This document shows, one piece after another, positions 1-64,000 of a stretch of 64,000 nucleotides of DNA (positions are counted from its first letter, which is position 1; the number at the start of each line of letters is the position of its first letter). The notes below the pieces were generated by a model. The model ran no database searches. It saw only the letters and a program-made list of their open reading frames with translations, and was not told the origin of the DNA. A program made the translations under genes and the position numbers. This stretch comes from Escherichia coli (GTDB taxonomy: Bacteria; Pseudomonadota; Gammaproteobacteria; Enterobacterales; Enterobacteriaceae): assembly GCF_003019035.1 (NCBI RefSeq), contig NZ_CP027447.1. The stretch is one strand, 5' to 3'.

Positions 1-758
<758 letters not shown>

Positions 759-868
759 CTAACGAAATATCGCTACCAGCCGTTGCGTGTCGTTAACCGC
801 CCGGCTGGTAACTGAAAAGTGGGAATAAGATAAGTTTTCTTGACTGGGAAGTAAAATCCCGTATGCGT

Positions 869-1369
869 TCAGTCGGCAAAATTTCGCCAAATATCCTGGA
901 TATCTTCCATCAGATAGCCACGATAGAGCAGAAAACGCTGGATCTTAACTTTTTCTGAAAAGGCAGTTGGCAAAGGTTCGCCATATTTTCGCGTCGCCTG
1001 ATCGCGCGCCAGTTCGCACCAGTCGATGTCACATTCACGCATCGCTTTTTCTGTCGCTTCGCGGGAAATACCTTTCTGATTCAGTTCCTGACGAATACGC
1101 GCAGGTCCATAACCTTTGCGACTACGACTGGCAATAAAGCGCGCCACAAATCGGCTGTCATCGAGATAGCCATGTTCATGGCACCAGGCGATAACCCGCT
1201 CGTAATCTTCTGCCGTAGCATCAATCTCTTCCGGGCCATTTTTGCCCATAATCGGTGCCGCGAGTTTACGCCGCAGTTCTTGCTCACTGTGATCGCGCAC
1301 CGCCAGAATGCGTACCGCACGATCCAACAGGCGAGCATATGCCGGGCGACGGGATGTTGATTCTGTCAT
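869..1369 (-). CDS. recX: RecA regulator RecX
   Basis: 166-aa ORF ([36 protein letters not shown]...) immediately downstream of recA, as in K-12. Confidence 0.95.
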
Positions 1370-1385
1370 GGCATATCCTTACAAC

Positions 1386-1419
1386 TTAAAAAAGCAAAAG
1401 GGCCGCAGATGCGACCCTT
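1386..1419 (-). terminator. recA-recX intercistronic hairpin followed by a T-run (partial terminator)
   Basis: Minus strand reads AAGGGTCGCATCTGCGGCCCTT followed by TTGCTTTTTT. It is a GC-rich stem with one mismatch. Confidence 0.7.
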
Positions 1420-1437
1420 GTGTATCAAACAAGACGA

Positions 1438-2578
<1,141 letters not shown>

Positions 2579-3076
2579 TCAAGTGTTTTGTAGAAATTGT
2601 TGCCACAAGGTCTGCAATGCATACGCAGTAGCCTGACGACGCACCGCATCACGGTCACCGCTGAAGCATTCCCGCCGGGTAATGCCTTCACCACGGGCAG
2701 TGGCAAAAGCAAACCAGACGGTGCCGACAGGCTTCTCTTCACTGCCGCCATCCGGCCCGGCGATACCACTAATAGACACAGCATAATCAGCACGAGCCGC
2801 TTTCAGTGCGCCTATCGCCATTTCCACCACGACAGGCTCGCTCACCGCGCCATGCTGCGCCAGCGTCTCTTCACGTACGCCGATCATTTGCGCTTTGGCT
2901 TCGTTACTGTAGGTGACAAATCCGCGTTCAAACCAGGCGGAGCTACCGGCAATATCGGTAATCACTTTCGCTACCCAACCACCGGTACAAGACTCAGCAG
3001 TTGTTACGGTTGCGCCACGGACTTTCAGCGCCTGCCCAACCTGTTCGCTTAACTGCATCAGTTCACTGTCAGTCAT
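2579..3076 (-). CDS. pncC: NMN amidohydrolase PncC (CinA-like)
   Basis: MTDSELMQLSEQVGQALK...QTLWQQFLQNT, 165 aa from the second ATG. Position between recA and mltB matches K-12. Confidence 0.9.
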   Translation of the reverse strand: MTDSELMQLSEQVGQALKVRGATVTTAESCTGGWVAKVITDIAGSSAWFERGFVTYSNEAKAQMIGVREETLAQHGAVSEPVVVEMAIGALKAARADYAVSISGIAGPDGGSEEKPVGTVWFAFATARGEGITRRECFSGDRDAVRRQATAYALQTLWQQFLQNT

Positions 3077-3220
3077 CACAACCTCTGTCAGTCATAAATT
3101 TATGCCGGACAAGATAGCACTTTCGTCAGGAAGATGGTGTTGGCGTTGCAATTTTACGAGGAGGATTCAGAAAAAAGCTGATTAGCCAGAGGGAAGCTCA
3201 CGCCCCCCTCTTGCAAATAG

Positions 3221-4306
3221 TTACTGCACGCGCGCCAGCGCCACGGCTTGTCCTAACTGCCAGACCGCCATTGCGTAATGGGTGCTGTGGTTATAACGGG
3301 TAATGGTGTAGAAGTTCGGCAGACCGTACCAGTACTGGTAACCTGTTCCAACATCCAGACGCAGCAGGCTGGCTTGTTGATGGTTGCCCAGCGGCTGCTG
3401 TGGCGTTAAACCTGCCGCGGCAAGTTGTGAAATGCTGTACTTGGTTTTGAAGCCATTTGGCAAGCCTGGAGCCTGACCGTTTGCCATCACCGCAACCTGA
3501 TCACCTTTCACCCAGCCGTGCGCTTTGAAATAGTTCGCCACACTACCAATGGCATCAACCGGATCCCACAGGTTGATATGCCCGTCGCCGCTGAAATCTA
3601 CCGCATATTGTTTGTAAGACGACGGCATAAACTGTCCGTAGCCCATCGCCCCGGCAAAGGAACCTTTCAGATTGAGCGGATCGTCCTGCTCATCGCGCGC
3701 CATCAGCAGGAAAGTTTCCAGCTCGCCAGAGAAATACTCCGCGCGGCGTGGGTAGTTAAATGACAGCGTTGCCAGCGCATCGAGGATACGGGTTTTCCCC
3801 ATCACGCGCCCCCAACGGGTTTCAACGCCGATAATCCCGACGATAATTTCCGGCGGTACGCCATACACCTGCCACGCGCGATTCAACGCATCTTCATACT
3901 GATTCCAGAAAACCACACCATTCTGCACGTTGTCCGGCGTAATAAATTTTTTGCGATAACGCAGCCATGCGCCGTTCGGACCTGATGGCGGTTTCACCGA
4001 TGTGGTTGGTGCCTGGTTATCCATCAGCCGCAGTACCGAATCCAGACGTTTCGCCTGAGAGAGAATTTCCTGCAACTGCTGACGATCGAAACCGTGTTTG
4101 TTCACCATTTTGTCGATGAACTGCTGGGCATTCGGGTTATTGGCGAAGTCACCGCCCATCTGCATCACATTGTGCTGCGGCTCAAGCAGGAAGCCGCCAG
4201 ACGGCGTTCCGGTGGTCGTTTCAGTCTCAGTAGGTTTTGGCTTGCTGCTACAGGCGGCAAGCAACACAAAAAGGGGAAGCAATGTTACATAACGACGCTT
4301 GAACAT
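3221..4306 (-). CDS. mltB: membrane-bound lytic murein transglycosylase B (361 aa lipoprotein)
   Basis: Start trimmed to MFKRRYVTLLPLFVLLAACSSKPKP (lipobox LAAC). The longer listed ORF adds 35 unsupported codons. Confidence 0.9.
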   Translation of the reverse strand: MFKRRYVTLLPLFVLLAACSSKPKPTETETTTGTPSGGFLLEPQHNVMQMGGDFANNPNAQQFIDKMVNKHGFDRQQLQEILSQAKRLDSVLRLMDNQAPTTSVKPPSGPNGAWLRYRKKFITPDNVQNGVVFWNQYEDALNRAWQVYGVPPEIIVGIIGVETRWGRVMGKTRILDALATLSFNYPRRAEYFSGELETFLLMARDEQDDPLNLKGSFAGAMGYGQFMPSSYKQYAVDFSGDGHINLWDPVDAIGSVANYFKAHGWVKGDQVAVMANGQAPGLPNGFKTKYSISQLAAAGLTPQQPLGNHQQASLLRLDVGTGYQYWYGLPNFYTITRYNHSTHYAMAVWQLGQAVALARVQ

Positions 4307-4544
4307 GAGGGGTCCATTTAACAGATTCAACCAGGGGCAAGTATGGTAAAGCATCCCGCCCCGCACAAGGAAGCGGTAGTCACTGCCCGATACGGACTTT
4401 ACATAACTCAACTCATTCTCCTCACTACCTTCTTTATATAAACTTTCAAAATAAAATATTTATCTTTCATTTTGCGATCAAAATAACACTTTTAAATCTT
4501 TCAATCTGATTAGATTAGATTGCCGTTTGGTAATAAAACAATAA

Positions 4545-6082
<1,538 letters not shown>

Positions 6083-6092
6083 AGGCTGAAAC

Positions 6093-7247
<1,155 letters not shown>

Positions 7248-7291
7248 TTAACAGCGGAGATCCGTTAAGGATCTCCGCGAGACTAATAGAA

Positions 7292-7324
7292 TGCCTGATG
7301 CGCTACGCTTATCAGGCCTACAGG
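7292..7324. repeat. REP (repetitive extragenic palindrome) element
   Basis: TGCCTGATGCGCTACGCTTATCAGGCCTACAGG is a typical E. coli REP. It is preceded by a 10-bp-stem hairpin at 7254..7278. Confidence 0.7.
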
Positions 7325-7352
7325 ACTTCCGCCACTACATTAAGGAGAAGTT

Positions 7353-7712
7353 ATGGTATCCGCACTCATCACCGTCGCCGTTATCGCCTGGTGTGCGCAA
7401 CTGGCCTTAGGCGGCTGGCAAATTTCTCGTTTTAACCGTGCCTTCGACACACTATGCCAGCAAGGGCGGGTTGGCGTGGGCCGTTCCAGCGGGCGCTTTA
7501 AACCGCGGGTCGTGGTCGCCATCGCCCTGGACGATCAGCAGCGCATCGTCGACACCTTGTTTATGAAAGGACTGACCGTCTTCGCCCGACCGCAAAAAAT
7601 TCCCGCAATTACCGGTATGCATGCGGGTGATTTACAGCCCGATGTGATCTTTCCCCATGATCCACTATCACAGAATGCTCTATCATTGGCGCTTAAACTG
7701 AAACGTGGATAA
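7353..7712 (+). CDS. gutM: glucitol operon activator GutM
   Basis: 119 aa with SD AGGAG upstream, at the syntenic position. Confidence 0.9.
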   Translation: MVSALITVAVIAWCAQLALGGWQISRFNRAFDTLCQQGRVGVGRSSGRFKPRVVVAIALDDQQRIVDTLFMKGLTVFARPQKIPAITGMHAGDLQPDVIFPHDPLSQNALSLALKLKRG

Positions 7713-7778
7713 TTTCGTTGTGAATGTTACTTGCTTGCGAAGTTATCATTTTGAAACCTAAATCAGGTAATCACGCCC

Positions 7779-8552
7779 ATGAAACCTCGTCAGCGTCAGG
7801 CCGCCATTCTGGAGTATCTGCAAAAGCAGGGTAAATGCTCGGTTGAAGAATTGGCGCAATACTTTGACACCACAGGCACAACCATTCGCAAAGATCTGGT
7901 CATTCTGGAACATGCCGGAACCGTCATTCGTACTTATGGCGGAGTGGTGTTGAATAAAGAGGAATCCGATCCGCCTATCGATCATAAAACACTCATCAAC
8001 ACCCACAAGAAAGAGCTGATTGCAGAAGCTGCCGTTAGTTTTATCCATGATGGCGATTCGATCATTCTTGATGCTGGCAGTACCGTTTTGCAGATGGTTC
8101 CCCTGCTCTCGCGCTTTAATAACATCACAGTGATGACCAACAGCCTGCATATCGTCAATGCGCTATCCGAACTGGATAACGAACAAACTATCCTGATGCC
8201 AGGCGGAACATTTCGTAAAAAATCGGCCTCATTTCACGGGCAACTGGCAGAGAATGCCTTCGAGCATTTCACCTTCGATAAATTGTTTATGGGCACCGAC
8301 GGCATCGATCTCAATGCGGGCGTAACCACCTTCAACGAGGTCTATACCGTCAGTAAGGCGATGTGTAATGCCGCGCGCGAAGTGATTTTGATGGCTGACT
8401 CATCGAAGTTTGGTCGTAAAAGCCCCAACGTGGTTTGTAGTCTTGAAAGCGTCGATAAGCTAATTACCGACGCAGGTATCGATCCAGCGTTTCGTCAGGC
8501 GCTGGAAGAAAAAGGGATCGACGTGATCATAACCGGAGAGAGCAATGAGTGA
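7779..8552 (+). CDS. srlR: glucitol operon repressor (DeoR family)
   Basis: 257 aa with a DeoR-type N-terminal HTH ([40 protein letters not shown]). Confidence 0.9.
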
Positions 8553-9510
8553 AGCACTACTGAACGCGGGACGTCAGACGTTAATGCTGGAGTTGCAGGA
8601 AGCAAGCCATTTACCGGAACGTCTGGGCGATGATTTTGTTCGCGCCGCCAATATCATCCTGCACTGCGAAGGCAAAGTGGTGGTTTCGGGAATTGGCAAA
8701 TCGGGCCACATTGGTAAGAAAATCGCCGCAACGCTTGCCAGCACTGGCACACCGGCTTTTTTTGTCCATCCGGCAGAAGCACTGCACGGCGATCTGGGGA
8801 TGATTGAAAGCCGCGATGTGATGCTGTTTATCTCTTACTCCGGTGGCGCGAAGGAACTGGATCTCATTATTCCGCGTCTGGAAGACAAATCTATCGCGCT
8901 GCTGGCAATGACCGGAAAACCGACGTCACCGCTGGGCCTGGCGGCGAAAGCGGTGCTGGATATCTCCGTAGAACGCGAAGCCTGCCCGATGCATCTTGCG
9001 CCGACCTCCAGCACCGTGAATACCCTGATGATGGGCGACGCGTTGGCGATGGCAGTCATGCAGGCGCGTGGTTTTAATGAAGAAGATTTTGCCCGCTCCC
9101 ACCCAGCCGGGGCACTGGGCGCTCGCTTGCTGAATAAAGTGCATCATCTGATGCGCCGTGATGACGCTATTCCGCAGGTAGCGTTAACCGCCAGCGTGAT
9201 GGATGCGATGCTGGAACTCAGCCGCACCGGTCTGGGGCTGGTGGCAGTATGTGACGCTCAGCAACAGGTACAAGGCGTCTTTACCGACGGTGATTTACGT
9301 CGCTGGCTGGTTGGCGGCGGCGCACTCACCACGCCAGTCAATGAAGCGATGACGGTCGGCGGCACCACGTTGCAATCGCAAAGCCGTGCCATCGACGCCA
9401 AAGAAATCCTGATGAAACGCAAAATCACCGCCGCACCGGTAGTGGATGAAAACGGCAAACTCACCGGCGCAATTAACCTGCAGGATTTCTATCAGGCCGG
9501 GATTATTTAA
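8545..9510 (+). CDS. gutQ: D-arabinose 5-phosphate isomerase GutQ (SIS + CBS domains)
   Basis: 321 aa with SIS motif [15 protein letters not shown]. It overlaps the end of srlR by 8 nt, as in K-12. Confidence 0.9.
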
Positions 9511-11021
9511 TCCTTCAGCCCCAGACGTTTCGCCAACCGATGCAAGTTGGCGACGTCGGTTTCCAGCATCCGTGCGCTGGCAGCCCAGTTGTGATGATTT
9601 TGTGCCAGTGCCTGACGAATGGTTTCACGCTGGAACGCTTCTGTCGCTTCACGCAGGTTTTGCTTAACGATAGGCACCGCCGCCGCTTCTGGCGGCGGCA
9701 ACGTCACCTCAGGAAAAGCAAAATGTTGCGCTTCAAGAATCACTTCATCGCCGCTGCGAGTGGCTCTCGCCAGCACTACCGCCCGATGAATAGCATGTTC
9801 CAGTTCACGAACGTTCCCCGGAAAATTGTAGTGTTGCAGTAAATTTCGCGCTCCGGCACTTAATACCACGCGGGAGAGCCCCAACCGCAGGCGGCACTGT
9901 TCGCAGAAATACCCCGCCAGCAGAATGACATCATCGCCCCGCTCACGCAGCGGCGGCACTGAAAGTGGAAACACGCTCAGGCGGTGGAACAAGTCAGCGC
10001 GAAATCGCCCTGCCAGTACCTCTTCGCGTAAGTCACGGTTAGTCGCCGCCAGCACGCGCACATCGACCCGCAAACTGCGGTCATCGCCAACGCGCTGAAT
10101 ATCGCCATACTGCAACACCCGCAGCAGCTTGGCCTGCAATGCCAACGACAACTCGCCGATCTCATCCAGAAACAGCGTGCCGTTATCCGCCATTTCAAAC
10201 TTCCCGCTGCGGTTACTGATAGCGCCAGTAAACGCCCCTTTCACGTGCCCGAACAACTCACTTTCCGCCACACTTTCCGGCAGTGCGGCACAGTTGAGAT
10301 AGACCAGCGGATTCACCGCCCTTGGCGAGGCTTCATGAATCGCTTTCGCCACCAGCTCCTTACCGGTTCCCGTCTCACCGCTGATTAAGACGTTGAGATC
10401 GGACGCCGCCACAATCTCAATCTCTTTTTTCAATTGCGTCATGCCTGGCGACAGACCGATCATCTGCGTCTGTTTCACCGCTTCAAACGGCGCGGCATCG
10501 CCCGGCAGCATATTCTGGCTTTCCAGTTGCTCAATCAGCAACGCATTGCTTAACGCTCCCGCCGCCAGCGCGGCAATCAGGCGTAACTCTTCGTCGCTGA
10601 AAACATCGAACTGATCGGGCTGCATCCCGTCGAGCGTCAATGCGCCGATCAGGTTTTGCCCGGCAAACAATGGCAGACCAACGCAGGCGTGAACCTTCAG
10701 ACTCTCCTGCCCGGGAATCAAACCGTCATAGGGATCGGGCAATTCGCTGTCTGCGGGAAAGCGCACCACGTCCCCGGCGCGGGCAATCGCTTCCAGCCGT
10801 GGATGCCCTTCCAGCGCAAAGCGTCTACCGAGTACATCCTTCGCCAGCCCGTCGATGGCAAGCGGAATAAACTGCCGCGAGTCATAACGTAGCAACGCAG
10901 AGGCATCACACTCCAGCACCTGACGCAGCGTGGTGATCAGGCGCTGAAAACGATCCTGATGACCAATCCCACGCTGCAATTCGATGGCGATATTCGCCAG
11001 CACATCAACGGAAAAACTCAT
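9507..11021 (-). CDS. norR: sigma54-dependent NO-responsive activator NorR
   Basis: 504 aa with a GAF N-terminus and an AAA+ core ([14 protein letters not shown] motif in [13 protein letters not shown]). It lies divergent from norV. Confidence 0.95.
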
Positions 11022-11033
11022 CTTTGCCTCACT

Positions 11034-11089
11034 GTCAATTTGACTATAGATATTGTCATATCGACCATTTTATTGATAGTCATTTTGAC
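11034..11089. promoter_or_regulatory. three NorR binding sites (GT-N7-AC)
   Basis: GTCAATTTGAC at 11034..11044, GTCATATCGAC at 11055..11065 and GTCATTTTGAC at 11079..11089, in the norR-norV intergenic region. Confidence 0.8.
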
Positions 11090-11144
11090 TACTCATTAAT
11101 GAGCACAATTTTATTTATAGAGTAAAAACAATCAGATAAAAAAC

Positions 11145-11160
11145 TGGCACGCAATCTGCA
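11145..11160 (+). promoter_or_regulatory. sigma54 promoter of norVW
   Basis: TGGCACGCAATCTGCA has the GG-N10-GC geometry and lies about 50 bp upstream of the norV ATG. Confidence 0.85.
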
Positions 11161-11207
11161 ATTAGCAAGACATCTTTTTAGAACACGCTGAATAAATTGA
11201 GGTTGCT

Positions 11208-12647
11208 ATGTCTATTGTGGTGAAAAATAACATTCATTGGGTTGGTCAACGTGACTGGGAAGTGCGTGATTTTCACGGTACAGAATATAAAACGCTGCGC
11301 GGCAGCAGCTACAACAGCTACCTCATCCGTGAAGAAAAAAACGTGCTGATCGACACCGTCGACCATAAATTCAGCCGCGAATTTGTGCAGAACCTGCGTA
11401 ATGAAATCGATCTGGCGGATATCGATTACATCGTGATTAACCATGCAGAAGAGGACCACGCCGGGGCGCTGACCGAACTGATGGCGCAAATTCCCGATAC
11501 GCCGATCTACTGTACAGCCAACGCTATCGACTCGATAAATGGTCATCACCATCATCCGGAGTGGAATTTTAATGTGGTGAAAACTGGCGACACGCTGGAT
11601 ATCGGCAACGGCAAACAGCTCATTTTTGTCGAAACGCCAATGCTGCACTGGCCGGACAGCATGATGACTTACCTGACAGGCGACGTGGTGCTGTTCAGTA
11701 ACGATGCTTTCGGTCAGCACTACTGCGACGAGCATCTGTTCAACGATGAAGTGGATCAGACGGAGCTTTTCGAGCAGTGCCAGCGTTACTACGCCAATAT
11801 CCTGACGCCGTTCAGCCGCCTGGTAACGCCGAAAATTACCGAGATCCTGGGCTTTAACTTGCCAGTCGATATGATAGCGACCTCTCACGGCGTGGTATGG
11901 CGCGATAACCCGACGCAAATTGTCGAGCTGTACCTGAAATGGGCGGCGGATTATCAGGAAGACAGAATCACCATTTTCTACGACACCATGTCGAATAACA
12001 CCCGCATGATGGCTGACGCTATCGCCCAGGGGATTGCGGAAACCGACCCACGCGTGGCAGTGAAAATTTTCAACGTCGCCCGAAGCGATAAAAACGAAAT
12101 CCTGACCAATGTCTTCCGCTCAAAAGGCGTGCTGGTCGGCACCTCTACGATGAATAATGTGATGATGCCGAAAATCGCCGGGCTGGTGGAGGAGATGACC
12201 GGATTACGCTTCCGTAACAAACGCGCCAGTGCTTTCGGCTCTCACGGCTGGAGCGGCGGTGCGGTGGATCGTCTTTCCACGCGCCTGCAGGATGCGGGTT
12301 TCGAAATGTCGCTTAGCCTGAAAGCCAAATGGCGACCAGACCAGGACGCTCTGGAGTTATGTCGTGAACACGGTCGCGAAATCGCCCGTCAGTGGGCGCT
12401 CGCGCCGCTGCCACAGAGCACGGTGAATACGGTGGTTGAAGAAGAAACCTCTGCCGCCACGACGGCTGACCTCGGCCCACGGATGCAGTGCAGCGTCTGC
12501 CAGTGGATTTACGATCCGGCAAAAGGCGAGCCAATGCAGGACGTTGCGCCAGGAACGCCGTGGAGTGAAGTCCCGGATAACTTCCTGTGCCCGGAATGCT
12601 CTCTCGGCAAAGACGTCTTTGACGAACTGGCATCGGAGGCAAAATGA
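11208..12647 (+). CDS. norV: anaerobic NO reductase flavorubredoxin
   Basis: 479 aa, full length. The metallo-beta-lactamase-like motif HAEEDHAG and a C-terminal rubredoxin ([10 protein letters not shown]...FLCPEC) are present. Confidence 0.95.
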
Positions 12648-13777
12648 GCAACGGCATTGTGATCATTGGTTCGGGCTTCGCCGCCCGCCAACTGGTGAAA
12701 AATATTCGCAAACAGGACGCCTGTATTCCATTAACCCTGATTGCCGTCGACAGCATGGATGAGTACAACAAACCGGATCTCAGCCATGTTATCAGTCAGG
12801 GGCAACGTGCCGACGACCTTACCCGCCAGACGGCGGGTGAATTTGCCGGGCAGTTTAATCTGCACCTGTTTCCGCACACCTGGGTGACGGATATCGATGC
12901 CGAAGCCCATGTGGTGAAAAGCCAGAATAATCAGTGGCGATACGACAAGCTGGTGCTGGCAACTGGTGCCAGCGCCTTTGTCCCGCCTGTGCCCGGGCGT
13001 GAGTTAATGCTGACGTTAAATAGTCAGCAAGAGTATCGCGCCTGTGAAACGCAACTGCGGGATGCCCGACGCGTGTTGATTGTTGGCGGTGGCTTGATTG
13101 GTAGCGAGCTGGCGATGGATTTTTGTCGGGCAGGCAAAGCGGTCACGCTGATCGACAACGCTGCCAGTATTCTGGCGTCGTTAATGCCACCGGAAGTAAG
13201 CAGCCGCTTGCAGCATCGGTTGACGGAGATGGGCGTTCATCTGCTGTTAAAATCTCAGTTGCAGGGGCTGGAAAAAACGGATTCTGGCATTCTGGCAACG
13301 CTGGACCGCCAGCGTTGCATCGAAGTGGATGCGGTAATTGCCGCCACCGGGCTGCGCCCGGAAACCGCCCTGGCACGACGCGCCGGGCTGACGATTAATC
13401 GCGGCGTTTGCGTCGATAGTTATCTGCAAACCAGTAATGCCGATATTTATGCGCTGGGCGATTGCGCGGAAATTAACGGTCAGGTATTGCCGTTCCTCCA
13501 GCCGATTCAACTTAGCGCGATGGTGCTGGCAAAAAATCTTCTCGGCAATAACACGCCGCTGAAACTCCCGGCGATGCTGGTGAAAATCAAAACGCCAGAA
13601 TTACCGCTGCATCTGGCTGGCGAAACCCAGCGTCAGGATTTACGCTGGCAAATTAATACCGAACGCCAGGGAATGGTTGCGCGCGGTGTTGACGATGGTG
13701 ACCAGCTTCGCGCCTTTGTGGTCAGTGAGGATCGGATGAAAGAGGCGTTTGGATTGTTGAAAACGTTGTCGATGTAG
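12644..13777 (+). CDS. norW: NADH:flavorubredoxin reductase
   Basis: 377 aa with FAD/NAD motifs [10 protein letters not shown] and [12 protein letters not shown]. It has an ATGA overlap with norV. Confidence 0.95.
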
Positions 13778-13786
13778 GCATGGTTT

Positions 13787-13812
13787 TCTCCCTCGCCCAA
13801 AGGGCGAGGGGA
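13787..13812. terminator. hairpin between the convergent genes norW and hypF
   Basis: TCTCCCTCGCCC-AAA-GGGCGAGGGGA, a GC-rich stem with one mismatch. No clean U-run follows on either side. Confidence 0.5.
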
Positions 13813-13855
13813 CTGTCCGCGCTACTTTTAACGCTTAGTTACGCCACATCCGCCA

Positions 13856-16096
13856 CTATGCAGCATGCAGGATGCGCGCCGCAGCAATAACCCCCTGCCC
13901 CAGAGACAAGCCGCCATCACCCGCCGGTAAACTCTGCGGAAAGAGTAATGTGAAATCAGCGAGATAATGCGCCAGGCGTGTACGCAGCAATCGGTTATGA
14001 ATAACCCCACCGCTAAATACCAGCGTAGTGATACCGCGCATCGTGGCCTGCTCACGCATCAACGCGGCAAAACCCTGCGCCAGCGCATCATGAAACGCCC
14101 ACGCGCGTTGATTAACCGGTGCCTGCCAGTTCAGCCACTGCTGCCAGAAAGTGGCGAGATCCAGTTGATTGTCCACCAGCGGTATCGTCACCGGATGCGT
14201 CACTCCGTCGCATGAGGCTGCGAGCGCCTCCAGAGCACAAGCCGCTTCACCTTCATAACTTAACGTGGCTGGCGCACAGCCCAGTGCCGCCGCCACAGCA
14301 TCGAACAAACGCCCACACGACGACGCCAGCGGCGCGTTAATTCCACGCTCAATGGCCCGCGCCAGCACGCTCCAGTTTTGCTGTTGCACACTTGCCGTTT
14401 CAGGGTAATTCTGCCACTCCGGCACAAAGCGCAGGCACTGCGCCAGCAGGTTACGCCACGGCTGCTTCGCCGCAAAATCGCCACCCGGAAGCGCCACCGC
14501 AGGCAAGCCGCCCAGATGCTGGCATTCGCGATAGTTCACCCGCAGACACTCGCCGCCCCACAAAGCGCCATTCTCCCCCATACCGATACCGTCGAGCGTC
14601 AACGCAATGACATCACCGCCATCCAGTGGCCAGTGATGTTCTGCCAGACACGCCGCCGCGTGGGCATGATGATGCAGCACCGTTTGCGTCGGCAGATTCA
14701 TTTCGCGCGCCCACTGGCTGGAGACATAGCCCGGATGCGCGTCATGCACAACGTATTGCGGAGTGAAATCGTAGATGTTTTGCATCAGGCGTAACGCTTC
14801 GCGCCACTGCATCTGGATGCCATCGTCACTTAAATCGCCCAGATGCTGACTCAACACCGCTTGTTCACCGCGCACCAGGCAGAAGGTGTTTTTCAGATCC
14901 GCGCCGAGACACAGCACAGGCGGAACATTTTTAAAGCCCGGAGGCAAAGCCAGCGCATCCGGCACATACCCCCGCGAACGGCGCAGCATTTCGCCGCTTT
15001 CGCGCACCACCGAATCATCCATCCGCTGCACGATGTCGCGGTTATGTATCAAGAATCCGTCGGCAATCCCCTGCAAATCCGCCAGCGCCTGTTCGTTGCT
15101 GATAGCTGGTGGTTTACCGCTCAGGTTGCCGGAGGTCATCACCAGCGGGCATTGCAGTTCCTGTAACAGCAAATGCTGGAGCGGGTTCGCAGGCAACATC
15201 ACCCCAACTTCGTTAAGGCCAGGGGCGATATCATCACAAAGCTCAGGTATGTATTTTTTATCCACCAGCACAATCGGCGCAGCGGGCGTGGTAAGCAACT
15301 GGCGCGCAGCGTCTGGTAAACTTTCTGCCACTGGCAACATGACTGCCAGCGGTTTCGCCGGGCGATATTTGCGCTCCCGCAGTGTTGCCACCGCGTTACT
15401 GTTACGCGCATCGCAGGCGAGATGAAATCCGCCAATCCCTTTGATGGCGACAATGTTGCCCATTTTTAACTGTGCGATAGCTGCCTGTAATGCCGCCTCT
15501 TGTTCTGCATGTTCACCATGACTTACCCATTCAAGATGTGGGCCACACTCCGGGCAGGCCACCGGCTGGGCGTGGAAGCGACGATCGAGCGGGTCGCGGT
15601 ACTCTTTATCGCAGGCCGGACATAGCGGAAACGCCTCCATCACGGTAAACGGGCGGTCGTAAGGCATCGCGCGAATAATAGTGAAACGTGGGCCGCAGTG
15701 AGTACAGTTGATAAACGGATAACGATAACGCCGCTCGCCTGGGGTATTCATTTCAGCAAGACAGGCAGGACAAGTGGCGGCATCGGGAACAATTTGCGTA
15801 TTCATGACGCCGCCTGCGCTCTGGCGGATAGTGAACTCAGTGGGCAGTTGTGACCAGATAAACGGCTCACGCTCGACGCTATCAATACGCGCCAGCGGCG
15901 GGCAGTGCTGATGCAACTGCACAAGAAACGTTTCCGGGGCTTCCAGCAGCCGGACTTCTACGCCATCGCCGTCATTACAGACATCGCCGTGAAGATTTAA
16001 TTGCTGTGCCAACTGCCAGACAAACGGACGAAAACCGACGCCCTGCACTTTGCCACGAATACGCAGTTGGACACCGCAAGATGTGTTTTTTGCCAT
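13856..16096 (-). CDS. hypF: hydrogenase maturation carbamoyltransferase HypF
   Basis: Start trimmed to [33 protein letters not shown] (acylphosphatase domain). Zinc-finger CxxC pairs and a YrdC-like region follow. Confidence 0.95.
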
Positions 16097-16248
16097 TGAG
16101 TTATTCCCGCCATCATGAATTGCGTAACCCGCCCTGCCGGACACGACAGCGTCGTATCCGGCAATCACAGGTCGGCGATACCGCCCGCTCCGTATTCTAC
16201 GAATATTTCCGGGAATTCCTTTGATGCCAGAACAGTTCAGTAAGATTT

Positions 16249-16776
16249 TTAGAACATCAGCGCCGTACGGCGACGTTTTTCTGCGCTCAGTTGTTCAAGT
16301 TTATTACGATCGACACAAATCAGCGCATGGGTCGGGCAAGCCGCCATACACGCCGGGCCGTCTTCACGATGGTTACAGAGGTCGCATTTATTAGCTTCGG
16401 CTTTGTCAGCGCGTACGTTAAGCCCTGCGCCGCTGTTGCGAATCACCGGACGTACCACCACTTCCATCGCGCCATACGGGCAAGCCACAACGCAGGTTTT
16501 GCAACCAATGCAACGTTCCTGCATCACATGAACAAACCCTTTATCACGGCTGATAGCACCATTCGGGCAGACGTTAGCGCACGGTGCATCTTCACACTGA
16601 CGGCAGACTGTTGCCGTGGAAATGTTCACACCTTTAATGACATGGATTCGCGGTAAAAAAGTTTCCGGGGTCAGCGATGCACAGTCCTGATTCTCCTGAT
16701 GAGAAACCACGCACGCCACTTCACAGGTACGGCAACCAATACATTTACTCGCGTCAGCAATGATGAAACGGTTCAT
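16249..16776 (-). CDS. hydN: 4Fe-4S ferredoxin-type electron transfer protein HydN
   Basis: [23 protein letters not shown]... with several CxxCxxCxxxC clusters. The start was trimmed by 5 codons from the listed ORF. Confidence 0.9.
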
Positions 16777-16884
16777 CAAATTCTCCAGCAATGACAGTTA
16801 ATGCGCCGATACATTCACAAATCATGCCAGTTTTTAATTTACTGTTATTTAAAGAAATTAAATTCTGTAATGCAGGAAAAACGA

Positions 16885-16910
16885 TGTCATCGACACTAGT
16901 GACGATGACA
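16885..16910. promoter_or_regulatory. 26-bp near-perfect palindrome upstream of hydN-hypF (candidate FhlA UAS)
   Basis: TGTCATCGACACTAGTGACGATGACA is a dyad with 2 mismatches. A TGGCAT-containing sigma54-like element lies near 16813..30 on the minus strand. The function is inferred from the known FhlA dependence of this operon. Confidence 0.45.
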
Positions 16911-16924
16911 TGTGTTGACAATGT

Positions 16925-17935
16925 TTATTGCGAAAGAGCAATGAGGGAGCCGCGGCGGATCAGTTTTCCGCTGAAGGTTTTCGGCGGTGAGAAATCCCCA
17001 CCATCGAGCATAAAAATCAGCCGTCCAATAATTTCCTGAATCATCTCAGTCACCGGAATTTTTACGCTGGAGAGCGCCGGAACGGTGTAGGGGGCAATAG
17101 CGATATCATCGAATCCGATAACTGACACCTGCTCTGGCACCGCTACGCCGCGCTCGTGCAACGCTTTCATCGCACCTATCGCCATATCGTCGTTACTGGC
17201 AACTAACGCGCTAAATTTAGCCCCACGTTCGAGCAACGTTTCTACCCCTTCGGCCCCGCTGGCGGGCGTCCATTTACCGTTAGCGATAAGTTTTTCATTG
17301 AGCGCAATACCATGCTGCGCCAGCGCGTCTTTATACCCGGCAAGACGTTCAACGCTGGTGGGGGAATCCATCGAGCCGGTAAGGAAAGCAATCTCCTGAT
17401 GTCCGGCGTTTATCAACTCTGCCACGGCGTTAAAGCTGGTCTGTTTATGATCGCACCAGACGCTATGGCTGGTGTTTTTGCGCAGGCGGCGATTAAGCAC
17501 CATTATCGGCTGACTGTGTGCGTCAATGATGTCATCAATCTCATCCACGCTTAAAAAACGCGGGTAAATCATAATGGCGTCGCAGCGCAAATCCAGCAGA
17601 TACTGAATCGCCTGGCGCTCTTCTTCGGCGCTGTGTTTACCATCTGCCAATAGCAACTGTCGCCCTTTCTCTTCCGCCATTCGCGCGGCATGAAACAGTA
17701 GTTCACTAAAATAAATGCCGTGGTAAAGCGTGTTGGTCACTACCAGCCCCAGCGTCTGAGTACTCTTCGCCGACAGATTGCGCGCCAGCAAGTTTGGGCG
17801 GTAACCGCTCTCTTCTACCGCCTGAAACACGCGATCTTTAGTCTCCTGGCTGACGTAGCCATTACCTGAAAGCACGCGGGAAACGGTCGCTTTTGAAACC
17901 CCGGCGCGCTTCGCCACTTCCAGCATCGTCGTCAT
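16925..17935 (-). CDS. ascG: asc operon repressor (LacI/GalR family)
   Basis: MTTMLEVAKRAGVSKATVSRVLSGNGYVSQETKDRV..., 336 aa from the ATG at 17933..17935. The gene is uninterrupted. Confidence 0.9.
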   Translation of the reverse strand: MTTMLEVAKRAGVSKATVSRVLSGNGYVSQETKDRVFQAVEESGYRPNLLARNLSAKSTQTLGLVVTNTLYHGIYFSELLFHAARMAEEKGRQLLLADGKHSAEEERQAIQYLLDLRCDAIMIYPRFLSVDEIDDIIDAHSQPIMVLNRRLRKNTSHSVWCDHKQTSFNAVAELINAGHQEIAFLTGSMDSPTSVERLAGYKDALAQHGIALNEKLIANGKWTPASGAEGVETLLERGAKFSALVASNDDMAIGAMKALHERGVAVPEQVSVIGFDDIAIAPYTVPALSSVKIPVTEMIQEIIGRLIFMLDGGDFSPPKTFSGKLIRRGSLIALSQ

Positions 17936-18021
17936 CATTTTCATCCCTTTACACGCAATCAACGCAGTGTACTGCACCGTTTGCCGATTGTCCTTGCGCA
18001 ATCGGCGGGAAAAATATTCAG

Positions 18022-18110
18022 GTGACCGGTTTCACAAATATAAAAAATGAACAATTAACTCTCTTGCTTATTTAGTGACAACTATTCATGATTTTGTGAA
18101 ACCGGTTTCC
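18022..18110. promoter_or_regulatory. two AscG-type operators in the ascG-ascF intergenic region
   Basis: GTGACCGGTTTCAC at 18022..18035 and TGTGAAACCGGTTTCC at 18095..18110 are LacI-family-style palindromes around a central CCGG. Confidence 0.6.
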
Positions 18111-18193
18111 TAATTCCGTTTCAGCATCGGCATTTTCCGTCACGTCGACTGATAACAACTACATCTACCCTACTGATAACAGGATAAAATCCG

Positions 18194-21084
<2,891 letters not shown>

Positions 21085-21092
21085 GTAACCGT

Positions 21093-21156
21093 GCCGGATG
21101 CGGCGTGAACGCCTTATCCGGCCTACAAGGCCCGATAAGCGTTGCGCATCGGGCAA
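21093..21156. repeat. pair of REP elements (BIME-like)
   Basis: GCCGGATGCGGCGTGAACGCCTTATCCGGCCTACAAGG followed by GCCCGATAAGCGTTGCGCATCGGGC. Confidence 0.7.
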
Positions 21157-21170
21157 TCTGGCGTTTGGCA

Positions 21171-21422
21171 TCAGAGCTGGTTCACCCCATCAAGAACATC
21201 CCCCTTTATCAAGCAACGCTGCGTCAGCGCCAGATCTTCCGATTGCGGGTCGCGCCCGGCGATGGGTTTGAGGACGAGTTTACGGTTGGGGGTATAAGTA
21301 AAACGCGTGAGCGCGGGATAGCTTAACTTGCCAAACCAGCCGTGAACACGCTGCCATTTGGCGTCTTTTACCTGATACAGACTGGTTATCCAGTAACCGG
21401 AATCAAACTGCATATCCAGCAA
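21171..21422 (-). pseudogene. C-terminal fragment of a host ORF split by the prophage
   Basis: (L)LDMQFDSGYWITSLYQVKDAKWQRVHGWFGKLSYP...VNQL joins in frame with the N-terminal fragment at 57707..58204 across the shared LLD codons. Confidence 0.7.
21414..21422. repeat. left copy of the 9-bp direct repeat flanking the prophage
   Basis: ATCCAGCAA is identical to 57707..57715. The adjacent bases differ, so the repeat is exactly 9 bp. Confidence 0.8.
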
Positions 21423-21450
21423 TTGCGTGTGGCCATTCCTTGATCAGACA

Positions 21451-21483
21451 TGAGATAAATGAAGGGGGATCCGTGAGATAAAT
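21451..21483 (+). repeat. left-end repeats (candidate transposase binding sites)
   Basis: TGAGATAAAT occurs at 21451..21460 and 21474..21483. The 13-mer CCGTGAGATAAAT at 21471..21483 recurs inverted at the right end (57652..57664). Confidence 0.6.
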
Positions 21484-21636
21484 AACGAATTGGAGTGGGT
21501 TAACATGGGTTCTGGTGAACAGAACTGAAATTCTTTTTCGTTATACGATAGATAAGTCGGACATTGAAATCATCCTTTCTGGCAACTTAGAATCGAGTTT
21601 GCTGAAACATGACTCGTAACAAAAAGGATGATTCCA

Positions 21637-21798
21637 ATGACTACTCAAAACAATAAGCATGATAGCCTGGATTACTCAGAAAAGCCCAAAAGCAAGCACA
21701 TCGTGACGTTCGAGCGCGATTCCGGTAGAAAAGGAGAATCGTCTTCCTCTGCCAATAAAAACACTATACCGGCAGCTCCTGCTCCGGGGAAAAAATAA
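21637..21798 (+). CDS. possible 53-aa hydrophilic ORF at the left prophage end (weak call)
   Basis: I read MTTQNNKHDSLDYSEKPKSKHIVTFERDSGRKGESSSSANKNTIPAAPAPGKK, with AAGGA 8 nt upstream. It is below the ORF-track cutoff and has no recognisable motif. Confidence 0.25.
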   Translation: MTTQNNKHDSLDYSEKPKSKHIVTFERDSGRKGESSSSANKNTIPAAPAPGKK

Positions 21799-21801
21799 AC
21801 A

Positions 21802-22434
21802 TCATTCATCGTTCGTTGCACGAACGCGCCTGATCTCCACTCTGGCAATCTGATCTGCTGGAATATAGGTTGCCAGAGCTCCCCAGTACTTATCAACCAC
21901 GCCTTTATACTCTTCCCATTCGTTACTGCCTGAAGGGCTGCTGTGTGTGACGTAAAGAACCATATCGCCTTTATTCCCCAGGGTAAACGGACCGTTAGGC
22001 CACTCTTCAAAGTTCCCTGGCAGTCGTGACATCATACCGGAACCATCGCGAAGAATCACTCTGACCTCGGTGACGCTGAAGTCTGTTTGATCAAACATTG
22101 CCTGCCATGCTGAGCTGGTATCGTCAGACCATGAAATATCATTATTCCACAGTAATCTGTACATCCATTTGCGACCGTACCTGCGCCACCACGCACCACA
22201 TGTAACAGCACACAGAAGTGCTGGTGGTGTTGCCAGCCAGGCATTCAGACCTGCCCACATAACAGCCTGGTAAGCCATCATTGCTGTCAGGCCAAAAATT
22301 AGCGAAGAAAAAGTCACCTCAATGGGTTTGTGCTGATCCTTCAGCCCCACATTCGCAATAAAATACCCAATATAGCCACTGGTCAGAGTCACCAGTGTTG
22401 CCCATGGCAAATTTAACAACGAAACGTCAAACAT
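21802..22434 (-). CDS. orphan 210-aa protein with three N-terminal TM helices and a soluble C-terminal domain
   Basis: MFDVSLLNLPWATLVTLTSGYIGYFIANVGL... with SD AGGGAGA 5 nt upstream of the ATG at 22432..22434. It is the last gene before the left end and lies downstream of a terminator. Confidence 0.7.
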   Translation of the reverse strand: MFDVSLLNLPWATLVTLTSGYIGYFIANVGLKDQHKPIEVTFSSLIFGLTAMMAYQAVMWAGLNAWLATPPALLCAVTCGAWWRRYGRKWMYRLLWNNDISWSDDTSSAWQAMFDQTDFSVTEVRVILRDGSGMMSRLPGNFEEWPNGPFTLGNKGDMVLYVTHSSPSGSNEWEEYKGVVDKYWGALATYIPADQIARVEIRRVRATNDE

Positions 22435-22471
22435 ATTTTCTCCCTGCATCCTGAATACTACAGAGAGAGCA

Positions 22472-22502
22472 TAAAAAAAGCACGGTAAGGGGTCTACCGT
22501 GC
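22472..22502 (-). terminator. rho-independent terminator after the mor-like gene
   Basis: Minus strand reads GCACGGTA-GACCCCT-TACCGTGC followed by TTTTTTTAT. Confidence 0.7.
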
Positions 22503-22548
22503 TTTTATACAATAAGGAGATTTTTGAAAGGACTTTAACAAGCAGGAA

Positions 22549-22947
22549 TTATCTGGATTTGTTAACGTCTCTCGTCTCTTCTGGCAGATCTTCATCAAAC
22601 AACCTGCCCTGCATCCGATCCAGTTCTTCTTTTCTGACCCGCTTAACCACGCTGTAGACCCACTGAAGCGAAACACCAAACTTGCGGGCCAGTTCATGGT
22701 GGTTGCGTCCGTTAAACTCCCGGAAGATTTCCCGGTCGCGCTGACTGACCTTCCATACCATGCCCATCGGGAAATAAACGTTTTGCCCGCCCCAGACCTG
22801 CATCATGCGGTTCGCGACGGCCTGACCAATCTGGTCGGCAATTGCGGGCTCAATATCAATAATCTCGCGAACGGTCTCAGAGGTATGCTGTGCCAGTTCC
22901 ACCAGGAGTTCCGGCCCTTTACTTCGAAACTGATTCAGGTCGCTCAT
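22549..22947 (-). CDS. Mor/C-family transcriptional activator
   Basis: 132 aa. The segment GGQNVYFPMG...RDREIFREFNGRNHHELARKFGVSLQWVYSVVKRVR matches the recalled Mu Mor pattern (GGxxVYxP...FNGRN..EL...YGV....VY). Confidence 0.85.
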   Translation of the reverse strand: MSDLNQFRSKGPELLVELAQHTSETVREIIDIEPAIADQIGQAVANRMMQVWGGQNVYFPMGMVWKVSQRDREIFREFNGRNHHELARKFGVSLQWVYSVVKRVRKEELDRMQGRLFDEDLPEETRDVNKSR

Positions 22948-23371
22948 GTTTTACTCCCGCAGCTCTGCGCTGCCACTTCTTCAGTTTCTCAATAACACTG
23001 CTTGCCTGTTCTGTATTGAGCCAGCGCAGGGCGCTGATGCCCGTTTCCCGCTTGATCCACCGCGCTAATGCATTTTCTGAACGGTCACGAACAATGCCGG
23101 CAGCAGCCATTTCAAGCCATAGCGCACGGATTTTCCTGGACTGCGGATGGTTATCCAGCGGTAAACCGGAGCTGGCTTTTCCGGCAGGCTTAACGCGAAA
23201 GCCTTTCCTTTTCATGGATTCCAGCACGCAGTTTAGTTGTGTGGTATCCATTCCTTTGGTTGAGGCTTTACCGGTCAGCCCCTGTAACATCTGGCGGTAG
23301 GTGTCTTCATCCATACCCAGTTCATTACGGGCAATATGAATGAGCTGGATAAGACGTTGTTTAGTCATCAT
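22919..23371 (-). CDS. GemA / Mu gp16-like early protein (DUF1018-type)
   Basis: MMTKQRLIQLIHIARNELGMDEDTYRQMLQGLTGKASTKGMDTTQLNCVLESMKRKGF is the typical GemA N-terminal pattern. The start was trimmed to the ATG at 23371. Confidence 0.8.
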   Translation of the reverse strand: MMTKQRLIQLIHIARNELGMDEDTYRQMLQGLTGKASTKGMDTTQLNCVLESMKRKGFRVKPAGKASSGLPLDNHPQSRKIRALWLEMAAAGIVRDRSENALARWIKRETGISALRWLNTEQASSVIEKLKKWQRRAAGVKHERPESVSK

Positions 23372-23576
23372 CGTTGCTCCTTTTACCTGCGCCACCGATA
23401 TAATCGACATATAAAGGAAGCGCCACAGGCCAGCACAGGAACATCACCGACCAGCTAATCCAGTAGCCGGCACCACTGTAACGTGAATAAAACCCTGAAC
23501 GGCGGTGCAGTTCAGCAGTACACCAACCGACAAAACAATACCAGAACAGGGCACATACAACAGATTCAGCCGTCAT
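23361..23576 (-). CDS. small (71-aa) two-TM membrane protein
   Basis: MTAESVVCALFWYCFVGWCTAELHRR...WSVMFLCWPVALPLYV. It is coupled by overlap to both neighbouring genes. Confidence 0.5.
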   Translation of the reverse strand: MTAESVVCALFWYCFVGWCTAELHRRSGFYSRYSGAGYWISWSVMFLCWPVALPLYVDYIGGAGKRSNDDD

Positions 23577-23796
23577 TCTGAATATCCCCCCAACTGATAT
23601 GAATATTACGGGCAGCAATGACAGGGTCGTTATCCCACCATGCACCTGACATGTATTTTTCAACCTGTTCGCGTCCGGCAATAACACCAATTGTGATCCC
23701 CGGCCTGACGTTCTTAAAAAAGGCGCGGGCAAAAAGGTATCTGGCAGATATTCGGCAGGCTTTTAATTTCCGGCTGTTACCTGATAGCGTAATCAT
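23566..23796 (-). CDS. hypothetical early protein (76 aa)
   Basis: It has an ATGA start/stop overlap with the upstream gene. No motif was recognised. Confidence 0.5.
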   Translation of the reverse strand: MITLSGNSRKLKACRISARYLFARAFFKNVRPGITIGVIAGREQVEKYMSGAWWDNDPVIAARNIHISWGDIQNDG

Positions 23797-24476
23797 CTGG
23801 CCTCCAGTTTCTGTTGTTCCTGCCCACTGACCGGGCGGTGCAGTCTGACGTTCTGCCCTTCACGAAACCCCGCATAGCGCGAGGCGTCACCATTGCGGCT
23901 TCTTCCCGGTTTACGCGCCCTGGTGGTTTGCGTTTGCGGGTATTTATGTTCCAGCCACTGCTGCATCAGTTCACGTTCGTCATCAGTCAGGGCGAAGGAC
24001 TGTATTTCACTGATAACGGCCAGCACCCAGCCTTCAGCAAACTGGTCTCCACGGCTGGTGCGGGTGGCGGTTTTTATTCTTTTGTTCTGTGTGCTGATAT
24101 ACTGCTGACGCGCCTTTTTCAGCTGGCGGGCCAGCACTTCCCAAGTGTACGCAGCCAGTGCGGCCCGTTCCCGGTTGCCGTAGAATCCCACACCCGGATA
24201 TGTGCCGGGGTGAATGATGGAGTTAACACCAAATGCCTCGCGGATGATGTTCATCAGGCCCAACATATAGCGCGGTGGACGGAGGCTGCCTGTCGGCCAG
24301 TAGTGGCTGATGGTTTCATCAATATCACTCATGGCAATGTCGGAATGTGTGATGCCGTGAACATCCATCAGTTTACGGGCACGGCGCAGTGCCAGAGCGG
24401 CCTCGTGCGGGTTGCCGGATGCAGCCAGCGCCAGCAGTTTTTTCAGTTTCTCAATGTGTTTATCCAGGTCTGTCAT
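23793..24476 (-). CDS. DUF2786-like early protein (227 aa)
   Basis: The N-terminus IEKLKKLLALAASGNPHEAALALRRARKLM is the pattern I associate with DUF2786. Confidence 0.65.
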   Translation of the reverse strand: MTDLDKHIEKLKKLLALAASGNPHEAALALRRARKLMDVHGITHSDIAMSDIDETISHYWPTGSLRPPRYMLGLMNIIREAFGVNSIIHPGTYPGVGFYGNRERAALAAYTWEVLARQLKKARQQYISTQNKRIKTATRTSRGDQFAEGWVLAVISEIQSFALTDDERELMQQWLEHKYPQTQTTRARKPGRSRNGDASRYAGFREGQNVRLHRPVSGQEQQKLEAR

Positions 24477-24778
24477 TGTTCGGTATCTCCGGTGTACATG
24501 ACGCCCAGCCGTGCGGCAAGGCGTTCCAGTTTTTTCTGTTTGTGGAAGTCAATCAGCCGGCCCATCCCCTGAAGACGCAACTGCTCTGTCATGATTTCCA
24601 CGTCTGCCAGCTCTGCCGCGAGGTCACTTTCGCTGCCCTGTCCGTTCAGGTTGCGGGCAGCACTGGCCGCCAGTTCGGCGGCCTCTTCTGTCAGTTTCAG
24701 GGCCTGTGCATCCGGCCCGAAACGCTGCAGAGCCAGACGATAGAGGGCAGTGCGTGTGAGTATGGTGTTCCGTGTCAT
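24473..24778 (-). CDS. small MazG-like nucleotide pyrophosphohydrolase candidate (101 aa)
   Basis: LTEEAAELAAS...AAELADVEIM fits the EExxE...ExxD metal-binding pattern of all-alpha MazG-like proteins. The assignment rests on this motif only. Confidence 0.5.
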   Translation of the reverse strand: MTRNTILTRTALYRLALQRFGPDAQALKLTEEAAELAASAARNLNGQGSESDLAAELADVEIMTEQLRLQGMGRLIDFHKQKKLERLAARLGVMYTGDTEQ

Positions 24779-24787
24779 GCCGCGCCC

Positions 24788-25060
24788 TCAGTGCTTCCGG
24801 TCGACGGTGATGTGCAGGCCGCCTTCTGCAGTGGTTTCCATCCGGTACGGCACCTCATGCTCTGCCGTGTGGGTGAGTGTGTTCACCAGTACCTGCAGGG
24901 CAGCCTCCTTTCCGTTGGTCGTCACAATGGCCTGAGCGGCCATGCTGATTAGCGCTGTCAGGACGTGCTTCACATCGGTGAGGTCGCGGCATTCACACTC
25001 GTTGACATAGTGTTCAACAAGGGTTCGGGTGCGCTGTCGTGCTTCCTGTGGGGTAATCAT
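24788..25060 (-). CDS. hypothetical early protein (90 aa)
   Basis: It is translationally coupled (ATGA) to the upstream zinc-ribbon ORF. Confidence 0.5.
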   Translation of the reverse strand: MITPQEARQRTRTLVEHYVNECECRDLTDVKHVLTALISMAAQAIVTTNGKEAALQVLVNTLTHTAEHEVPYRMETTAEGGLHITVDRKH

Positions 25061-25251
25061 TGCGAGTCCTCCCTGTCAGGGCGGGAGAATTCCATGACGG
25101 GCACGTCCGCTGAAAAATGTTGGCTGCAGTACGGACAGACCAGGGTGACGCGCACTGCAGGTACGTGGTACTTACCGGACATCACGGCGATGGCGCTGTG
25201 AAAACGCAGGGCTGTTATATCCCTCTCGCACTGAATACATTTAAATATCAT
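25057..25251 (-). CDS. small zinc-ribbon protein (64 aa)
   Basis: Contains CIQC...CPYC, two CxxC pairs. Confidence 0.55.
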   Translation of the reverse strand: MIFKCIQCERDITALRFHSAIAVMSGKYHVPAVRVTLVCPYCSQHFSADVPVMEFSRPDREDSQ

Positions 25252-25348
25252 GATTTAATTCTCCTCTGTTTCCGGCGTGCAGAAGCCCACGGCGCTGACG
25301 CCGGAATAAAAAAGAAAATGTTTTTATTAAATAATTAACGTGGTGTGT

Positions 25349-25879
25349 TTACTGCACATCCTGCTCAAAAGGAATTATTGAAAAATCCTCAATATCACTT
25401 TTTATGGTAATACCGGGAATATTTTTCACGGCCTCTTTTTCATTCAGAATGGCATCTTTATTTATTTCCTCTTTTACACGAATAAAGCGCTCAAGCCCCA
25501 GACGTCTCAGTAGTTCAATAACATTATCCGCTCCACGGATACTGACTGATGGCGGACGGTTTCGCCACTGCACCTCGCCGGTGGTGAGGTTAGCGAACTT
25601 CACCTTCCCGTTGCCGGTCAGTTCATCACGGTGTGCCTCACACCATGTCTGAATACCGGACTGCAGTTCGGCCATGCGTTTTTTCAGGCTCTCGGTGAGC
25701 GGGGCATAACGTGCGGTGATATCGCCAATGGCGTCATTCATTTCTGTTTCAGCCCTGACCAGTTCACGTTGTGCGTCACCGAGCAGTCTGATTCCCTCAA
25801 TGACCTCTTCGCGTGTCCCCGGTACCCAGAGTGCCGCTGCGGACTTGATACGTTTTGCCCCTTTTGTACTTTTTGCCAT
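25349..25879 (-). CDS. gam: Mu Gam-like host-nuclease inhibitor (DNA-end binding)
   Basis: MAKSTKGAKRIKSAAALWVP...ETEMNDAI...WCEAHRDELT..GKVK.ANL.TG.V.WR.RPPSVSIRG...GLERFIR.K.EINK.AIL...ITIKSDIEDFSIIPFEQ is near-colinear with recalled Mu Gam. Confidence 0.9.
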   Translation of the reverse strand: MAKSTKGAKRIKSAAALWVPGTREEVIEGIRLLGDAQRELVRAETEMNDAIGDITARYAPLTESLKKRMAELQSGIQTWCEAHRDELTGNGKVKFANLTTGEVQWRNRPPSVSIRGADNVIELLRRLGLERFIRVKEEINKDAILNEKEAVKNIPGITIKSDIEDFSIIPFEQDVQ

Positions 25880-25906
25880 ATCTTATGATTTCTCCGGTTG
25901 TGCTGA

Positions 25907-26176
25907 TTACCACAAAGATTCCGGCCACACGACGCGACAGCCGTGCAGTTCGAAAACGCCCTGACGGAAATATCCCCTGTGGTCATGTCCGGTATACAGA
26001 TAACAGGCCTTTCCCTGCTCAAGCATGCGCATGCAATGCGCACTTCGGGAAACGCGGATGACAGGTTTGTTACCCCTGATGGTGATGCTTTGTACATCCG
26101 TGTTCGTCGCCTTAAGCGCCATAATGGCTGACTGCACTTTGCTGATTTGCTGGTTGATACCTGTGGTGGATTTCAT
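25907..26176 (-). CDS. hypothetical early protein (89 aa)
   Basis: The ORF lies between the MuB-like gene and gam. No motif was recognised. Confidence 0.5.
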   Translation of the reverse strand: MKSTTGINQQISKVQSAIMALKATNTDVQSITIRGNKPVIRVSRSAHCMRMLEQGKACYLYTGHDHRGYFRQGVFELHGCRVVWPESLW

Positions 26177-26178
26177 TA

Positions 26179-27345
26179 TTAAACCCCTTTGACAACGTCA
26201 GCGTTGACCTGTGGAACCCCGATTTCAGCGGCCAGATTCATGGCGGCTATCACCAGGTTACTGACGGCCAGCGGATACAACAGGCTGACCATATTTTTAC
26301 GATGACTTCCCGGATTGCTCAGGCGGGCACGTATGGCATCCACTGCACTGGCGTCCATAATGTCCGTCAGTTGTTTACCTGCCCGTTGCAGTTTGAACGT
26401 CAGAAACTCTTCAAGGTTATTGTCCAGAGGCAGAAGTTCGACCACCTCACAGCGCTGAACGACTTCACGGACTTCCATATTGCGTTCAGACAGTTTTGTC
26501 GCCAGTTCCGGCTGGCCAATCAGCACGATGGACAGCAGTTTTTTGAAACCGGACTCCAGCTCAAAAAAGCGTTTGAGGTGTTTCAGTGTCGGAATGGGCA
26601 GACTGTGGGCCTCCTCAATCACCAGAACGTGGCTGAACCCCGCCTGGCTGCTGTCTTTCAGGACGCGATGCAACTGGCGAAAGCGGGCGTCCTGACTGCG
26701 TCTGATGCTTTCCAGTGGTGCGATGGTACTGATAATGGCTTCGGCAATAGCTGCTGCCTTCAGGGTTTTCCCTTTCACATCGTTGTCTTCCATAGCGATG
26801 ATGTATGGCTCGATAACAATTACCGGCGCATTCTCGCGGTTGATACGTTCAGTCAGGTCGCGGCGCAGCGTGGATTTACCCGCACCGGACTCACCGATGA
26901 CGGCCATAAACCCACCATGACGGGCTGTCTGGTACAACGCCTCACGCACGTAGCGAATGTCCGGGGTGGTGAACACATCATCAGAACCCTGCATGGCTTC
27001 GTCGGCGAACGGGTCACGGAAAAGACCAAACGCTTTTTTGGTTGCTGGAAATAACACCTGTTTTTTGAGTAACATATTCTCTTCCTCACTGAGGCTCGTT
27101 TTATCTGTGGTACCCGCTGTACGGGGCGTGGCCGCGCCCTGTACAGCATCAAAACTCTTCGCTGTATCAATCCCCTGACTTTCCAGCCAGGACGCAAGAC
27201 GCCGGCGCACTTCTCCGGGGCTGGTGCGGGGCCACGCGTTATGATTCACAATCTGGGCCAGCGTGGCCTCAGAAACATCGACAGCTCTCGCCACCACCGC
27301 CTGTGGAATACGGGCCTCTTTCAGTTGCTGCTTCAGTACCAGCAT
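26179..27345 (-). CDS. MuB-like AAA+ transposition ATPase / target DNA activator
   Basis: It has an N-terminal HTH-like segment and Walker A GESGAGKSTL. The start was set at MLVLKQQL (SD GGAGGG), directly after the transposase gene. Confidence 0.85.
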   Translation of the reverse strand: MLVLKQQLKEARIPQAVVARAVDVSEATLAQIVNHNAWPRTSPGEVRRRLASWLESQGIDTAKSFDAVQGAATPRTAGTTDKTSLSEEENMLLKKQVLFPATKKAFGLFRDPFADEAMQGSDDVFTTPDIRYVREALYQTARHGGFMAVIGESGAGKSTLRRDLTERINRENAPVIVIEPYIIAMEDNDVKGKTLKAAAIAEAIISTIAPLESIRRSQDARFRQLHRVLKDSSQAGFSHVLVIEEAHSLPIPTLKHLKRFFELESGFKKLLSIVLIGQPELATKLSERNMEVREVVQRCEVVELLPLDNNLEEFLTFKLQRAGKQLTDIMDASAVDAIRARLSNPGSHRKNMVSLLYPLAVSNLVIAAMNLAAEIGVPQVNADVVKGV

Positions 27346-27355
27346 GTTTCCCTCC

Positions 27356-29125
27356 TCAGTTGCCGTTAACAATGCTGATAACGCTGCTGCGGGCCGGCGT
27401 GGTCAGCGTGGCCATGACTTCATCCAGTGCGGCTTCCGGTACGCCGTCCGGGTACTGTGCCGTTAACTGGCGGTAATGTTCCGGCGTCCAGGTAAGGCCG
27501 TCGGCGCTGAACTTATCGCGCAGGGCTTTCGCGGCCTCCACATGAGTCATGGGACGTTGTTCAGTGCGCGGTCTGCGTACATCAGAGGCCTGACCGCGCT
27601 TCGGTATACAGGCCGGAAGTGTGGCGTCATCAATATGTTTATACGGGTCAAGCCGCCCGCCGAACGGCAGCGCCTTCGCCTTGCGTGCGGCAGCTGCATC
27701 TGCGGCGTTGTCTGTACCGGTGACCAGCGCTTCGGTTTCTTTTGCCGCCGTCTGTGCCGGTGTTTCCGGCAGGGCTTTGTAACTTTCGCCAAATACCGCC
27801 GCGCCTTCAGCAAAGCCAAACTCGTTCTTTCTGACCTCTTCGACCAGGAAGAACGTCTCGTGGCCGTCCTCACCGGTCAGAACCACCTGTGCCACATCGC
27901 TGCGCCATGGGTTACGGGTAATCATCAGTTTTTCACCAACCAGTACGCCCGGTACCGTTGATACGTCAAATTCAGTGCCCCGGAACGAGACACGAAGTTT
28001 TGGCGTGACTTTGCGGAGTTCTGGTGTCGTCACAGCCAGTTCACGGCATACCTCAACGGAAGGCGCTTTTTTCAGCTGCTCAGCAGTAATCTTCAGCCAG
28101 ATATCCGTGCGGGTTTTACCGTGGCGGCTGTGAACAGCTGTTGCGTTAAAGTGGCTACGCCATTTCGCGGCCAGCGCGTTGAGTTCTTCCAGACTGTGAA
28201 CCGGCCGGAACTTCAGACCCGGCTCCAGCTTGCGTTCGATAATGTCACGCGCCTTTTCCACCTGTCCGGTGGCGCGGGCGTTATGCGGCTTGTGCGCTAT
28301 CAGGTCGATGCCCAGTGAGCGGCACATGTTTTTCGTCATACCCGCGGTGTTTGCCGAGCCGGGGTCGAGATAGAGTATTTTCGGCACGCCGTGCAGCACG
28401 TCTGCGCCGCCACGCTCCTGCATGGCGTTGATAAGCACAGAACACAGGTTCTCACCGGATTCCGCACCCGTCACATACTCAACGTAAATCCAGCCGCTGG
28501 CATGGTCGGTAATCTCGTAACTCCACACGCGGTCACTGGCGATACGGGCAAGGTTAGCGGGCTTGTTCTTGTAGAACTTCGCGCTGTCCATCACCTGCAG
28601 CCCTTTGTGTCCATTGCTCAGGTAGTAAAGCGTGCAGAGAGAGGCATCAATCTGCCAGACATGATTGGGATGCAGACTGGCCACTTCGGTATGCGGCGCA
28701 GGGGCATCCAGTTGTTCCGGGTGCAGGCCATAGTTACGCAGGGCACGGCTGATAGCATCTTCGGACAACGGGAAAAACTCACCGGTGGTTTCATCTGTTC
28801 TGCCTGCGGAGATAAAGCCGTTAGCCCGCAGGGTTTCCACTGCATCTGCGATGGAATAGAGACGCTTACCGTTCTTGCGGGTGGCCTCACGTAGTGTGGC
28901 AGATATCAGCGCGGCTTCGTCGCGGGTCAGGGCGCTGCGCCCGGCATCGGCGCGTTTTTTGCGTTTATCAGTCACAGAGACCTCCTTCAGCCTGCGCAGC
29001 AGAGTGGCGCGGGACATGCCAAGTTCAGCACAGGCGGCGTCATATATTGCACCACGTTTACCATGCCCCGCGTCACGTGCCGCGCGGGCGACATAAACCA
29101 GTCGTTCAGTCAGGGCAGCATTCAT
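27356..29125 (-). CDS. Mu-type DDE transposase (589 aa)
   Basis: It has an N-terminal HTH and an rve-like core (HPNHVWQIDASLCTLYY..., LDPGSANTAG). Its position upstream of the MuB-like gene fits. Confidence 0.9.
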   Translation of the reverse strand: MNAALTERLVYVARAARDAGHGKRGAIYDAACAELGMSRATLLRRLKEVSVTDKRKKRADAGRSALTRDEAALISATLREATRKNGKRLYSIADAVETLRANGFISAGRTDETTGEFFPLSEDAISRALRNYGLHPEQLDAPAPHTEVASLHPNHVWQIDASLCTLYYLSNGHKGLQVMDSAKFYKNKPANLARIASDRVWSYEITDHASGWIYVEYVTGAESGENLCSVLINAMQERGGADVLHGVPKILYLDPGSANTAGMTKNMCRSLGIDLIAHKPHNARATGQVEKARDIIERKLEPGLKFRPVHSLEELNALAAKWRSHFNATAVHSRHGKTRTDIWLKITAEQLKKAPSVEVCRELAVTTPELRKVTPKLRVSFRGTEFDVSTVPGVLVGEKLMITRNPWRSDVAQVVLTGEDGHETFFLVEEVRKNEFGFAEGAAVFGESYKALPETPAQTAAKETEALVTGTDNAADAAAARKAKALPFGGRLDPYKHIDDATLPACIPKRGQASDVRRPRTEQRPMTHVEAAKALRDKFSADGLTWTPEHYRQLTAQYPDGVPEAALDEVMATLTTPARSSVISIVNGN

Positions 29126-29128
29126 TGG

Positions 29129-30043
29129 TTATGCCTCCAGCCCGTTAATCTGTGGCGTCGGCTCAGTCAGCCATGAAGGCGCGACATCGCCTGTTGGCTC
29201 GTCCGGCAGGTCAAATGTGGAGCGCAGGCTACGCGCTGTGCTTTCCAGTTGACAGACCAGGCCTGCCATGAAGTCTCTGGGGGTATCAATCATGTTTTCA
29301 GCACAATATGCGCACAGCGTCTCAAAAGCGCTGGACAGTCGAACGGCGATAGCAGATTCCGCCTCAACCGCTAATGCTGTCACTTCCGCCCGCAGCTTCT
29401 TAACCTCTTCATCAGGCTCAGGCGGCTGAATACGGGATTTCTTCTCCAGTTTTGTGGAAAGCGAGTCGATTTTTTCGTTTTTGTCGGCCAGCACGCGCTG
29501 TTGTGCTGCGTTGGTTTCGCGGGCTTCGCGCAGGGCCTGACGCAATTCACGTACTGACATGCGATCAACGTCGTCAAGCGTCAGGCCGGCAACTGTGCCG
29601 CCGTCGGCCAATTCATCAAGTTCTTCATTATCCAGAACCATCAGGTCGTACAGTTTGGCTTTCCCCAAAACGCTCAACGTTGAGCGTTTTGTTGGCTCAT
29701 CACCTTCTCCCAAAAACTTCATACTGGCTTGCATCATGCGGCGAGCAACTTGTGGTGCAAGTCCGAGTTCATTTTCTAAAATGTTTGTAAAATCACCGTG
29801 TGGCTCATTTTCTTTTAAGATGATCAGCCGTTTACCCGCTTCCAGCATAGATTCAGCACTCTGCGCCATATAAAAACGTGCTTCGTGAACAATGCGATCA
29901 CGTTCATAAGGCAGTCCATCACCAAACTGCTGCATAATTTCCATGCGATGCTGTGTCATAGCGTTCAAATTGACATTGATGTTATCTGACAGCGGAACCT
30001 CAACATTCAGTTCAGTGTTAACGGGTGATTTGGTGCGTCCCAT
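29129..30043 (-). CDS. DUF3102-like coiled-coil early protein (304 aa)
   Basis: It is a conserved partner upstream of the transposase in Mu-like elements (from memory). It has a central coiled coil. Function unknown. Confidence 0.6.
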   Translation of the reverse strand: MGRTKSPVNTELNVEVPLSDNINVNLNAMTQHRMEIMQQFGDGLPYERDRIVHEARFYMAQSAESMLEAGKRLIILKENEPHGDFTNILENELGLAPQVARRMMQASMKFLGEGDEPTKRSTLSVLGKAKLYDLMVLDNEELDELADGGTVAGLTLDDVDRMSVRELRQALREARETNAAQQRVLADKNEKIDSLSTKLEKKSRIQPPEPDEEVKKLRAEVTALAVEAESAIAVRLSSAFETLCAYCAENMIDTPRDFMAGLVCQLESTARSLRSTFDLPDEPTGDVAPSWLTEPTPQINGLEA

Positions 30044-30053
30044 TGATTACTCC

Positions 30054-30362
30054 TTACAAACGACTACCTGAAATAACTCGTTGGTTGATTTCGTTAATAC
30101 GATCCTGTGCACGCGCCATCTCGTGACTGTGAGCCATGGCGATCTGTAGTAACTGGATTCCCGGTGCGAAACGTCCGTTCTCTAATTTCATGGCCAGTCC
30201 CTCTTCAATAAGGGTATTAAGTGCTCGATTGATATTCGCCGGGGACTCCCCCAGGGCTGATGCCAGTTCACCGTTAGAAACACCGTTCAGAGCATGACCG
30301 CGTAGAGCTTTGAGTACACGTAGGATGCGGCTCCCGGAACTGGAAATATTTACTTTACTCAT
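30054..30362 (-). CDS. winged-helix (IclR-N/MarR-like) DNA-binding protein
   Basis: SRILRVLKALRGHALNGVSNGELASALGESPANINRALNTLIEEGL. An alternative start at 30425 would overlap the end of the ner-like gene. Confidence 0.6.
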   Translation of the reverse strand: MSKVNISSSGSRILRVLKALRGHALNGVSNGELASALGESPANINRALNTLIEEGLAMKLENGRFAPGIQLLQIAMAHSHEMARAQDRINEINQRVISGSRL

Positions 30363-30382
30363 GTCACATTTCCATTTTTGCA

Positions 30383-30693
30383 ATATGTGATAACCTGTTG
30401 CATATGTGGAAAATTTATGCCGCATTTGACGTGGGTTTTAATCCCAGTTTTACGGCAATTTCATGGGCTTTGCCGTAACGAGCTTTGGTCTGTCCATTGA
30501 GAACACGATAGACCTCATTGCGGCTGTAGCCGTGTTCTTCGGCCCAGCGGGTAAACGTGATACCACGCTGACGGAAGAGATTTTTAACTTGTTCGGAAGT
30601 CATTGTTGTCTCCTTTGTTGATGCAATGATGTTTGTTTTATATGTGATAGATTATGTGAACTATTGTTCTCATTGTCAATGAGGTTTATGTGA
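30383..30693. promoter_or_regulatory. five copies of WTATGTGR (candidate repressor/Ner operators)
   Basis: ATATGTGA at 30383 and 30640, ATATGTGG at 30402, TTATGTGA at 30652 and 30686. All five read the same way on the + strand, and the last overlaps the repressor GTG start. Confidence 0.5.
30415..30603 (-). CDS. Ner/Cro-like small HTH regulator, first gene of the early operon
   Basis: 62 aa (ITFTRWAEEHGYSRNEVYRVLNGQTKARYGKAHEIAVKLGLK), divergent from the repressor gene. Confidence 0.7.
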   Translation of the reverse strand: MTSEQVKNLFRQRGITFTRWAEEHGYSRNEVYRVLNGQTKARYGKAHEIAVKLGLKPTSNAA

Positions 30694-31115
30694 ATTTTGA
30701 TTCTCTTTGCGCGTCGCGGTTCAAAGCTGAGCGTTCGCGGTTATCACTCAAGCAGGCTGAAGTAGCAGCCCTTTGTGGCGTTTCAAGAGAAATGTGGGGG
30801 AAATATGAACGAGGGGTTGCTGTTCCCGGAGGTGAGTTACTTGCAGCCTTTGCAAGAATTGGGGCCAATGTACAGTTCATTCTTACCGGGGAGTCATCAG
30901 GTATAACTTTATCACGTGATGAAATGGAGTTACTGCAGCACTACCGGCAAGCACCGTTACAGGTCAAAGGTTCAGTTTTGTCGGCTTTGACTACTGGCTC
31001 CTCCAGAGAACGGGCGGAACAGGTTATTCATGGAGATGTTCTGGGGAATGTTATCAAAGGTAACGTAACCATAGGAACAGGTGGAATAATGAACAAAAAT
31101 ACCAAGAGAAGATGA
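30690..31115 (+). CDS. XRE-family HTH protein, probable prophage repressor (c analogue)
   Basis: GTG start with GAGG upstream. HTH LSLKQAEVAALCGVSREMWGKYERG. Divergent from the early operon. The C-terminal tail is VIHGDVLGNVIKGNVTIGTGG. Confidence 0.75.
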   Translation: MNFDSLCASRFKAERSRLSLKQAEVAALCGVSREMWGKYERGVAVPGGELLAAFARIGANVQFILTGESSGITLSRDEMELLQHYRQAPLQVKGSVLSALTTGSSRERAEQVIHGDVLGNVIKGNVTIGTGGIMNKNTKRR

Positions 31116-32098
31116 GTAAAGAGAAGCAAACAGTTAACGGGGATGTGGGTAACGTTGTCAGCGGTGATGTTACCATTCATAACTATTCTGCTGACATACT
31201 TCCTTCTGCCCAGCAACCAATTTCGTTGCTGCAAAAACGCGATTTACACAGATTGATGGATGAATTGGTTGATCTGGGGGAAAGTAAGCGCGAGCTATGG
31301 ATGACGATCCACACGAAACTTAATACCAAAACAGTTAATGAAATGACTGCGGCTGATTATCATGGTGCGGTTGAGATCCTTCAGAGATATGCACAACAGA
31401 TCCAGAATATGAAGGACTGTAATCTTCTGGTCAGCAAAATAATGGCGCTTACTGACCCTGGGTATCGTCTTGACCGTGACAGATACTGTCTGAAGCATTT
31501 CGGTACAACCCATCTTAAAGGCCTGGACAAAGAGCAGTTGCAGGCTGTGTTTGGTTATTTTGATGATCTGCTGAATATTCGTGATGAGAGTAAAACTCTA
31601 TCACCTCCATCGGAAAGCGGTGCAAAATCAGTCGCAACTGTACCAACCAGAAGCCGGAAGCCTCATGTAGTAGTGTTGGGGGGAGCGTTAGTTCTTGTAG
31701 CAATATTTTTCGTGGGAATGATTGTGTTCGCTGGTAAATGGGGAAATGCTAAAGCAGTAGCTTCTACTGAAACCAGCGTTTTTAACATTAAAACCAACGA
31801 CAAAATAATAGAAGATTCCATCCCCGCACTGCGCAGCATGTTTCCAGGATTAAATAAGTACTCAGATGATTTCCATTCGGTTTCAAGCTACAAGCAAAAA
31901 ACGGGCTGGCATACCCTTAAATTTACTGTATCAGCAAAGGCATCCGTCCCCGAAAATTATAGTGTTAAGGGCAAGGTTTGTTACATTAACATAAACCCTG
32001 ATGGTAGTTATGCTCGGGTTTTGACTGCTCCATGTCGTTCACTGCTACTTGATCAGCAAAGCACTCCTGACAGTAAGTACCGTTTTATTCTTAAATAG
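31112..32098 (+). CDS. orphan 328-aa single-pass membrane protein coupled to the repressor gene
   Basis: ATGA overlap with the repressor stop. The N-terminus is VNGDVGNVVSGDVTIHNY, the TM segment is HVVVLGGALVLVAIFFVGMIVFAG, and about 110 aa follow it. The coding DNA is AT-rich. Confidence 0.7.
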   Translation: MSKEKQTVNGDVGNVVSGDVTIHNYSADILPSAQQPISLLQKRDLHRLMDELVDLGESKRELWMTIHTKLNTKTVNEMTAADYHGAVEILQRYAQQIQNMKDCNLLVSKIMALTDPGYRLDRDRYCLKHFGTTHLKGLDKEQLQAVFGYFDDLLNIRDESKTLSPPSESGAKSVATVPTRSRKPHVVVLGGALVLVAIFFVGMIVFAGKWGNAKAVASTETSVFNIKTNDKIIEDSIPALRSMFPGLNKYSDDFHSVSSYKQKTGWHTLKFTVSAKASVPENYSVKGKVCYININPDGSYARVLTAPCRSLLLDQQSTPDSKYRFILK

Positions 32099-32182
32099 AA
32101 AATAACAGCTGAATTACCATGGGAGCAGAAAAAAGACAAAGGCGATATCATGCTGCGTTCTAAAATTTTAATGTAAAAGGTG

Positions 32183-32290
32183 ATGAACATGGCAGGGATT
32201 CAGGTTATCGCAGGAAGTTTTCCTAAAGGGTGGGCAAGCATGGGGTTCGGTACCATCGTGTTTGCCACCAATCCATGGAACGATGGGTAA
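32183..32290 (+). CDS. possible 35-aa peptide ORF (weak call)
   Basis: MNMAGIQVIAGSFPKGWASMGFGTIVFATNPWNDG, with AAGG close upstream. It lies inside the region between the 328-aa gene and the terminator. Confidence 0.2.
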   Translation: MNMAGIQVIAGSFPKGWASMGFGTIVFATNPWNDG

Positions 32291-32338
32291 TGTCTGCATT
32301 TTCATAATCTGTAAGCCTTTTACAATTATTAAAAATAT

Positions 32339-32448
32339 GGCAGGCTAGTCTGGTCTCGCGAGACTGACTGAACCTCGGTCGGCTCACAGTGCATTCCTGT
32401 GGGACGATGGCCAGCCCGGCTTTCGGGTGCCGGGCTGGTCGTTCTTTC
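32339..32448 (+). ncRNA. candidate structured RNA / 3' UTR element ending in a terminator
   Basis: It contains the 12-nt palindrome GTCTCGCGAGAC, the hairpin CACAG-TGCATTC-CTGTG and a long terminal stem. No ORF on the + strand spans this stretch. The 5' end is a guess. Confidence 0.3.
32411..32448 (+). terminator. rho-independent terminator closing the repressor-side transcription unit
   Basis: CCAGCCCGG-CTTTCGGGTG-CCGGGCTGG followed by TCGTTCTTTC. The stem can be extended by GACGA/TCGTT. Confidence 0.6.
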
Positions 32449-32494
32449 ATGATGCGGCAGGGATAGTGGGATTTCTGTTAATGTGGTTTAGGGA

Positions 32495-32710
32495 TTATCC
32501 GGGGTGATTGTCTGCCTTTATCTGGTCCAGGGCATAAGTGATCCCTTCAGCAAAAACAGAAGTATCGAACTGCTTTTGTATTTCCTGAAAATGAACAGTG
32601 GCACGACAGATACTCAGTTCTCCGCGATGTAACCGGATAATATCTTCCAGAACATTGTTCACTGCTTCGGCACGGCGCTGATGTTCTGTTAACGTTAATC
32701 GGGGATTCAT
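32495..32710 (-). CDS. orphan 71-aa protein
   Basis: Strong SD (TAAGGAG, 6-nt spacer). Its ATG shares 2 nt with the ATG of the divergent 134-aa ORF. Confidence 0.55.
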   Translation of the reverse strand: MNPRLTLTEHQRRAEAVNNVLEDIIRLHRGELSICRATVHFQEIQKQFDTSVFAEGITYALDQIKADNHPG

Positions 32711-33113
32711 GATGCACTCCTTAAATGATGATTTTTATGTACTCACCGGCAAAATATTCTGCCGATTACTGAACACGCATCCGGCACCTCAGGTTTTGAT
32801 TTATTCTGGTTTTTTCGATATCCCGGACCAGGTTGATCACGACCAGAAAAAGTGCCGGTATTTTATTGATACGCTGATATGGCTTCGGGATAACAGCTAT
32901 ATTCGTTACTCTCAGTTGCTGGCTGTGGGAGCGGCTGATGTCGTCCTCACGGAAAAAACGCTCTGTCTGCTCAATGCCATGCCGACCTTTCTGCAGCCCC
33001 GGCCCGTACCATTTAAAGAGTTGCTTCTGGATGCAGTAAAAACCGGCGAAAATGCAGTCATCGCTGAATGCGTATCCCGGATTATGCGTTACGTGTTTAA
33101 TGAACGTAAGTGA
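32709..33113 (+). CDS. orphan 134-aa protein, possibly winged-helix-like
   Basis: Coding-like codon pattern with GGGGA upstream. The segment IDTLIWLRDNSYIRYSQ...VVLTEKTLCLLN loosely resembles a wHTH recognition helix and wing. That reading is an inference. Confidence 0.55.
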   Translation: MMHSLNDDFYVLTGKIFCRLLNTHPAPQVLIYSGFFDIPDQVDHDQKKCRYFIDTLIWLRDNSYIRYSQLLAVGAADVVLTEKTLCLLNAMPTFLQPRPVPFKELLLDAVKTGENAVIAECVSRIMRYVFNERK

Positions 33114-33832
33114 GGTTTATCTGCTGTCTGCATAATCCCGATAGCCAGTGCGAGGGGAAGTAATTCCGGGGAAACTCTTTCAAACAGCGATGCCCATTCT
33201 CCTCTCGCCATCACTCTGTCCAGCCCGCCCCCCAGCTGCATTTCAGCAATCTTCCTGATTTCCCGGAACAACGCCGCTTTGATCTCTTCATGCTCAGCTT
33301 TATTTTCCGGTGTCAGAATGTATTCGTCGAAGAACCGGGGAGGCTGGTTAACGGGGATTGTGTTTACCGGGATGTGTTCCTGTTTCCCGTACTTCGGGGA
33401 CGAACAACATTCTGTTGGCTGACCGGTGAGTTTACGTAACTCCTTCATGAGCAGCTCCTGATCGTAAACTGTCATCAGTGCCGCAATGGTGGCATGCAGT
33501 GCATCGGGCAGTATCCAGGGTTGCCGGCCCGTGGGGCATATAACATCCAGTAGCTCATTCGTCCGACAGATACGCTCCTCTCCGTATGACAACAGGCCCT
33601 GTCCCGTGTATTCCTCCAGCCTGATCACTGTGCCAGCCCGTGGCTTCTGCCAGGTCGTCAGATCATCGCCACTCATACGGCGCTCATTCTCCACGTCAGC
33701 AGCATCGACAATGACGCTGTTTCCGAGTTCCTGTTTCACCACTTCCTCTATCCGCGCCAGTACGTAACTTTTACCGCTGCCCACAGGACCGGACACGGTG
33801 ACAGTGATGACCGGATTCAGTGTATGTGTCAT
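33089..33832 (-). CDS. orphan 247-aa P-loop protein
   Basis: Walker A VSGPVGSGKSYVL at residues 13-25 and a possible Walker B SVIVDAAD. SD GAGGAG. Divergent from the lysis genes, and its 3' end overlaps the 134-aa ORF by 25 nt. Confidence 0.7.
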   Translation of the reverse strand: MTHTLNPVITVTVSGPVGSGKSYVLARIEEVVKQELGNSVIVDAADVENERRMSGDDLTTWQKPRAGTVIRLEEYTGQGLLSYGEERICRTNELLDVICPTGRQPWILPDALHATIAALMTVYDQELLMKELRKLTGQPTECCSSPKYGKQEHIPVNTIPVNQPPRFFDEYILTPENKAEHEEIKAALFREIRKIAEMQLGGGLDRVMARGEWASLFERVSPELLPLALAIGIMQTADKPHLRSLNT

Positions 33833-33904
33833 GTTGCATTCTCCTCTGTGAATAATTCATCGTTTATCCTGCACATCCCGTATCCCCGGCTCTCTTAACG
33901 CGCT

Positions 33905-33943
33905 TTAAAATCCTTCGCGCCCTGTATTTGTGATGCTGTCTCC
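33905..33943 (+). promoter_or_regulatory. late-promoter-like bipartite motif, copy 1 (upstream of the lysis genes)
   Basis: TTAAAATC at 33905 and CTGTCTCC at 33936, with 31-nt start-to-start spacing. TAAAAT is -10-like, no -35 is evident, and a C-tract lies upstream. Confidence 0.4.
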
Positions 33944-33962
33944 ACCAGACAAGGAGACACAC

Positions 33963-34313
33963 ATGAAAAACCTGAAAAAATTCATTCCCCCTGTTAAAAA
34001 ACCTCGCCTCAGCGGCTGGCTGCTGACCTCAGTGCTGTTGCTGGGCACCATCGCTCTGGTCTCGCCACAGCAGCTGCCTGTTGTGATCTACAAGCTGGCA
34101 CTCATCACGCTGGCAGCAGTGCTGGGTTACTGGCTTGACCGTTCACTCTTCCCCAAAGCCCGTCCCGGTCAGTACCTGAAACATGAAGACAGGCTGATGG
34201 CTGAAGGGCGTTTCCCTGTGCAGACCGGCCTTCACCTTGTATTTTCTGCTGCGTTAATCCGCCGTGCACTGATTGTTGCAGCGGTCTGTCTGGCTGTGGC
34301 AACAGGACTGTGA
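33963..34313 (+). CDS. putative holin (116 aa, 3 TM)
   Basis: SD AAGGAG. MKNLKKF... has three hydrophobic segments. It is the first gene of the lysis cassette, so the call is by position and topology. Confidence 0.6.
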   Translation: MKNLKKFIPPVKKPRLSGWLLTSVLLLGTIALVSPQQLPVVIYKLALITLAAVLGYWLDRSLFPKARPGQYLKHEDRLMAEGRFPVQTGLHLVFSAALIRRALIVAAVCLAVATGL

Positions 34314-34315
34314 CC

Positions 34316-35038
34316 ATGAACTGGCCTCAAATCACCCTCATTATTCTGTTCGCCTTTGGTCTGGGCGTAACCGCCATCAGACACGGAGAACCACGTAACG
34401 ATAAATACAGCTTCTGGTGGCAGCTTGCTGGCAACCTGGTGATTGTCTGGCTGCTCTGGTGTGGCGGCTTCTTCAGTCAGGCCCGCGCAGCGCAGCCTCC
34501 GCAGGCTGCGCTGCAGTATCGCGATGATGTGATCCGTAATGCCCGGCTTGAATGGGGACTGTCTGCGCCGGTGGCCGATTTCGCTGCGCAACTGCATCAG
34601 GAAAGCGGCTGGCGACCTGATGCGGTCTCGCCGGCTGGCGCTCAGGGACTGGCGCAGTTCATGCCCGCCACTGCTGACTGGATAAGTCAGCTGATGCCGG
34701 GGCTTAACAGCCGTGAGCCGTTTAATCCGGCATGGGCCATCCGGGCGCTGGTCAGCTATGACCGCTGGCTGTGGCAGCGCGTCAGCGCCGCCAGTGACTG
34801 CGAACGTATGGCCATGACACTGTCGGGCTATAACGGTGGTCTGGGCTGGGTACAACGGGACAGGCAGCTAGCATCACAGAAAGGCCTGGACAGTACCCGC
34901 TGGTTCGGGCATGTCGCCACGGTGAATGCCGGACGCAATGCTGCCAGCTGGCGGGAGAACCGCCATTATCCGCAGCGCATCCTGCACGAACTGGCCCCCC
35001 GTTATCTGACATGGGGGGGCGGCAGCTGTGTGGACTAA
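34316..35038 (+). CDS. membrane-anchored lytic transglycosylase (endolysin, SLT domain)
   Basis: SLT motif LHQESGWRPDAVSPAGAQGLAQFMP, preceded by two hydrophobic helices. Confidence 0.8.
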   Translation: MNWPQITLIILFAFGLGVTAIRHGEPRNDKYSFWWQLAGNLVIVWLLWCGGFFSQARAAQPPQAALQYRDDVIRNARLEWGLSAPVADFAAQLHQESGWRPDAVSPAGAQGLAQFMPATADWISQLMPGLNSREPFNPAWAIRALVSYDRWLWQRVSAASDCERMAMTLSGYNGGLGWVQRDRQLASQKGLDSTRWFGHVATVNAGRNAASWRENRHYPQRILHELAPRYLTWGGGSCVD

Positions 35039-35681
35039 CCTGCTAAAAAATCTGCCGTGGCGCAGTCTGCTGCTGGCTGTGCTCATAAATGCTTTTCTGA
35101 TTGGACTTTATTACCTGGGCTACAAAAGCGGGCATGAAAACGCCACGCGCGACGGCGATAAGGCGATCAGTGAGTTGCAGTCAGCATTCGACACATACAA
35201 AACGGAGCAGGCAATGCTTGAGAACGCTGCGTTGCGAGCATGGGCAAAACGGTATCAGGAGCAGGTGGCCGCCGGGCAGCGGGCTGAAGCCGGTTATCTT
35301 GAGCAGATTGCTCAACTGGAGAGCCGGAACAAACAACTACAGGGGCAAATTAACGATGTCACACAGCGCTGGATTGATGAAAAAGGTAAGAGCCATCCCA
35401 TTGAGTGCGTGTTTACTCGCGGTTTCGTGCGCCAGTACAACGCCGCACTCGGGTATGACAACGCATCCGTCGACACCGGTCATTCAGACGCAACTGCCGC
35501 CGCTGGCACCGGCACTGGCGCAGCGACCGGGCAACCTGAAACCGCTGACGCCCGGTTACGCAATTCGGGTGTCTCCCAGCGTGACGTCCTCGCCAACATC
35601 ATCGACAACGCAGGGCAATGTCGTCGCTGGCGAAACCAGATAAACGCGCTGCTGGATGAACGGGAAGGATTACAGAAATGA
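35028..35681 (+). CDS. Rz-like i-spanin
   Basis: N-terminal TM (LLLAVLINAFLIGLYYLGY) followed by a long coiled coil. GTG start overlapping the end of the endolysin gene. Confidence 0.7.
   Translation: MWTNLLKNLPWRSLLLAVLINAFLIGLYYLGYKSGHENATRDGDKAISELQSAFDTYKTEQAMLENAALRAWAKRYQEQVAAGQRAEAGYLEQIAQLESRNKQLQGQINDVTQRWIDEKGKSHPIECVFTRGFVRQYNAALGYDNASVDTGHSDATAAAGTGTGAATGQPETADARLRNSGVSQRDVLANIIDNAGQCRRWRNQINALLDEREGLQK
35377..35643 (+). CDS. Rz1-like o-spanin embedded in the +1 frame of the Rz-like gene
   Basis: MKKVRAIPLSACLLAVSCASTTPH... has a lipobox-like AVSC and then a Pro/Thr-rich 88-aa product. It lies wholly inside 35028..35681. Confidence 0.65.
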   Translation: MKKVRAIPLSACLLAVSCASTTPHSGMTTHPSTPVIQTQLPPLAPALAQRPGNLKPLTPGYAIRVSPSVTSSPTSSTTQGNVVAGETR

Positions 35682-36004
35682 CACTGCAGGTTGAATTCTG
35701 GACGGTGGTGAGTTTTCTGCTCACCTTCATGGGGTTTGTTGGAGGGCTCGCCAAATGGTTGTTCAGTAAAACAGAAGAACGCCAGGCGGCACGATTCGCC
35801 TCCCTTGAACAGGCCCTGCAACAGTCCGCCTCCAACTGGGGCGAGCTGGAAAAGGAATTTATGCGATTTAAAGCGGATTTACCGCTGAATTATGTCCGTC
35901 GCGAGGATTATATCCGTGGCCAGACAGTCATCGAGGCCAAACTGGACGCACTTTACAACAAACTGGAAGTGGTACAGCAGTACCGCAATACCGGAGGTCA
36001 ATAA
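35678..36004 (+). CDS. small membrane protein (108 aa; Mu gp25/DUF2730-like by position)
   Basis: One N-terminal TM followed by a coiled coil. ATGA overlap with the Rz-like gene. Confidence 0.5.
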   Translation: MTLQVEFWTVVSFLLTFMGFVGGLAKWLFSKTEERQAARFASLEQALQQSASNWGELEKEFMRFKADLPLNYVRREDYIRGQTVIEAKLDALYNKLEVVQQYRNTGGQ

Positions 36005-36315
36005 TGGTCGATATTACCCGGGTACGCCGCGAATCCCTGCGCTGGAGTCTGCTGGTTGCCCTGAACAAAACCCGCCCTTACACCGCCAGCGAAACGTTGC
36101 TGCTGGACGTGTCCCGTGCCATCTACCCGGACACCACGCAACTGGAGCTGCGCCGGGAGCTTGATTATCTGGCAGATCGCAAAATGGTGGAGCTGGAGAA
36201 GAGACCGTCCGGTGACTGGTTTGCCGATCTGAGTCGCCTTGGTGTGGATATTGTGGAATACACCGTGGAATGCGGCCCGGGTATTGCCCGCCCGGAAAAA
36301 TACTGGAGTGAGTGA
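36004..36315 (+). CDS. hypothetical protein (103 aa)
   Basis: Its start overlaps the upstream stop (TAATG). No motif was recognised. Confidence 0.5.
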   Translation: MVDITRVRRESLRWSLLVALNKTRPYTASETLLLDVSRAIYPDTTQLELRRELDYLADRKMVELEKRPSGDWFADLSRLGVDIVEYTVECGPGIARPEKYWSE

Positions 36316-36317
36316 TT

Positions 36318-36866
36318 ATGGGACGTCGCAGCAGCATTGATTCTCTGCCGACGGAGGTCCGCCGCTGGCTGGAGCGGGCACTGACGGAGAATAACTTCAG
36401 TGGATATGCCCGGCTGGAAGCCCTGCTGAAGGAGAAGGGATACGTCATCACCCGCTCTTCCCTGCAGCGGTTTGGCTACAAAATGGAGCGACAACTGGCC
36501 CGCATCCGCGCCGCCACCGAGGCCGCGCGTCTGATGGCGCAGGAAGCCGGTGACGAGGCGGACGATCGTTCTGCCGGGATGATGGCACTGATTCAGACCG
36601 AGATGCTGGATGTTCTGATGCGTCTGCAGGAAATCGGGGAAAGTGATGATCCTGCAAAACGCGCAAAACTGCTGGCCACTGCTTCGGAAAGTATAGCCAC
36701 ACTGGTACGGGCTTCGGTGACCCACAAGCGATTCCGGGCCGAGGTGCTGGCAAAAATTGAGGCGCGGATGAATGCTCTGGAAAAACAGGCGAAGTCCGGC
36801 GACACCCGCCTGAGTCTGGAAACCCTGAAGATGGTGCGGGAACAGATTTACGGGGTGATCTCATGA
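36318..36866 (+). CDS. DUF3486 / Mu gp27-like small terminase subunit
   Basis: MGRRSSIDSLPTEVRRWLERAL... is the characteristic Mu gp27-family N-terminus. Confidence 0.75.
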   Translation: MGRRSSIDSLPTEVRRWLERALTENNFSGYARLEALLKEKGYVITRSSLQRFGYKMERQLARIRAATEAARLMAQEAGDEADDRSAGMMALIQTEMLDVLMRLQEIGESDDPAKRAKLLATASESIATLVRASVTHKRFRAEVLAKIEARMNALEKQAKSGDTRLSLETLKMVREQIYGVIS

Positions 36867-38179
36867 CAGCGGCCATTCAGCTGTATCCCTATCAGCAGTC
36901 GTGGTTTCTGGATCGTGCCCGTTTCAAGATTGGTATGTTTGCCCGTCAGACGGGCAAGACGTTCACCACCACGCTGGAACTGGTTGATGACTGTTTTGAA
37001 ACGGAGGCCTCAGGGGGACGTACACGCTGGGTGATCCTCTCGCGCGGGGAGCGTCAGGCAAAAGAAGCCATGGTGGAGGGGGTGAAAAAACACTGCAGCG
37101 CCTACCGGATGGCGGCCCGTGAGGTGGAAAGTTATTACCGTGCTGAAAGCGGCGAACGCTACACCATGCTTGAGGTGGAGTTACCCGGCGGCTCCCGTAT
37201 CACGGCCCTGCCGGCGAATCCCGACACGGCTCGTGGGTTTGCGGCTAACGTCTTTCTGGATGAGTTCGCCTTCCATGCCGACAGTCGCAAAATCTGGACC
37301 GCTCTGTTTCCGGTCATTTCCAACGGCTACAGACTGCGTGTGACATCGACACCGAACGGCAAGGGAAACAAGTTTTATGAACTGATGACCAGCAACGCCC
37401 TTGAAAATGTCTGGTCACGTCACATCGTGGATATTTACCGTGCCGTGCGTGATGGTCTGCCGCGGGATATTGCACAGATGCGACAGGCGCTCAACGATGA
37501 TGACGCCTGGGCACAGGAGTTTGAACTGAAGTGGCTGGATGAGGCATCGGCCTGGCTGACGTTTGAACTGATTGACGGCGTGGAGCACGATGCTGCCGGG
37601 CTGCCGGTGCACTATACGGGTGGCCCCTGCTTTGTGGGGGTGGATATTGCTGTTCGTAATGACCTGTTTGTCATCTGGGTGCTTGAACAGGTGGGGGATG
37701 TCTACTGGACCCGGGAAATCATCACCCGTAAACGGGCCACCTTTGCTGAGCAGGATGCTTTGCTGGATGACGTATTTTTCCGTTACCGCGTGCTGCGCTG
37801 CTGTATGGATCAGACCGGGATGGGAGAAAAGCCGGTGGAGGATGCACAGGGTCGCCATGGCAGAAGCCGTGTGGAGGGGGTGATATTTAACAGCCCGAAC
37901 AAGCTCACCCTCGCGACCCGTGGCAGGGAGATGTTTGAGGACCGCCGCCTGCGTATTCCGGCGGGAGATGTGGTCCTGCGCAGTGATCTGCATAAACTTC
38001 GCAAGGTTACCGGGCCTACCGGAACTCCCCGCTTTGTGGCCGAAAGTGATGCAGCAGGTCACGCCGACCGCACATGGGCCTGTTTTCTGGCAATAAACGC
38101 CACTGACGGACCGTCAGGGCCGGTGATGGCCCGTTCGCGTCACCGCCGTGAGGCTGGTCATATACTGGAGGGATTCTGA
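36863..38179 (+). CDS. terminase large subunit (Mu gp28-like)
   Basis: 438 aa with Walker A-like ARQTGKTF. It sits between the DUF3486 gene and the portal gene. Confidence 0.85.
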   Translation: MTAAIQLYPYQQSWFLDRARFKIGMFARQTGKTFTTTLELVDDCFETEASGGRTRWVILSRGERQAKEAMVEGVKKHCSAYRMAAREVESYYRAESGERYTMLEVELPGGSRITALPANPDTARGFAANVFLDEFAFHADSRKIWTALFPVISNGYRLRVTSTPNGKGNKFYELMTSNALENVWSRHIVDIYRAVRDGLPRDIAQMRQALNDDDAWAQEFELKWLDEASAWLTFELIDGVEHDAAGLPVHYTGGPCFVGVDIAVRNDLFVIWVLEQVGDVYWTREIITRKRATFAEQDALLDDVFFRYRVLRCCMDQTGMGEKPVEDAQGRHGRSRVEGVIFNSPNKLTLATRGREMFEDRRLRIPAGDVVLRSDLHKLRKVTGPTGTPRFVAESDAAGHADRTWACFLAINATDGPSGPVMARSRHRREAGHILEGF

Positions 38180-39675
38180 TGGCGAGGGGTATCTGGGTTT
38201 CACCCGATGAATTTGTTGCTTTTTCTGAGCCTCAGAAATCACTGACCGCGCAGATTGCCTCCCGCAGCCGCGCGATCGACTTTTACGGACTGGGCATGTA
38301 TCTGCCCAATCCTGATCCCATTCTCAAGGCTCAGGGACGGGATATCCGTATCTACCGCGAACTGCGCACCGACCCGCTGGTCGGGGGCTGTATCCGCAGA
38401 CGTAAAGCAGCGCTCAAATCGCTGGAGCGTGGACTGGAGCGCGGTCACGCTTCTGCCCGGGTCTTCCGTTTCATCCGCGACATGCTCGACGATCTGGATC
38501 TGTCCCGCATCATCGGTGAGATGAGCGATGCCGTGCTCTACGGGTATCAGCCCTGTGAAATCATGTGGGGCCGTTCGGTCAGGGCGTGGGCGGTGACGGA
38601 TATTGTCGGCAAACCGCCTGAGTGGTTTCAGTTTGATACGGACAACTGCCTGCGCTTCCGGGCGCGTGATGCGGGTGTGGAGGGTGAGCTGCTGTCACCG
38701 TCAAAATTCGTGGTGCCGGCACAGGATGCCTCGTATGACAATCCTTACGGTTTCCCTGACCTGTCCATGTGCTTCTGGCCGGTCGCCTTCAAGAAAGGCG
38801 GGATGAAATTCTGGCTCCGCTTTGCCGAAAAGTTTGGCTCCCCATGGGTGATCGGTAAGCACCCGAGGGGTGCAAATGATGCAGAGATTGAAAAACTGCT
38901 GGACTCCATGGAGCAGATGGTGGAGGACGCGGTGGCCGCCATCCCTGATGACAGCAGCATCGAACTCAAAGCAGCGGATGGCAAGGCGGACAGCAGCGAG
39001 GTATTCCGCGAGCTGATCACACTGTCACGCAGTGAGATCTCCATTGCATTACTCGGTCAGAATCAGACCACGGAAGCGAACAGTAACAAGGCCTCTGCAC
39101 AGGCCGGGCTGGAGGTGACGGCTGATATCCGCGATGCGGATGCGGACATCATTCAGGCGGCAGTGAATCAGGTCATAAGAACGGTGGTCACCCTGAACTT
39201 CGGCGATGTGCCGTGTCCGGTCTGGGCCATGTGGGAACAGGAGGCCATTGATGACACCCGTGCCACCCGCGACGAAAAACTCACCCGGGCGGGTCTGCGT
39301 CTGACCCCGCAATACTTCAAGCGTGAGTACCAGCTGCAGGACGGCGATATTGACGAGACACCACCGTCAGAACGCGAGAAGAACATGCTGCCGCTGTCAT
39401 TTGCCGAGGCGATTGATGCCGATATTCAGGCTCAACAGCAGCTTGACGACGCGCTGGACATTCTGATGAACGGAGGTGTGTTAAATGGCACGCTGGAACC
39501 CGTCCTGGCACCTCTGTTTAAGCGGGTCGAAAACGGGGTTAACCCGTCTGAGCTGCTGGGCGAACTGGCGGAGCTCTACCCTCAGATGAACACGGACGAT
39601 CTGCAGGAACGGCTGGCCCGCATTCTCTTTGTGGCAAATATCCGGGGGCGTCTGCATGAGCGTGACAACGGCTGA
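38179..39675 (+). CDS. portal protein (Mu gp29 / DUF935-like)
   Basis: 498 aa. YLPNPDPILKAQGRDIRIYRELRTDPLVGGCIRRRK is the typical N-terminal pattern. Confidence 0.85.
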   Translation: MARGIWVSPDEFVAFSEPQKSLTAQIASRSRAIDFYGLGMYLPNPDPILKAQGRDIRIYRELRTDPLVGGCIRRRKAALKSLERGLERGHASARVFRFIRDMLDDLDLSRIIGEMSDAVLYGYQPCEIMWGRSVRAWAVTDIVGKPPEWFQFDTDNCLRFRARDAGVEGELLSPSKFVVPAQDASYDNPYGFPDLSMCFWPVAFKKGGMKFWLRFAEKFGSPWVIGKHPRGANDAEIEKLLDSMEQMVEDAVAAIPDDSSIELKAADGKADSSEVFRELITLSRSEISIALLGQNQTTEANSNKASAQAGLEVTADIRDADADIIQAAVNQVIRTVVTLNFGDVPCPVWAMWEQEAIDDTRATRDEKLTRAGLRLTPQYFKREYQLQDGDIDETPPSEREKNMLPLSFAEAIDADIQAQQQLDDALDILMNGGVLNGTLEPVLAPLFKRVENGVNPSELLGELAELYPQMNTDDLQERLARILFVANIRGRLHERDNG

Positions 39676-40477
39676 ACTGGCGTACTGCATGACGCTTCCC
39701 CCGAAGCGGGCAGTCAGTTACCTGAAGTCCAAAGGGTATCAGATTACCTGGGACTGGGAAGAAATGTGGCAGGAAGCCCATGCCCGCGCCTTTACCGTCG
39801 CTAAAGTGACCCGCCTGGATATTCTGGAAGATATTCGCGGGGCACTGCAGCAGGCTGTCGATGAAGGAAAAACCGATCGCTGGTTCCGGCAGGAGCTGGA
39901 GCCGGTGCTGAAGCGTAAGGGATGGTGGGGACCACGTGACACGACTGACCCGGTAACGGGTGAGCCGGTCACCATTCAGCAGGGCAGCCCGTGGCGGCTC
40001 GACACCATCTTTCGCACCAATATGTCCGTACTCTACAGCGCCGGTCGTTGGGCGGAGCAGATGGAAAACGTCGACGACAGGCCGTACTGGATGTATACCG
40101 GCATCAACGACAGCCATACCCGCAGGAGCCATCTGGCGCTGCATGGTCTGGTGCTGCGCTGGGATGACCCGTTCTGGCAGGCATTTTACCCGCCGAACGG
40201 CTGGCGCTGCCGCTGTAGTGTGATTGCCCTGAGTGCGGCGGATGTACGTGCCCGGGGCCTGAAGGTTATCAGCTCCGGCTCTGCCATGGGCCAGGAACTG
40301 AAACTGGTCTCAGAGAAAACCGGCGAAATGCGGAACGTGGCCACCTTTAATACCGGCACCACGAAGGTGACCACCGACGTCGGCTGGTCTTATGCACCGG
40401 GGGCAGCATACCGTCCCGACCTGGCCCGCTATCAGGGTACGCTTCAGCCACTGGCACAACAGGAACTGAGAGGATAA
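39656..40477 (+). CDS. Mu F-like (gp30) head morphogenesis protein
   Basis: WDWEEMWQEAHARAFTVAKV...HTRRSHLALHG...PPNGWRCRCSV are Phage_Mu_F hallmarks. Confidence 0.8.
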   Translation: MSVTTAELAYCMTLPPKRAVSYLKSKGYQITWDWEEMWQEAHARAFTVAKVTRLDILEDIRGALQQAVDEGKTDRWFRQELEPVLKRKGWWGPRDTTDPVTGEPVTIQQGSPWRLDTIFRTNMSVLYSAGRWAEQMENVDDRPYWMYTGINDSHTRRSHLALHGLVLRWDDPFWQAFYPPNGWRCRCSVIALSAADVRARGLKVISSGSAMGQELKLVSEKTGEMRNVATFNTGTTKVTTDVGWSYAPGAAYRPDLARYQGTLQPLAQQELRG

Positions 40478-40479
40478 CA

Positions 40480-40938
40480 ATGGCTTCCGATAACCTGGTC
40501 AGTATCACCATTAACGATAAATCCCTGCGCCGGAGCCTCCGTGCGCTGGATCTTGCTGCCACAGACCTGGAGCCCGCGATGCGCAAAATCGCCGGAACCC
40601 TGCTGGCGGAAACACAGTTTAACTTTCTTGATGAGGGGCGTCCGGGGTGGATGCCCTCGCTGGCAGCGGAAGAACGTGACGGGCAGACACTGCAGGATAC
40701 CGGGCGTCTGATGGGGTCAGTATCAACCGACCATGACGCCCGGCAGGCTGTTGTGGGGACCAACGTTGTTTACGGTGCCATTCACCAGTTCGGGGGTAAA
40801 ACGGGGCGTAATGAGTCTGTTGAACTTCCGGCCCGCCCGTTCCTGCCGGTGACGGGGGATGGAGAACTACAGCCTGAAGTGGTAATCCCCATCCTCGATA
40901 CCATTGTCCGCCATCTTGAATCAGCGGCCCGTCGCTGA
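40480..40938 (+). CDS. virion morphogenesis protein (Mu G / gp31-like)
   Basis: 152 aa. VVYGAIHQFGGKTGRN...LPARPFL is the typical motif. Confidence 0.75.
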   Translation: MASDNLVSITINDKSLRRSLRALDLAATDLEPAMRKIAGTLLAETQFNFLDEGRPGWMPSLAAEERDGQTLQDTGRLMGSVSTDHDARQAVVGTNVVYGAIHQFGGKTGRNESVELPARPFLPVTGDGELQPEVVIPILDTIVRHLESAARR

Positions 40939-40980
40939 GTTTTCTCTCTTCAGGCGGGTGATTTATCATTGCCAGCGAAT

Positions 40981-41026
40981 GAGGGGCTGTATTACCTTTA
41001 TAAAGGCTTTACAGCCTCTGTTTTAT
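40981..41026 (+). terminator. hairpin plus T-run ending the first late unit
   Basis: GAGGGGCTGTA...TACAGCCTC with an inner palindrome CCTTTATAAAGG, followed by TGTTTTAT. Confidence 0.55.
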
Positions 41027-41089
41027 AACCGCTTCCGGTTCACCGCATTGCTTTCCCTGTCCTTCTCCCCTGATGTTTTCTAAAGCAGA

Positions 41090-41128
41090 TTAAAATCGCC
41101 GGGCCTGCATTTCTCACAAACTGTCTCC
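41090..41128 (+). promoter_or_regulatory. late-promoter-like bipartite motif, copy 2 (upstream of the protease/scaffold gene)
   Basis: TTAAAATC at 41090 and CTGTCTCC at 41121, with the same 31-nt spacing as copy 1. Confidence 0.4.
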
Positions 41129-41152
41129 GACAACATAACGCGGGACAGCAAA

Positions 41153-42268
41153 ATGTCAGCCATTCACATTTTTAAAGCCGGTACTCATACCGATATGCAC
41201 GGCAAAAAACTGCCGTTCACGCCAGACGATCTTGCCGCCTGCGTGAAAGCCTATGACCCGTCCGTCCATGAAGCACCACTCGTGATTGGTCATCCCAGAA
41301 CGGAAGACCCGGCGTGGGGCTGGGTGAAAGCCCTGTCGCTCAGCGGCGTCGATCTGATGGCAGAGCCTGCCCAGCTGGACCCGCAGTTTGCTGAGATGGT
41401 CACCGACGGACGATTCAAAAAAGTGTCCGCCTCTTTCTACCTCCCGGATTCACCGTCCAATCCGAAGCCCGGCGTGCTCTACCTGCGCCATGTGGGCTTT
41501 CTCGGGGCACAGCCACCTTCCGTCAAGGGGCTGAAACAGGTGTCCTTCAGTGAGCAGGAAGAAGGTGTGGTGGAGTTCGCCGACTGGCAGGCCATCACGA
41601 ATGCCTCCCTGTGGGGAAAGCTGCGCGATTTTCTGATCGCCCGCTTCAGTCTGGACGAGGCAGAAAAAGTCCTGCCGGAATGGCAGCTCAACAGTCTGCG
41701 CGAAGAGGCGTACCGCGACACACTGTCGCAGGATGCAGCAGGTGCCCAATTCAGTGAGACAGGCCCGGGGCCGTCTTCCGCAAGTAACGAGGAATCATCG
41801 ATGACAAAAGAAGAGATTGAAGCCCTTCAGGAGGAGAACCGCCGCCTGAAGCAGCAGGCTGCTGATCGCGATGCGCGTGATGCACAGGTCAGACAGGAGC
41901 AACTGCATAAGGACAATGTGGCCTTTGCAGAAAAACTGGTCGCAGAGGGCCGTCTGGCTCCCCGCGCCTCCTCCGTGGTGGTTGCCCTGCTGGATGCCGT
42001 CGCCGGTGGCGACAAGCCGGTGGAGTTTGCTGAGGGGGAAAGCCGCACACCGCTGGCCACCGCCTTTCGTTCATTGCTCTCCGACGGGGAGCCGGTGATG
42101 AATTTCGCCGAACAGGCCACAAAAGAGCGTGTCGGCGACACGGTGAAGGTGGATGTGGCGGAGTTTGCGGAAGCCGATCCTGAGCGTCTGGCCCTGCATC
42201 AGAAAGCAGTGGCCCTGTCCAAAAAAGAAGGCATCAGCTATGAGGCTGCTGTCGCACGCTGCCTGTAA
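41153..42268 (+). CDS. head protease/scaffold protein (Mu gpI-like)
   Basis: The N-terminal HIFKAGTHTDMHGKKLPFTPDDL...VIGHPRTEDPAWGWV pattern is followed by an Ala/Glu-rich coiled-coil C-terminal half. It lies immediately before the capsid gene. Confidence 0.7.
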   Translation: MSAIHIFKAGTHTDMHGKKLPFTPDDLAACVKAYDPSVHEAPLVIGHPRTEDPAWGWVKALSLSGVDLMAEPAQLDPQFAEMVTDGRFKKVSASFYLPDSPSNPKPGVLYLRHVGFLGAQPPSVKGLKQVSFSEQEEGVVEFADWQAITNASLWGKLRDFLIARFSLDEAEKVLPEWQLNSLREEAYRDTLSQDAAGAQFSETGPGPSSASNEESSMTKEEIEALQEENRRLKQQAADRDARDAQVRQEQLHKDNVAFAEKLVAEGRLAPRASSVVVALLDAVAGGDKPVEFAEGESRTPLATAFRSLLSDGEPVMNFAEQATKERVGDTVKVDVAEFAEADPERLALHQKAVALSKKEGISYEAAVARCL

Positions 42269-42282
42269 TTTAAGGAGAAATC

Positions 42283-43236
42283 ATGTCTGATTACTTAAAA
42301 GGTAAACGTGTCGTTGATCCGGTACTGACCAGTATCGCCCGTGGCTATAAAAATGCCGCATTCATCGGCGAACGTATTTTCCCCGTCGTGCTGACGGACA
42401 AGGAAGGCGTGCGTGTACCGACCTTCGGGAAAACCGCCTTTGTGGAATATGACACCGAGCGCGCCGTCGGGGCGGACAGCAATGTTCTGGTCCGTGAGAA
42501 AACCGGCACGCTTGATCTGGTGCTGGGTGAACACGATCTGGCAGCGCCGGTGGATTACCGCGAACAGGCGGAGTCCATGTTTAACGAGGAGAGCAAGGCC
42601 ATCCGTCGCGCCACGAATGGCGTGAACCTGCGCCGTGAACTTATCGCTGCCCGTCTGGCTCAGGATGAAAAGGTCTACCGTACCGGACACGTCAAAAAAC
42701 TGACGTCCGGCGACCGCTGGGCCGGTGGTAAGGGTGACCCCATCGGGGTGATTGAAGCCGGTATGGAAGCGGTCCGTACGGCCACAGGGCTGCGTCCTAA
42801 CCTGATGACCATGGGTGCCGGCGTGATGGCGCTGCTGAAGTTCCATCCAGCACTTCAGGCAGCCATCGGAGCCAACGAGCGTAAGCGCATCACCACGGAG
42901 ATCCTGCAGGACCTCTTTCAGATCGAAGAGATCGTCATCGGTGCTCCTGTTTCCCTGCCATCCATGAAAGCGGCAATGGATAAAAACAGCGTGCCGGCGG
43001 ATATCTGGGGAGACAACCTGATGCTGCACTATGTCGGCAAACCGCAGCCCGGGGCGGACAGCGCGGACGAGAACGAGCCGTCCTTCGGCTACACTCTGCG
43101 TCGTAAGGGGATGCCTGTTGCTGACAAATACGACGGAGCCGGTGGCAAGGTGAAGTACTGCCGTTATACCGATATCTACAAAGTCGCCGTGGTTGGTGGC
43201 GATGCCGGGTATCTCATCACCGGTATCAGTAAATAA
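42283..43236 (+). CDS. major capsid protein
   Basis: 317 aa. The call is by position (after the scaffold gene, before the DUF2190 gene) and size. SD AAGGAGA. Confidence 0.75.
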   Translation: MSDYLKGKRVVDPVLTSIARGYKNAAFIGERIFPVVLTDKEGVRVPTFGKTAFVEYDTERAVGADSNVLVREKTGTLDLVLGEHDLAAPVDYREQAESMFNEESKAIRRATNGVNLRRELIAARLAQDEKVYRTGHVKKLTSGDRWAGGKGDPIGVIEAGMEAVRTATGLRPNLMTMGAGVMALLKFHPALQAAIGANERKRITTEILQDLFQIEEIVIGAPVSLPSMKAAMDKNSVPADIWGDNLMLHYVGKPQPGADSADENEPSFGYTLRRKGMPVADKYDGAGGKVKYCRYTDIYKVAVVGGDAGYLITGISK

Positions 43237-43245
43237 GGAGGCGTT

Positions 43246-43584
43246 ATGGGAACCACTCAGCAGGTCATTCTGATTACAACCGTAACGGCAGGGGCAGAAC
43301 TGGCACAGCAGCGTTTTGTCGGGGCAGATAATACCCCCTGTAAAGCCGGTGCCGCAGCGCTCGGGGTTGCCGATGTGGATGCTGTTACCGGCGACAGCAC
43401 GCCGGTGAGCGTTCTGGGCATTATTGCTGTTGAGGCCGGTGCTGCGGTCAGCCGTGGTGTGGCTGTTCAGTCAGATGCTCAGGCCAGAGCCGTGCCGCAG
43501 TCCGGCGACGGTAAATCCTGTGGTATTGCACTTGATGAAGCCGGGGGTGAAGGCGACGTCATTCGTATCCTGCGCGGGGTGTGA
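43246..43584 (+). CDS. DUF2190-like head decoration/cement protein
   Basis: 112 aa, Ala/Gly/Val-rich, ending GDVIRILRGV. This is typical of the small beta-protein encoded after capsid genes. Confidence 0.6.
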   Translation: MGTTQQVILITTVTAGAELAQQRFVGADNTPCKAGAAALGVADVDAVTGDSTPVSVLGIIAVEAGAAVSRGVAVQSDAQARAVPQSGDGKSCGIALDEAGGEGDVIRILRGV

Positions 43585-43585
43585 C

Positions 43586-44032
43586 ATGTACTGCACCCTG
43601 GAGGATTTGCTTGCGCAGGTGCCGGAACGAACGCTGATCGAGCTCACCAGTGAAGAGATGGACTTCGACTCGCCTGCAACAGTGAATACCCGTGTGGTGG
43701 ACAGCTGTATCCGCTATGCCGACGAGCTGATTGATGCCCATCTGCGCGGACGCTATATCCTGCCACTGGCAGAGATACCGACTGTTCTGCGGGACATTGC
43801 CATCACGCTGGTCCGTTACCGGCTCTACGCCCGCCGCCCGGAAGGTGACCTCCCGGATACGGTGAAGGATGACCACAAAGAAGCGCTGCGGCAACTCAGG
43901 GAGTTACGTGATAACAGGCTCACGCTGGGGCTGCCGTCCACTCAGAAAGATGTGCCTGAGCCTGGCGAGTTTCGTGTACGCAGCCGCCTGGCCACTTTCG
44001 GCGGTCGTGACGGTTTACTGGAGAAATACTGA
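43586..44032 (+). CDS. head-tail connector protein (Mu gp36 / DUF1320-like)
   Basis: MYCTLEDLLAQVPERTLIELT...ADELIDAHLRGRYILPL is the characteristic DUF1320 start. The listed longer ORF was trimmed. Confidence 0.65.
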   Translation: MYCTLEDLLAQVPERTLIELTSEEMDFDSPATVNTRVVDSCIRYADELIDAHLRGRYILPLAEIPTVLRDIAITLVRYRLYARRPEGDLPDTVKDDHKEALRQLRELRDNRLTLGLPSTQKDVPEPGEFRVRSRLATFGGRDGLLEKY

Positions 44033-44496
44033 TGAACGTTCTGCCCGTCCTTGATGCGGTACTGGCCCGGTTACGCGAGAAGCTGCCGCAACTGCAGGTG
44101 GAGTACTTCCCGGAGAAACCGGCTGAATATCGCCTGAACCATCCGGTTGGCGCGTTGCTGCTGAGCTATGCCGGTTCGCGCTTTGACAGGCCGGATGATA
44201 CCGGTGCGGTGATCCAGTCTCAGACTATCCAGCTCTACGTCACGGTGGTCTTCCGCCAGCTCAACGGTAAAAAAGGGGCGATTAATGTCCTGGATGCTGT
44301 CCGCCGCATTCTCGGCGGCCACACCCCGCCCGGCTGCCGCCGCCGTATCTGGCTGACCCGCGAGGTGTTCATCGGTGAAGTCAGGGGGCTGTGGCAATAC
44401 GCCCTCGACTTCGCGACTGAAAGCGTCTTTATCGAAGACAGCGATTTACCGTCCGGCCCGCTGTTAACCGAAGTGAACTATGAGGAAAGCGAGTGA
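44032..44496 (+). CDS. Mu gp37-like tail completion/neck protein
   Basis: 154 aa with an ATGA overlap. The call is by position. Confidence 0.55.
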   Translation: MNVLPVLDAVLARLREKLPQLQVEYFPEKPAEYRLNHPVGALLLSYAGSRFDRPDDTGAVIQSQTIQLYVTVVFRQLNGKKGAINVLDAVRRILGGHTPPGCRRRIWLTREVFIGEVRGLWQYALDFATESVFIEDSDLPSGPLLTEVNYEESE

Positions 44497-44747
44497 TGAA
44501 AGAATACCGCTATTCCGGCCCGGCCAGCGGCGTCACGCTGTGGGACGGAACCGAAATCCTGCTCTGGCCGGGGAAGACGGTTTCCCTGCCGGAGGAGCAT
44601 GACTACGTGAAGGTACTGGTGGCGCTGAAGCATCTGACGCCGGTACCAGAAGATACTAAACCCGCCGTCACACCGGCAGTGCAGTCACCAAAGCGCAGAA
44701 GCAGCAGTGACAGCGAAGTGAAAACGGAGGACTCCCATGGCAGCTAA
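44493..44747 (+). CDS. hypothetical protein (84 aa)
   Basis: Coupled ORF between the neck and sheath genes. Confidence 0.5.
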   Translation: MMKEYRYSGPASGVTLWDGTEILLWPGKTVSLPEEHDYVKVLVALKHLTPVPEDTKPAVTPAVQSPKRRSSSDSEVKTEDSHGS

Positions 44748-46164
44748 CTATCTGCATGGCGTCGAAACCATTGAGGTGGAAAACGGAGCCCGCCCGGTTA
44801 AAACGGTGAAATCTGCCGTTATTGGCCTGATTGGTACCGCCCCGATGGGGGATGTCAATACGCTGGTACAGTGCCTGTCTGAGAAAGACGCTGCGGCATT
44901 TGGCAGCCAGTTCACCGGCTTTACCATTCCGCAGGCGCTGGATGCGATTTATGACCATGGTGCAGGCACCGTTCTGGTCATTAACGTACTCGATCCGTCT
45001 GTGCATAAAACCGCTGTGGTCAGTGAGAATGTGTCGTTCGACAAGGCGACAGGCAGAGCCCGGCTGGCTAATCCGGTGGTCGCGCAGCTGGTACTGAAAC
45101 CGGACAGCGACGGTCAGCCTTATGTTGAAGGTCAGGACTACTCGCTTGATGCACAGACCGGGGTGATTACTAACCTGGGTAAAAGCATTGCTGCAGATGC
45201 AACGGTGAAGGCCAGCTATAACTATGCTGATCCGACCAAAGTCACCCCGGCTGATATCATCGGTACCGTTAACGCTGCAGGCAACCGTACCGGCATGAAG
45301 CTGCTTAACGACAGTTTTAACCTGTTTGGCTACTTCGCCAAAATCCTGATTGCTCCGGTATTCTGCACCCAGAATAGCGTCTCGGTTGAGCTTATCGCCA
45401 TGGCTGAGAAACTGGGAGCAGTAACCTATATTGATGCGCCGGTTGGTACCACTTTTGCGCAGGCTCTGGCGGGACGTGGCCCGGAAGGCACCATTAACTT
45501 TAATACCAGCTCTGACCGTGTCCGCCTGTGCTACCCGCATGTGAAGGTATATGACCCGGTGACGAACACGGAGCGTCTGGAGCCACTGAGCCAGCGTGCG
45601 GCGGGCCTGCGTGCCAAAGTCGACCTGGACAAAGGGTACTGGTGGTCATCCTCCAATCAGGAAATTCTGGGGATCACCGGCGTGGAGCGCCAGCTGTCGG
45701 CAATGATTGACGATCCGCAGAGCGAGGTGAACCTGCTTAACGAACAGGGGATCACCACGGTATTCAGCAGTTACGGCAGCGGCCTTCGTCTGTGGGGTAA
45801 CCGGACGGCAGCATGGCCAACGGTCACCCATATGCGTAACTTTGAGAACGTTCGCCGCACCGGTGATGTGATCAACGAGTCCATTCGTTACTTCAGCCAG
45901 CAGTACATCGACATGCCGATTACTCAGGCGCTGATTGATGCACTGACGGAGTCGGTCAACGCCTACGGTCGCAAAATGACTGGTGATGGTGCGGTACTGG
46001 GCTTCCGTTGCTGGTTTGATCCGGCCCGCAATCCGGAGACGGAGCTGGCCGCCGGGCACCTGTTGCTGAGCTACAAATATACGCCACCACCGCCGCTGGA
46101 GCGACTGACGTTTGAGACTGAAATCACCTCGGAATACCTGTTAACCCTGAAAGGGGGCAACTGA
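44737..46164 (+). CDS. contractile tail sheath protein (P2 FI-like)
   Basis: MAANYLHGVETIEVENGARPVKTVKSAVIGLIGTAP...LRLWGNRT...YKYTPPPPLERLTF parallels recalled P2 FI. Confidence 0.9.
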   Translation: MAANYLHGVETIEVENGARPVKTVKSAVIGLIGTAPMGDVNTLVQCLSEKDAAAFGSQFTGFTIPQALDAIYDHGAGTVLVINVLDPSVHKTAVVSENVSFDKATGRARLANPVVAQLVLKPDSDGQPYVEGQDYSLDAQTGVITNLGKSIAADATVKASYNYADPTKVTPADIIGTVNAAGNRTGMKLLNDSFNLFGYFAKILIAPVFCTQNSVSVELIAMAEKLGAVTYIDAPVGTTFAQALAGRGPEGTINFNTSSDRVRLCYPHVKVYDPVTNTERLEPLSQRAAGLRAKVDLDKGYWWSSSNQEILGITGVERQLSAMIDDPQSEVNLLNEQGITTVFSSYGSGLRLWGNRTAAWPTVTHMRNFENVRRTGDVINESIRYFSQQYIDMPITQALIDALTESVNAYGRKMTGDGAVLGFRCWFDPARNPETELAAGHLLLSYKYTPPPPLERLTFETEITSEYLLTLKGGN

Positions 46165-46685
46165 TGTCAAAGATTGAGATAAACCGAATCACGAATGCCA
46201 ACATCTATCTGGATGGTACTAACCTGCTGGGACGGGCTGAGGAAGTTAAACTCCCCGATGTCTCCATGATTATGCAGGAGCACAAGGCACTGGGGATGGT
46301 GGGTAAGGTGGAACTCCCGGCTGGTTTTGACAAACTGGAAGGCGAAATCAAATGGAACAGCTTTTACCGCGATGCGATGTTGTCTGCCGCGAACCCGTAC
46401 AGGTCGCTGGCGCTGCAGTGTCGCTCCAGCGTCCAGCGCTACAGCTCGCAGGGGCTGATCGACGAAATCCCGCTGGTCACCTTCCTGACAATTATGTTCA
46501 AGAAGAACCCGCTGGGGACGTTCAAACAGCACGAGAACGCCGAGTTCTCCAGTAGCTTCACCTGCACGTATATCAGACAGGTACTGGATGGTGAAGAGTT
46601 GCTGCAACTGGACTATCTGGCCAACATCTTCCGCGTCGGTGGCGTTGATCAACTGACTGACTATCGAATCAATATCGGGGGCTGA
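46164..46685 (+). CDS. tail tube protein (P2 FII-like)
   Basis: 173 aa. NANIYLDGTNLLGRAEEVKLP...GVDQLTDYRINIGG resembles the FII pattern. Confidence 0.85.
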   Translation: MSKIEINRITNANIYLDGTNLLGRAEEVKLPDVSMIMQEHKALGMVGKVELPAGFDKLEGEIKWNSFYRDAMLSAANPYRSLALQCRSSVQRYSSQGLIDEIPLVTFLTIMFKKNPLGTFKQHENAEFSSSFTCTYIRQVLDGEELLQLDYLANIFRVGGVDQLTDYRINIGG

Positions 46686-46687
46686 CG

Positions 46688-46969
46688 GTGAGTGTTGAAC
46701 TGACTGACAAAGGAGGGCGATGTGCGTCACTGGGCATGTCAAATGGTACGTGGTTTACCCTCCTTGATATTCCGGGGGTGGAGACCCTCTTTAATACCCG
46801 TAAAACCAATGACCCGATTGACTGCACACGTTCAAAGGCCCGCAAACTGGCCGATTTGATTGAAGCATGGGAGCCGCCCGACCAGTGGTTCTCCGGCACC
46901 GGCAACTCTGAGGGAAAGGCGCTTCTCATCGCTTTCCTGCGTAACTGCAAGGGTTTTCGCACTTGCTGA
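46688..46969 (+). CDS. orphan 93-aa protein between the tube and tail-chaperone genes
   Basis: GTG start 2 nt after the tube stop. It contains four Cys. It is followed directly by a terminator. Confidence 0.45.
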   Translation: MSVELTDKGGRCASLGMSNGTWFTLLDIPGVETLFNTRKTNDPIDCTRSKARKLADLIEAWEPPDQWFSGTGNSEGKALLIAFLRNCKGFRTC

Positions 46970-46976
46970 CATCACA

Positions 46977-46998
46977 GGGGCTCCGGCCCCTTCTTTTT
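46977..46998 (+). terminator. rho-independent terminator inside the tail region
   Basis: GGGGC-TCCG-GCCCC followed by TTCTTTTT. Confidence 0.6.
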
Positions 46999-47006
46999 AA
47001 TCCCCT

Positions 47007-47045
47007 TTAATATCCGTCACGTCCACCGCCAGACATACTGCTCTG
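47007..47045 (+). promoter_or_regulatory. late-promoter-like bipartite motif, copy 3 (upstream of the tail chaperone gene)
   Basis: TTAATATC at 47007 and CTGCTCTG at 47038, spacing 31 nt. The flanking CCTTTAATATC is shared with copy 4. Confidence 0.35.
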
Positions 47046-47066
47046 AATTTACAAAGGAGTATGATC

Positions 47067-47402
47067 ATGTCACAGACCCAGTCCGATACTTTTACGCTGT
47101 CTTATCCTTTCACCACTGCTGCAGGTACCAGAATTGAACAGATTGAACTGAAACGCCTGACAGTAAAAGACCTGAAGCAGGTGCGCAAAATCAACAAAGA
47201 CCCGACAGACTGGGACGAACCACTGATTGCCCGTAGCACCGGTATCCTCCCGGAAGACCTCGATAACATGGATCTTGCCGACTATATGGAGCTGCAGAAA
47301 CGATTTCAGAAAATCACTGGGCTGGGCAAGAGCGACAAAAACACTGATGCAGGCGCAGGGCCTGCTGGCGAGATGGTTCAGGTTTCAACCGGGGGAGATT
47401 GA
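47067..47402 (+). CDS. tail assembly chaperone (P2 gpE-like)
   Basis: MSQTQSDTFTLSYPFTTAAGTRIEQIELKRLTVKDLKQV. SD AAGGAG lies 7 nt upstream of the ATG at 47067. Confidence 0.75.
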   Translation: MSQTQSDTFTLSYPFTTAAGTRIEQIELKRLTVKDLKQVRKINKDPTDWDEPLIARSTGILPEDLDNMDLADYMELQKRFQKITGLGKSDKNTDAGAGPAGEMVQVSTGGD

Positions 47403-47484
47403 TGCCCTCGATACTGACGATCTGGAGATGTGGCTGGAGCAGGCTGAAGAGCAAATCAAAAGCGAGTTCGGCGACAATCAGTAA
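47067..47484 (+). CDS. frameshift-extended chaperone (gpE+E'-like); the shift site is somewhere in 47227..47399
   Basis: An overlapping ORF (47227..47484) in the +1 frame encodes ...WFRFQPGEIDALDTDDLEMWLEQAEEQIK. Fusion of the two frames is inferred by analogy with P2 E/E+E'. Confidence 0.55.
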
Positions 47485-47577
47485 CAACGTATCACTTAAC
47501 AGCCGCCAGTCGCGGCTGTTCTGCATGGGTTTCAGACACTTCCCTTCCGTTTTTTTTGCTTTCAGAGGATAGCCACC

Positions 47578-50043
47578 GTGGCCAGTGAATTTTCAGTCGG
47601 CGTCATTATTGGCGGCATTGTCGGGAGCAGCTTCCGCTCAGCCGTCAGTGGCACCCGACGCGCCCTTGATTCCCTTGGTGATACCTCCCGCCGTCTGCAG
47701 GAACGCCAGAATGCCTTAACCCGGGCAACAGAACGTTATGGTCAACTGGGTTCTTCCCGGATGCAGCATCTCAACAGCGAGTTGCTGCGGGTAAGCCGCA
47801 CCATGGAGCAAATTGAACGTCAGCAGCGCCGTCTGTCAGCAGTATCAGCCACCGGTGATGCGTTGAAGGCTAACCGCCTGGCGCTCTATGGTCAGGGTGC
47901 AGAAACCTATGCTATTGGCAGAACGCTGGGCGCACCGGTCATGGCCTCGGTTAAACAATATGCCTCGTTTGAATCACAGTTGCGGGATATCAGTGTCACA
48001 GGAGACCTGGATGCAAAACAGGAACGTGCAATTGGCCAGGCTATCAGACAGGCCTCGCTGAAGGTTAACCAACTGCAGGAGTCTCTGTTAGGGGGAGTCG
48101 GACAATTAGTTGCTGATGGTATGGCCCCCGAACGGGCAGCAACGTTTGCAGAGATGCTTGGAAAGACCGCTACAGCAACCAAAGCCGATATGACCGACCT
48201 TGCCAAAATGACTTATGCCTTCAGCGATGCACTCAGAATCACTGATGCGAAAGAACTTGAACAGGCGTTTGGTATTGCGGCAACAGGAGCCAAACTTGGG
48301 TCATTTGAGCTGAAGGATATGGCAAAAGCATTACCCGGTATGGCTAAAGCCTTCGCTGCTCGTGGTATTTATGGAAAAGATGCGATTACCCAGATTGTTG
48401 CCAGTCTGGAGGTCGGTAAAGGTAGTGGCTCTGCAGAGGAAGCGGTCACCAATATGTCCAACTGGCTGGCAGCAATGGGCCGCGGAGATACCATCCAGAA
48501 ATATGCTAAAGCCGGGGTGGATTACCAGGGGTCAATGCAGAATTACGTCGCTCAGGGTTTTTCGCAGTACGAAGCTTCACTGATGATTGCCAACCGTTTT
48601 ATCGACAGTAAAGGCAAAGCGTTCTTGCAGCAATGGAAAGCTGCAGGAGCAAGAGGCGATCAGGAAGGTCAGCAGAAACTCATGGAGTCATTTGGTCTGG
48701 CTGAGGTCTTTACCGATATTCAGACTGTCAACCATTTACTGTCAATGCGACAGGGCTGGGATAAATACCTTTCCAGTAAGCAGGAAATGAATGCTCCGGC
48801 TGCAATGTCTACCCTGGATAAGGATGCTGCAAAGCAGAATGATACGCTTGAAGGTCGCTGGCGCAGAATGCAGATCGGCTTTAATGATTCTGCTATCAGC
48901 ATCGGGCAATCCTTGCGTCCGGCTTTGCTCCAGTTGGGTGAAACATTTATTCCTTTAATGGACAGCGTCGGCAAATGGATAGCGGCAAATCCGCAGCTCG
49001 TCAGCAGCACCATAAAGGTTGTGGGCGCATTACTCGCTTTCAGGATGGCCACTATCGGTCTCAAGTTTGGGCTGAATCTCCTTATTTCCCCCTTTGTAAG
49101 CGTCTGGAAAAATGCTGTTTTACTTCGGGCCAACTGGCTTCGTCTGATGCTCGCACTGGGGGAAGGCGGTAAACTCCGCTGGCTGGTGACAGGCTTTGGT
49201 GCCGTCGCCAGAGGAGCCAGAACACTGGGGGGTGTGCTCTCAGGGGGGCTGGTTCGCGGAATTATGAGCGCCGGGCGTGCCGTTCTCTGGATTGGCCGGG
49301 CGCTGATGATGAATCCCATCGGTCTCGCTATCACCGCCGTCGCGGCAGCAGCTTACCTTATCTACCGCAACTGGGGCGCGGTCAGTAGCTGGTTTAAACA
49401 GCGCTGGGCTGACATTCAGGAAGCCTTTAACGGCGGTATCGCGGGAATTGGTAAACTGCTGGTTAACTGGTCTCCGGCAGGTCTGCTTTATAAAGCCTTT
49501 GCGGCTGCGCTGAAATATCTCGGCGTTGATTTGCCGGCGAAATTCACCGACTTCGGTGGTCATCTTATTGACGGGCTGATAAATGGCATCAGAAACAAAT
49601 GGGAGTCACTGAAAACCAGCATAACCGGAATGGGTGACAGCATCAGTGACTGGTTCAGCGAAAAGCTGGGCATCCATTCACCGAGTCGCGTGTTTATAGG
49701 CTTTGGTGACAATATCGCGCAGGGTGCCGCCATTGGCCTGCAACGGACCACTCCGCTTGCTGCACTGGCCGGGCAGCGCCTGGCCGCTGAAATGACACCG
49801 GATGTTCCCCGTATCCCGTCGCCGGAAATCATGGCTGCCGGATATTCAGGCCGTGGCGCAACGGCAACCGGCGGTGGAGCGTCTGGCGGTATCCAGGTCA
49901 GCTTTAATCCTCAGTTTTTCCTCAATGGTAAGGAAACCGCAGCGCCTGCCGGGCTGACTGGTGCCCTGAATATGAGCCTGCATGAGCTGGAAAAAATGCT
50001 GGAGCGTCTGCTGGCTCAGAAACAACGTAAGGAGTACAGCTGA
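47578..50043 (+). CDS. tail tape measure protein
   Basis: 821 aa, alpha-helical and Ala/Gly-rich with hydrophobic central segments. GTG start. Confidence 0.85.
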   Translation: MASEFSVGVIIGGIVGSSFRSAVSGTRRALDSLGDTSRRLQERQNALTRATERYGQLGSSRMQHLNSELLRVSRTMEQIERQQRRLSAVSATGDALKANRLALYGQGAETYAIGRTLGAPVMASVKQYASFESQLRDISVTGDLDAKQERAIGQAIRQASLKVNQLQESLLGGVGQLVADGMAPERAATFAEMLGKTATATKADMTDLAKMTYAFSDALRITDAKELEQAFGIAATGAKLGSFELKDMAKALPGMAKAFAARGIYGKDAITQIVASLEVGKGSGSAEEAVTNMSNWLAAMGRGDTIQKYAKAGVDYQGSMQNYVAQGFSQYEASLMIANRFIDSKGKAFLQQWKAAGARGDQEGQQKLMESFGLAEVFTDIQTVNHLLSMRQGWDKYLSSKQEMNAPAAMSTLDKDAAKQNDTLEGRWRRMQIGFNDSAISIGQSLRPALLQLGETFIPLMDSVGKWIAANPQLVSSTIKVVGALLAFRMATIGLKFGLNLLISPFVSVWKNAVLLRANWLRLMLALGEGGKLRWLVTGFGAVARGARTLGGVLSGGLVRGIMSAGRAVLWIGRALMMNPIGLAITAVAAAAYLIYRNWGAVSSWFKQRWADIQEAFNGGIAGIGKLLVNWSPAGLLYKAFAAALKYLGVDLPAKFTDFGGHLIDGLINGIRNKWESLKTSITGMGDSISDWFSEKLGIHSPSRVFIGFGDNIAQGAAIGLQRTTPLAALAGQRLAAEMTPDVPRIPSPEIMAAGYSGRGATATGGGASGGIQVSFNPQFFLNGKETAAPAGLTGALNMSLHELEKMLERLLAQKQRKEYS

Positions 50044-50927
50044 TGTTTGCCGTACTGGGTGATATTGAGTTTGAACTGATTACCTACTGGGACGGCTTCG
50101 AGGCCACGTTTGGCGTCGATTATGCGGAGCATGCCCGCATCGAGGGTAAACCCGGCCTGCAGTTCGTCGGCGACAGGCTGGACGAAATCCAGATAAGCCT
50201 GGTCTTCCATCAGCATTATTGTGTGCCCGACGTGGAGCTGGCGAGAGTGCGAACAGCCATGAAGGCCCATCAGGCACTGGCGCTGGTCTTCGGCAACGGT
50301 GACTATCGCGGCTGGTTCGTGATTACCGATGTGACCGCAACCAGCGAGCAGACAGACAGCACCGGTAACGTGCTGGCTGTCAGTGCCACCGTGTCTCTCC
50401 GGGAATACACCGGTGACCCGAAAAATCCTCTGCAACCGCCGGCAATACGCAGGCAGGTTCCCGGTGCCGGGGCCGTATCTGGTGCTGTTCCATCGCCTTC
50501 CGGGGTGGCGCAGTTCGTCCGTAACGGCGTCAACTATGCGAAACAGGCGCAGTCTGTACTCCAGACCACCATCAGTGCCGTTCGGGTGGCACAGAAAATG
50601 AAGGGTAACCCTGTTGTCGCGCTGACCCGTGTACCGGGACTGATGAGCGGACTGGGTAATATATCCGTGGCTCTGGGGAAAAGTGTTCCGGCGTTTAATG
50701 CACTCTCTGAATCCATGCCCGATGCCATCAGTCTGGCCAGAACAGCCAGTGAGGCAGCCACGTATGTACAGCAGGCGCAGTCGGCGCTGAGTGGTGTGGA
50801 CAAAAGAAATATTGCAGGTGCTCTGGATACCGTTTCCGGGCAGCTTAACGCCGCCGGCACAGCATTCAACCGCATGTCTCCGGGATTAAGTGCAATGGCC
50901 GCCAGAATACTGACGAGGAGTGTGTGA
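50043..50927 (+). CDS. P2 gpU-like tail protein (Mu N/gp43-like)
   Basis: MFAVLGDIEFELI...IQISLVFHQHY...GWFVITDV is a gpU-type N-terminal domain. Confidence 0.75.
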   Translation: MFAVLGDIEFELITYWDGFEATFGVDYAEHARIEGKPGLQFVGDRLDEIQISLVFHQHYCVPDVELARVRTAMKAHQALALVFGNGDYRGWFVITDVTATSEQTDSTGNVLAVSATVSLREYTGDPKNPLQPPAIRRQVPGAGAVSGAVPSPSGVAQFVRNGVNYAKQAQSVLQTTISAVRVAQKMKGNPVVALTRVPGLMSGLGNISVALGKSVPAFNALSESMPDAISLARTASEAATYVQQAQSALSGVDKRNIAGALDTVSGQLNAAGTAFNRMSPGLSAMAARILTRSV

Positions 50928-51139
50928 TGTTTCTTGAACATATTACCCGTGACGGAGAGCGCTGGGATTCGCTGGCATGGCAGTACTACGGTGACCCGCT
51001 GGGCTATCCCCGGATTATTGCAGCCAATCCGCACGTGGCCATTACGCCGGTGCTGCCCTCCGGGTTGTTGTTACTGATCCCGGTTATTGAGGCTGAAGAT
51101 GCCCGTACAGAAGAGGATATTGCCCCATGGCTGAGATAA
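50924..51139 (+). CDS. P2 gpX-like tail protein
   Basis: 71 aa. GERWDSLAWQYYGDP...IIAANPHV...LLLIP resembles the gpX pattern. Confidence 0.75.
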   Translation: MMFLEHITRDGERWDSLAWQYYGDPLGYPRIIAANPHVAITPVLPSGLLLLIPVIEAEDARTEEDIAPWLR

Positions 51140-52281
51140 ACAGTACTGCGCAAGCCACATCAGCGTTAACCGGCGTCAGCGATGTGCTGACGCCGGTATT
51201 CACTCTGTGGTATCTGCAGAAAAACATCACCTCTGATATCGCGCCTTATGTCACCCGTGTGGTCTGGAGCGATAACATCAAAAATGAGTCCGATACCATT
51301 GAGGTGGAGCTGGACGACACCGATGGCCGCTGGCTGGATAAGTGGTATCCGGGCAAGGGTGACACGCTGACGCTGAAAATGGGTTATCAGGGCGAGAAAC
51401 TGCTGTCCTGCGGTACATTCTCAATAGACGAGATCGAAGTGAGTTCGCCCGCGTCCGTTGTCGCTATCCGTGGGGTGGCCACCTCGGTTAACAGTGCTCT
51501 GCGGACTAAATCCAGCCGTGGTTTTGAGAACACCACGCTGGCAGCTGTTGCGGGGCGGATTGCCAGAAAGCACCGGCTGAAACTGGTGGGCAGCATTGAG
51601 TCCATCAGAATCGACCGGGTGACCCAGTATGCTGAAACCGACGTGGGTTTTCTGCGCCGGCTGGCCAGCGAGTATGGTTATGCAGTGAAAGTGGTCAGTG
51701 ACCAGTTGATTTTTTCTCATCTGGCCACACTGCGCAGTCAGGAGCCGGTCAGGCAGTTAAAACCGCAGGATGTGGCCTGCTTTTCCCTGCGTGACACCAT
51801 CAACCGGGTCTATAAATCTGCAAAGGTAAAACACCAGAAAAGCAGCAGTAAAAAACTGATCGTCTACGAAGCTGATGGTGGTACCCGTGAAAGCGACAAA
51901 AAGCTCAAAGGCGGTAAGGTTACCAGCGCTGACTCACTTAAAGTTAACAGCCGCGTCAGCGACCCGGACAGTGCCCGGATTAAAGCGGATTCAGCACTGG
52001 CCAGACATAACGAATACCAGCAGAACGGCTCCCTGACGCTGACGGGAACGCCTCAACTGACAGCAGGCAACAAAATTGAACTGGTGGGCTTTGGACAGTT
52101 ATCCGGTCCATGGCTGATAATCACTGCCCGCCATGCGTTTGAGCGTAACAGCGGCTACACCACAGAGCTGGAAGTGGCACGGGGGCCAGTCACAAGAGGG
52201 AAAAAACAAAAAACTCAGAAACTCACGGTTTATCACCCGGATGGCAGTACATCGACGGTGATTAAGGAGAAGAAAAAATGA
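51127..52281 (+). CDS. P2 gpD-like tail/baseplate hub protein
   Basis: 384 aa. The call is by position and the pattern (WYPGKGDTLTLKMGY...FSIDEIE). Confidence 0.8.
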   Translation: MAEINSTAQATSALTGVSDVLTPVFTLWYLQKNITSDIAPYVTRVVWSDNIKNESDTIEVELDDTDGRWLDKWYPGKGDTLTLKMGYQGEKLLSCGTFSIDEIEVSSPASVVAIRGVATSVNSALRTKSSRGFENTTLAAVAGRIARKHRLKLVGSIESIRIDRVTQYAETDVGFLRRLASEYGYAVKVVSDQLIFSHLATLRSQEPVRQLKPQDVACFSLRDTINRVYKSAKVKHQKSSSKKLIVYEADGGTRESDKKLKGGKVTSADSLKVNSRVSDPDSARIKADSALARHNEYQQNGSLTLTGTPQLTAGNKIELVGFGQLSGPWLIITARHAFERNSGYTTELEVARGPVTRGKKQKTQKLTVYHPDGSTSTVIKEKKK

Positions 52282-52805
52282 CTGGTGTCACCCGTCAGAT
52301 CGGTACGGTCAGTGCCGTTGATGCCGACAGGGTTCAGGCCCGCGTTCGTCTGCCTGAATGCGATAATCTGCGCACAAACTGGCTTAACGTGCTACAGCGC
52401 AATACCCAGGATAACAAGGATTACTGGCTCCCTGACGTGGGGGAGCAGGTTGAGGTGCTGCTCGATGCCAACGGCGAGGATGGTGTTATTCTGGGCGCGG
52501 TGTACTCAGACGTCGATAAACCGCCGTTCAGTGATAAAAACGTCCGGGGTACGAAATACGCTGATGGCGCGGAGTTCAGTTATAACCGCGCGACCCATAC
52601 GCTGACGGTCAGAGGAGGTATTGAGCGTATCGTGGTGGAGGTTGCCGCTGATATCTCTCTCAAAGGGAAAAAACTCGACCTCACGGGAGTTACCACGATC
52701 AACGGCCCCGCGACACTCAATGGTGATCTGGAAATCAACGGAAGCGCCCATGCAACGGGTAACATATTTGCTGATGGTCAGAACTCTAATCACCATTCCC
52801 ATTGA
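52278..52805 (+). CDS. baseplate spike protein (P2 gpV / Mu gp45-like)
   Basis: 175 aa. VRLPECDNLRTNWLNVLQ...WLPDVGEQVEVL is an OB-fold spike motif. Confidence 0.8.
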   Translation: MTGVTRQIGTVSAVDADRVQARVRLPECDNLRTNWLNVLQRNTQDNKDYWLPDVGEQVEVLLDANGEDGVILGAVYSDVDKPPFSDKNVRGTKYADGAEFSYNRATHTLTVRGGIERIVVEVAADISLKGKKLDLTGVTTINGPATLNGDLEINGSAHATGNIFADGQNSNHHSH

Positions 52806-52821
52806 ACCTTCTTAAACGCCT

Positions 52822-52861
52822 TTAATATCGGCGCTTACTTCCCGGGGGCAATACTGCCTCC
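52822..52861 (+). promoter_or_regulatory. late-promoter-like bipartite motif, copy 4 (upstream of the baseplate W gene)
   Basis: TTAATATC at 52822 and CTGCCTCC at 52854, spacing 32 nt. The second box abuts the ATG at 52862. Confidence 0.35.
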
Positions 52862-53209
52862 ATGAAAACGACCTCAGTATTCTGGCAACCAGCTCTGCAG
52901 GCTCCCGGCGAAATCGTCCGGGGGCTGGATGATATCCGGCAGTCCATCCAGATCATCCTGCGGACTCCCCGCGGCAGCGACCCGCATCGCCCGGAGTTCG
53001 GCAGCAATCTGCACCTTTATATCGACTGGCCTGTCGACCGGGCCATTCCGCATGTGGTTCGCGAATCCGTCGATGCCATCAGGCGCTGGGAACCCCGCTG
53101 CCAGCTTATGTCGGTTAAACCCGCCGTCGACGGCGAACATCTTACGCTCCGGGTGAGCTGGAAAGGCTCAGACGGACAACCCCGTACTCAGGAACTGCTA
53201 TGGCGCTGA
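52862..53209 (+). CDS. baseplate wedge protein (GPW/gp25-like)
   Basis: 115 aa. IRQSIQIILRTPRGSDPHRPEFGSNL is the hallmark motif. Confidence 0.8.
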   Translation: MKTTSVFWQPALQAPGEIVRGLDDIRQSIQIILRTPRGSDPHRPEFGSNLHLYIDWPVDRAIPHVVRESVDAIRRWEPRCQLMSVKPAVDGEHLTLRVSWKGSDGQPRTQELLWR

Positions 53210-54303
53210 CAGAACCCGATTTTATTGAACGCGATGCCGATAAAATCACGGCAGAAATGATTGCGAAGTATGAAGAGGATACCGGAAAAACGCTGTACCC
53301 GGCACAGGCTGAACGTCTGCTGATTGACCTGTGGGCCTATCGCGAAATGCTGGTCAGGGTGGCAGTACAGGAGGCGGCGAAGCAGAATCTGGTCGCTTTT
53401 TCCCGTGAGCCGATGATTGATTACCTCGGTGAACTGGTCGGTGTATACCGCCTTGCCGCGCAGCCTGCCACCACCACACTTCAGTTCTCTGTGGATGAGG
53501 CACTGGCCATTGATGTGCTGATCCCGGCAGGCACCCGCGTCAGCGCTTCCGACAGTATTATTTTTGCCACCGATACAGACGTGGTGCTGAAGGCCGGATT
53601 GCTGCTGGTCAATGTCACGGCCACCTGTACCGAGCCGGGTACCGCTGGCAACGGCTGGCAACCGGCGCAGGTCAGTCAGTTACTCGATGAGATTGATAAC
53701 ATTGACCTGCTGGTGACCAATCTGACGGCCAGCTCTGGCGGTTCAGAGCAGGAAGACGATGACCGGCTCCGGGAGCGTATCAGGCTGGCCCCGGAGTCAT
53801 TCACCAATGCCGGAAGCCGTGGTGCATACCGTTTTCATGCTATGGGGGCGCATCCCGGCATTGTCGACGTTGCTGTTCTTTCTCCCGCTCCCGGCACTGT
53901 CGAGCTGTATCCGCTGCTCAGCACTGGTCTGCCGGACAGCAGTATCCTCACTCTGGTAGAGAGTTTCTGTTCTGACGAAAAAGTCAGACCACTCACTGAT
54001 ACCGTGCGGGCTAAAACACCTGTTCAGGTGGATTACACCATTGAAGCCAGGATTACGATCTATCGTGATCAGGATGCAAGGTTGGTAAAGGACAACGCTA
54101 ACAGCGCCATACAGAACTGGGTGGCATCCCGTACCGCCACGCTGGGGCGCGATATTGTTCCCAGCCAGATTATCAGCGTGTTGTCCGTTTCCGGGGTGTA
54201 CCAGGTCGAACTGGTGACACCGGCACTGAGGGTGGTGGCAGAAAACGAATGGGCAAACTGTACGGCGATCACTCTTAACATGACCGGGGTGTCCGATGGC
54301 TAA
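53200..54303 (+). CDS. baseplate J-like protein (Mu gp47)
   Basis: 367 aa. FIERDADKITAEMIAKYEEDTGKTLYPAQAERLLIDLWAY is typical of the J family. Confidence 0.85.
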   Translation: MALTEPDFIERDADKITAEMIAKYEEDTGKTLYPAQAERLLIDLWAYREMLVRVAVQEAAKQNLVAFSREPMIDYLGELVGVYRLAAQPATTTLQFSVDEALAIDVLIPAGTRVSASDSIIFATDTDVVLKAGLLLVNVTATCTEPGTAGNGWQPAQVSQLLDEIDNIDLLVTNLTASSGGSEQEDDDRLRERIRLAPESFTNAGSRGAYRFHAMGAHPGIVDVAVLSPAPGTVELYPLLSTGLPDSSILTLVESFCSDEKVRPLTDTVRAKTPVQVDYTIEARITIYRDQDARLVKDNANSAIQNWVASRTATLGRDIVPSQIISVLSVSGVYQVELVTPALRVVAENEWANCTAITLNMTGVSDG

Positions 54304-54874
54304 GGTGCTACAACTCCCGCCACCGCTTGAGGGTGATATCAGTCTCAGAACGCTGGGAAGACTGGCCGGACGGCTGGATAACATCGACCTGAGCGTACTG
54401 ATGGTCGGTCTCGTCGATATTGTCGACAGTTCCGCGCTGCCATGGCTTGGCGAGCAGTTCTCGCTGTTCGGCGATGGCTGGGAACTGGCGGAATCGGACG
54501 ATGTACGCCGCATGCTTATCAAATCCGCTATCGAGCTACACCGCTATAAAGGAACACCGTGGTCAATCCGGGAAATTATCCGCCGTTTTGGCTTCGGCGA
54601 AGTGGATCTGATTGAAGGTACGGGGCAGATTGGCTATGACGGCAGACACACGTACAACGGGCTTTTCGTCCATGGTGATGCACAAGCCTGGGCAGTCTAT
54701 CGCGTCATCTTTCAACAACCCATCACTAACGATCAGGCGGCGCTGTTACGTCAGACGCTTGCTGCCTTTGCTCCGGCTCGCTGTCATCTGGCAAGTCTGG
54801 AATATCAGTCTGTCGCCATTCGATACAACAGTACTACCTGTTATGACGGTAGTTACAACCACGGGAGCAGTTAA
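54296..54874 (+). CDS. P2 gpI-like tail protein (Mu gp48)
   Basis: 192 aa. LLPPPLEGD...HRYKGTPWSIREII is typical of the family. Confidence 0.8.
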   Translation: MAKVLQLPPPLEGDISLRTLGRLAGRLDNIDLSVLMVGLVDIVDSSALPWLGEQFSLFGDGWELAESDDVRRMLIKSAIELHRYKGTPWSIREIIRRFGFGEVDLIEGTGQIGYDGRHTYNGLFVHGDAQAWAVYRVIFQQPITNDQAALLRQTLAAFAPARCHLASLEYQSVAIRYNSTTCYDGSYNHGSS

Positions 54875-54876
54875 TT

Positions 54877-55845
54877 ATGGCAAATCTACCCGAAACCCCG
54901 CAGTGGGAAAGCGGCATCTACCAGATTGAGGTCTCTGACCCCGTTCTGGGCGGACCTGACGGAATTTCTAACCGCCAGGCTAAACAACTGGCCAGCCGAA
55001 CGTCATACCTCAAACAGAAGGTCGAAAAAAGCGGAACAGACCTGGCTGCACATATCGCGGCAGTTGACCCGCATACCCAGTACGCGACGAAAGCCAGTCC
55101 GACATTCACCGGCACACCAACAGCACCTACACCTGCAAATGGTGATAACAGCAAAAAGCTGGCGACGACGGAGTTTGTGGCCAAAGCACTTGCGGCACTT
55201 GCAGGCAGCGCCCCTGAGACACTGGATACGCTTAAAGAGCTGGCTGACGCTCTCGGTAATGATCCAAACTTTGCGACTACGGTACTGAACAAGCTGGCGG
55301 AAAAGCTGGCTAAAGACCAGAACGGCGCAGATATTCCTGAGCCTGCGCTGTTTGTCAAAAACCTTGGTTTGGGGGAAGGCTCTGCACTGCCCGTTGGTGT
55401 GCCCGTTCCGTGGCCCTTAGCAACACCACCAACGGGCTGGCTGAAATGTAACGGTGCAGCATTTTCTTCTGAAATGTACCCCAAACTGGCAAAAGCCTAC
55501 CCCGCGAATAAATTACCGGATTTACGCGGAGAATTTATCCGTGGCTGGGATGATGGGCGAGGAATTGATGCGGCACGCGCTTTATTGAGCATTCAAAACG
55601 GGATGTTGGAAAAACACCGCCATATTGTTGTAGCTAACGATGGATATGACACAAAAGATGAATGGGAGTTGGCTACGATTTTCAAAAAAACATATACACA
55701 AGGCAGGGGGCTTGATGCCACAAATACAGGAGGGAGTTTGACTCCATCACCAACGCTTCATTCACGAGGAAGTATTGGTAACACAGGTGGTAGTGAAACC
55801 CGCCCCCGCAATATTGCATTTAACTATATCGTGAGGGCGGCTTAG
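54877..55845 (+). CDS. tail fibre, currently expressed form (constant N-terminus plus variable tip A)
   Basis: 322 aa. The N-terminus is MANLPETPQWESGIYQIEVSDPVLGGPDGISNRQAKQLA. The gene crosses the left inversion site at 55352..55377. The tip ends ETRPRNIAFNYIVRAA. Confidence 0.85.
   Translation: MANLPETPQWESGIYQIEVSDPVLGGPDGISNRQAKQLASRTSYLKQKVEKSGTDLAAHIAAVDPHTQYATKASPTFTGTPTAPTPANGDNSKKLATTEFVAKALAALAGSAPETLDTLKELADALGNDPNFATTVLNKLAEKLAKDQNGADIPEPALFVKNLGLGEGSALPVGVPVPWPLATPPTGWLKCNGAAFSSEMYPKLAKAYPANKLPDLRGEFIRGWDDGRGIDAARALLSIQNGMLEKHRHIVVANDGYDTKDEWELATIFKKTYTQGRGLDATNTGGSLTPSPTLHSRGSIGNTGGSETRPRNIAFNYIVRAA
55352..55377. repeat. left inversion crossover site (gix/hix-like)
   Basis: TTGTCAAAAACCTTGGTTTGGGGGAA. 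Compare the recalled hix reverse strand TTATCAAAAACCTTGGTTTTCAAGAA. Confidence 0.75.
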
Positions 55846-55851
55846 TTATAT

Positions 55852-56469
55852 TCAACTGGCTGCTGCCAGAGGCATTTCCGGCCAGTTGATATCCGGTGCA
55901 GTGCTGATGTCAGTCGCATTAAGCACATCTATGAAATCAAGCACGGCGTTTAGTTTTTCCGTCTCCTGGGGCGTCAATCGGCGTCCGGCTCGTAGTTTGA
56001 GATTTATAAGCTCAACAGATGCCATTGCCTGTTCCTCAAGTTGCTGACGATGCACTCCGGCAGCTTCCAGTTCTGCTGCGTGCTGTCGTCCCGCATCTGT
56101 CACCCAGGTCTCACCATCCCAGACATCATAGATAGTAGCTGGCTGTTTCACCGTCGTATCAGGAGGGTAATCTCCCGGTTGTGTGATTTGCACAGCGTTA
56201 CCATTCTCTGTGCTGTAAACCGTTTCGCCTCTGTGGTCTGGAACATATTTCCAGATGTTCTGGTCGGTATCACGACAGACAGCGAAGCCGGGGCGTTTTT
56301 CTGGTGGCGCGTCAATGCATGAGTGAGCCGGAATTCCAACACCATAAGCGAGATACTCAACAGTGGCAGAGAGATATTCACGGTTTTCAGCATCGTAGTT
56401 ATAAACGGTAATATCGCCTGCAGTTATAGCGATACCATTCTGATCAAGTACTGCAGCAGCATTATTCAT
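55852..56469 (-). CDS. tail fibre assembly chaperone (Tfa/Mu U-like), serving the silent tip B
   Basis: 205 aa. ITVYNYDAENREYL...IYDVWDGETWVTD...LNAVLDFIDVLNATDIS is a typical Tfa. Its start overlaps the tip B stop (TAATG). Confidence 0.8.
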   Translation of the reverse strand: MNNAAAVLDQNGIAITAGDITVYNYDAENREYLSATVEYLAYGVGIPAHSCIDAPPEKRPGFAVCRDTDQNIWKYVPDHRGETVYSTENGNAVQITQPGDYPPDTTVKQPATIYDVWDGETWVTDAGRQHAAELEAAGVHRQQLEEQAMASVELINLKLRAGRRLTPQETEKLNAVLDFIDVLNATDISTAPDINWPEMPLAAAS

Positions 56470-56972
56470 TAAGTAGCCCTTACAATATAGTTAAACGCAA
56501 TATTACGGGGGCGGTTTTCCGTTCCTGTATTCCCTCCGTTGGCACCTAATCTATAAACACCACGAGTGCCAATAGCACGTAGTGAAGATGGAACTTTTAC
56601 ACCTGACTCATCTGTTTTAACAATCCCGCCATCACCGTATGTAGCCAGTATACCAGGGTTTGTTCCTGCACGGGTGCTATTTGCGGCAAGCCCTTCACCA
56701 GTCCATAACTCCATATAGTGAATATGATCTATAACCGAATGTGATTGTGCATTAAGCAAGGAACGCCCTGAATCAATTCCCCGCCCGTCATCCCAGCCGC
56801 GAATAAACTCACCCCGTAAATCCGGTAATTTATTCGCGGGGTAGGCTTTTGCCAGTTTGGGGTACATTTCAGAAGAAAATGCTGCACCGTTACATTTCAG
56901 CCACCCTGCTGGCGGTGTGGCTGAGGGCCACGGAACGGGCACACCAACGGGCAGTGCAGAGCCTTCCCCCAA
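56469..56972 (-). CDS. alternative tail-fibre tip B cassette (silent in this orientation)
   Basis: GEGSALPVGVPVPWPSATPPAGWLKCNGAAFSSEMYPKLAKAYPANKLPDLRGEFIRGWDDGRGID closely matches tip A residues, then diverges. It has no start context of its own. Confidence 0.75.
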   Translation of the reverse strand: MGEGSALPVGVPVPWPSATPPAGWLKCNGAAFSSEMYPKLAKAYPANKLPDLRGEFIRGWDDGRGIDSGRSLLNAQSHSVIDHIHYMELWTGEGLAANSTRAGTNPGILATYGDGGIVKTDESGVKVPSSLRAIGTRGVYRLGANGGNTGTENRPRNIAFNYIVRAT

Positions 56973-56989
56973 ACCAACGTTTTCGTCTT
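56964..56989. repeat. right inversion crossover site (gix/hix-like)
   Basis: TTCCCCCAAACCAACGTTTTCGTCTT. Its inner half is the exact inverted copy of the left site's inner half (GGTTTGGGGGAA). The central dinucleotide is TT/AA. Confidence 0.75.
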
Positions 56990-57043
56990 AACTCCCACCT
57001 ATACCAGCTATGTATTTTTAACAAAACAAAGAGGATATTTTTC

Positions 57044-57616
57044 ATGCAAATTGGCTACATTCGTGTGTCAACAAATGACCAGAATACAGATTTACAACGA
57101 AACGCACTGAACTGCGCAGGATGTGAACTGATTTTTGAGGATAAAATCAGCGGAACAAAGTCAGCCCGACCGGGATTGAAAAAGCTGCTCAGAACGTTAT
57201 CAGAAGGAGATACGCTCGTTGTCTGGAAGCTGGACAGGCTGGGCAGAAGCATGAAACACCTCATCACTCTTATTGAGGAACTGCGGGAAAAAGGGGTTAA
57301 CTTCCGTAGTCTTACAGACAGCATTGATACGTCAACACCCATGGGACGTTTCTTTTTTCACGTCATGGGGGCTTTAGCGGAAATGGAGCGTGAATTAATA
57401 GTTGAACGAACACTGGCCGGACTTGAAGCAGCACGTGCACAGGGGCGTATTGGTGGACGTCGTCCGAAACTGACAAAAGAGCAACATGAACAAATAGCAA
57501 GGCTGATCAAAAATGGCTATAGCAGGAAACAGTTGGCAATTATTTACGATATCGGTATATCGACGATTTATCGTTATCACCCTGTAGAGGAACTTCAAAC
57601 TCAAGCTGAGTTGTAA
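57044..57616 (+). CDS. serine DNA invertase (Gin/Hin/Pin family)
   Basis: MQIGYIRVSTNDQNTDLQRNAL...VVWKLDRLGRSMKHLI...MGRFFFHVMGALAEMERELIVERT is very close to recalled Pin/Gin. The listed longer ORF was trimmed to this ATG. Confidence 0.9.
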   Translation: MQIGYIRVSTNDQNTDLQRNALNCAGCELIFEDKISGTKSARPGLKKLLRTLSEGDTLVVWKLDRLGRSMKHLITLIEELREKGVNFRSLTDSIDTSTPMGRFFFHVMGALAEMERELIVERTLAGLEAARAQGRIGGRRPKLTKEQHEQIARLIKNGYSRKQLAIIYDIGISTIYRYHPVEELQTQAEL

Positions 57617-57651
57617 TTCTTTTTCTGATATTGAAATGCCGCGGCGATGTA

Positions 57652-57664
57652 ATTTATCTCACGG
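57652..57664 (-). repeat. right-end copy of the terminal 13-mer (candidate transposase binding site)
   Basis: ATTTATCTCACGG is the inverted copy of CCGTGAGATAAAT at 21471..21483. A degenerate copy (CGTTTATCGC) lies nearer the end, at about 57674..57683. Confidence 0.55.
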
Positions 57665-57706
57665 AAATAGGTACGTTTATCGCGCGGCGCATCAATTCCT
57701 TTGTAA

Positions 57707-57715
57707 ATCCAGCAA
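57707..57715. repeat. right copy of the 9-bp direct repeat flanking the prophage
   Basis: ATCCAGCAA is identical to 21414..21422. Confidence 0.8.
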
Positions 57716-58204
57716 ATCATCAATGCCAGTTTCACTTGCGGTATAAAAACTATCGGACTGAAAAACACACGGGCGACCTTGCTGATTAAAGGTCATCAGA
57801 ATCAAAAACGCGTTAGGTGCCAGACCATTTCCTGAAATACCCCGCCAGATAACCAGATCCTGAATGCCGTTACGATCAAGATCGGCACGGTAAAGTTGCG
57901 CATTACCCGCCATATTTTGCAGCACCCCCACAGGCACAGACCAGGATTTACCGGCGCGATCTTTACCGTTCAATTGCCATTCACTATCATCATTTGGCAT
58001 CTTTTCAAGCGTCACGCCAGCAACGCCGACTTTTCTAAAATGCCAGGTTTGCTCGGCATCATAAGGCATGGTCAGGAGAGGTTTCAGCGCCCGCTTTTGC
58101 GCGTATTCGCTGTCACTCATCGGCAGATATTCGGTAAAGCTGGTGGCCTGTGCAGGCAGCACTAAGCTCAATAAAAAAGCGCACATCCCTGTTCTGATGT
58201 TCAA
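57707..58204 (-). pseudogene. N-terminal fragment of the host ORF split by the prophage (secreted protein)
   Basis: MNIRTGMCAFLLSLVLPAQATSF is a signal peptide. The fragment continues ...ADLDRNGIQDLVIW...SETGIDDLLD, after which 4 phage-derived codons and a stop follow (listed ORF 57692..58204). Confidence 0.7.
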
Positions 58205-58228
58205 TTCCCTGAATTCCTTACTGAAAAA

Positions 58229-58699
58229 CTACTCTTCTTCCACCGCTAACTGCGCGAAGCCGCCGTTCCCTTCCCAGCCTTCCAGACGTTGATAAACGGT
58301 TTCCACCGCATCTTTAATCGGCTGGGTCATCGGGTAGTAAAAGCCGACGATATCCGGCTGGATGCCGAGGAAAATCACTTCGCCAATGTCTTCTTTCAAC
58401 TGGTCGATAAGGTAGTTCAGCGGCATGTTATGGGTAGTCATCATAAACATCTCGGCGATGTCATCCGGGTCGATGATGCGGATCTCGCCGGGGTTTAGCC
58501 CCATATCCGTGGCGTCGACAATCAGCAGTCGTGTCGGGCGCAGTTCACGGATGGCGACGATATCGTTTTCCGGTGCGCTACCGCCGTCAATCACCACCCA
58601 GTTACCTTTCGGCGCGGCGGCGCACTTTTCCGCCAGCAGCGGGCCTGCGCCATCATCGCCCATCATGCTATTGCCAACACAGAGTAAAACGTCAGTCAC
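58229..58699 (-). CDS. hycI: hydrogenase 3 maturation protease
   Basis: 156 aa ([25 protein letters not shown]...). Confidence 0.95.
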   Translation of the reverse strand: MTDVLLCVGNSMMGDDGAGPLLAEKCAAAPKGNWVVIDGGSAPENDIVAIRELRPTRLLIVDATDMGLNPGEIRIIDPDDIAEMFMMTTHNMPLNYLIDQLKEDIGEVIFLGIQPDIVGFYYPMTQPIKDAVETVYQRLEGWEGNGGFAQLAVEEE

Positions 58700-59102
58700 G
58701 CAATCTCCTCACCATCAAATAGATGGCATTTTCCTGATAAATATCATGCAGCATACTTAACAGCATGGTACTCCATTCTTTCTGCTGCGAAGTTTGCGCT
58801 GCCCGGGCTTTATCGAATGCGTTAGCCAGCATCGGCACATGGTTAATGTCGATGACGATCTCACCGTACTTCGGCACGCCTTCCATTTTACGGCGGGCTT
58901 CACTGCCCGCCTCCAGAGTGGCAATCCATGCCAGATATTCATCCCACGGGCAGGTGAGCGCGGCTTCCAGGCAATCGATAACCCCAAGGTGGTGACCAAT
59001 CGCCAGGCTGTAATAGACCACCTGCTGCGCCTCGGCGGGCGTGGCATCGTTCTCATCAATAAATTTACGGCTCAGTTGACTGAACACCACCTTTTCACTC
59101 AT
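58692..59102 (-). CDS. hycH: formate hydrogenlyase maturation protein HycH
   Basis: 136 aa at the syntenic position, overlapping hycI. Confidence 0.95.
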
Positions 59103-59866
59103 CGGATACGCGCCTCTTCAACAACATGATTCAGATGGCTGACAATCTCGTTCAGACGCGGATCGTTTTCCGCTTCCAGCCAGCGTGCAACCTGTTCTTC
59201 ACCCTGCCCTAACTGTGTCAGGAAGTCATCGGCAATCTGACGACCGTAACGATAACCCGCCAGGCGGCGTGCTTCGCGATCCACTTTCACACGCAGCGGC
59301 TGCACCATATCGCCATGAAGGATTTCCGCCGGTTGTTCATCCTGCTCACCCGGGCCACGGGCGTGAATTTTCTGCTCCAGCAGGCCGAGCGCCATTGCAA
59401 AGCCGTACAGCGTGGCGGCTGGCGTTGGCGGGCACCCCGGAATGTAGACATCCACCGGGACGATTTTATCCGTACCGCCCCACACGCAGTAGAGATCGTG
59501 GAAAATGCCGCCGCTGTTACCGCAGGCACCGTAGGAGATACAGATTTTCGGGTCCGGCGCGGACTGCCACGCACGCAGCGCAGGGGATCGCATTGCACGG
59601 GTGACCGCGCCGGTAAACAGTAAAATATCCGCATGACGCGGTGACGGGACGACTTTAATGCCGAAGCGTTCTGCATCGAACAGCGGCGAAAGCGTGGCGA
59701 AAATTTCGATTTCACAGCCGTTGCAGCCGCCGCAGTCCACGCGGTAAACGTAGGCAGAACGTTTGATTTTTTTCAGTAACGACGCCTTCATGCTGGCGAT
59801 GGATTCATCCACCGTCATCGGGACCGGAATGCCGTTGGCGTCACGGGGGCCTAATAAATTGCTCAT
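59099..59866 (-). CDS. hycG: hydrogenase 3 small subunit
   Basis: 255 aa with the NuoB-like cysteine motif [10 protein letters not shown] and the later motif GCPP. Confidence 0.95.
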
Positions 59867-60408
59867 CAGATGGCCTCTTTCATATGGCGAGTCAGTTCAA
59901 TACGGTCGGACGGCACCAGGCATTTCTGGCGCTTACATTCCGGGCAAGTCTCAAAGCTTTCGCGGTGGTTTTCCGCGCGGCTGTCACCATTGTGCTTAAG
60001 CAGCGCAATGGCGTAGTCGATCTCTTTCTGGACGGCGAAAGGACGATTGCAGACGCGGCAGTTGCACAGCGCGAAGCGGGACTGTTGCAGGAAGTCTTCT
60101 TTCTTCCACACCGCCAGTTCGTACTCTTGCGACAGTTTGATCGCCGCCGTCGGGCAAACTTCTTCGCAGCGTCCACAGAAGATGCAGCGCCCGAGATTAA
60201 ACTCCCAGGCAAGCTCTCCTGTGGCGAGGTCGGTTTCAACCGTTAAGGCGTTTGACGGGCAGGCATTGACGCAGGCCGCGCAGCCGATGCACTGCTGCGG
60301 GTTCTGCTCTGGCTTACCACGGAAGTTTTTATCAACCGCAATCGGCTCCAGCGGATAAGACGAGGTCGCCGTGCCGGTTTTGATGACTTTTTTGATAAAG
60401 GTAAACAT
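59866..60408 (-). CDS. hycF: formate hydrogenlyase 4Fe-4S subunit
   Basis: 180 aa with [12 protein letters not shown] and [12 protein letters not shown] clusters. Confidence 0.95.
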
Positions 60409-60417
60409 GGCGATTCC

Positions 60418-62127
60418 TTATTTCAGCGGCGAGTTTTTACGCTCAATGCTGTAGCGCTCGAGTTCTTTGTACGGCACCACTTTGCTCTTCTTCTTACGTA
60501 CATCGACCACGGTCATGCGGTCGGTACAGGAGTAGCAAGGGTCCAGGCTACCGATAATCAGCGGCGCATCGGAAACGGTGTTGCCGCGCAGCATGTAGCG
60601 CAGGGTCGGCCAGTTCGCGTAGGTCGCCGCACGGCAGCGCCAGCGGTACAGCTTCTGGTTGTCGCCGGTCATGCTCCAGTGGATATCGTCGCCGCGCGGC
60701 GCTTCGGCAAAGCCCAGCGCGAAACGGTGCGGAATATAGGTAAAGCCTTCCACCATCAGCGGACCGCCCGGCAGGTTATCCAGACCGTAGTCGATCATGT
60801 TCAGCGCGGTATAGACCTCGTTGATTCGCACTTTCAGACGGGAAATAACGTCGCAGCCCTGCTCGCTGTGGACTTCCATTGGCAGCAGGCCATAACCGAC
60901 AAACGGGTGATCGGCGCGAGTATCGCGGGCGTGACCGCTGGCGCGAACCATCGGGCCAACGTTACTGAAGTCGCGAGCGATTTCCGGGTCCAGACGACCA
61001 ATACCGACGGTGCGTTGTTCCATGTTCGGTGTGCTCAGCAGCACATCCACCAGCTCCTGCACTTCACGACGCATCTGTTGTGCCAGCTGGCGGGTCTGGA
61101 TCATGTCGTCTTTCAGCAGATCGCGACGAATCCCGCCGATCAGGTTCAGGCCGTAGGTTTTACGTGCACCGGTAAGGATCTCTGCCATTTTCATGGAGGT
61201 TTCACGCACGCGGAAGAACTGCATAAAGCCGGAGTCGAAGCCGGTAAAGTGACAGGCCAGGCCGAGATTGAGCAGATGCGAGTGCAGGCGTTCTACCTCC
61301 AGCAGAATGGCGCGGATCATCTGCGCGCGTTCTGGCACCTGAATACCCATCGCGTTTTCCACCGACGTGGTATAGGCGGTGCTGTGAGCAAAGCCGCAGA
61401 TCCCGCACACACGGTCAGAGAGGAAGGTCACTTCGTTGTAACCCATACGGGTTTCCGCCAGTTTTTCCATGCCGCGATGGACGTAGAACAGGCGGTAGTC
61501 GGCGTCGATAATGTTTTCACCATCGACGAACAGACGGAAGTGACCCGGTTCGTCAGAAGTGACGTGCAGTGGACCAATCGGCACGACATTGTTTTTCTTG
61601 TCGCCCAGTTCGTTGATGAACTCGTAGGTTTCAGCATCAGTAGTCGGTGCCGGACGCTGACGATAATCCATGCTGTCTTTACGCAGCGGATAAAGTTCAT
61701 CCGGCCAGTCATCCGGCAGCACCAGACGACGTTCATCCGGCAGACCAACCGGAATCAAACCGTACATATCGCGCACTTCGCGCTCGCCCCACACCGCCGC
61801 CGGAACGCGCGGCGTTACGGACGGATATTCCGGTTTGTTGGCGTCAACTTCGACGCGCACCGTTACCCAGCACTTAGTCCCCTTCTCCATCGACAGCACG
61901 TAGTAAACGGCGTAATGACCATTAAGTTTGCGTTCGTCGTTACCAAACAGCACCGACAGCCAGCCCCCCTGCTTGTAATAGAGAAACTCCACCACTTCCG
62001 GCAGGTAGTTCACCTTCACGGTCACGGTCAGCTGATCTTTGGTCTGCCAGGCGTGGTCCAGCACGACGCCCGGAAATGCCTCATTCAGCGCGGCGAGATA
62101 ATGTTGACCTAATTTTTCTTCAGACAT
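60418..62127 (-). CDS. hycE: hydrogenase 3 large subunit
   Basis: MSEEKLGQHYLAALNEAFPGVVLDHAW...DPCYSCTDR, 569 aa from the ATG at 62125..62127. Confidence 0.95.
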   Translation of the reverse strand: MSEEKLGQHYLAALNEAFPGVVLDHAWQTKDQLTVTVKVNYLPEVVEFLYYKQGGWLSVLFGNDERKLNGHYAVYYVLSMEKGTKCWVTVRVEVDANKPEYPSVTPRVPAAVWGEREVRDMYGLIPVGLPDERRLVLPDDWPDELYPLRKDSMDYRQRPAPTTDAETYEFINELGDKKNNVVPIGPLHVTSDEPGHFRLFVDGENIIDADYRLFYVHRGMEKLAETRMGYNEVTFLSDRVCGICGFAHSTAYTTSVENAMGIQVPERAQMIRAILLEVERLHSHLLNLGLACHFTGFDSGFMQFFRVRETSMKMAEILTGARKTYGLNLIGGIRRDLLKDDMIQTRQLAQQMRREVQELVDVLLSTPNMEQRTVGIGRLDPEIARDFSNVGPMVRASGHARDTRADHPFVGYGLLPMEVHSEQGCDVISRLKVRINEVYTALNMIDYGLDNLPGGPLMVEGFTYIPHRFALGFAEAPRGDDIHWSMTGDNQKLYRWRCRAATYANWPTLRYMLRGNTVSDAPLIIGSLDPCYSCTDRMTVVDVRKKKSKVVPYKELERYSIERKNSPLK

Positions 62128-62144
62128 GCTCAAACTCTCTTTAA

Positions 62145-63068
62145 TCACGCCGCCAGCAAGGAGACGAACGCTAAAAATGCAAAGCCAAACCCGGCCCAGG
62201 TAATGCGTGGTGTAATATCAAGACGCAGACGGGCCATGCTGTTTTCGAACAGCGCGATAACCAGGACGCCAACCACCAGTTTGACGATGGCAATCACCAG
62301 CGCCAGCAGCAGCCCACCGACGGTGAAGGTTTCCATTTGTCCCCACGGAATAAACACCCCGACGAACATCTGCAACACCACCAACTGTTTCAGGCTGATG
62401 CCCCATTTCATGACGCCAAAACCGCTGCCGCTATACTCAGAGAGCGGACCTTCCTGCAACTCCTGCTCGGCTTCCGCCAGGTCGAACGGCAGTTTGCCCA
62501 TTTCGATAAAAGTGGCGAACGCACAGGCACAAAGCGCCAGCACCAGCGGGATGCTCTGGCTCAGTGGCCAGTGATAAACGGTGTCGGTGATGTTGCTGAT
62601 GTTGGTGGAACCGGCAACCTGTGCGGCAACCCACAGACCAAGCAGCAGCATCGGTTCAACCAACACGCCAAGCATCGCTTCACGGCTCGCGCCGATAGCG
62701 GTAAACGGGCTACCGGTATCCAGACCAGAAATGGCAAAGAAGAAACGCGCGATGGCGAAGAGATACAGTAAGGTGATCAAATCGCCCAGTTGCGGCAGCG
62801 GAGAACCGACGGTCACCACCGGCAGCGCAGTGGCGATAGTCAGCATGACGCCCACCATCACATACGGCGTCAGGCGGAACACCCAGCCGGAGGCATCCGG
62901 GCCAACGCTCTGACGCCCCAGCAGTTTGATAATGTCGCGATACTCCTGCAACACACCCGGCCCACGACGGTTATGCAGACGGGCGCGCGCTACGCGGGTA
63001 ATACCGGAGAGCAGCGGCGCAACGGCAAATAGCACCAGCGCCTGAATTAACGGATATAAAACACTCAT
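62145..63068 (-). CDS. hycD: formate hydrogenlyase membrane subunit
   Basis: 307 aa, polytopic (NuoH-like). Confidence 0.95.
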   Translation of the reverse strand: MSVLYPLIQALVLFAVAPLLSGITRVARARLHNRRGPGVLQEYRDIIKLLGRQSVGPDASGWVFRLTPYVMVGVMLTIATALPVVTVGSPLPQLGDLITLLYLFAIARFFFAISGLDTGSPFTAIGASREAMLGVLVEPMLLLGLWVAAQVAGSTNISNITDTVYHWPLSQSIPLVLALCACAFATFIEMGKLPFDLAEAEQELQEGPLSEYSGSGFGVMKWGISLKQLVVLQMFVGVFIPWGQMETFTVGGLLLALVIAIVKLVVGVLVIALFENSMARLRLDITPRITWAGFGFAFLAFVSLLAA

Positions 63069-63070
63069 TC

Positions 63071-64000
63071 TCAGGCTCCTCGTGAAACAATAATCACCAC
63101 CAGCACCGCCAGTTCAACCAGCGCCATCCGGCGGAACAGCAACGCACTCCCCTCGCACTGCCAGCCCGGTACCAGCGACACCGGATTCAGCCATTTGCGC
63201 AGTTTCAGCACCGGCGCAAACGCCTGTTTCACCGGCATGGCAAAACCGTGAGCGGTAATCACCATTGATTTTTCATGGTCGTAGCCGCACACCCAGGCCG
63301 CGCCGCGGGAACGCGACGGCAAACGATCGCCTTTGCAAATCGCCATAATGATGAATGGCAGCAGCGGGCAGGCAATCAGCAGCAACGTGATCATTGGTTG
63401 AGAAACGGTGGTGTTAGCAGGCTCCAGCGGCAGAGGTACAGCAGCAGAGAGCATCGGCAGTAGCCACGGCGCAGCAACACCGCCAATTACGCAGCAAATC
63501 GCCAGTGCCACTACGCTTACGCTCATCAGGAGCGGCGCACAGGTGGCGTTTTCGGCTTCTTTGGTACGCGGCGCGCCGAGGAAAGTAACACCATAGACTT
63601 TCGCCATACACATCACCGCCAGCGCACCGGTAATTGCCAGCCCCACGGCGAGCAGCGGCCCGAGAAGACGGGCAACAAACGCGCCACTATTGCTCAGTTT
63701 GAAGAAGGATTGATAGATAACCCATTCCCCGGCAAACCCGTTCAGTGGCGGCAGCGCAGCCATTGCCATCAGCCCGACTAACATGGCGATGGAGATAACC
63801 GGCATTTTCTTGCCAATACCACCGAGTTTTTCGATATCGCGATGACCGGTACGGAACCAGACGCTCCCCGCCCCGAGGAAAAGCACGCTTTTGAACAGGC
63901 TATGGTTAAGCAGATGGTACAGACCACCGACCAGGCCAAGGGCAATCAGCGCCGGTTGTTCGAGCGCGATACCCGTTACGCCAGCGCCCAGCCCCAGCAG
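63071..64000 (-). CDS. hycC: formate hydrogenlyase membrane subunit (C-terminal part; gene runs off the window end)
   Basis: The frame stays open to 64000. It reads ...LGLGAGVTGIALEQPALIALGLVGGLYHLLNHSLFKSVLFLGAGSVWFRTGHR...VVIIVSRGA, matching recalled HycC. Confidence 0.9.
   Translation of the reverse strand: MLGLGAGVTGIALEQPALIALGLVGGLYHLLNHSLFKSVLFLGAGSVWFRTGHRDIEKLGGIGKKMPVISIAMLVGLMAMAALPPLNGFAGEWVIYQSFFKLSNSGAFVARLLGPLLAVGLAITGALAVMCMAKVYGVTFLGAPRTKEAENATCAPLLMSVSVVALAICCVIGGVAAPWLLPMLSAAVPLPLEPANTTVSQPMITLLLIACPLLPFIIMAICKGDRLPSRSRGAAWVCGYDHEKSMVITAHGFAMPVKQAFAPVLKLRKWLNPVSLVPGWQCEGSALLFRRMALVELAVLVVIIVSRGA

What the first reader, a model, noticed from the sequence alone, without database searches (positions are those of the whole stretch)
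21414..57715. Mu-like prophage inserted between ascB and hycI, with early and late operons diverging from a central immunity region
From my recollection of K-12, ascB is followed by a short spacer and then hycI. Here 36,284 bp intervene. The gene content is that of a transposable phage: DDE transposase, MuB-like ATPase, Gam, GemA, Mor, DUF3486/TerL/portal/MuF, and a Gin-controlled fibre. The layout is not Mu's. The ner-transposase-B-gam-gemA-mor operon reads leftward to the left end. The lysis, head and tail genes read rightward from the middle, and the tail module is P2-like (FI, FII, E/E', T, U, X, D, V, W, J, I). From memory this matches the BcepMu-type arrangement rather than Mu or D108. 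No core gene looks disrupted, so the element may be inducible.
Basis: partly seen in the sequence, partly recalled or inferred. Interest (0 to 1): 0.55.

Follow-up and report, generated by a model that had tools for sequence, protein, structure and literature searches.

The report
BcepMu-type transposable prophage in E. coli
This is an apparently intact 36.3-kb transposable (Mu-style) prophage of the already known BcepMu type, which jumped into a small gene of unknown function between ascB and hycI in this E. coli strain; relatives are common in E. coli, so it is a clean but ordinary find.

Summary
The element is window 21441-57694 (36,254 bp). It has 5'-TG...CA-3' tips and a 6-bp target duplication (ATTCCT). 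It lies inside a 251-aa hypothetical ORF that this lineage carries between ascB and hycI, not in a bare spacer.

The joined flanks are 100% identical to the uninterrupted site in other E. coli genomes. No complete genome of 5,426 shares this junction.

Of 55 ORFs, 36 match BcepMu proteins in collinear order and only 11 match Mu. The transposase carries an rve domain, has an intact DDE triad and is 68% identical to BcepMu TnpA. The ATPase is 59% identical to BcepMu gp08. Neither has any BLAST similarity to Mu A or B.

The layout is BcepMu's. A leftward early operon ends in Mor. An XRE repressor reads rightward. Then come the lysis genes, a Mu-like head and a P2-like tail. Additions relative to BcepMu are a Mu-type Gam and a Gin invertase with a two-cassette invertible fibre segment.

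Related prophages cover at least 80% of the left 24 kb in 202 of 5,426 genomes, at varied sites. No core gene is disrupted.

This is a new member of a known kind and of low interest.

The parts
21435..21440 (.). left copy of the 6-bp target-site duplication, ATTCCT
   Evidence: The same hexamer follows the right tip. The empty site in other genomes has it once.
21441..57694 (.). whole prophage, 36,254 bp, 5'-TG...CA-3'
   Evidence: Homology to relatives starts at 21441. The ends are identical in strains 12089 and A24, which sit at other sites with their own 6-bp duplications, TCTGGC and GCAAAT.
57695..57700 (.). right copy of the target-site duplication, ATTCCT
21171..21440 (-). 3' part of the disrupted host ORF (251-aa hypothetical protein between ascB and hycI)
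   Evidence: The intact ORF is annotated in strain TCM3e1, L003 2504-3259. It has no Pfam family.
57695..58204 (-). 5' part of the same disrupted host ORF
21441..21483 (+). left end with two putative transposase-binding repeats (ATGAGATAAAT at 21450-21460, GTGAGATAAAT at 21473-21483)
   Evidence: This motif with <=1 mismatch occurs only at the two ends in the whole 64 kb. The sites lie at nt 10-20 and 33-43 from the tip, as in BcepMu.
57652..57694 (-). right end with the mirrored repeats (GTGAGATAAAT at 57652-57662; degenerate GCGCGATAAAC at 57675-57685)
21637..21798 (+). 53-aa accessory ORF at the left end
   Evidence: Annotated as a hypothetical protein (WP_001571575) in relatives. BcepMu has no equivalent.
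21802..22512 (-). accessory ORF (about 210 aa used, phrog_12870, unknown function)
22549..22947 (-). Mor-family late activator, last core gene of the early operon
   Evidence: Pfam Mor, E = 1e-43. 56% identical to BcepMu gp01 and 31% to Mu Mor.
22919..23410 (-). GemA
   Evidence: Pfam GemA, E = 1e-40. 44% identical to BcepMu gp02.
23361..25251 (-). small early genes, including a DUF2786/DUF7168 protein (23793-24476)
25349..25879 (-). Gam, host-nuclease inhibitor
   Evidence: Pfam Phage_Mu_Gam, E = 6e-41. 63% identical to Mu Gam. BcepMu has no homologue.
26179..27372 (-). transposition ATPase (ExeA/AAA_22 type), the functional analogue of Mu B
   Evidence: AAA_22, E = 4e-20. phrog_296, 'DNA transposition protein'. 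59% identical to BcepMu gp08, no Mu B hit. Walker A motif GESGAGKS.
27356..29125 (-). DDE transposase (rve core)
   Evidence: Pfam rve only. phrog_310 transposase. 68% identical to BcepMu TnpA and 56% to B3. D160/D254/E290 lie in conserved contexts.
29129..30043 (-). DUF3102 protein (BcepMu gp10 homologue)
30054..30425 (-). winged-helix regulator (BcepMu gp12 homologue)
   Evidence: HTH_IclR. 34% identical to gp12.
30415..30603 (-). 62-aa HTH protein, first gene of the early operon (positional analogue of Ner/Cro)
   Evidence: HTH_31. 45% identical to BcepMu gp16, no Mu Ner hit.
30604..30689 (.). divergent control region with a candidate early promoter on the minus strand (TTGACA-17-CATAAT, 30679 to 30651) and three TATGTGA repeats
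   Evidence: 11/12 consensus match; sequence read. Function is inferred.
30690..31115 (+). XRE-family repressor (GTG start, GAGG Shine-Dalgarno)
   Evidence: HTH_31/HTH_3 only, no peptidase domain. 39% identical to BcepMu gp17.
31112..32098 (+). 328-aa single-pass membrane protein, start overlapping the repressor stop (ATGA); lysogeny-expressed cargo of unknown function
   Evidence: phrog_10002. No hit in the Pfam-A copy scanned here; the homologue search lists a precomputed PF27202.1. No PADLOC hit. TM helix 186-208. Family of 24 clusters; those with a source name are from Enterobacterales. AF2 model with two confident domains and no PDB fold match.
32223..33832 (.). accessory block of mixed orientation: orf75 (probable remnant near the Dam slot), orf71 (phrog_4490), orf134 (phrog_2266), orf247 (phrog_3787)
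33930..35681 (+). lysis cassette: holin, SLT endolysin, Rz with an embedded Rz1 candidate (MKKVRAIPLSACLLAVSC...)
   Evidence: Holin_2-3 and SLT. 51%, 59% and 31% identical to BcepMu gp21-23. Embedded ORF.
35678..44747 (+). head module: gp25/gp26 homologues, TerS (Mu gp27/DUF3486), TerL, Mu-type portal, MuF, G, protease/scaffold I, major capsid, head-completion genes
44737..54874 (+). P2-like contractile tail and baseplate: FI, FII, E (+E' ORF at 47347-47484), tape measure, U, X, D, V, W, J, I
   Evidence: Pfam hits. 28-77% identical to BcepMu gp39-51.
54877..55845 (+). tail fibre gene in the current orientation (constant part plus cassette 1)
   Evidence: Collar domain. N-terminus 55% identical to BcepMu gp52.
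55352..56989 (.). invertible segment bounded by gix-like sites (55352-55377 and 56964-56989) at the outer edges of 212-nt inverted repeats
55852..56469 (-). tail-fibre assembly chaperone, co-oriented only with the alternative cassette
   Evidence: Caudo_TAP, E = 2.5e-25
56469..56972 (-). alternative fibre C-terminal cassette
   Evidence: Collar domain. 97% identical to the cassette in strain 12089.
57044..57616 (+). Gin-family serine invertase
   Evidence: Resolvase + HTH_7. 75% identical to Mu Gin. Start mapped from L002.

Best explanation
Window 21441-57694 is a complete temperate transposable phage genome of the BcepMu type: a Mu-like head, a P2-like contractile tail and a Tn552/rve-type transposase.

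How it got here: it integrated by DDE transposition into a 251-aa ORF between ascB and hycI and made a 6-bp duplication.

Lysogeny (inferred from homology and layout): an XRE repressor (30690-31115) is transcribed rightward together with a 328-aa membrane-protein cargo gene. It silences a leftward early promoter in the 86-bp control region.

Derepression (inferred): the early operon is expressed leftward. It encodes a Ner/Cro analogue, a winged-helix regulator, a DUF3102 protein, the transposase, the AAA+ target-DNA ATPase, Gam, GemA and finally Mor.

Replication and late expression (inferred): the transposase and ATPase replicate the genome by repeated transposition. Mor switches on the rightward lysis, head and tail operon. 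A Mu-type TerS/TerL/portal set packages by headful with host DNA attached at both ends.

Host range (inferred): a Gin invertase flips a 1.6-kb segment and swaps the C-terminal receptor-binding cassette of the tail fibre.

Shown here: the ends, the duplication, the empty site, gene homologies and order, intact reading frames, an intact DDE triad and Walker A motif, and the inverted gix-like sites. Inferred: promoter use, the Mor-driven late switch, replicative transposition, headful packaging, actual inducibility and actual inversion.
For: Ends and insertion:
- TG...CA tips and 6-bp duplications at three independent insertions: ATTCCT here, TCTGGC in strain 12089, GCAAAT within mdfA in A24.
- The reconstructed empty site is 100% identical over 790 nt in other genomes. 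The interrupted ORF is annotated intact in TCM3e1.
- Terminal GTGAGATAAAT repeats occur only at the two ends, with the same spacing as in BcepMu.

Homology and layout:
- 36 of 55 ORFs hit BcepMu proteins in collinear order; 11 hit Mu.
- The transposase is 68% identical to BcepMu TnpA. All 69 phage records with a hit are BcepMu-, B3- or related types, none Mu.
- Pfam, PHROGs and PDB-alignment evidence for the DDE core, the ATPase, and the head, tail, lysis and invertase genes.
- The published BcepMu organisation matches: genes 1-13 on the bottom strand, control region at genes 16/17, then holin-endolysin-Rz/Rz1, then head and a P2-like tail, with a Tn552-IS1604 family transposase and terminal CA (PMC2771037; PMC2628397).

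Population context:
- The closest phage record, Escherichia phage PhiKM, is filed under Bcepmuvirus.
- 202 of 5,426 complete E. coli genomes carry a relative covering >=80% of the left 24 kb, at many positions.

Integrity:
- All core ORFs are full length against relatives.
- The element is collinear with strain 12089's prophage over 95% of its length. The immunity block comes from an A24-type element.
Against: - No experiment shows activity. Point mutations that abolish function cannot be excluded.
- In the present orientation the fibre gene is not followed by a co-oriented assembly chaperone. The fibre region has two cassettes where strain 12089 has five, so particles made in this orientation might lack functional fibres.
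- The repressor has no S24 peptidase domain, so SOS induction is doubtful.
- TerL is a divergent allele, 24% identical to BcepMu TerL, though both Pfam domains are complete.
- Nucleotide similarity to BcepMu itself is below megablast detection, so strict genus membership is not shown.
Confidence: 0.9

Rival explanations
1. It is a defective (cryptic) BcepMu-type prophage. It is structurally complete but cannot produce infective particles, for example because of the reduced fibre/chaperone region or unseen missense defects.
For: - Only one Tfa gene is present, and it is oriented with the silent cassette.
- Relatives do decay: A24 has a frameshifted baseplate J.
- The gut-phage preprint title states that temperate gut phages are predominantly inactive (10.1101/2023.08.17.553642, listed).
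Against: - All 36 BcepMu-homologous ORFs are full length, and the ends and duplication are perfect.
- This junction was not found in any other complete genome, which suggests a recent insertion.
- Gin and both gix-like sites are intact, so the chaperone-linked cassette can be brought into register.
- Strain 12089 has the same single-Tfa layout.
Confidence: 0.3
2. It is a true Mu-family (Muvirus: Mu, D108, SfMu) prophage with a rearranged early region.
For: Gam (63%), Gin (75%), Mor, GemA, portal, F and G have Mu homologues. The size, 36.3 kb, is close to Mu's 36.7 kb.
Against: - BLAST finds no similarity to Mu A, B, c or ner.
- Pfam finds only rve, none of the Mu transposase domains.
- No Muvirus record appears among the 69 phage hits for the transposase.
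- The duplication is 6 bp, not 5 bp.
- The tail genes are P2-type, not Mu L/M/N/P.
- There is no megablast hit to Mu.
Confidence: 0.02
3. The interval holds two adjacent or nested elements, for example a P2-like prophage next to a Mu-like remnant, rather than one phage.
For: The tail genes are P2-like while the head genes are Mu-like.
Against: - There is one pair of matching ends and one duplication.
- There is no integrase, cos site or P2 capsid gene set.
- The same head-plus-tail combination in the same order is the defining architecture of BcepMu.
- Independent insertions in other genomes carry the whole 36 kb as a unit.
Confidence: 0.02

Closest known systems
Burkholderia phage BcepMu (NC_005882) and phiE255, genus Bcepmuvirus
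   Same: - Same gene order and strand layout.
- Homologous rve transposase (68%), ExeA-type ATPase (59%), gp10/12/16/17 regulators, holin-SLT-Rz/Rz1, Mu-like head and P2-like tail: 36 collinear homologues in all.
- TG...CA tips and two terminal repeats at nt 10-20 and 33-43.
   Different: - Protein identities are only 24-77%, and there is no megablast-level DNA similarity.
- This element adds a Mu-type Gam and a Gin invertase with an invertible fibre cassette. BcepMu has no inversion system (PMC2771037).
- The TerL allele differs.
- It lacks BcepMu gp03-gp07 and the right-end acyltransferase.
- It carries different cargo genes.
Escherichia phage PhiKM (PQ738613), Klebsiella phage KP12, and the BcepMu-like prophages of E. 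coli strains 12089 and A24
   Same: About 95-99% DNA identity over most modules, with identical ends. Strain 12089's prophage covers 95% of this element.
   Different: - The module mix is mosaic. The immunity-plus-cargo block (30656-32259) is of the A24/IAI39 type, while the rest is 12089-like.
- TerS/TerL differ from PhiKM and A24.
- There are two fibre cassettes instead of five.
- The insertion site is unique among the genomes searched.
Escherichia phage Mu (NC_000929)
   Same: Transposable temperate myovirus of the same size. It shares Gam, Gin with an invertible fibre segment, Mor, GemA, portal, F, G and gp36.
   Different: - The transposase, B, repressor and ner are unrelated.
- Mu's early operon reads rightward from the left end.
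- Mu makes a 5-bp duplication (established knowledge); this element makes 6 bp.
- Mu has its own tail genes, and Com/Mom, which are absent here.
Pseudomonas phage B3 group
   Same: Homologous transposase (56%). The early operon is inverted relative to Mu (PMC5977238).
   Different: B3 has a siphovirus tail (PMC2771037). This element has a P2-like contractile tail.

Membership tests
BcepMu-like transposable phages (architecture-level group) | rve-core (Tn552/IS1604-type) transposase homologous to BcepMu gp09 | tested here: met
   68% identity over 98% of the length. Pfam rve only. DDE residues conserved.
BcepMu-like transposable phages (architecture-level group) | ExeA/AAA-type transposition ATPase next to the transposase | tested here: met
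   59% identity to gp08. AAA_22.
BcepMu-like transposable phages (architecture-level group) | early genes on the bottom strand reading to the left end; control region at the strand switch; then lysis, head and tail on the top strand | tested here: met
   ORF map and homologue order. Published description in PMC2771037.
BcepMu-like transposable phages (architecture-level group) | 5'-TG...CA-3' termini with repeated transposase-binding motifs | tested here: met
   The TG...CA character is stated in PMC2628397.
BcepMu-like transposable phages (architecture-level group) | Mu-like head genes joined to P2-like tail genes in P2 order | tested here: met
BcepMu-like transposable phages (architecture-level group) | random host DNA at both ends of packaged virion DNA (replicative transposition) | not testable with these tools
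   This needs virion DNA. The only indirect support is that three relatives sit at three unrelated sites, each with a 6-bp duplication.
Genus Bcepmuvirus in the strict sense (same genus as BcepMu) | high genome-wide nucleotide identity to BcepMu (the ICTV genus guideline of about 70%, recalled from memory) | tested here: not met
   Megablast of both halves against the phage collection gives no BcepMu hit. Protein identities are 24-77%. GenBank nevertheless files the near-identical PhiKM under Bcepmuvirus.
Muvirus (Mu, D108, SfMu) | Mu A transposase and Mu B ATPase | tested here: not met
   No BLAST hit at E <= 1e-3. No Mu transposase Pfam domains.
Muvirus (Mu, D108, SfMu) | c repressor at the left end with a rightward ner-A-B early operon | tested here: not met
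   The orientation is opposite. The repressor and the Ner analogue are unrelated to Mu's.
Muvirus (Mu, D108, SfMu) | 5-bp target duplication | tested here: not met
   6 bp at three insertions.
P2-like phages (Peduoviridae) | P2 tail gene set FI, FII, E/E', T, U, X, D, V, W, J, I | tested here: met
   Pfam Phage_tube, Phage_TAC_7, P2_GpU, Tail_X, GPD, base_V, GPW_gp25, Baseplate_J and Tail_P2_I.
P2-like phages (Peduoviridae) | tyrosine integrase with att site, cos ends and the P2 capsid/terminase genes Q, P, O, N, M, L | tested here: not met
   The head and terminase genes are Mu- or BcepMu-type. Insertion is by transposition with a duplication. No integrase appears among the ORFs or in the relatives' annotation.

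The most novel reading that the evidence does not exclude
The 328-aa bitopic membrane protein (31112-32098) is translationally coupled to the repressor gene, so it is presumably made in lysogens. It could be an uncharacterised lysogenic-conversion or superinfection-exclusion/defence factor. It has two confidently predicted domains that match no solved fold, and no PADLOC hit. Every homologue that carries a source name comes from Enterobacterales. It occupies the slot of the BcepMu gp18 membrane protein but has no BLAST similarity to it.
Probability: 0.3. Interest if true: 0.4.

Novelty: new member of a known kind. Interest (0 to 1): 0.15.

Why it matters
This has modest practical value only.

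- It gives a cleanly delimited BcepMu-type transposable prophage in E. coli, with exact ends and a 6-bp duplication that separates the family from Mu.
- It shows that these elements are common and mosaic in E. coli (202 of 5,426 complete genomes). They combine a BcepMu chassis with Mu-type Gam and Gin modules.
- For this strain, the insertion inactivates a small gene of unknown function. It adds a mobile element that may still transpose, cause insertional mutations and transduce host DNA.
- It does not open a new biological question.

Tried and rejected
- **Mu-family membership:** rejected.
- **Two juxtaposed elements:** rejected. There is one pair of ends, and the architecture is that of BcepMu.
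- **Defence annotation of accessory ORFs:** PADLOC gave nothing for seven of them. The repressor had only weak HTH hits.
- **Cargo328 function:** there was no hit in the Pfam copy used, and PHROGs placed it only in unknown-function families. The homologue search found 24 clusters, all 'hypothetical'. The AF2 model was good for two domains, but Foldseek against the PDB gave no match below E = 0.3. I did not pursue AFDB.
- **Evidence of active inversion:** I compared two isolates of strain 8178 whose BLAST piece counts differed. Their fibre regions are arranged identically, so this gave no evidence.
- **A 20-nt inverted match** between 55560-55579 and the right end plus duplication. End-like 14-mers with <=2 mismatches occur at about the chance rate, and the duplicated hexamer is host sequence. 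I judged it coincidental.
- **PDB sequence search with the transposase and ATPase:** only a weak retroviral-integrase hit, useful for placing the DDE residues, and non-specific P-loop hits.
- **Technical:** several fetched loci never appeared in the script sandbox. I obtained the BcepMu and Mu proteins through dummy alignments A1 and A2.

Full report
**Boundaries and target**

Megablast of the left 24 kb against 5,426 complete E. coli genomes shows that homology to related prophages begins at window 21441 (query position 442). The sequence there reads ...GGCCATTCCT|TGATCAGACATGAGATAAAT..., and the right side reads ...GCGCGGCGCATCA|ATTCCTTTGTAA....

The element is therefore 21441-57694 (36,254 bp) with 5'-TG...CA-3' tips and a 6-bp direct duplication, ATTCCT. 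Two independent relatives have identical tips and their own 6-bp duplications: TCTGGC in strain 12089 (inside a lambdoid J gene) and GCAAAT in strain A24 (inside mdfA). A 6-bp duplication is thus a property of this group. Mu makes 5 bp (established knowledge).

I joined the flanks after removing one copy of the duplication. The resulting 790-nt sequence is 100% identical to uninterrupted sites in several genomes and is present at >=80% coverage in 1,462 of 5,426 genomes. In those genomes the site lies inside a 756-bp ORF encoding a 251-aa hypothetical protein between ascB and hycI. That protein has no Pfam family.

K-12 has only a 158-bp spacer here. No genome in the collection carries the same junction: the best coverage is 91%, and every hit starts at the phage end. 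The wider flanks are the ordinary alaS-recA-srl-nor-hypF-asc / hyc region.

**Gene content**

- Early genes: an rve-core DDE transposase (27356-29125, minus strand), an AAA_22/ExeA-type ATPase, a DUF3102 protein, two HTH proteins, Gam, GemA and Mor.
- Head and tail genes: Mu gp27 (DUF3486), a TerL with complete Terminase_6N and 6C domains, Portal_Mu, Mu_F, sheath, FII tube, the E chaperone, tape measure, P2 GpU, X, D, V, W, J and I.
- Lysis, fibre and invertase genes: a Collar-domain fibre, a Caudo_TAP chaperone, a resolvase-type invertase, a holin and an SLT endolysin.
- An Rz gene holds an embedded ORF with a lipoprotein-like signal, a candidate Rz1.

**Which kind of transposable phage**

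I compared all 55 predicted proteins with the BcepMu and Mu proteomes. Thirty-six hit BcepMu proteins in strictly collinear order (gp01, 02, 08, 09, 10, 12, 16, 17, 21-23, 25-32, 34-41, 44-52). Only 11 hit Mu.

The transposase is 68% identical to BcepMu TnpA and 56% to B3 TnpA. None of the 69 phage records that it hits is a Muvirus. Neither the transposase nor the ATPase has any BLAST similarity to Mu A or B.

The catalytic residues D160, D254 and E290 sit in contexts identical to those in BcepMu, and a Walker A motif is present in the ATPase.

The terminal motif GTGAGATAAAT, allowing one mismatch, occurs in the 64-kb window only at 21450, 21473 and (inverted) 57652. These sites lie at nt 10-20 and 33-43 from each tip. 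BcepMu has its repeats at the same positions.

The strand layout matches the published description of BcepMu: bottom-strand early genes, the control region at the strand switch, holin-endolysin-Rz/Rz1, then head and a P2-like tail, with a Tn552-IS1604 family transposase and terminal CA (PMC2771037; PMC2628397). B3-like phages share the inverted early operon (PMC5977238).

The nearest deposited phage, Escherichia phage PhiKM, is filed under Bcepmuvirus.

**Differences from BcepMu**

- Gam (63% identical to Mu Gam) and a Gin invertase (75% identical to Mu Gin) have no BcepMu counterpart. BcepMu is reported to have no fibre inversion system (PMC2771037).
- TerS/TerL is a distinct allele. TerL is 24% identical to BcepMu TerL and 98% identical to that of strain 12089.
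- DNA similarity to BcepMu is below megablast detection. Strict same-genus membership is therefore not demonstrated, even though the architecture is the same.

**Regulatory region (layout shown, function inferred)**

The 86-bp gap 30604-30689 separates the leftward 62-aa HTH gene (45% identical to BcepMu gp16) from the rightward XRE repressor. The repressor starts at GTG 30690 after a GAGG Shine-Dalgarno and is 39% identical to gp17. The gap contains an 11/12 sigma-70 match on the minus strand and three TATGTGA repeats.

The repressor has only an HTH domain, so RecA-stimulated self-cleavage is unlikely. This is an inference.

**The cargo gene**

The repressor's stop codon overlaps the start of a 328-aa ORF in a low-GC stretch (0.43). 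The ORF encodes a single-pass membrane protein. It has no hit in the Pfam-A copy scanned here or in PADLOC and matches only unknown-function PHROGs. The homologue search does list a precomputed Pfam entry, PF27202.1, for some members.

Its family comprises 24 clusters, all 'hypothetical'. Those with a source name are from Enterobacterales. An AlphaFold model gives two confident domains with no PDB fold match.

The repressor-plus-cargo block occurs at about 99% identity in 125 E. coli genomes.

**Fibre region**

Inverted repeats of 212 nt (55358-55569 and 56772-56983, 93% complementary) have gix-like sites at their outer edges. These are TTGTCAAAAACCTTGGTTTGGGGGAA at 55352 and its inverted partner at 56964-56989.

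Compared with strain 12089, which has five cassettes, this element retains two. The differences map to the repeated cassette heads. The single chaperone gene (55852-56469, minus strand) is co-oriented only with the currently silent cassette. Strain 12089 shares this single-chaperone layout.

No other complete genome has exactly this arrangement. Whether the present orientation yields functional fibres is unknown.

**Integrity and population context**

The element is collinear with strain 12089's prophage over 95% of its length at 94-98% identity. The immunity block instead matches the A24 type at 98.7%. The element is thus a mosaic of known modules.

All core ORFs are full length against relatives. 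By contrast, A24 has a frameshifted baseplate J.

Relatives covering >=80% of the left 24 kb occur in 202 of 5,426 genomes at scattered positions. The transposase family is found in 208 species-representative genomes across Enterobacterales, Burkholderiales, Neisseriales and Pseudomonadales.

Bcepmuvirus prophages have been noted in ST131 E. coli (bioRxiv 10.1101/2022.05.07.487787). They have also been reported among induced gut Pseudomonadota phages (PMC12629997).

**Verdict**

The finding is real and was correctly interpreted, apart from small coordinate errors and the overlooked host ORF. It is one more, apparently intact, member of a known and common group. Interest is low.

The only open item is the unknown function of the repressor-linked membrane protein and the other accessory ORFs.

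Noticed in passing
window 31112-32098 (+): A 328-aa single-pass membrane protein is translationally coupled to the repressor gene. Its homologues (24 clusters) are all 'hypothetical', and those with a source name are from Enterobacterales. Two domains are confidently predicted, with no PDB fold match. Its N-terminal GDVGNVVSGDVTI motif echoes the repressor's C-terminal HGDVLGNVIKGNVTIG.
   Followed up: partly
window 47061-47484 (+): The E' ORF (47347-47484) overlaps the end of gpE in the +1 (equivalently -2) frame, not the -1 frame recalled for P2. An A5 run at 47337-47341 is the only obvious shift-prone site. The 45-aa E' segment alone gave no Pfam hit; PGAP names its homologue 'GpE family'.
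   Followed up: partly
window 55560-55579 vs 57681-57700: A 20-nt inverted match (18/20, with an exact 12-mer) links a site inside the fibre gene to the right phage end plus the host duplication. End-like 14-mers occur at the chance rate, so this is probably coincidence.
   Followed up: yes
window 21171-21440 and 57695-58204 (-): The disrupted host gene encodes a 251-aa protein with no Pfam family. The joined flanks match at >=80% coverage in 1,462 of 5,426 complete E. coli genomes, and the gene is absent from K-12. Its function is unknown.
   Followed up: partly
window 21637-22512: Two convergent accessory ORFs lie between the left end and Mor: a 53-aa ORF on the plus strand and an ORF of about 210 aa on the minus strand (phrog_12870). 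They are conserved in E. coli relatives, absent from BcepMu and of unknown function.
   Followed up: no
window 32223-33832: An accessory block lies between the immunity and lysis genes. orf75 looks like a remnant next to the slot where strain 12089 and PhiKM carry a Dam methylase. orf247 (phrog_3787) has a weak P-loop-like N-terminus, and A24 has a KAP-NTPase fragment in this slot.
   Followed up: no
window 36312-38179; L001, L006: At least three TerS/TerL alleles segregate among otherwise near-identical E. coli BcepMu-like prophages: 438 aa here and in strain 12089, 531 aa in PhiKM and 507 aa in A24.
   Followed up: partly
L006 (E. coli A24) 33838-34943: The closest relative for the immunity block has a frameshifted baseplate J gene and interrupts mdfA. 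This is an example of decay and of gene disruption by this phage family.
   Followed up: yes

Follow-up and report, generated by a model that had tools for sequence, protein, structure and literature searches.

Phage morons such as HK97 gp15, lambda rexAB, and lom/bor are optional genes that lie between core genes and a genome end, are lower in GC content, and are bounded by terminators. The locus described here shared these features. It carries two genes at the extreme left end of an Escherichia coli prophage: gene 1, which codes for a 210-aa predicted inner-membrane protein, and gene 2, which codes for a 53-aa hydrophilic protein. A variable end position, a terminator, and an inner-membrane product are typical of known exclusion morons such as HK97 gp15, and gene 1 resembled that pattern. 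Lambda RexAB consists of a membrane component and a cytoplasmic partner and offers a comparison for the pair. The locus differed from these morons in that no promoter was detected for its main gene and in that its genes converged instead of forming an operon; furthermore, the products of characterized morons had no sequence or fold relation to the gene 1 protein.

Two groups of proteins are relevant to the architecture of the gene 1 product. The first is the Sm/LSm/Hfq proteins, whose barrel fold its soluble domain shared. The gene 1 protein differed from this group in that it matched neither the LSM nor the Hfq family of Pfam, its barrel was fused to three membrane helices, and a ~25-residue insertion separated two of the strands. 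The second is the MscS channels, which have an outside N terminus, three transmembrane (TM) helices, and then an Sm-like beta domain in the cytoplasm. The gene 1 protein likewise had three TM helices and then a putatively cytoplasmic Sm-like domain, with a predicted N-out/C-in topology, but it lacked the C-terminal alpha-beta domain of MscS.

Toxin-antitoxin systems of types I and II are comparable as mobile two-gene units whose small gene counters a gene for a potentially membrane-active product, and for type I the possibility of overlapping convergent transcription was a further likeness. However, the candidate toxin was a 210-aa protein with a folded domain, as opposed to a short hydrophobic peptide, and the opposing gene coded for a conserved protein (dN/dS of 0.05) and not for RNA alone, with no match in Rfam. 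The size of the candidate toxin and the protein-coding nature of the opposing gene excluded type I membership. Unlike type II systems, the two genes did not form a co-directional operon, and there was no DNA-binding antitoxin domain.

The closest described protein family was DUF6338 (PF19865), which is of a similar length class (~205 aa). Weak matches to this family (22.5 to 28.5 bits) were found for 14 of 27 gene 1 relatives, and only one relative (P0052) passed the curated gathering cut-off of 26.5 bits; the window protein itself had no Pfam match at an E value of ≤1. The matches spanned profile positions 54 to 143 of 205 and were collinear; they began in TM2/TM3, crossed the basic anchor, and reached the first barrel strands. 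Because only these 14 relatives matched and nearly all fell below the cut-off, we regarded the gene 1 family as a sister group of DUF6338 and not as a clear member. Both DUF6338 and PHROG 12870, the phage protein cluster to which gene 1 belongs, are uncharacterized, and the gene 1 family is already catalogued. A single paper that mentions DUF6338 was found. In P. stutzeri, Pro-rich microproteins that were detected by mass spectrometry share a predicted operon with a DUF6338 gene, and DUF6338 has been noted in biosynthetic gene clusters (PMC10433244). The P. stutzeri data provided an independent hint that an association of this kind is real and expressed.

The carrier prophage and the optional segment at its left end

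The window that we analyzed was a stretch of E. coli DNA of 64,000 nucleotides. The features that concern the locus are listed below by coordinates, strand, and content.

18194..21084, E. coli chromosome to the left of the prophage, with ascF/ascB-like genes
21441..21530, no strand, left (mor-proximal) prophage end, with a TG start and two direct TGAGATAAAT repeats (21451 and 21474)
21562..21581 and 21620..21639, no strand, inverted repeat with 20-nt arms that are 90% complementary and 38 nt apart
21564..21593, + strand, σ70 promoter-like site TTGAAA-18-TAGAAT upstream of gene 2, score of 10/12
21637..21798, + strand, gene 2, whose 53-aa product is hydrophilic and has a Pro-rich C terminus (...IPAAPAPGKK); PGAP CDS WP_023892643.1; PHROG 15726
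21802..22434, - strand, gene 1, coding for a 210-aa predicted inner-membrane protein, ATG at 22434; PHROG 12870, AF2 model, and dN/dS
22440..22445, - strand, Shine-Dalgarno sequence (SD) GGGAGA of gene 1, 5 nt before the ATG, read from the sequence
22476..22506, - strand, intrinsic terminator after mor, with a 13-pair stem and T7
22549..22947, - strand, mor, the late-transcription activator gene, with which the core genes of the early operon end; Pfam Mor, E value of 1e-43

The carrier was a transposable prophage of 36.2 kb that occupied positions 21441..57694. The TGAGATAAAT repeats at the left end are probably transposase-binding sites, and the same decamer was also found in inverted orientation near the other end (57652..57661). 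A 6-nt direct repeat, ATTCCT, was present on both flanks, beside 21441 and beside 57694. In other E. coli genomes that contained near-identical prophage copies, homology began at positions 21433 to 21441, and the adjoining host genes were unrelated (rhaS, sfaA, mdfA, kefF, yodD, and others). Gene 1 was indeed the last gene ahead of the left prophage end at 21441, as the preliminary description of this DNA had claimed.

The prophage transposase was 68% identical to BcepMu gp09 and 97.6% identical to that of Escherichia phage PhiKM (Bcepmuvirus). As in BcepMu, the early operon (A, B/ExeA, Gam, DUF2786, GemA, and Mor) was located on the - strand and pointed to the left end, and Pfam matches supported GemA (E value of 1e-40) and Mor (E value of 1e-43). 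A DDE transposase, an ExeA-type B protein, a gemA-mor end, TG...CA ends, a short target duplication, and many insertion sites were all found; the carrier is a BcepMu-like transposable prophage.

Several other observations were made on the carrier. The prophage apparently split a host open reading frame (ORF): the 170-aa N-terminal part at 57692..58204 (- strand), which has a signal-peptide-like start, ran into the right end and owed its stop codon to the terminal 3 nt of the prophage, and an 83-aa ORF just beyond the left end (21171..21440, - strand) was its same-strand continuation. At the right end, an ORF for a Gin/Hin-type serine invertase (within 56849..57616, + strand) adjoined opposed tail-fiber C-terminal cassettes (54877..55845 on the + strand versus 55852..56972 on the - strand), and together these elements (54877..57616) look like a host-range switch similar to the Mu G segment. 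The top σ70 match in the prophage was located upstream of the early operon (30651..30679, - strand; TTGACA-17-CATAAT, 11/12) and was faced by divergent promoter-like sites at 31782..32014; the early promoter and the repressor switch probably lie in this region. Finally, the only genome that was 100% identical across the two-gene segment, that of E. coli IAL7250 (locus L001), had an intact segment in a prophage copy that was defective, because the transposase gene (L001 17917..19689) was annotated as a truncated pseudogene and ~10 kb of the central region was seemingly gone.

This prophage end was compared with those of its relatives. A mor/gemA end was present in 639 of 5,426 complete E. coli genomes. 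The segment 21441..22470 was covered to at least 80% in 117 complete E. coli genomes, and gene 1 was detectable at any identity in 131 (~2.4%), which included ST131 strains and strain 83972. The majority prophage variant stopped ~140 bp past mor (L003 and L004). For PhiKM, Klebsiella phage KP12, and Phi06_2974B, the match started only at window position ~22590 and the segment was absent; in BcepMu, whose own gene 1 is mor, it was likewise missing, and BcepMu, PhiKM, and KP12 all terminated immediately past mor. The cargo-less ends and BcepMu had only about the first 80 nt in common with the cargo-bearing end.

On the mor side, the homology breakpoints fell at positions 22589 to 22593, in the last ~14 codons of mor. 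Since the break lies inside the 3' end of mor (22549..22592), the last ~14 Mor residues differ between cargo-plus and cargo-less prophages, in which the protein is 132 aa and 129 aa long, respectively. The GC content was 43 to 50% in the segment versus 50 to 61% in the early operon. The same position was occupied in some close relatives and empty in others. The proposal that terminator-bounded cargo sits at the extreme prophage end was borne out by its absence from most close relatives and from the type phage BcepMu, and the possibility that gene 1 belongs to the early operon and is shared by all related phages was examined and did not hold, since most of these phages lacked the gene. We conclude with high confidence that the locus is a two-gene cassette that is optional, mobile among prophages, and located in the interval from the mor terminator to the phage end.

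The two genes traveled together. Among the enterobacterial loci, which comprised E. coli variants (75 to 99% identity), Citrobacter braakii, two Serratia prophages, Salmonella diarizonae, and Salmonella Reading, a convergent ORF of 46 to 53 aa was found downstream of every gene 1 homolog for which enough sequence was available. Distant homologs, which were 31 to 49% identical and came from Bradyrhizobium, Afipia, and several prophage contigs of alphaproteobacteria, had an equivalent ORF of 42 to 57 aa. The gap between the gene 1 stop and the small ORF was 0 to 40 nt at nearly every locus with enough downstream DNA; one locus (L045) had no comparable small ORF. The pair was placed after mor in all of the diverged enterobacterial Mu-like prophages (Citrobacter, Serratia, and Salmonella). 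In other prophage types, it was located amid head genes (L057 and L053, where portal, protease, capsid, and connector genes preceded it and a head-tail adaptor gene followed) or between tail genes (L055), and it was also found in Bradyrhizobium and Afipia chromosomes. A Synechococcus phage carried a 30%-identical gene 1 homolog at the end of its record. Without exception, gene 1 was oriented like the phage operon upstream of it, and the small gene was oriented against it. The occurrence of the pair in several prophage types and sites argues for a moron-like insert and not a core gene specific to one type of phage.

Two observations outside of prophages were also made. An unannotated orphan copy (~145 nt, ~89% identity) of the cargo-type end (21450..21594), which contains the gene 2 promoter-like site, was present at ~105 E. 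coli plasmid sites; the sampled ones were mostly APEC ColV-type. In the one plasmid that was examined (p1ColV5155; L060 2501..2644), this copy lay amid IS3/IS1 debris with no adjacent cassette genes. An Allosphingosinicella metagenome-assembled genome (L019 7954..10371) contained a distant gene 1 homolog outside of any recognizable prophage, next to a gene for a 236-aa protein with no Pfam match and a DUF4411 and Peptidase_M78 (ImmA/IrrE-type) pair; no convincing Pro-rich convergent ORF was found at this locus.

The two genes and the DNA around them

The gene 1 ORF had been proposed to code for a 210-aa protein with a good SD, three N-terminal TM helices, and an RRYGRKW stretch, and each of these features was recovered. 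The ORF runs from the ATG at 22434 to 21802, GGGAGA is present, and the NCBI pipeline (PGAP) called exactly this ORF in a 100%-identical genome as WP_023892644.1, with the product name "hypothetical protein." In the AF2 model (pLDDT of 82), helices spanned residues 11 to 27, 37 to 60, and 65 to 97. They were moderately hydrophobic (KD hydropathy of 1.2 to 1.5) and rich in Gly, Ser, and Thr. RRYGRKW, the basic anchor, occupied residues 84 to 90. Five K/R residues were located directly past helix 3 and none at the N terminus, and by the positive-inside rule an N-out/C-in topology is therefore predicted.

The preliminary description had been unable to assign the C-terminal domain of ~110 aa; it proved assignable at the level of the fold. 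Structure comparison of the AF2 model indicated that residues ~105 to 205 form an Sm/LSm-like barrel, in which an N-terminal helix and a strongly bent, five-stranded antiparallel sheet were superposable on Sm proteins. In the model, then, the soluble part of the protein is an Sm-fold barrel, which the predicted topology would place in the cytoplasm. No sequence relative of the gene 1 protein was found among solved structures, and it matched no known defense, toxin-antitoxin, holin, or MscS family. It also had no match in NCBIfam, and neither cassette protein matched any component HMM in PADLOC-DB v2 at an E value of ≤1.

The one strong match was to PHROG 12870 (function uncharacterized), which was end to end (residues 1 to 210 on profile positions 1 to 210; E value of 2.2e-132). 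A profile search yielded 522 cluster representatives, nearly all listed as ~200 to 215 aa long and matching over their whole length, and dN/dS values for gene 1 were 0.1 to 0.16; both results place the ORF far beyond chance. Invariant residues in the family include P10, W11, G20, Y21, H35, S101, D104, G148, G153, D157, Y161, T163, and R202, of which H35 would sit in a cytoplasmic loop in the predicted topology.

Gene 2 had been listed as a possible 53-aa ORF with 3 nt between its stop codon and that of gene 1. The ORF and the spacing stood, but "possible" understated the case. PGAP called the gene in the 100%-identical genome (WP_023892643.1, "hypothetical protein"), and the protein matched PHROG 15726 with an E value of 7e-40. 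When two Salmonella copies were compared, dN/dS was ~0.05 and 12 of the 15 differences were at codon position 3, a pattern that argues for a protein-coding gene under purifying selection. With its conserved partner counted in, the unit is therefore a cassette of two genes.

Among 19 copies, the small proteins had GRAVY values of -1.2 to -1.8 and shared an aromatic-S/T-x-x-P-K/R motif near the N terminus; a PxxP sequence was found within the last 14 residues in 15 copies, and K/R within the last 4 residues in 17. The protein is disordered, with a Pro-rich and basic C terminus (PxxP...K/R), although the family diverges fast and the PxxP tail was missing in 4 of the 19 copies.

Next to mor, the reported clean rho-independent terminator was confirmed as a 13-pair stem and T-run at 22506..22476. 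It was the strongest terminator-like site within 21.4 to 37 kb, and a hairpin and T-run between mor and gene 1 were kept in all eight enterobacterial relatives examined; the stem sequence was different in one (L006), and other loci were altered near the loop. On the + strand, the mor-side hairpin had a folding energy of -16.7 kcal/mol and was followed by TTTTAT, and the terminator is potentially bidirectional by way of the A-run on its other side. A scan for σ70 promoters in the 41-nt interval from the terminator to the gene 1 ATG found none, and across the enterobacterial loci nothing in this interval was kept besides the T-run and the SD. The characterization of gene 1 as an insulated moron was upheld as to the optional cargo past the mor terminator; it also implies independent expression in lysogens, and in this respect gene 1 showed a conserved upstream terminator but no detected promoter. 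A Mor-dependent gene 1 promoter on the hairpin dyad was also considered and dropped, because no copy of the dyad was present at any late-operon start; exact occurrences of AGCACGGTA were the hairpin and one intragenic site at 37136.

The only conserved promoter-like site at the cassette was TTGAAA-18-TAGAAT, which reads through gene 2 toward gene 1. Its hexamers and 18-nt spacing were kept in eight of eight enterobacterial loci (with TTGAAC in L010), whose phage proteins were just 50 to 77% identical. The idea that this site is part of the transposase-binding end was ruled out, as the cargo-less ends share only the first ~80 nt and lack the site; it thus belongs to the cassette and not to the phage end. 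The arms of the inverted repeat link the -35 box with the SD/ATG of gene 2 and were recognizable in other enterobacterial loci. This repeat could be an operator pair or could fold into a hairpin within the 3' portion of the gene 1 transcript. Rfam returned noise alone for the locus (E value of ~0.6), and no known RNA element was found.

No terminator was present between the two genes, and the 3-nt gap is too short for one, so each transcript must extend into the other gene. Judging from the sequence, the mor-side hairpin could then end the gene 2 transcript after its antisense passage across gene 1.

A proposed mechanism and its alternatives

Our leading reading, which is tentative and to which we would give a little less than an even chance, is that the locus is an optional, self-contained cassette in which a membrane effector is opposed by a small gene. 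The gene 1 protein would oligomerize by way of its Sm-like domain, in the manner of Sm proteins and the MscS beta domain, and the oligomer would be an effector that targets the inner membrane and causes exclusion, abortive infection, or toxicity. Exclusion or abortive infection had also been suggested in the preliminary description. Gene 2 would counteract gene 1 by means of its transcript, which would run antisense across gene 1, and its Pro-rich tail (PxxP...K/R) could also dock on the small barrel of the gene 1 protein. Gene 1 itself would be transcribed chiefly by read-through from the early operon. Oligomerization, the effector role, and antagonism by gene 2 are put forward with low to moderate confidence, and the antisense interference is suggested solely by the gene spacing. 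The lack of similarity to known defense and toxin-antitoxin proteins, the fast divergence of the small protein, the copies that have no PxxP tail, and the L045 locus count against this reading.

A broader form of this proposal is that the cassette represents a widely distributed, two-component phage-borne system, in which an Sm-domain ring in the membrane is gated or silenced by a Pro-rich microprotein, and which would form a class of its own among abortive-infection, exclusion, or toxin-antidote systems. Such a system would be controlled by tightly convergent, overlapping transcription and perhaps also by docking of the PxxP tail on the barrel. We consider this form rather doubtful. Our literature search found no link between Sm-like membrane proteins and anti-phage roles, and no account was found of the Sm fold, of the mobility of the cassette, or of a convergent Pro-rich microprotein as the constant partner of gene 1.

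The position of gene 1 behind a terminator at a variable end, its predicted inner-membrane product, and its insertion in several prophage types would also suit a single-gene moron that is expressed in the lysogen, with a membrane protein that blocks DNA entry by superinfecting phages and a small ORF that is incidental. No gene 1 promoter was detected, however, and PADLOC contained no match. Moreover, the small ORF was kept with gene 1 across phyla under purifying selection and is therefore not incidental. A single-gene exclusion moron of this kind struck us as an unlikely explanation.

Since no promoter of its own was found, gene 1 may be silent in lysogens, and such silence would fit a lytic-cycle role better than lysogenic conversion. 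Gene 1 would then come on solely upon induction, when transcription reads through the mor terminator, and would act in phage development, for example in membrane alteration, lysis timing, or the exclusion of competitors during replication, and the small gene would silence it in the lysogen. Gene 1 was co-oriented with the upstream phage operon everywhere, with the small gene opposed; what precedes gene 1 is a terminator and not a promoter; and the sole conserved promoter-like site is that of the small gene. Yet most sister phages, including ones deposited as isolates, lack gene 1, and the prophage already has a lysis cassette, which the PhiKM annotation places elsewhere, so that gene 1 lies outside it. 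Resemblance to holins was weak and confined to the TM region (BFVD Foldseek matches with E values of 0.04 to 0.9 and TM-scores of 0.2 to 0.5), and a holin was rejected. As a whole, a developmental helper of this type seemed improbable to us. On the narrower matter of timing, given that no gene 1 promoter was found and that the conserved promoter-like site opposes gene 1, we lean toward read-through after induction over expression in the lysogen.

Two other readings were less likely. The consistent pairing of gene 1 with Pro-rich small proteins, and the report of DUF6338 in biosynthetic gene clusters and of Pro-rich microproteins beside a DUF6338 gene (PMC10433244), raised the idea that the microprotein is an active peptide of a signaling or antimicrobial type that the DUF6338-like membrane protein exports, processes, or confers immunity to. 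We think this quite unlikely: neither a signal peptide nor a leader or Cys pattern was seen in the small protein, export is an unlikely task for a protein of three helices that lacks ATPase and peptidase motifs, and a convergent layout is unusual among precursor-transporter pairs. A phage-borne miniature MscS-type mechanosensitive or ion channel is very improbable, since beyond the gross layout noted above the hhalign probability for MscS membership was 0.1% and no MscS chain was among the top structural hits.

The effector-and-antagonist reading is the one that we favor, and we view the finding as a solid, moderately interesting lead and not as a demonstrated new system. New functions that act against phages or modify the host come in large part from prophage cargo genes, and the wider gene 1 family, with more than 500 sequence clusters over Proteobacteria and their phages, is uncharacterized. 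The fixed pairing with an opposing Pro-rich microprotein and the Sm fold turn a bare "hypothetical membrane protein" into one that is testable. Even if no phenotype emerges, the locus is a well-delimited accessory cassette, which is helpful for annotation. If the proposal is true, phage-borne systems would gain a new design, namely, a membrane-tethered Sm domain that a microprotein controls.

What the first reader, a model, noticed from the sequence alone, without database searches (positions are those of the whole stretch)
30690..33832. Unassignable accessory island between the prophage repressor and the lysis genes: best candidate for an undescribed system
Every other block of the prophage maps onto a recognisable Mu or P2 function. 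The 3.1 kb between the XRE repressor start and the lysis late promoter does not. It holds a 328-aa single-pass membrane protein coupled to the repressor, about 350 nt of structured non-coding DNA ending in a terminator, and three ORFs on alternating strands (71 aa, 134 aa, 247-aa P-loop). None carries a motif I can place in a known phage or defence family beyond a Walker A. Part of it is compositionally foreign. Hand counts give 23 G+C in 60 nt at 31741..31800, against 35 in 60 at 36001..36060 in the late region. Immunity-adjacent positions expressed in the lysogen are where temperate phages typically carry exclusion or defence cargo (lambda rexAB, P22 sieB). That positional argument is an inference.
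Basis: partly seen in the sequence, partly recalled or inferred. Interest (0 to 1): 0.85.

Follow-up and report, generated by a model that had tools for sequence, protein, structure and literature searches.

The report
Prophage repressor with motif-matched membrane partner
The 3.1-kb "island" is not one hidden defence system but a recombination-scarred junction of two standard units of a Mu-like E. coli prophage; its interesting part is that the phage repressor's tail and the start of the membrane protein encoded next to it carry the same short motif, which changes in step across many related phages and so probably links the two proteins.

Summary
All ORFs, the ATGA overlap, the single membrane helix, the Walker A, the hairpin and the GC counts are as described. 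The prophage (window 21442-57694) is a BcepMu-like transposable phage of E. coli, and the interval is a mosaic.

(A) Immunity operon: an XRE repressor (BcepMu gp17 homologue) plus p328. p328 fuses a gp18/Flk-like cytoplasmic domain, a membrane anchor and a periplasmic domain that is a separate lipoprotein in relatives.

(B) A deletion scar: the first ~28 codons of a membrane-protein gene joined head-on to the first 15 codons of a Dam methylase gene, followed by the Dam leader hairpin.

(C) The head of a leftward operon (p247, then p71, then Dam in 474 E. coli genomes) with p134 embedded antisense. It starts beside a conserved palindrome that it shares with the lysis promoter. I infer it is a late operon, not lysogen cargo.

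No protein matches a known defence family.

New finding: the repressor's C-terminal tail and the partner's N-terminus share a ~19-aa G/N/Q/V-rich motif. The two copies co-occur (53/7/3/44 loci, p 9e-19) and co-vary (0 of 10,000 permutations). This is the genomic signature of amyloid-signalling pairs, seen here on a repressor. Binding between the two proteins is inferred, not shown.

The parts
30604..30709 (.). Divergent immunity control region. It holds an early-promoter-like site on the minus strand (30679..30651, TTGACA-17-CATAAT) and two 24-nt operator-like direct repeats (30652-30675, 30686-30709).
   Evidence: position between the Ner-like gene (30415-30603, -) and the XRE gene
30690..31115 (+). 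XRE-family prophage repressor (141 aa), a homologue of BcepMu gp17.
   Evidence: Pfam HTH_31/HTH_3; 39% identity to BcepMu gp17, tail included; gp17 is annotated as cro/cI repressor
31020..31073 (+). C-terminal tail motif of the repressor (residues 111-128, QVIHGDVLGNVIKGNVTI), followed by a basic end (NKNTKRR).
31112..32098 (+). p328, translationally coupled to the repressor. It comprises the N-terminal motif, a Flk/gp18-like helical domain (31199-31585), a membrane helix (31667-31735) and a periplasmic alpha+beta domain (31772-32095).
   Evidence: NCBIfam Flk 3.5e-12; phrog_10002/5825/6521; AF2 model with two confident domains; BLASTP to E. coli Flk 1e-5; the C-domain is homologous to lipoproteins of relatives
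31127..31177 (+). N-terminal motif of p328 (residues 6-22, QTVNGDVGNVVSGDVTI) matching the repressor tail. It is nearly invariant in the p328 family and disordered in the monomer model.
   Evidence: (score 55, z 8.2)
32189..32275 (+). Remnant of the first ~28 codons of a 193-aa two-TM membrane-protein gene that is intact in most E. coli relatives.
32261..32305 (-). Remnant of the first 15 codons (MKMQTLPIVPWIGGK) of the phage Dam (D12-class) methylase gene. The rest is deleted.
32405..32450 (+). 15-bp GC-rich hairpin plus T-run. On the + strand it looks like a terminator. On the - strand it is the leader between p71 and Dam. It lies within a ~190-bp segment (32260-32450) conserved in all relatives.
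32495..32710 (-). p71 (phrog_4490), the small gene directly upstream of Dam in relatives.
32709..33113 (+). p134 (phrog_2266), embedded antisense between p247 and p71. Its start overlaps the p71 start by 2 nt and its end overlaps the p247 end by 25 nt.
33089..33832 (-). p247 (phrog_3787). It has a conserved 75-aa N-terminal Walker-A module (33605-33832; Walker A 33767-33790), a poorly modelled middle, and a C-terminal domain (about 33092-33325) that is a separate 89-aa protein in Serratia relatives.
33892..33962 (+). Conserved late (lysis) promoter region with the palindrome TTAACGCGCTTTAA (33895-33908). The holin probably starts at ATG 33963, not GTG 33930.
   Evidence: alignment of 19 relatives; second copy at 41077-41097; the holin profile match starts at residue 12

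Best explanation
The interval is the junction of two conserved transcription units of an E. coli BcepMu-like transposable prophage. They were joined by recombination and a deletion. It is not a single accessory system.

Unit 1 (rightward, lysogenic) is the immunity operon, made of the XRE repressor and p328. The repressor ends in a ~19-residue G/N/Q/V-rich motif, and p328 begins with the same motif. I propose that the two segments pair with each other by beta-strand pairing, possibly by amyloid-like templating. On this view p328 is a membrane-anchored modulator of the repressor. It could act as a sensor or anti-repressor, or as an anchor that couples envelope state to the lysis-lysogeny switch. 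p328 is built from a gp18/Flk-like cytoplasmic domain, a membrane anchor and a periplasmic domain. In relatives the periplasmic domain is a separate lipoprotein encoded just downstream, and it may also act in exclusion.

The gap is a scar. It holds the starts of a membrane-protein gene and of the Dam methylase gene fused head-on, followed by the Dam leader hairpin.

Unit 2 (leftward) is the head of the phage's Dam operon: p247, then p71, then Dam in relatives. p134 is embedded antisense. The operon starts next to a palindromic site shared with the lysis promoter, so it is probably a late operon, analogous to Mu's mom operon. Here it has lost its methylase.

Shown: the homologies, the breakpoints, and the co-occurrence and co-variation of the motif. 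Inferred: physical binding of the two proteins, the direction of control, the late timing of unit 2, and any biochemical role of p247, p71 and p134.
For: Context:
- BcepMu-like gene order, and a gp17 homologue at 39% identity.
- The prophage is bounded at 21442 and 57694 in E. coli.

Unit 1:
- p328's N-half hits Flk (3.5e-12). It also hits phrog_5825 and phrog_6521, the families of the 193-aa tail-anchored partners and of BcepMu gp18.
- In Dickeya and Pectobacterium relatives the tail-anchored partner and the lipoprotein are adjacent separate genes.
- Cognate tail/N-terminus alignments have z 3-14 in 7 lineages of genome loci.
- Among 79 IMG/VR pairs, 56 have z>=4. In the 25 non-redundant pairs the cognate mean is 53.4 against 29.6 for non-cognate pairs, and 0 of 10,000 permutations reach the observed sum.
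- A motif HMM co-occurs in both proteins in 53 loci, in only one in 10, and in neither in 44 (Fisher p 9e-19).
- Only 45% of identical residues use the same codon, so the match is kept at protein level.
- The motif is the most conserved part of p328 and is disordered in the monomer model.

Scar:
- blastn breakpoints at 32260-32275 and translations of both remnants.

Unit 2:
- The block is present in 474 of 5426 E. coli genomes, normally followed by an intact Dam.
- The same position and order (holin <-|-> Walker-A-module protein -> Dam) is seen in another lineage.
- In four relatives Dam itself sits next to the palindrome.
- The palindrome is conserved in 19 relatives and recurs upstream of a late gene block at 41077.
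- No good sigma-70 promoter is found for p247 or p134.
Against: - No direct evidence exists that the two motifs bind each other. Co-variation could reflect shared recognition by a third factor or common descent in linked genes, and the loci are phylogenetically related.
- The motif HMM was trained on some of the sequences it scored.
- In 25 non-redundant pairs the cognate is the single best match in only 8 rows and 10 columns, because several lineages share one motif class.
- Photorhabdus-type repressors lack the tail although the next protein keeps a motif-like segment.
- BLASTP between p328 and gp18 is not significant on its own. The link rests on profile matches.
- Late timing of unit 2 rests on position only. 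The distances of candidate -10 elements from the palindrome are not symmetric (my reading).
- p247's fold could not be modelled beyond residue 76.
Confidence: 0.5

Rival explanations
1. The island, or part of it, is defence or superinfection-exclusion cargo expressed in the lysogen. Either the periplasmic domain of p328 blocks entry of incoming phage DNA, as prophage lipoproteins such as T5 Llp or phi80 Cor do (from memory), or p71/p134/p247 form an undescribed defence system.
For: - The interval is a variable, GC-poor hotspot.
- The periplasmic domain occurs in 20 of 53 relatives directly after the repressor. It is often a stand-alone lipoprotein and is found regardless of repressor type.
- Other cassettes at this site look like cargo. 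These include a 2TM protein weakly similar to a CBASS effector (7.5e-5) and an NA37 + membrane-protein pair.
- The C-termini of the p247 family are highly mosaic, as in arms-race proteins.
Against: - No PADLOC, Pfam or NCBIfam defence match for any of the five proteins.
- p71/p134/p247 are backbone in 474 E. coli prophages and lie in the Dam operon beside the late promoter.
- p134 can be deleted while p71 and p247 remain intact (L001).
- Here the operon has lost its methylase, so it may be decaying.
Confidence: 0.2
2. The matched motif is an amyloid-signalling pair of the Bab/Agp abortive-infection type. One protein senses infection and templates the other, and the membrane protein p328 is the cell-killing effector rather than a regulator of lysogeny.
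For: - The motif sits at the C-terminus of one product and the N-terminus of the adjacent product.
- Its composition resembles BASS motifs: N 2.8x, G 2.2x, Q 1.9x, V 1.7x, L 0.11x, P 0.22x.
- Bab/Agp lies in E. coli prophage hotspots.
- The partners are membrane proteins.
Against: - The C-terminal-motif protein is the phage's own repressor, not a Bell/HeLo-type pore former.
- No NLR/STAND, TPR or nuclease sensor is present.
- The pair is conserved as the immunity module of a whole phage group, which fits switch control better than Abi.
- Fibril formation is untested.
Confidence: 0.07
3. The shared motif does not mediate repressor-partner binding. It is a common tag read by a third party such as a protease, chaperone or membrane-targeting factor. 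Alternatively it is a self-association tag that each protein uses separately.
For: - A general consensus (about F-[HN]-G-x-V-G-Q-V-x-x-G-x-I-x-N) runs through most variants, so a conserved reader is conceivable.
- The repressor tail ends in a conserved basic stretch that could be a degron or a lipid- or DNA-binding tail.
- The C-terminal tail of the Mu repressor controls its ClpXP degradation (from memory).
Against: - Lineage-specific co-variation, for example NRVAGRDY in both proteins, ENIYNI/NNIYNI, and GQNIYGNI/GQNVFGNI. This is not expected if a conserved host factor reads both.
- Strict co-occurrence in the two adjacent genes.
Confidence: 0.15
4. p71/p134, with or without p247, form a toxin-antitoxin-like or addiction cassette that stabilises the prophage.
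For: - The genes are small and tightly overlapping on opposite strands.
- The arrangement is conserved in E. coli and Serratia.
Against: - p134 is deleted in strain CUVET21-PYO5 while p71 and p247 stay intact.
- Photorhabdus relatives carry the p134 family without detectable p71 or p247 homologues.
- No TA family match in Pfam, NCBIfam or PADLOC.
Confidence: 0.04

Closest known systems
BcepMu gp17/gp18 (repressor and the gene coupled to it) in Bcepmuvirus
   Same: - Same position and orientation between the Ner-like early operon and the lysis genes.
- The repressor is 39% identical.
- The second gene overlaps the repressor stop (ATGA) and encodes an N-terminal motif, a cytoplasmic domain of the same PHROG families, and one membrane helix.
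- gp17 and gp18 also share the motif (VGQAVKVEGN / VGQAIQAGEAN).
   Different: - p328 carries an extra ~110-aa periplasmic domain absent from gp18.
- Pairwise BLASTP of p328 against gp18 is not significant.
- No function for gp18 turned up in the papers I searched.
Amyloid-signalling motif pairs: bacterial BASS families and Bab/Agp (BASS11) of E. coli prophage hotspots (10.1101/2020.01.06.895854; 10.1101/2024.11.07.622273)
   Same: - A short motif at the C-terminus of one protein and the N-terminus of the product of the adjacent gene.
- G/N/Q/V-rich and L/P/K-poor composition.
- Cognate specificity.
- Prophage location.
   Different: - The carriers are a DNA-binding repressor and a Flk-like membrane protein, not a Bell/HeLo effector and an NLR/TPR sensor.
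- The motif is ~19 aa rather than ~25.
- No sequence comparison with BASS profiles was possible.
- Fibril formation is untested.
Lambda cI-rexA-rexB (10.1101/2021.04.19.439022)
   Same: - Genes co-transcribed with the repressor in the lysogen.
- RexA binds CI and biases the lysis-lysogeny switch.
- RexB is a membrane protein that modulates it.
- The same genes also act in exclusion.
   Different: - No sequence or domain similarity.
- No matched terminal motif in lambda.
- One protein here instead of two.
Flk (Fluke/RflH) of Salmonella and E. coli (PMC13344023)
   Same: - Homologous ~125-aa helical domain (NCBIfam 3.5e-12, BLASTP 1e-5, 25% identity).
- Cytoplasmic domain held at the inner membrane by a C-terminal anchor.
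- Acts as a lock on a regulatory switch that decides the fate of a transcription regulator, FlgM.
   Different: - Flk has two tandem domains, a P/G/Q-rich N-terminus instead of the motif, and no periplasmic domain.
- It is chromosomal and flagellar.
- p328 scores 46 bits against a family cut-off of 353, so it is not a Flk equivalog.
Mu com-mom late operon (from memory)
   Same: - A DNA-modification gene at the end of a late operon driven by a C/Mor-type activator.
- It is preceded by a small gene and a leader hairpin.
   Different: - The modification enzyme is a Dam-type methylase, and it is deleted in this prophage.
- p71 has one cysteine and no Com-like zinc finger.
- Late timing is inferred only from promoter position.

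Membership tests
BcepMu-like (Bcepmuvirus) transposable prophage immunity region | XRE repressor homologous to gp17, divergent from a Ner-like / IclR-HTH / DUF3102 / transposase early operon | tested here: met
   PhiKM is classified as Bcepmuvirus
BcepMu-like (Bcepmuvirus) transposable prophage immunity region | Second gene of the gp18 family coupled to the repressor | tested here: met
   p328 hits phrog_5825 (3e-28) and phrog_6521 (1.4e-5). gp18 hits phrog_6521 (1.7e-76) and phrog_5825 (1.7e-8). Pairwise BLASTP alone is not significant.
BcepMu-like (Bcepmuvirus) transposable prophage immunity region | Insertion by transposition into a host site, with a short target duplication | tested here: met
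   The host sequence is continuous in strain TCM3e1 across 21441/57695, with a 7-nt overlap.
Flk (NF007987 equivalog) | Whole-protein score above the curated cut-off; two tandem Flk domains; C-terminal tail anchor with nothing beyond it | tested here: not met
   46 bits against a cut-off of 353. p328 has one domain, and its membrane helix is followed by a 120-aa periplasmic domain. Homology of the domain itself is supported.
P-loop NTPase (p247) | Walker A GxxxxGK[ST] | tested here: met
   GPVGSGKS at residues 15-22. G20 and K21 are invariant in 34 family members, though some have GKN.
P-loop NTPase (p247) | Walker B and a central parallel beta-sheet fold; membership of a curated ATPase family | tested here: inconclusive
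   A candidate hhhhEE (VIRLEE, residues 69-74) is seen by eye. The AF2 model is confident for residues 4-76 but shows no DSSP strands. Foldseek finds no PDB match. The best Pfam hit is AAA_30 at 17 bits against a cut-off of 27. The RefSeq names 'ABC transporter ATPase' and 'KAP family NTPase' sit on truncated copies.
Amyloid-signalling motif pair (BASS / HET-s type) | Same short motif at the C-terminus of one product and the N-terminus of the adjacent gene's product | tested here: met
Amyloid-signalling motif pair (BASS / HET-s type) | About 25 aa, enriched in G/N/Q/V/I, depleted in K/P/L | tested here: met
   Mean aligned length is 19 aa. Composition: N 2.8x, G 2.2x, Q 1.9x, V 1.7x, L 0.11x, P 0.22x, K 0.63x. 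The motif is somewhat shorter than BASS.
Amyloid-signalling motif pair (BASS / HET-s type) | Carried by an NLR/STAND-type sensor and a Bell/HeLo-type membrane-targeting effector | tested here: not met
   The carriers are an XRE HTH protein and a Flk-like membrane protein.
Amyloid-signalling motif pair (BASS / HET-s type) | The motif forms cross-beta fibrils and templates its partner | not testable with these tools
   Needs peptides, ThT/EM, and GFP-foci assays.
Known anti-phage defence systems (PADLOC-DB 2.0) | Significant match of any component to a defence-system model | tested here: not met
   The best hits are E 5.6e-5 (the HTH only, to RmrA) and E >0.01 for the others.
Dam (D12-class N6-adenine methylase) | Intact catalytic protein of ~255 aa | tested here: not met
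   Only the first 15 codons remain at 32305-32261. Dam is intact in 34 of 53 relatives and in strain R9.
DUF2513 (name given by a source to a Serratia homologue of p134) | Pfam PF10711 match | tested here: not met
   No Pfam hit at E<=0.05-0.1 for p134, P0055 or the Photorhabdus homologue.
Toxin-antitoxin pair (p71/p134) | Obligate co-occurrence of the two genes; match to a TA family | tested here: not met
   p134 is deleted while p71 is intact in L001. The p134 family occurs alone in Photorhabdus. No TA family match.

The most novel reading that the evidence does not exclude
The repressor tail and the partner N-terminus form a prion-like (amyloid-templating) or beta-zipper switch. Through it a membrane-anchored Flk-like sensor captures or polymerises the prophage repressor. 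This would give BcepMu-like transposable phages an SOS-independent, envelope-coupled and possibly irreversible route from lysogeny to lytic growth. Chromosomal Flk would then be a domesticated relative of this phage module.
Probability: 0.18. Interest if true: 0.85.

Novelty: new variant of a known kind. Interest (0 to 1): 0.6.

Why it matters
How Mu-like and BcepMu-like prophages leave lysogeny without a LexA-type cleavable repressor is poorly understood. A repressor whose tail matches the start of a co-transcribed membrane protein, with the match kept and co-varying in at least 25 non-redundant lineages, points to a concrete and cheaply testable control link between the cell envelope and the genetic switch.

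If the motif behaves like the amyloid-signalling motifs recently shown to work in an E. coli prophage-borne Abi system, amyloid templating would extend from cell-death effectors to a transcription factor.

The work also corrects the map of a locus present in about 10% of complete E. coli genomes:
- "ABC transporter ATPase" and "KAP family NTPase" are truncated copies of one phage protein.
- The "non-coding" gap is a scar.
- p247 and p71 belong to a Dam operon.

Tried and rejected
- Pfam, NCBIfam, PHROGs and PADLOC on all proteins gave only HTH, Flk-like and unknown-function PHROG matches.
- PDB sequence searches on p328, p247, p134 and p71 found nothing significant.
- Foldseek against PDB found nothing for either model.
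- The afdb50 fold library was unavailable.
- Rfam found no RNA family in 30000-34500. The simple terminator scan missed the 32405 hairpin, which folding confirmed.
- The word-index homologue searches for p247 and p134 returned only close relatives. The exhaustive search showed that only the 75-aa N-module of p247 is widespread.
- A search with the p328 alignment in IMG/VR found only close relatives. The repressor alignment was needed to reach diversity.
- The DUF2513 label for p134 could not be reproduced.
- The TA idea for p71/p134 was rejected on gene-content grounds.
- A Com-like role for p71 was rejected as homology, because it has no zinc-finger cysteines. It is kept only as a positional analogy.
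- DNA-level homogenisation of the two motif copies was rejected: only 115 of 255 identical residues share a codon.
- Literature searches found no paper on DUF2513, on gp18 function, or on a repressor with an amyloid-type motif.

Full report
CONTEXT. The window carries a 36.25-kb prophage at 21442-57694, inserted between ascB and hycI of an E. coli chromosome. Strain TCM3e1 is continuous across the two junctions, with a 7-nt overlap. Gene order and homology place the prophage with BcepMu-like transposable phages. Leftward lie a Ner-like gene, an IclR-type HTH gene, a DUF3102 gene and the transposase. Rightward lie the holin, an SLT endolysin, Rz-like genes and Mu-type terminase and portal genes. 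The closest phage record, Escherichia phage PhiKM, is classified as Bcepmuvirus. BcepMu itself has the same layout.

OBSERVATION. The five ORFs are at the stated coordinates. The repressor stop and the p328 start overlap as ATGA. p328 has one hydrophobic helix. p247 carries GPVGSGKS. The GC hand counts are exact, and the island is 47.0% GC against 55.9% in the late arm. The 396-nt gap ends in a 15-bp GC hairpin followed by UUCUUUC (-39.9 kcal/mol, z -4.8). It matches no Rfam family.

THE LOCUS IS A HOTSPOT BUT NOT ONE UNIT. Of 5426 complete E. coli genomes, 635 match part of the island and only one matches >=80% of it.
- The repressor-p328 block is in 126 genomes.
- The p71-p134-p247 block is in 474 genomes.
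- Annotated relatives show alternative content between p328 and the holin. Options are a 193-aa two-TM protein plus a 158-aa truncated p247, a 182-aa 2TM protein plus a 128-aa truncated p247, or Dam + p71 + p134 + p247.
- In 53 related prophages from other Enterobacterales and beta-proteobacteria, the repressor-holin distance is 0.9-5.2 kb and the content varies widely. The repressor is always present, and a minus-strand Dam methylase is present in 34 of the 53.
- Cargo seen in relatives includes an NA37 + 393-aa membrane-protein pair, a DUF2441 protein, and a 2TM protein of the BcepMu gp19 family with a weak match to a CBASS 2TM effector.

THE GAP IS A SCAR.
- blastn shows that the window is AR_0015-like up to 32275 and PhiKM-like from 32260 onward.
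- 32189-32275(+) encodes MAGIQVIAGSFPKGWASMGFGTIVFA, the start of the 193-aa gene.
- 32305-32261(-) encodes MKMQTLPIVPWIGGK, the start of Dam. Compare KP12 Dam, MKEQSLPIVPWIGGKRRL.
- A deletion therefore removed most of both convergent genes.
- The ~190-bp segment 32260-32450, hairpin included, is conserved in all relatives. There it is the Dam 5' end and leader.
- The same scar is shared by strains A24 and CUVET21-PYO5, so it predates later exchanges.

UNIT 1, REPRESSOR AND P328.
- The repressor is 39% identical to BcepMu gp17, tail included. Operator-like 24-nt repeats and a strong leftward promoter lie just upstream.
- Residues 19-147 of p328 match the Flk model (3.5e-12, far below the equivalog cut-off). 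Residues 28-152 align with E. coli K-12 Flk (25% identity, E 1e-5).
- p328 and gp18 share PHROG families 5825 and 6521.
- The C-terminal domain is homologous to lipoproteins (LSGC lipobox) encoded right after the repressor in many relatives.
- In Dickeya and Pectobacterium a 193-aa tail-anchored Flk-like protein and a 312-318-aa lipoprotein are adjacent genes. p328 is therefore a fusion of the two, and it is conserved from E. coli to Serratia and Yersinia.

THE MATCHED MOTIF. The repressor ends ...QVIHGDVLGNVIKGNVTIGTGGIMNKNTKRR, and p328 begins MSKEKQTVNGDVGNVVSGDVTIHNY. The same relation holds in other lineages, each with a different sequence:
- Dickeya: QVFNGDITGQVAGNQIIN / QEFNGTASGQFSARDIIN.
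- Pectobacterium: FTVSGNNNRVAGRDY / FNINGDSNRVAGRDY.
- Verminephrobacter: HSQHSSGHGAIHIGGVG / QHQSSGSGTVHVGQVSG.
- BcepMu: VGQAVKVEGN / VGQAIQAGEAN.

Using the repressor alignment I fetched 80 IMG/VR loci.
- 56 of 79 pairs score z>=4 against shuffles, and at least ten motif variants are present.
- In 25 non-redundant pairs the cognate mean is 53.4 against 29.6 for non-cognate pairs, and no permutation of 10,000 reaches the observed sum.
- Only 115 of 255 identical residues use the same codon.
- A motif HMM is present in both proteins in 53 non-redundant loci, in one only in 10, and in neither in 44 (Fisher p 9e-19). The HMM was trained on a subset of these sequences, and the loci are related.
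- Composition is N 2.8x, G 2.2x, Q 1.9x, V 1.7x, L 0.11x, P 0.22x. This is the bias reported for bacterial amyloid-signalling sequences.
- The motif is the most conserved stretch of the p328 family.
- The partners differ downstream. Some have a Flk-like domain, one has a Cys-rich 117-aa protein, and one a 146-aa soluble protein. Most are membrane-anchored.

UNIT 2, P247 / P134 / P71.
- In the common E. coli arrangement the order is repressor -> | <- Dam <- p71 | p134 -> | <- p247 | holin ->. The same triad occurs in Serratia, where an 89-aa protein homologous to p247 residues 181-233 replaces p247.
- p247 is modular. The N-terminal 75 aa (Walker A; G20 and K21 invariant) occur in about 50 representative clusters with mosaic C-termini. 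In another lineage such a protein sits directly between the holin promoter and Dam.
- Only residues 4-76 model confidently, with no PDB fold match. It is therefore a Walker-A module, not a demonstrated ATPase.
- The "ABC transporter ATPase" and "KAP family NTPase" of RefSeq are 3'-truncated copies of p247.
- p134 has a 54%-identical Serratia homologue although the DNA barely aligns, so it is a real gene. It is deleted in one strain that keeps p71 and p247. It occurs alone in Photorhabdus.
- Upstream of the holin, 19 relatives share CT(C/A)TTAA(C/A)GCnnTTTAAAATCC, which contains the palindrome TTAANGCGCNTTAA (33895-33908), followed by ATGCTGTCTCC. A second copy lies at 41077-41097 before a late gene block (2 matches against 0.09 expected).
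- In four relatives the Dam leader hairpin lies about 45 nt to the left of this site.
- I infer that the leftward operon is activator-dependent and late, like Mu's mom operon (from memory). I could not test this.

MECHANISM. Most likely (0.5 overall): the interval consists of two backbone units plus a scar, and the repressor and p328 interact through the matched motif. The structural statements are well supported. Binding is an inference from co-occurrence and co-variation. The direction of control is a guess: capture or inactivation of the repressor, stabilisation, or tethering. Lambda RexA, which binds CI and biases the switch and is modulated by the membrane protein RexB, is a functional precedent. 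Bab/Agp shows that matched terminal motifs in adjacent E. coli prophage genes can signal by amyloid templating. The rivals are defence or exclusion cargo (0.2), a tag read by a third party (0.15), Bab/Agp-type abortive infection (0.07), and a TA-like cassette (0.04).

NOVELTY AND VERDICT. As a "hidden defence system" the finding does not hold. It is a mosaic of known kinds of phage units, partly degraded. The matched, co-varying repressor/partner motif was not described in anything I could find. It is general to a large group of Mu-like phages. I rate the finding a new variant of a known kind, with interest 0.6.

Noticed in passing
window 21435-21441 and 57695-57701: Prophage ends. The host sequence (ascB ... 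hycI region) is continuous in E. coli TCM3e1 with a 7-nt overlap at the two junctions, consistent with insertion by transposition. The prophage is 36,253 bp long.
   Followed up: partly
window 41077-41097: Second copy (3 mismatches) of the conserved element found upstream of the holin (CTCTTAACGCGCTTTAAAATC, 33892-33912). It lies ~55 nt before the ORF starting at 41153 and is probably another late promoter with the same activator site.
   Followed up: partly
window 30641-30709: TTATGTGA-containing 24-nt direct repeats (30652-30675, 30686-30709) and a near-consensus leftward promoter (30679..30651). These are candidate operators and the early promoter of the immunity switch. One repeat overlaps the repressor start codon.
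   Followed up: no
window 33930-33963: The mechanical holin ORF starts at GTG 33930. However, the profile match, the Shine-Dalgarno AAGGAGAC and conservation in relatives all point to ATG 33963 (116 aa).
   Followed up: partly
L011 3789-6004, L058 4674-6865, L060 3799-5990: A two-gene cassette inserted at the same hotspot in Mixta, Pectobacterium and Brenneria prophages. It comprises an NA37/YejK-like nucleoid-associated protein (Pfam 9e-86) and a 393-408-aa protein with C-terminal membrane helices. It has no PADLOC match and could be an undescribed cargo system.
   Followed up: no
L002 5340-5888, L012 6313-6861, L005 10552-11199 (BcepMu gp19): A 182-215-aa two-TM protein family at the hotspot with a weak match (7.5e-5) to a PADLOC CBASS-type 2TM effector model. 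It stands alone, without a cyclase.
   Followed up: no
L004 (PhiKM, PQ738613.1) 4904-5305: The p134 ORF is intact (98.5% identical) but not annotated in the PhiKM GenBank record. RefSeq annotates it in E. coli strain R9.
   Followed up: yes
L034 (Halobellus sp. Atlit-31R, QPLR01000374.1, 521 bp): A 521-bp contig of a haloarchaeal assembly encodes 95%- and 92%-identical fragments of this enterobacterial phage's holin and endolysin. This is most likely contamination of that assembly.
   Followed up: no
L008 4153-5698: An IS21-like istA/istB pair is inserted in the same repressor-holin interval of an Apirhabdus prophage. This is further evidence that the interval tolerates insertions.
   Followed up: no
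L186 3951-4946 (E. coli K-12 flk): Chromosomal Flk consists of two tandem copies of the domain found once in the phage partners, plus a tail anchor. Its N-terminus is P/G/Q-rich instead of carrying the motif. Flk may be related by descent to the phage gp18-like family.
   Followed up: partly
L124 (IMG/VR) downstream of the repressor match: In one viral contig a tail-motif repressor is followed by a second XRE repressor gene rather than by a motif-bearing partner. It is one of ten discordant loci in the co-occurrence table.
   Followed up: no

Follow-up and report, generated by a model that had tools for sequence, protein, structure and literature searches.

Many temperate phages rely on small XRE-type repressors that have no RecA-dependent cleavage domain, and the route by which these are inactivated is often obscure. 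In the SinR/SinI (SlrR) system of Bacillus subtilis, adjacent genes encode an XRE-type repressor and its antagonist, which have a homologous self-association segment and form a mixed complex. RstC, a small protein of CTXphi, inactivates the XRE-like repressor RstR by making it aggregate or collect in foci, and Qtip, a small protein of phage VP882, reportedly sequesters or aggregates the phage repressor. Flk (Fluke/RflH) regulates the flagellar type III secretion switch. The lambda proteins RexA and RexB are reported to aid the transition from lysogeny to lysis, with an effect of RexA on the switch (10.1101/2021.04.19.439022). Motifs common to the products of neighbouring genes have been described in amyloid signalling, where the motifs BASS1-10 occur in NLR/Bell pairs (10.1101/2020.01.06.895854) and BASS11 in Bab/Agp, an abortive-infection pair from prophage regions of E. 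coli (10.1101/2024.11.07.622273).

We analysed a stretch of 64,000 nucleotides of Escherichia coli DNA (the window) in which a prophage repressor and the membrane protein encoded directly downstream carry a similar short motif. No earlier description of such a motif-matched pair was found in the literature on Mu-like immunity regions, repressor antagonists and membrane-anchored prophage proteins. The matched motifs, which change together across about 140 loci, suggest that a lysogeny repressor is physically connected to the cell membrane in a way not described so far.

The repressor and its membrane-anchored neighbour

The upstream gene (30690..31115, plus strand) has a GTG start and a TGA stop at 31113-31115 and encodes an XRE-family prophage repressor of 141 residues, as judged from the ORF list, Pfam and PHROG; most of its homologs start with MNFDS. 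The protein matched HTH_31 (E=4e-07, 30.7 bits for a cut-off of 27) and HTH_3 (23.2 bits for a cut-off of 23), and PHROG placed it among transcriptional regulators / repressors. The weak NCBIfam matches of its HTH were to antitoxins, RstR and DicA. The DNA-binding domain (residues 3-66, 30696..30887) was recognized by Pfam and comprised five helices in the AlphaFold2 monomer model (mfa73654368c1), with a block-mean pLDDT of about 90-95 over residues 11-60. Beyond it, the model contained only two helices (residues 76-87 and 90-101) and a tail. The two-helix region (residues 76-101, 30915..30992) is kept in most relatives, with the alignment consensus DE.EL..YR.AP..VKAA.LAALT.G. No Pfam match to Peptidase_S24, the LexA/CI-type self-cleavage domain, was found in the repressor, and Pfam gave no match to a Sin family.

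The repressor tail contains the motif QVIHGDVLGNVIKGNVTIG (residues 111-129, 31020..31076), which has four short β-like stretches with a Gly after each and was disordered in the monomer model. The preliminary description of this DNA had the protein end in GTGG, but nine residues (IMNKNTKRR) come after it. The end segment TGGIMNKNTKRR (31077..31112) has a basic terminus; Lys or Arg also ends most repressor tails of related loci, those of one motif class (NRVAGRDY, see below) having a modest net charge.

The repressor gene overlaps the next gene by an ATGA stop/start (31112..31115, plus strand), indicative of translational coupling; the two ORFs and their overlap lie where they had been reported. 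The downstream gene (31112..32098, plus strand) encodes a membrane protein of 328 residues that belongs to phrog_10002 (E=2e-227), while its N-terminal half also matches phrog_5825 and phrog_6521. Homologs numbered 24, in Enterobacterales. The protein starts with the motif KQTVNGDVGNVVSGDVTIHNY (residues 5-25, 31124..31186), which is nearly invariant in the family alignment and disordered in the AlphaFold2 monomer (pLDDT of about 43). The motif is followed by a cytoplasmic helical domain resembling Flk (residues 31-161, 31202..31594; PF27202 Flk_N in precomputed Pfam tags) and a single transmembrane helix (residues 185-208, 31664..31735). The latter was identified from the Kyte-Doolittle profile (19-residue maximum of 2.92) and, with a charge of +3 in its N-side flank, is predicted to leave the N-terminus inside. 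Last comes a periplasmic α/β domain (residues 225-328, 31784..32095), modelled by AlphaFold2 with pLDDT >90. The single helix agrees with the topology first proposed, but the portions on either side are now put at about 184 cytoplasmic and 120 periplasmic residues rather than about 190 and 110.

The periplasmic domain, for which Foldseek gave no significant PDB match, is present in some family members only and absent from the tail-anchored classes; in P0242 it occurs downstream of another motif class. Short relatives of the partner stop directly past the transmembrane helix and are therefore tail-anchored. The membrane protein matched none of the PADLOC families and no Pfam family above cut-off, and its identity with a known defence system was rejected for lack of a PADLOC match.

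The similarity to Flk (NCBIfam PRK10715, E=3.5e-12 over residues 19-147, and the PF27202 tags on homologs) reflects a homologous cytoplasmic helical domain, and short forms of the partner have the same C-terminal tail anchor as Flk. However, the partner reached only 46 bits against an equivalog cut-off of 353 bits, and it contains one Flk_N unit instead of the two in chromosomal Flk, an architecture of about 330 residues. Furthermore, partner genes are prophage-borne, lie beside a repressor and are common in Klebsiella, which is non-flagellate. A true Flk with a flagellar role was rejected on score, architecture and host range. The NRVAGRDY class has its greatest abundance in this non-flagellate genus, which makes a link to the flagellar function of Flk unlikely.

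A divergent ner/cro-like early regulator gene (30415..30603, minus strand; phrog_925, E=1e-32, and HTH_31) lies next to the repressor, and a promoter-like TTGACA-17-CATAAT is found on the minus strand at 30679-30651. The strand opposite to the repressor carries this ner-like gene, an HTH gene, DUF3102, a DDE transposase, an ExeA-type ATPase and Gam. The prophage is otherwise complete, with its lysis and late genes downstream. Its gene order is BcepMu-like, and the XRE protein serves this Mu-like transposable prophage as immunity repressor. Neither Rfam nor a tRNA scan gave a match in the window. The module of the window was present in 126 of the 5426 complete genomes of E. coli and in almost none of the isolated phages. 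E. coli A24, a lysogen like IAI39 and CE10, has it at 99.9% identity.

An old similarity between the two motifs

Local alignment of the repressor tail with the N-terminus of the partner gave a score of 58, which was reached by none of 5000 shuffled partner N-termini (20.6±4.5, maximum 44; z = 8.3). Identical residues occupy 11 of the 18 positions of the motif alignment. The consensus G-D-V-x-G-N-V of the preliminary description does represent a shared motif, but a one-residue gap is needed, since the partner reads GDV-GNV. No third copy was present in the 64-kb window, and this result and the shuffles together ruled out chance or low complexity.

The two copies match at 33 of 51 codon-aligned bases (65% identity) and use the same codon at only 4 of the 11 identical residues. 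This agrees with the earlier claim of a match at the protein level but not at the nucleotide level. The similarity is old at the nucleotide level, and a recent duplication or gene conversion of the window pair is ruled out by the same two figures. The codon comparison thus bears out the view that conservation, rather than a recent duplication, is responsible.

Pairing and motif classes across loci

The loci surveyed belong to Mu-like and P2/186-like prophages and come from Enterobacterales, from Pseudomonas and from one genome of the Orbaceae; one of the genome scans was made with a narrow pattern and yielded only six loci, all of Pseudomonas. An XRE repressor with a matching tail was found directly upstream of a motif-bearing membrane protein in nearly all of about 140 loci. 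The pairing of tail and N-terminus was seen in every locus of the first set (the window and L001-L052) and, on corrected ORF calls, in nearly all loci of the later sets. It was present in all of L061, L064-066, L082, L083, L111, L147 and L148, with one extra gene between repressor and partner in L083. The two genes are always on the same strand, separated by -4 nt in all loci of the class found in the window (class A) and by +2 to +35 nt in most others. In L053 (Burkholderiaceae), a motif-like repressor tail was followed by a gene for a DUF4236 membrane protein without a matching N-terminus. The preliminary description had considered that the tail might be a common low-complexity sequence on unrelated proteins without a conserved neighbour; what the survey revealed is a conserved gene pair.

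The partners in the surveyed pairs are membrane-anchored proteins of 118-328 residues, and one partner sequence alone occurs on 754 contigs. Their middle domain is variable (Flk_N, a small zinc-ribbon protein or other), and what stays constant is the motif at the N-terminus together with the membrane anchor. This argues for a contact between motif and motif rather than between motif and domain. A search with the Flk_N HMM, which covered 1.84 billion representatives, indicated that the full-length phage-type Flk_N proteins whose N-termini were read carry such a motif, while chromosomal Flk proteins do not. A natural fusion, P0354, has a single motif between an XRE HTH and Flk_N.

Within each protein family, no segment is conserved as well as the motif. 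In class-A repressors it is 95% identical, compared with 47% for the HTH, and in the partner family 94% identical, whereas the Flk-like domain reaches 75% and the periplasmic domain 65%. The HTH has been swapped in relatives (34-47% identity), but their tail is still 95% identical, and those with an HTH at 34-36% identity appear, from the matching lengths of their longest contigs, to retain a class-A partner.

About six motif classes were distinguished. Every tail cluster had its top score against the N-terminus of its own class, and the cognate assignment of tails to N-termini was the best among 720 permutations. The mean score was 48.8 within pairs, compared with 27.3 between tails of different classes and 22.1 between tails and non-cognate N-termini, between-class scores spanning 22-30 overall. 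Judged from these scores, the motif copies of repressor and partner have evolved in concert through about six classes. Co-inheritance accounts for the linkage of the classes, but not for the continued likeness of the two copies. At a finer scale, the match is not general within the NRVAGRDY class, since the copies differ within pairs in L152 and L154. In L082, a matching GHT variant has 24 of 27 core bases identical and may be due to a recent conversion.

Both concerted evolution and the fusion of HTH, motif and Flk_N lend strong, though indirect, support to a physical interaction of the motifs. The fusion could also be read as a trace of an ancestral HTH-motif-Flk_N protein that was split, its linker being duplicated into both halves, in which case the motifs would be functionless relics. 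Their richness in Gly, Asn and Val would suit this reading, or chance low complexity. Chance is, however, contradicted by the shuffle test (0/5000), and a relic would be expected to decay, whereas nothing in either protein is conserved better than the motif, and its copies have remained matched through about six divergent classes despite diverged synonymous sites. We consider this explanation very improbable and already close to refuted.

Another alternative is that the motifs do not touch each other but are both recognized by a third factor (a host protease, an adaptor, a chaperone or another phage protein), which would degrade or handle the two proteins jointly. The position of both motifs at exposed, disordered termini is compatible with this, and in Mu-type repressors the tail is known to serve in control by proteases (Mu Rep, ClpXP). 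Yet a single host factor would fix the motif in a given host, while E. coli and its close relatives have at least two unrelated classes, GDVxGNV and NRVAGRDY (Dickeya and Pectobacterium having a third). As the copies change together across classes, a factor varying with them would be needed, but no further gene in the window was seen to bear the motif or to be specific to the class. Recognition by a third factor is therefore quite unlikely. Disorder in the monomers is also what is expected of segments that fold upon binding. Comparison of the sequences indicates that a direct contact between the two motifs, whatever its direction, is probable.

A proposed coupling and its relation to known systems

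From these comparisons, we infer a physical contact between repressor and partner, its direction and an effect on induction. In the proposed model, the C-terminal motif of the repressor would pair with the N-terminal motif of the partner through like-with-like β-strands, and this would anchor part of the repressor pool at the inner membrane. The partner consists, in order, of the motif, the cytoplasmic Flk-like helical domain, the transmembrane helix and the periplasmic domain. The likeliest direction would be from sensor to repressor. A change in the state or clustering of the partner, with the Flk-like or periplasmic domain as the sensing part, would lead to capture or aggregation of the repressor by way of the motif. 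Such a capture would shift the lysogeny-lysis switch for repressors devoid of a RecA-type self-cleavage domain. The two genes are coexpressed in the lysogen. For an antirepressor this is unusual, and a trigger must therefore be assumed. We give this model as a whole a probability of roughly 0.45.

Signalling might also run the opposite way, the repressor tail keeping the membrane protein inactive as an XRE antitoxin does its toxin. The partner would then be an effector (of exclusion, abortive infection or lysis timing), freed when the repressor is lost or titrated upon induction, prophage loss or superinfection. The HTH-first gene order and the ATGA overlap recall type II toxin-antitoxin operons, the weak NCBIfam matches of the HTH were to antitoxins as well as to RstR and DicA, and genes cotranscribed with a repressor often encode exclusion systems, as in lambda cI-rexA-rexB. 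That the partner is membrane-anchored throughout also fits an effector. However, toxin-antitoxin pairs are not known to have common sequence motifs, and the partner did not match known defence or toxin families (PADLOC). Its variable periplasmic and middle domains resemble inputs more than a conserved killing module. Moreover, in known amyloid pairs, the effector bears the C-terminal motif and the sensor the N-terminal one, which would make the repressor the effector. On balance, we find this direction unlikely.

Two variants of the sensor-to-repressor model agree with the data, mimicry of a repressor self-association element, as in SinI/SinR, and templating of the amyloid-like kind described for Bab/Agp and the BASS motifs of NLR/Bell pairs. 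In the second variant, the motif would be an amyloid- or prion-like element. A membrane or envelope cue would cluster the partner, and its N-termini, assembled in a cross-β structure, would act as a template on which the repressor tails aggregate in inactive form. The lysogeny switch of the prophage would in this case be flipped directly by amyloid templating. This possibility, which we propose by analogy, is doubtful.

If the coupling is real, it would represent a new input route to the lysogeny switch or a new membrane effector under repressor control. The matched motif is kept in Mu-like and P2/186-like prophages, types that E. coli, Klebsiella and Pseudomonas harbour very commonly. The pair would be a compact case of like-with-like motif recognition, and the motif classes may serve as specificity codes that prevent cross-talk among prophages in one cell.

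The arrangement is reminiscent of lambda cI-rexA-rexB in that the lysogen expresses genes located immediately downstream of the repressor, among whose products RexB is a membrane protein. However, the Rex proteins have no sequence or domain relation to the present pair, and CI and Rex are not known to have a motif in common. RstC and Qtip differ from the partner in that they are antirepressors not known to have a motif of the repressor, to be membrane-anchored or to be cotranscribed with the repressor in the lysogen. With SinR/SinI, the pair has in common that the product of the adjacent gene contains a segment also found in the C-terminal region of the repressor. The Sin segment is, however, a helical hook, while the segment described here is Gly-rich, non-helical and disordered in the monomer models, and the partner is membrane-anchored and encoded downstream in the same operon.

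The amyloid pairs resemble the present one in that their motif measures about 20 residues and is located C-terminally in one protein and N-terminally in the protein encoded by the neighbouring gene, the copies within a pair being more alike than those of different pairs. In both cases Gly, Asn, Gln and Val are abundant in the motif, and a Gly comes after each of four short strands. In contrast with these systems, a short, mostly basic segment trails the repressor motif, and the charged GRD of the NRVAGRDY class fits poorly in a simple in-register parallel stack. The C-terminal motif is also carried here by a DNA-binding repressor instead of a pore-forming Bell/Bab domain or another membrane-targeting cell-death domain such as HeLo, and the N-terminal motif by a small membrane-anchored protein instead of an NLR/STAND or TPR sensor. 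Should the motif prove to be amyloid-like, amyloid signalling would extend from the control of cell death to gene regulation. The pair, widespread in prophages of E. coli, Klebsiella and Pseudomonas, would then be the first amyloid-signalling pair with a transcription factor as output instead of a cell-death effector.

Setting of the repressor and membrane-protein genes

Open reading frames and Pfam and PHROG matches placed the region around the motif pair in a transposable, Mu-like E. coli prophage, the gene order of which is BcepMu-like. The minus strand carries a set running leftward, with a ner/cro-like gene (30415-30603), then genes for a winged-helix regulator and a DUF3102 protein, and a DDE transposase gene (27356-29125); the ExeA-type ATPase and Gam genes of this set were seen in an annotated twin locus. 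On the plus strand, the XRE gene (30690-31115) and the membrane-protein gene (31112-32098) are followed by a few unknown genes, then by holin, transglycosylase and late genes. E. coli A24 holds the same 1.9 kb at 99.9% identity, and at least 80% of this module was present in 126 of 5426 complete E. coli genomes; almost none of the isolated phages searched contained it. Position and HTH domain identify the XRE protein as the immunity repressor. No S24 cleavage domain was found in it by Pfam search.

Most homologs of the repressor begin with MNFDS, so its translation probably starts from the GTG at 30690, and the 153-aa form annotated in A24 and in cluster P0025 is probably an over-extension. 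Positions 30654-30659 read ATG TGA in the window versus ATG AGA in A24, so that the longer form is closed by a stop codon. Two direct repeats (TTATGTGAA(C/T)T.TTG.TTCTC.TTG; 30652-30675 and 30686-30709, 79% identity) lie on either side of the repressor start and overlap a strong promoter-like site (TTGACA-17-CATAAT, 30679-30651, minus strand) for the divergent early operon. These repeats could be operators.

The genes that separate the membrane-protein gene from the lysis cassette (32100-33900) have no assigned function and gave no PADLOC match; they may be accessory genes. They include a phrog_2266 gene (32709-33113, plus strand) and, on the minus strand (33089-33832), a gene for a 247-aa phrog_3787 protein with weak P-loop matches, including KAP NTPase; the A24 annotation lists this protein as a KAP family NTPase. 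In P2/186-like prophages (L002 5086-5952; also L003 and L004), the repressor gene is followed by an Flk_N gene, then by a gene for a 288-aa protein that matches BRCT weakly, and then by the integrase gene.

A motif common to the repressor tail and its partner

The preliminary description had claimed that the repressor tail and the downstream membrane protein (its partner) share a motif, at protein but not at nucleotide level, and both statements proved correct. In the repressor, QVIHGDVLGNVIKGNVTIG (residues 111-129) is followed by TGGIMNKNTKRR, while the partner, the gene of which overlaps the repressor stop codon by ATGA, begins with MSKEKQTVNGDVGNVVSGDVTIHNY. The two copies aligned with one gap and a score of 58, which was reached by none of 5000 shuffles (20.6±4.5). 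No third copy was found within the 64-kb window. The same base was present at 33 of 51 aligned positions and the same codon at 4 of the 11 identical residues, which argues that the likeness is maintained at protein level.

In the AlphaFold2 model, the repressor comprises a five-helix HTH (residues 3-66), two more helices (76-101) and a tail that is disordered from residue 103. In the model of the partner, the N-terminus (1-29) is disordered and precedes a helical domain modelled with confidence (31-161); a linker and one TM helix (185-208 by hydropathy) lead to a periplasmic α/β domain (225-328), which is again confident. The helical domain, which carries the precomputed tag PF27202 Flk_N, has a relative in the cytoplasmic domain of Flk (E=3.5e-12). 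However, the partner has one Flk-like unit whereas Flk has two, and it scored 46 bits against an equivalog cut-off of 353 bits for Flk. Fold searches gave no convincing match.

The motif was the best-conserved segment in both families. Among repressors of class A (GDVxGNV, the window's own class), it was 95% identical, versus 47% for the HTH, and it was still 95% identical in a subset with HTHs only 34-36% identical. In the partners, the motif was 94% identical, whereas the Flk-like domain reached 75%, the periplasmic domain 65% and the TM helix 31%. This conservation, together with the base and codon counts, nearly excludes that the motif is a functionless relic. Its persistence beside a divergent HTH shows that the HTH can be exchanged while the tail stays; to judge by the matching lengths of contigs, HTH-divergent relatives seem to retain the class-A partner as well. 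In the repressor alignment A8 (P0027-29, P0041, P0043, P0046, P0048 and P0058), clearly different HTHs (34-47% identity), which probably differ in operator specificity, are joined to near-identical class-A tails. The DNA-binding module thus recombines independently of the tail-plus-partner module.

Motif classes and partner variants

Repressor homologs have several different tails, and when we surveyed the neighbours of motif-tailed XRE repressors, the next gene opened with a matching motif in each class. In the GDVxGNV class (Mu-like; E. coli, Salmonella, Serratia, Yersinia), the tail QVIHGDVLGNVIKGNVTIG is paired with the N-terminus KQTVNGDVGNVVSGDVTIH. The NRVAGRDY class (P2/186-like prophages; Klebsiella, Enterobacter, Citrobacter, E. 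coli) pairs SINVSGQGNRVAGRDYNENKK with MAVNSTGEQNRISGRDFNENNI, and the QxFxGxxSGQF class (Dickeya, Pectobacterium) SQIFNGDISGQFAGNQIINNG with RQEFNGTAQGQFSSRDIINIH. Viral contigs provided the AGRDIVN (MQVFHQAPTGDIAGRDIVNNG and MTQEFHGQVGEVAGRDIVNHHH) and VGQAV (EQVFHGQVGQAVKVEGDLDQSGISF and KQEYNGAVGQAIQADQVQVDDQSVTI) classes, and more variants occurred in one Orbaceae genome and in Pseudomonas. The one clear exception was L053 (3001-4385), a Burkholderiaceae Mu-like prophage in which the repressor tail is motif-like (IRIDGTVHGHVVQGDVVQHG) and the next gene encodes a DUF4236 membrane protein with a non-matching N-terminus.

For six classes, the cognate assignment of tails to N-termini was the best of 720 permutations, and among 110 unique pairs each tail cluster scored highest with an N-terminus of its own class. 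Mean scores were 48.8 for a tail and its own partner's N-terminus, 27.3 between tails of different classes and 22.1 for non-cognate tail-to-N-terminus comparisons. Fine-scale matching within pairs was inconsistent in the NRVAGRDY class. Across the classes, the two copies evolve together. Their likeness requires selection for likeness, because linkage alone ties the classes but cannot keep the copies alike. That one third factor recognises both motifs is less likely, since a single host group carries more than one class and the classes vary in parallel.

In the partner, motif and membrane anchor stay constant, whereas the middle domain varies: it can be Flk_N, in L153 and L154 it is a small zinc-ribbon protein, and in L057 it is another domain. 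Two Pseudomonas-type Mu-like loci (L150, 935-2600; L082, 1600-3142) encode two consecutive motif-bearing membrane proteins, a small CxxC protein and then an Flk_N protein. The L150 repressor has two motif copies, and the L082 repressor and the adjoining protein both carry the rare variant RVAGHT(F/Y)NE. When 1.84 billion representatives were searched with an HMM, the phage-type full-length Flk_N proteins whose N-termini were read started with such a motif, which was absent from the start of true Flk proteins. A natural single-chain protein (P0354, 262 aa) joins an XRE HTH, one motif copy (ATVLHVNSKGPVVGFVHQGATVNQIHNHHH) and Flk_N, and has no TM helix; it may be an ancestral or re-fused form of the pair.

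Possible function and comparison with known systems

Like-with-like pairing of the two segments is expected to produce likeness rather than complementarity. The motifs could form an in-register stack like that of amyloid signalling motifs, or one segment could mimic the self-association element of the other, in the manner of SinI on SinR. We favour the reading that the membrane-anchored partner would, on a cue, capture or aggregate the repressor through the common motif, because, by analogy with the Bab/Agp (10.1101/2024.11.07.622273) and BASS (10.1101/2020.01.06.895854) pairs, the repressor would be the output and the membrane protein the sensor. Repressors incapable of self-cleavage would thereby gain a route to induction. 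A serious rival has the contact working the other way round, with the repressor restraining a membrane effector.

The repressor-partner module is real and conserved. It is apparently undescribed, no description of this pairing having been found in open-access papers and bioRxiv. In logic, it would be closest to SinI/SinR, the antagonist and repressor of Bacillus subtilis. In form, the closest analogy is with amyloid-signalling gene pairs: Bab/Agp of E. coli, the BASS pairs and this module all have one copy at the C-terminus of a globular protein and the other at the N-terminus of the product of the adjacent gene, in a motif of about 20 residues with four short strands and a Gly after each.
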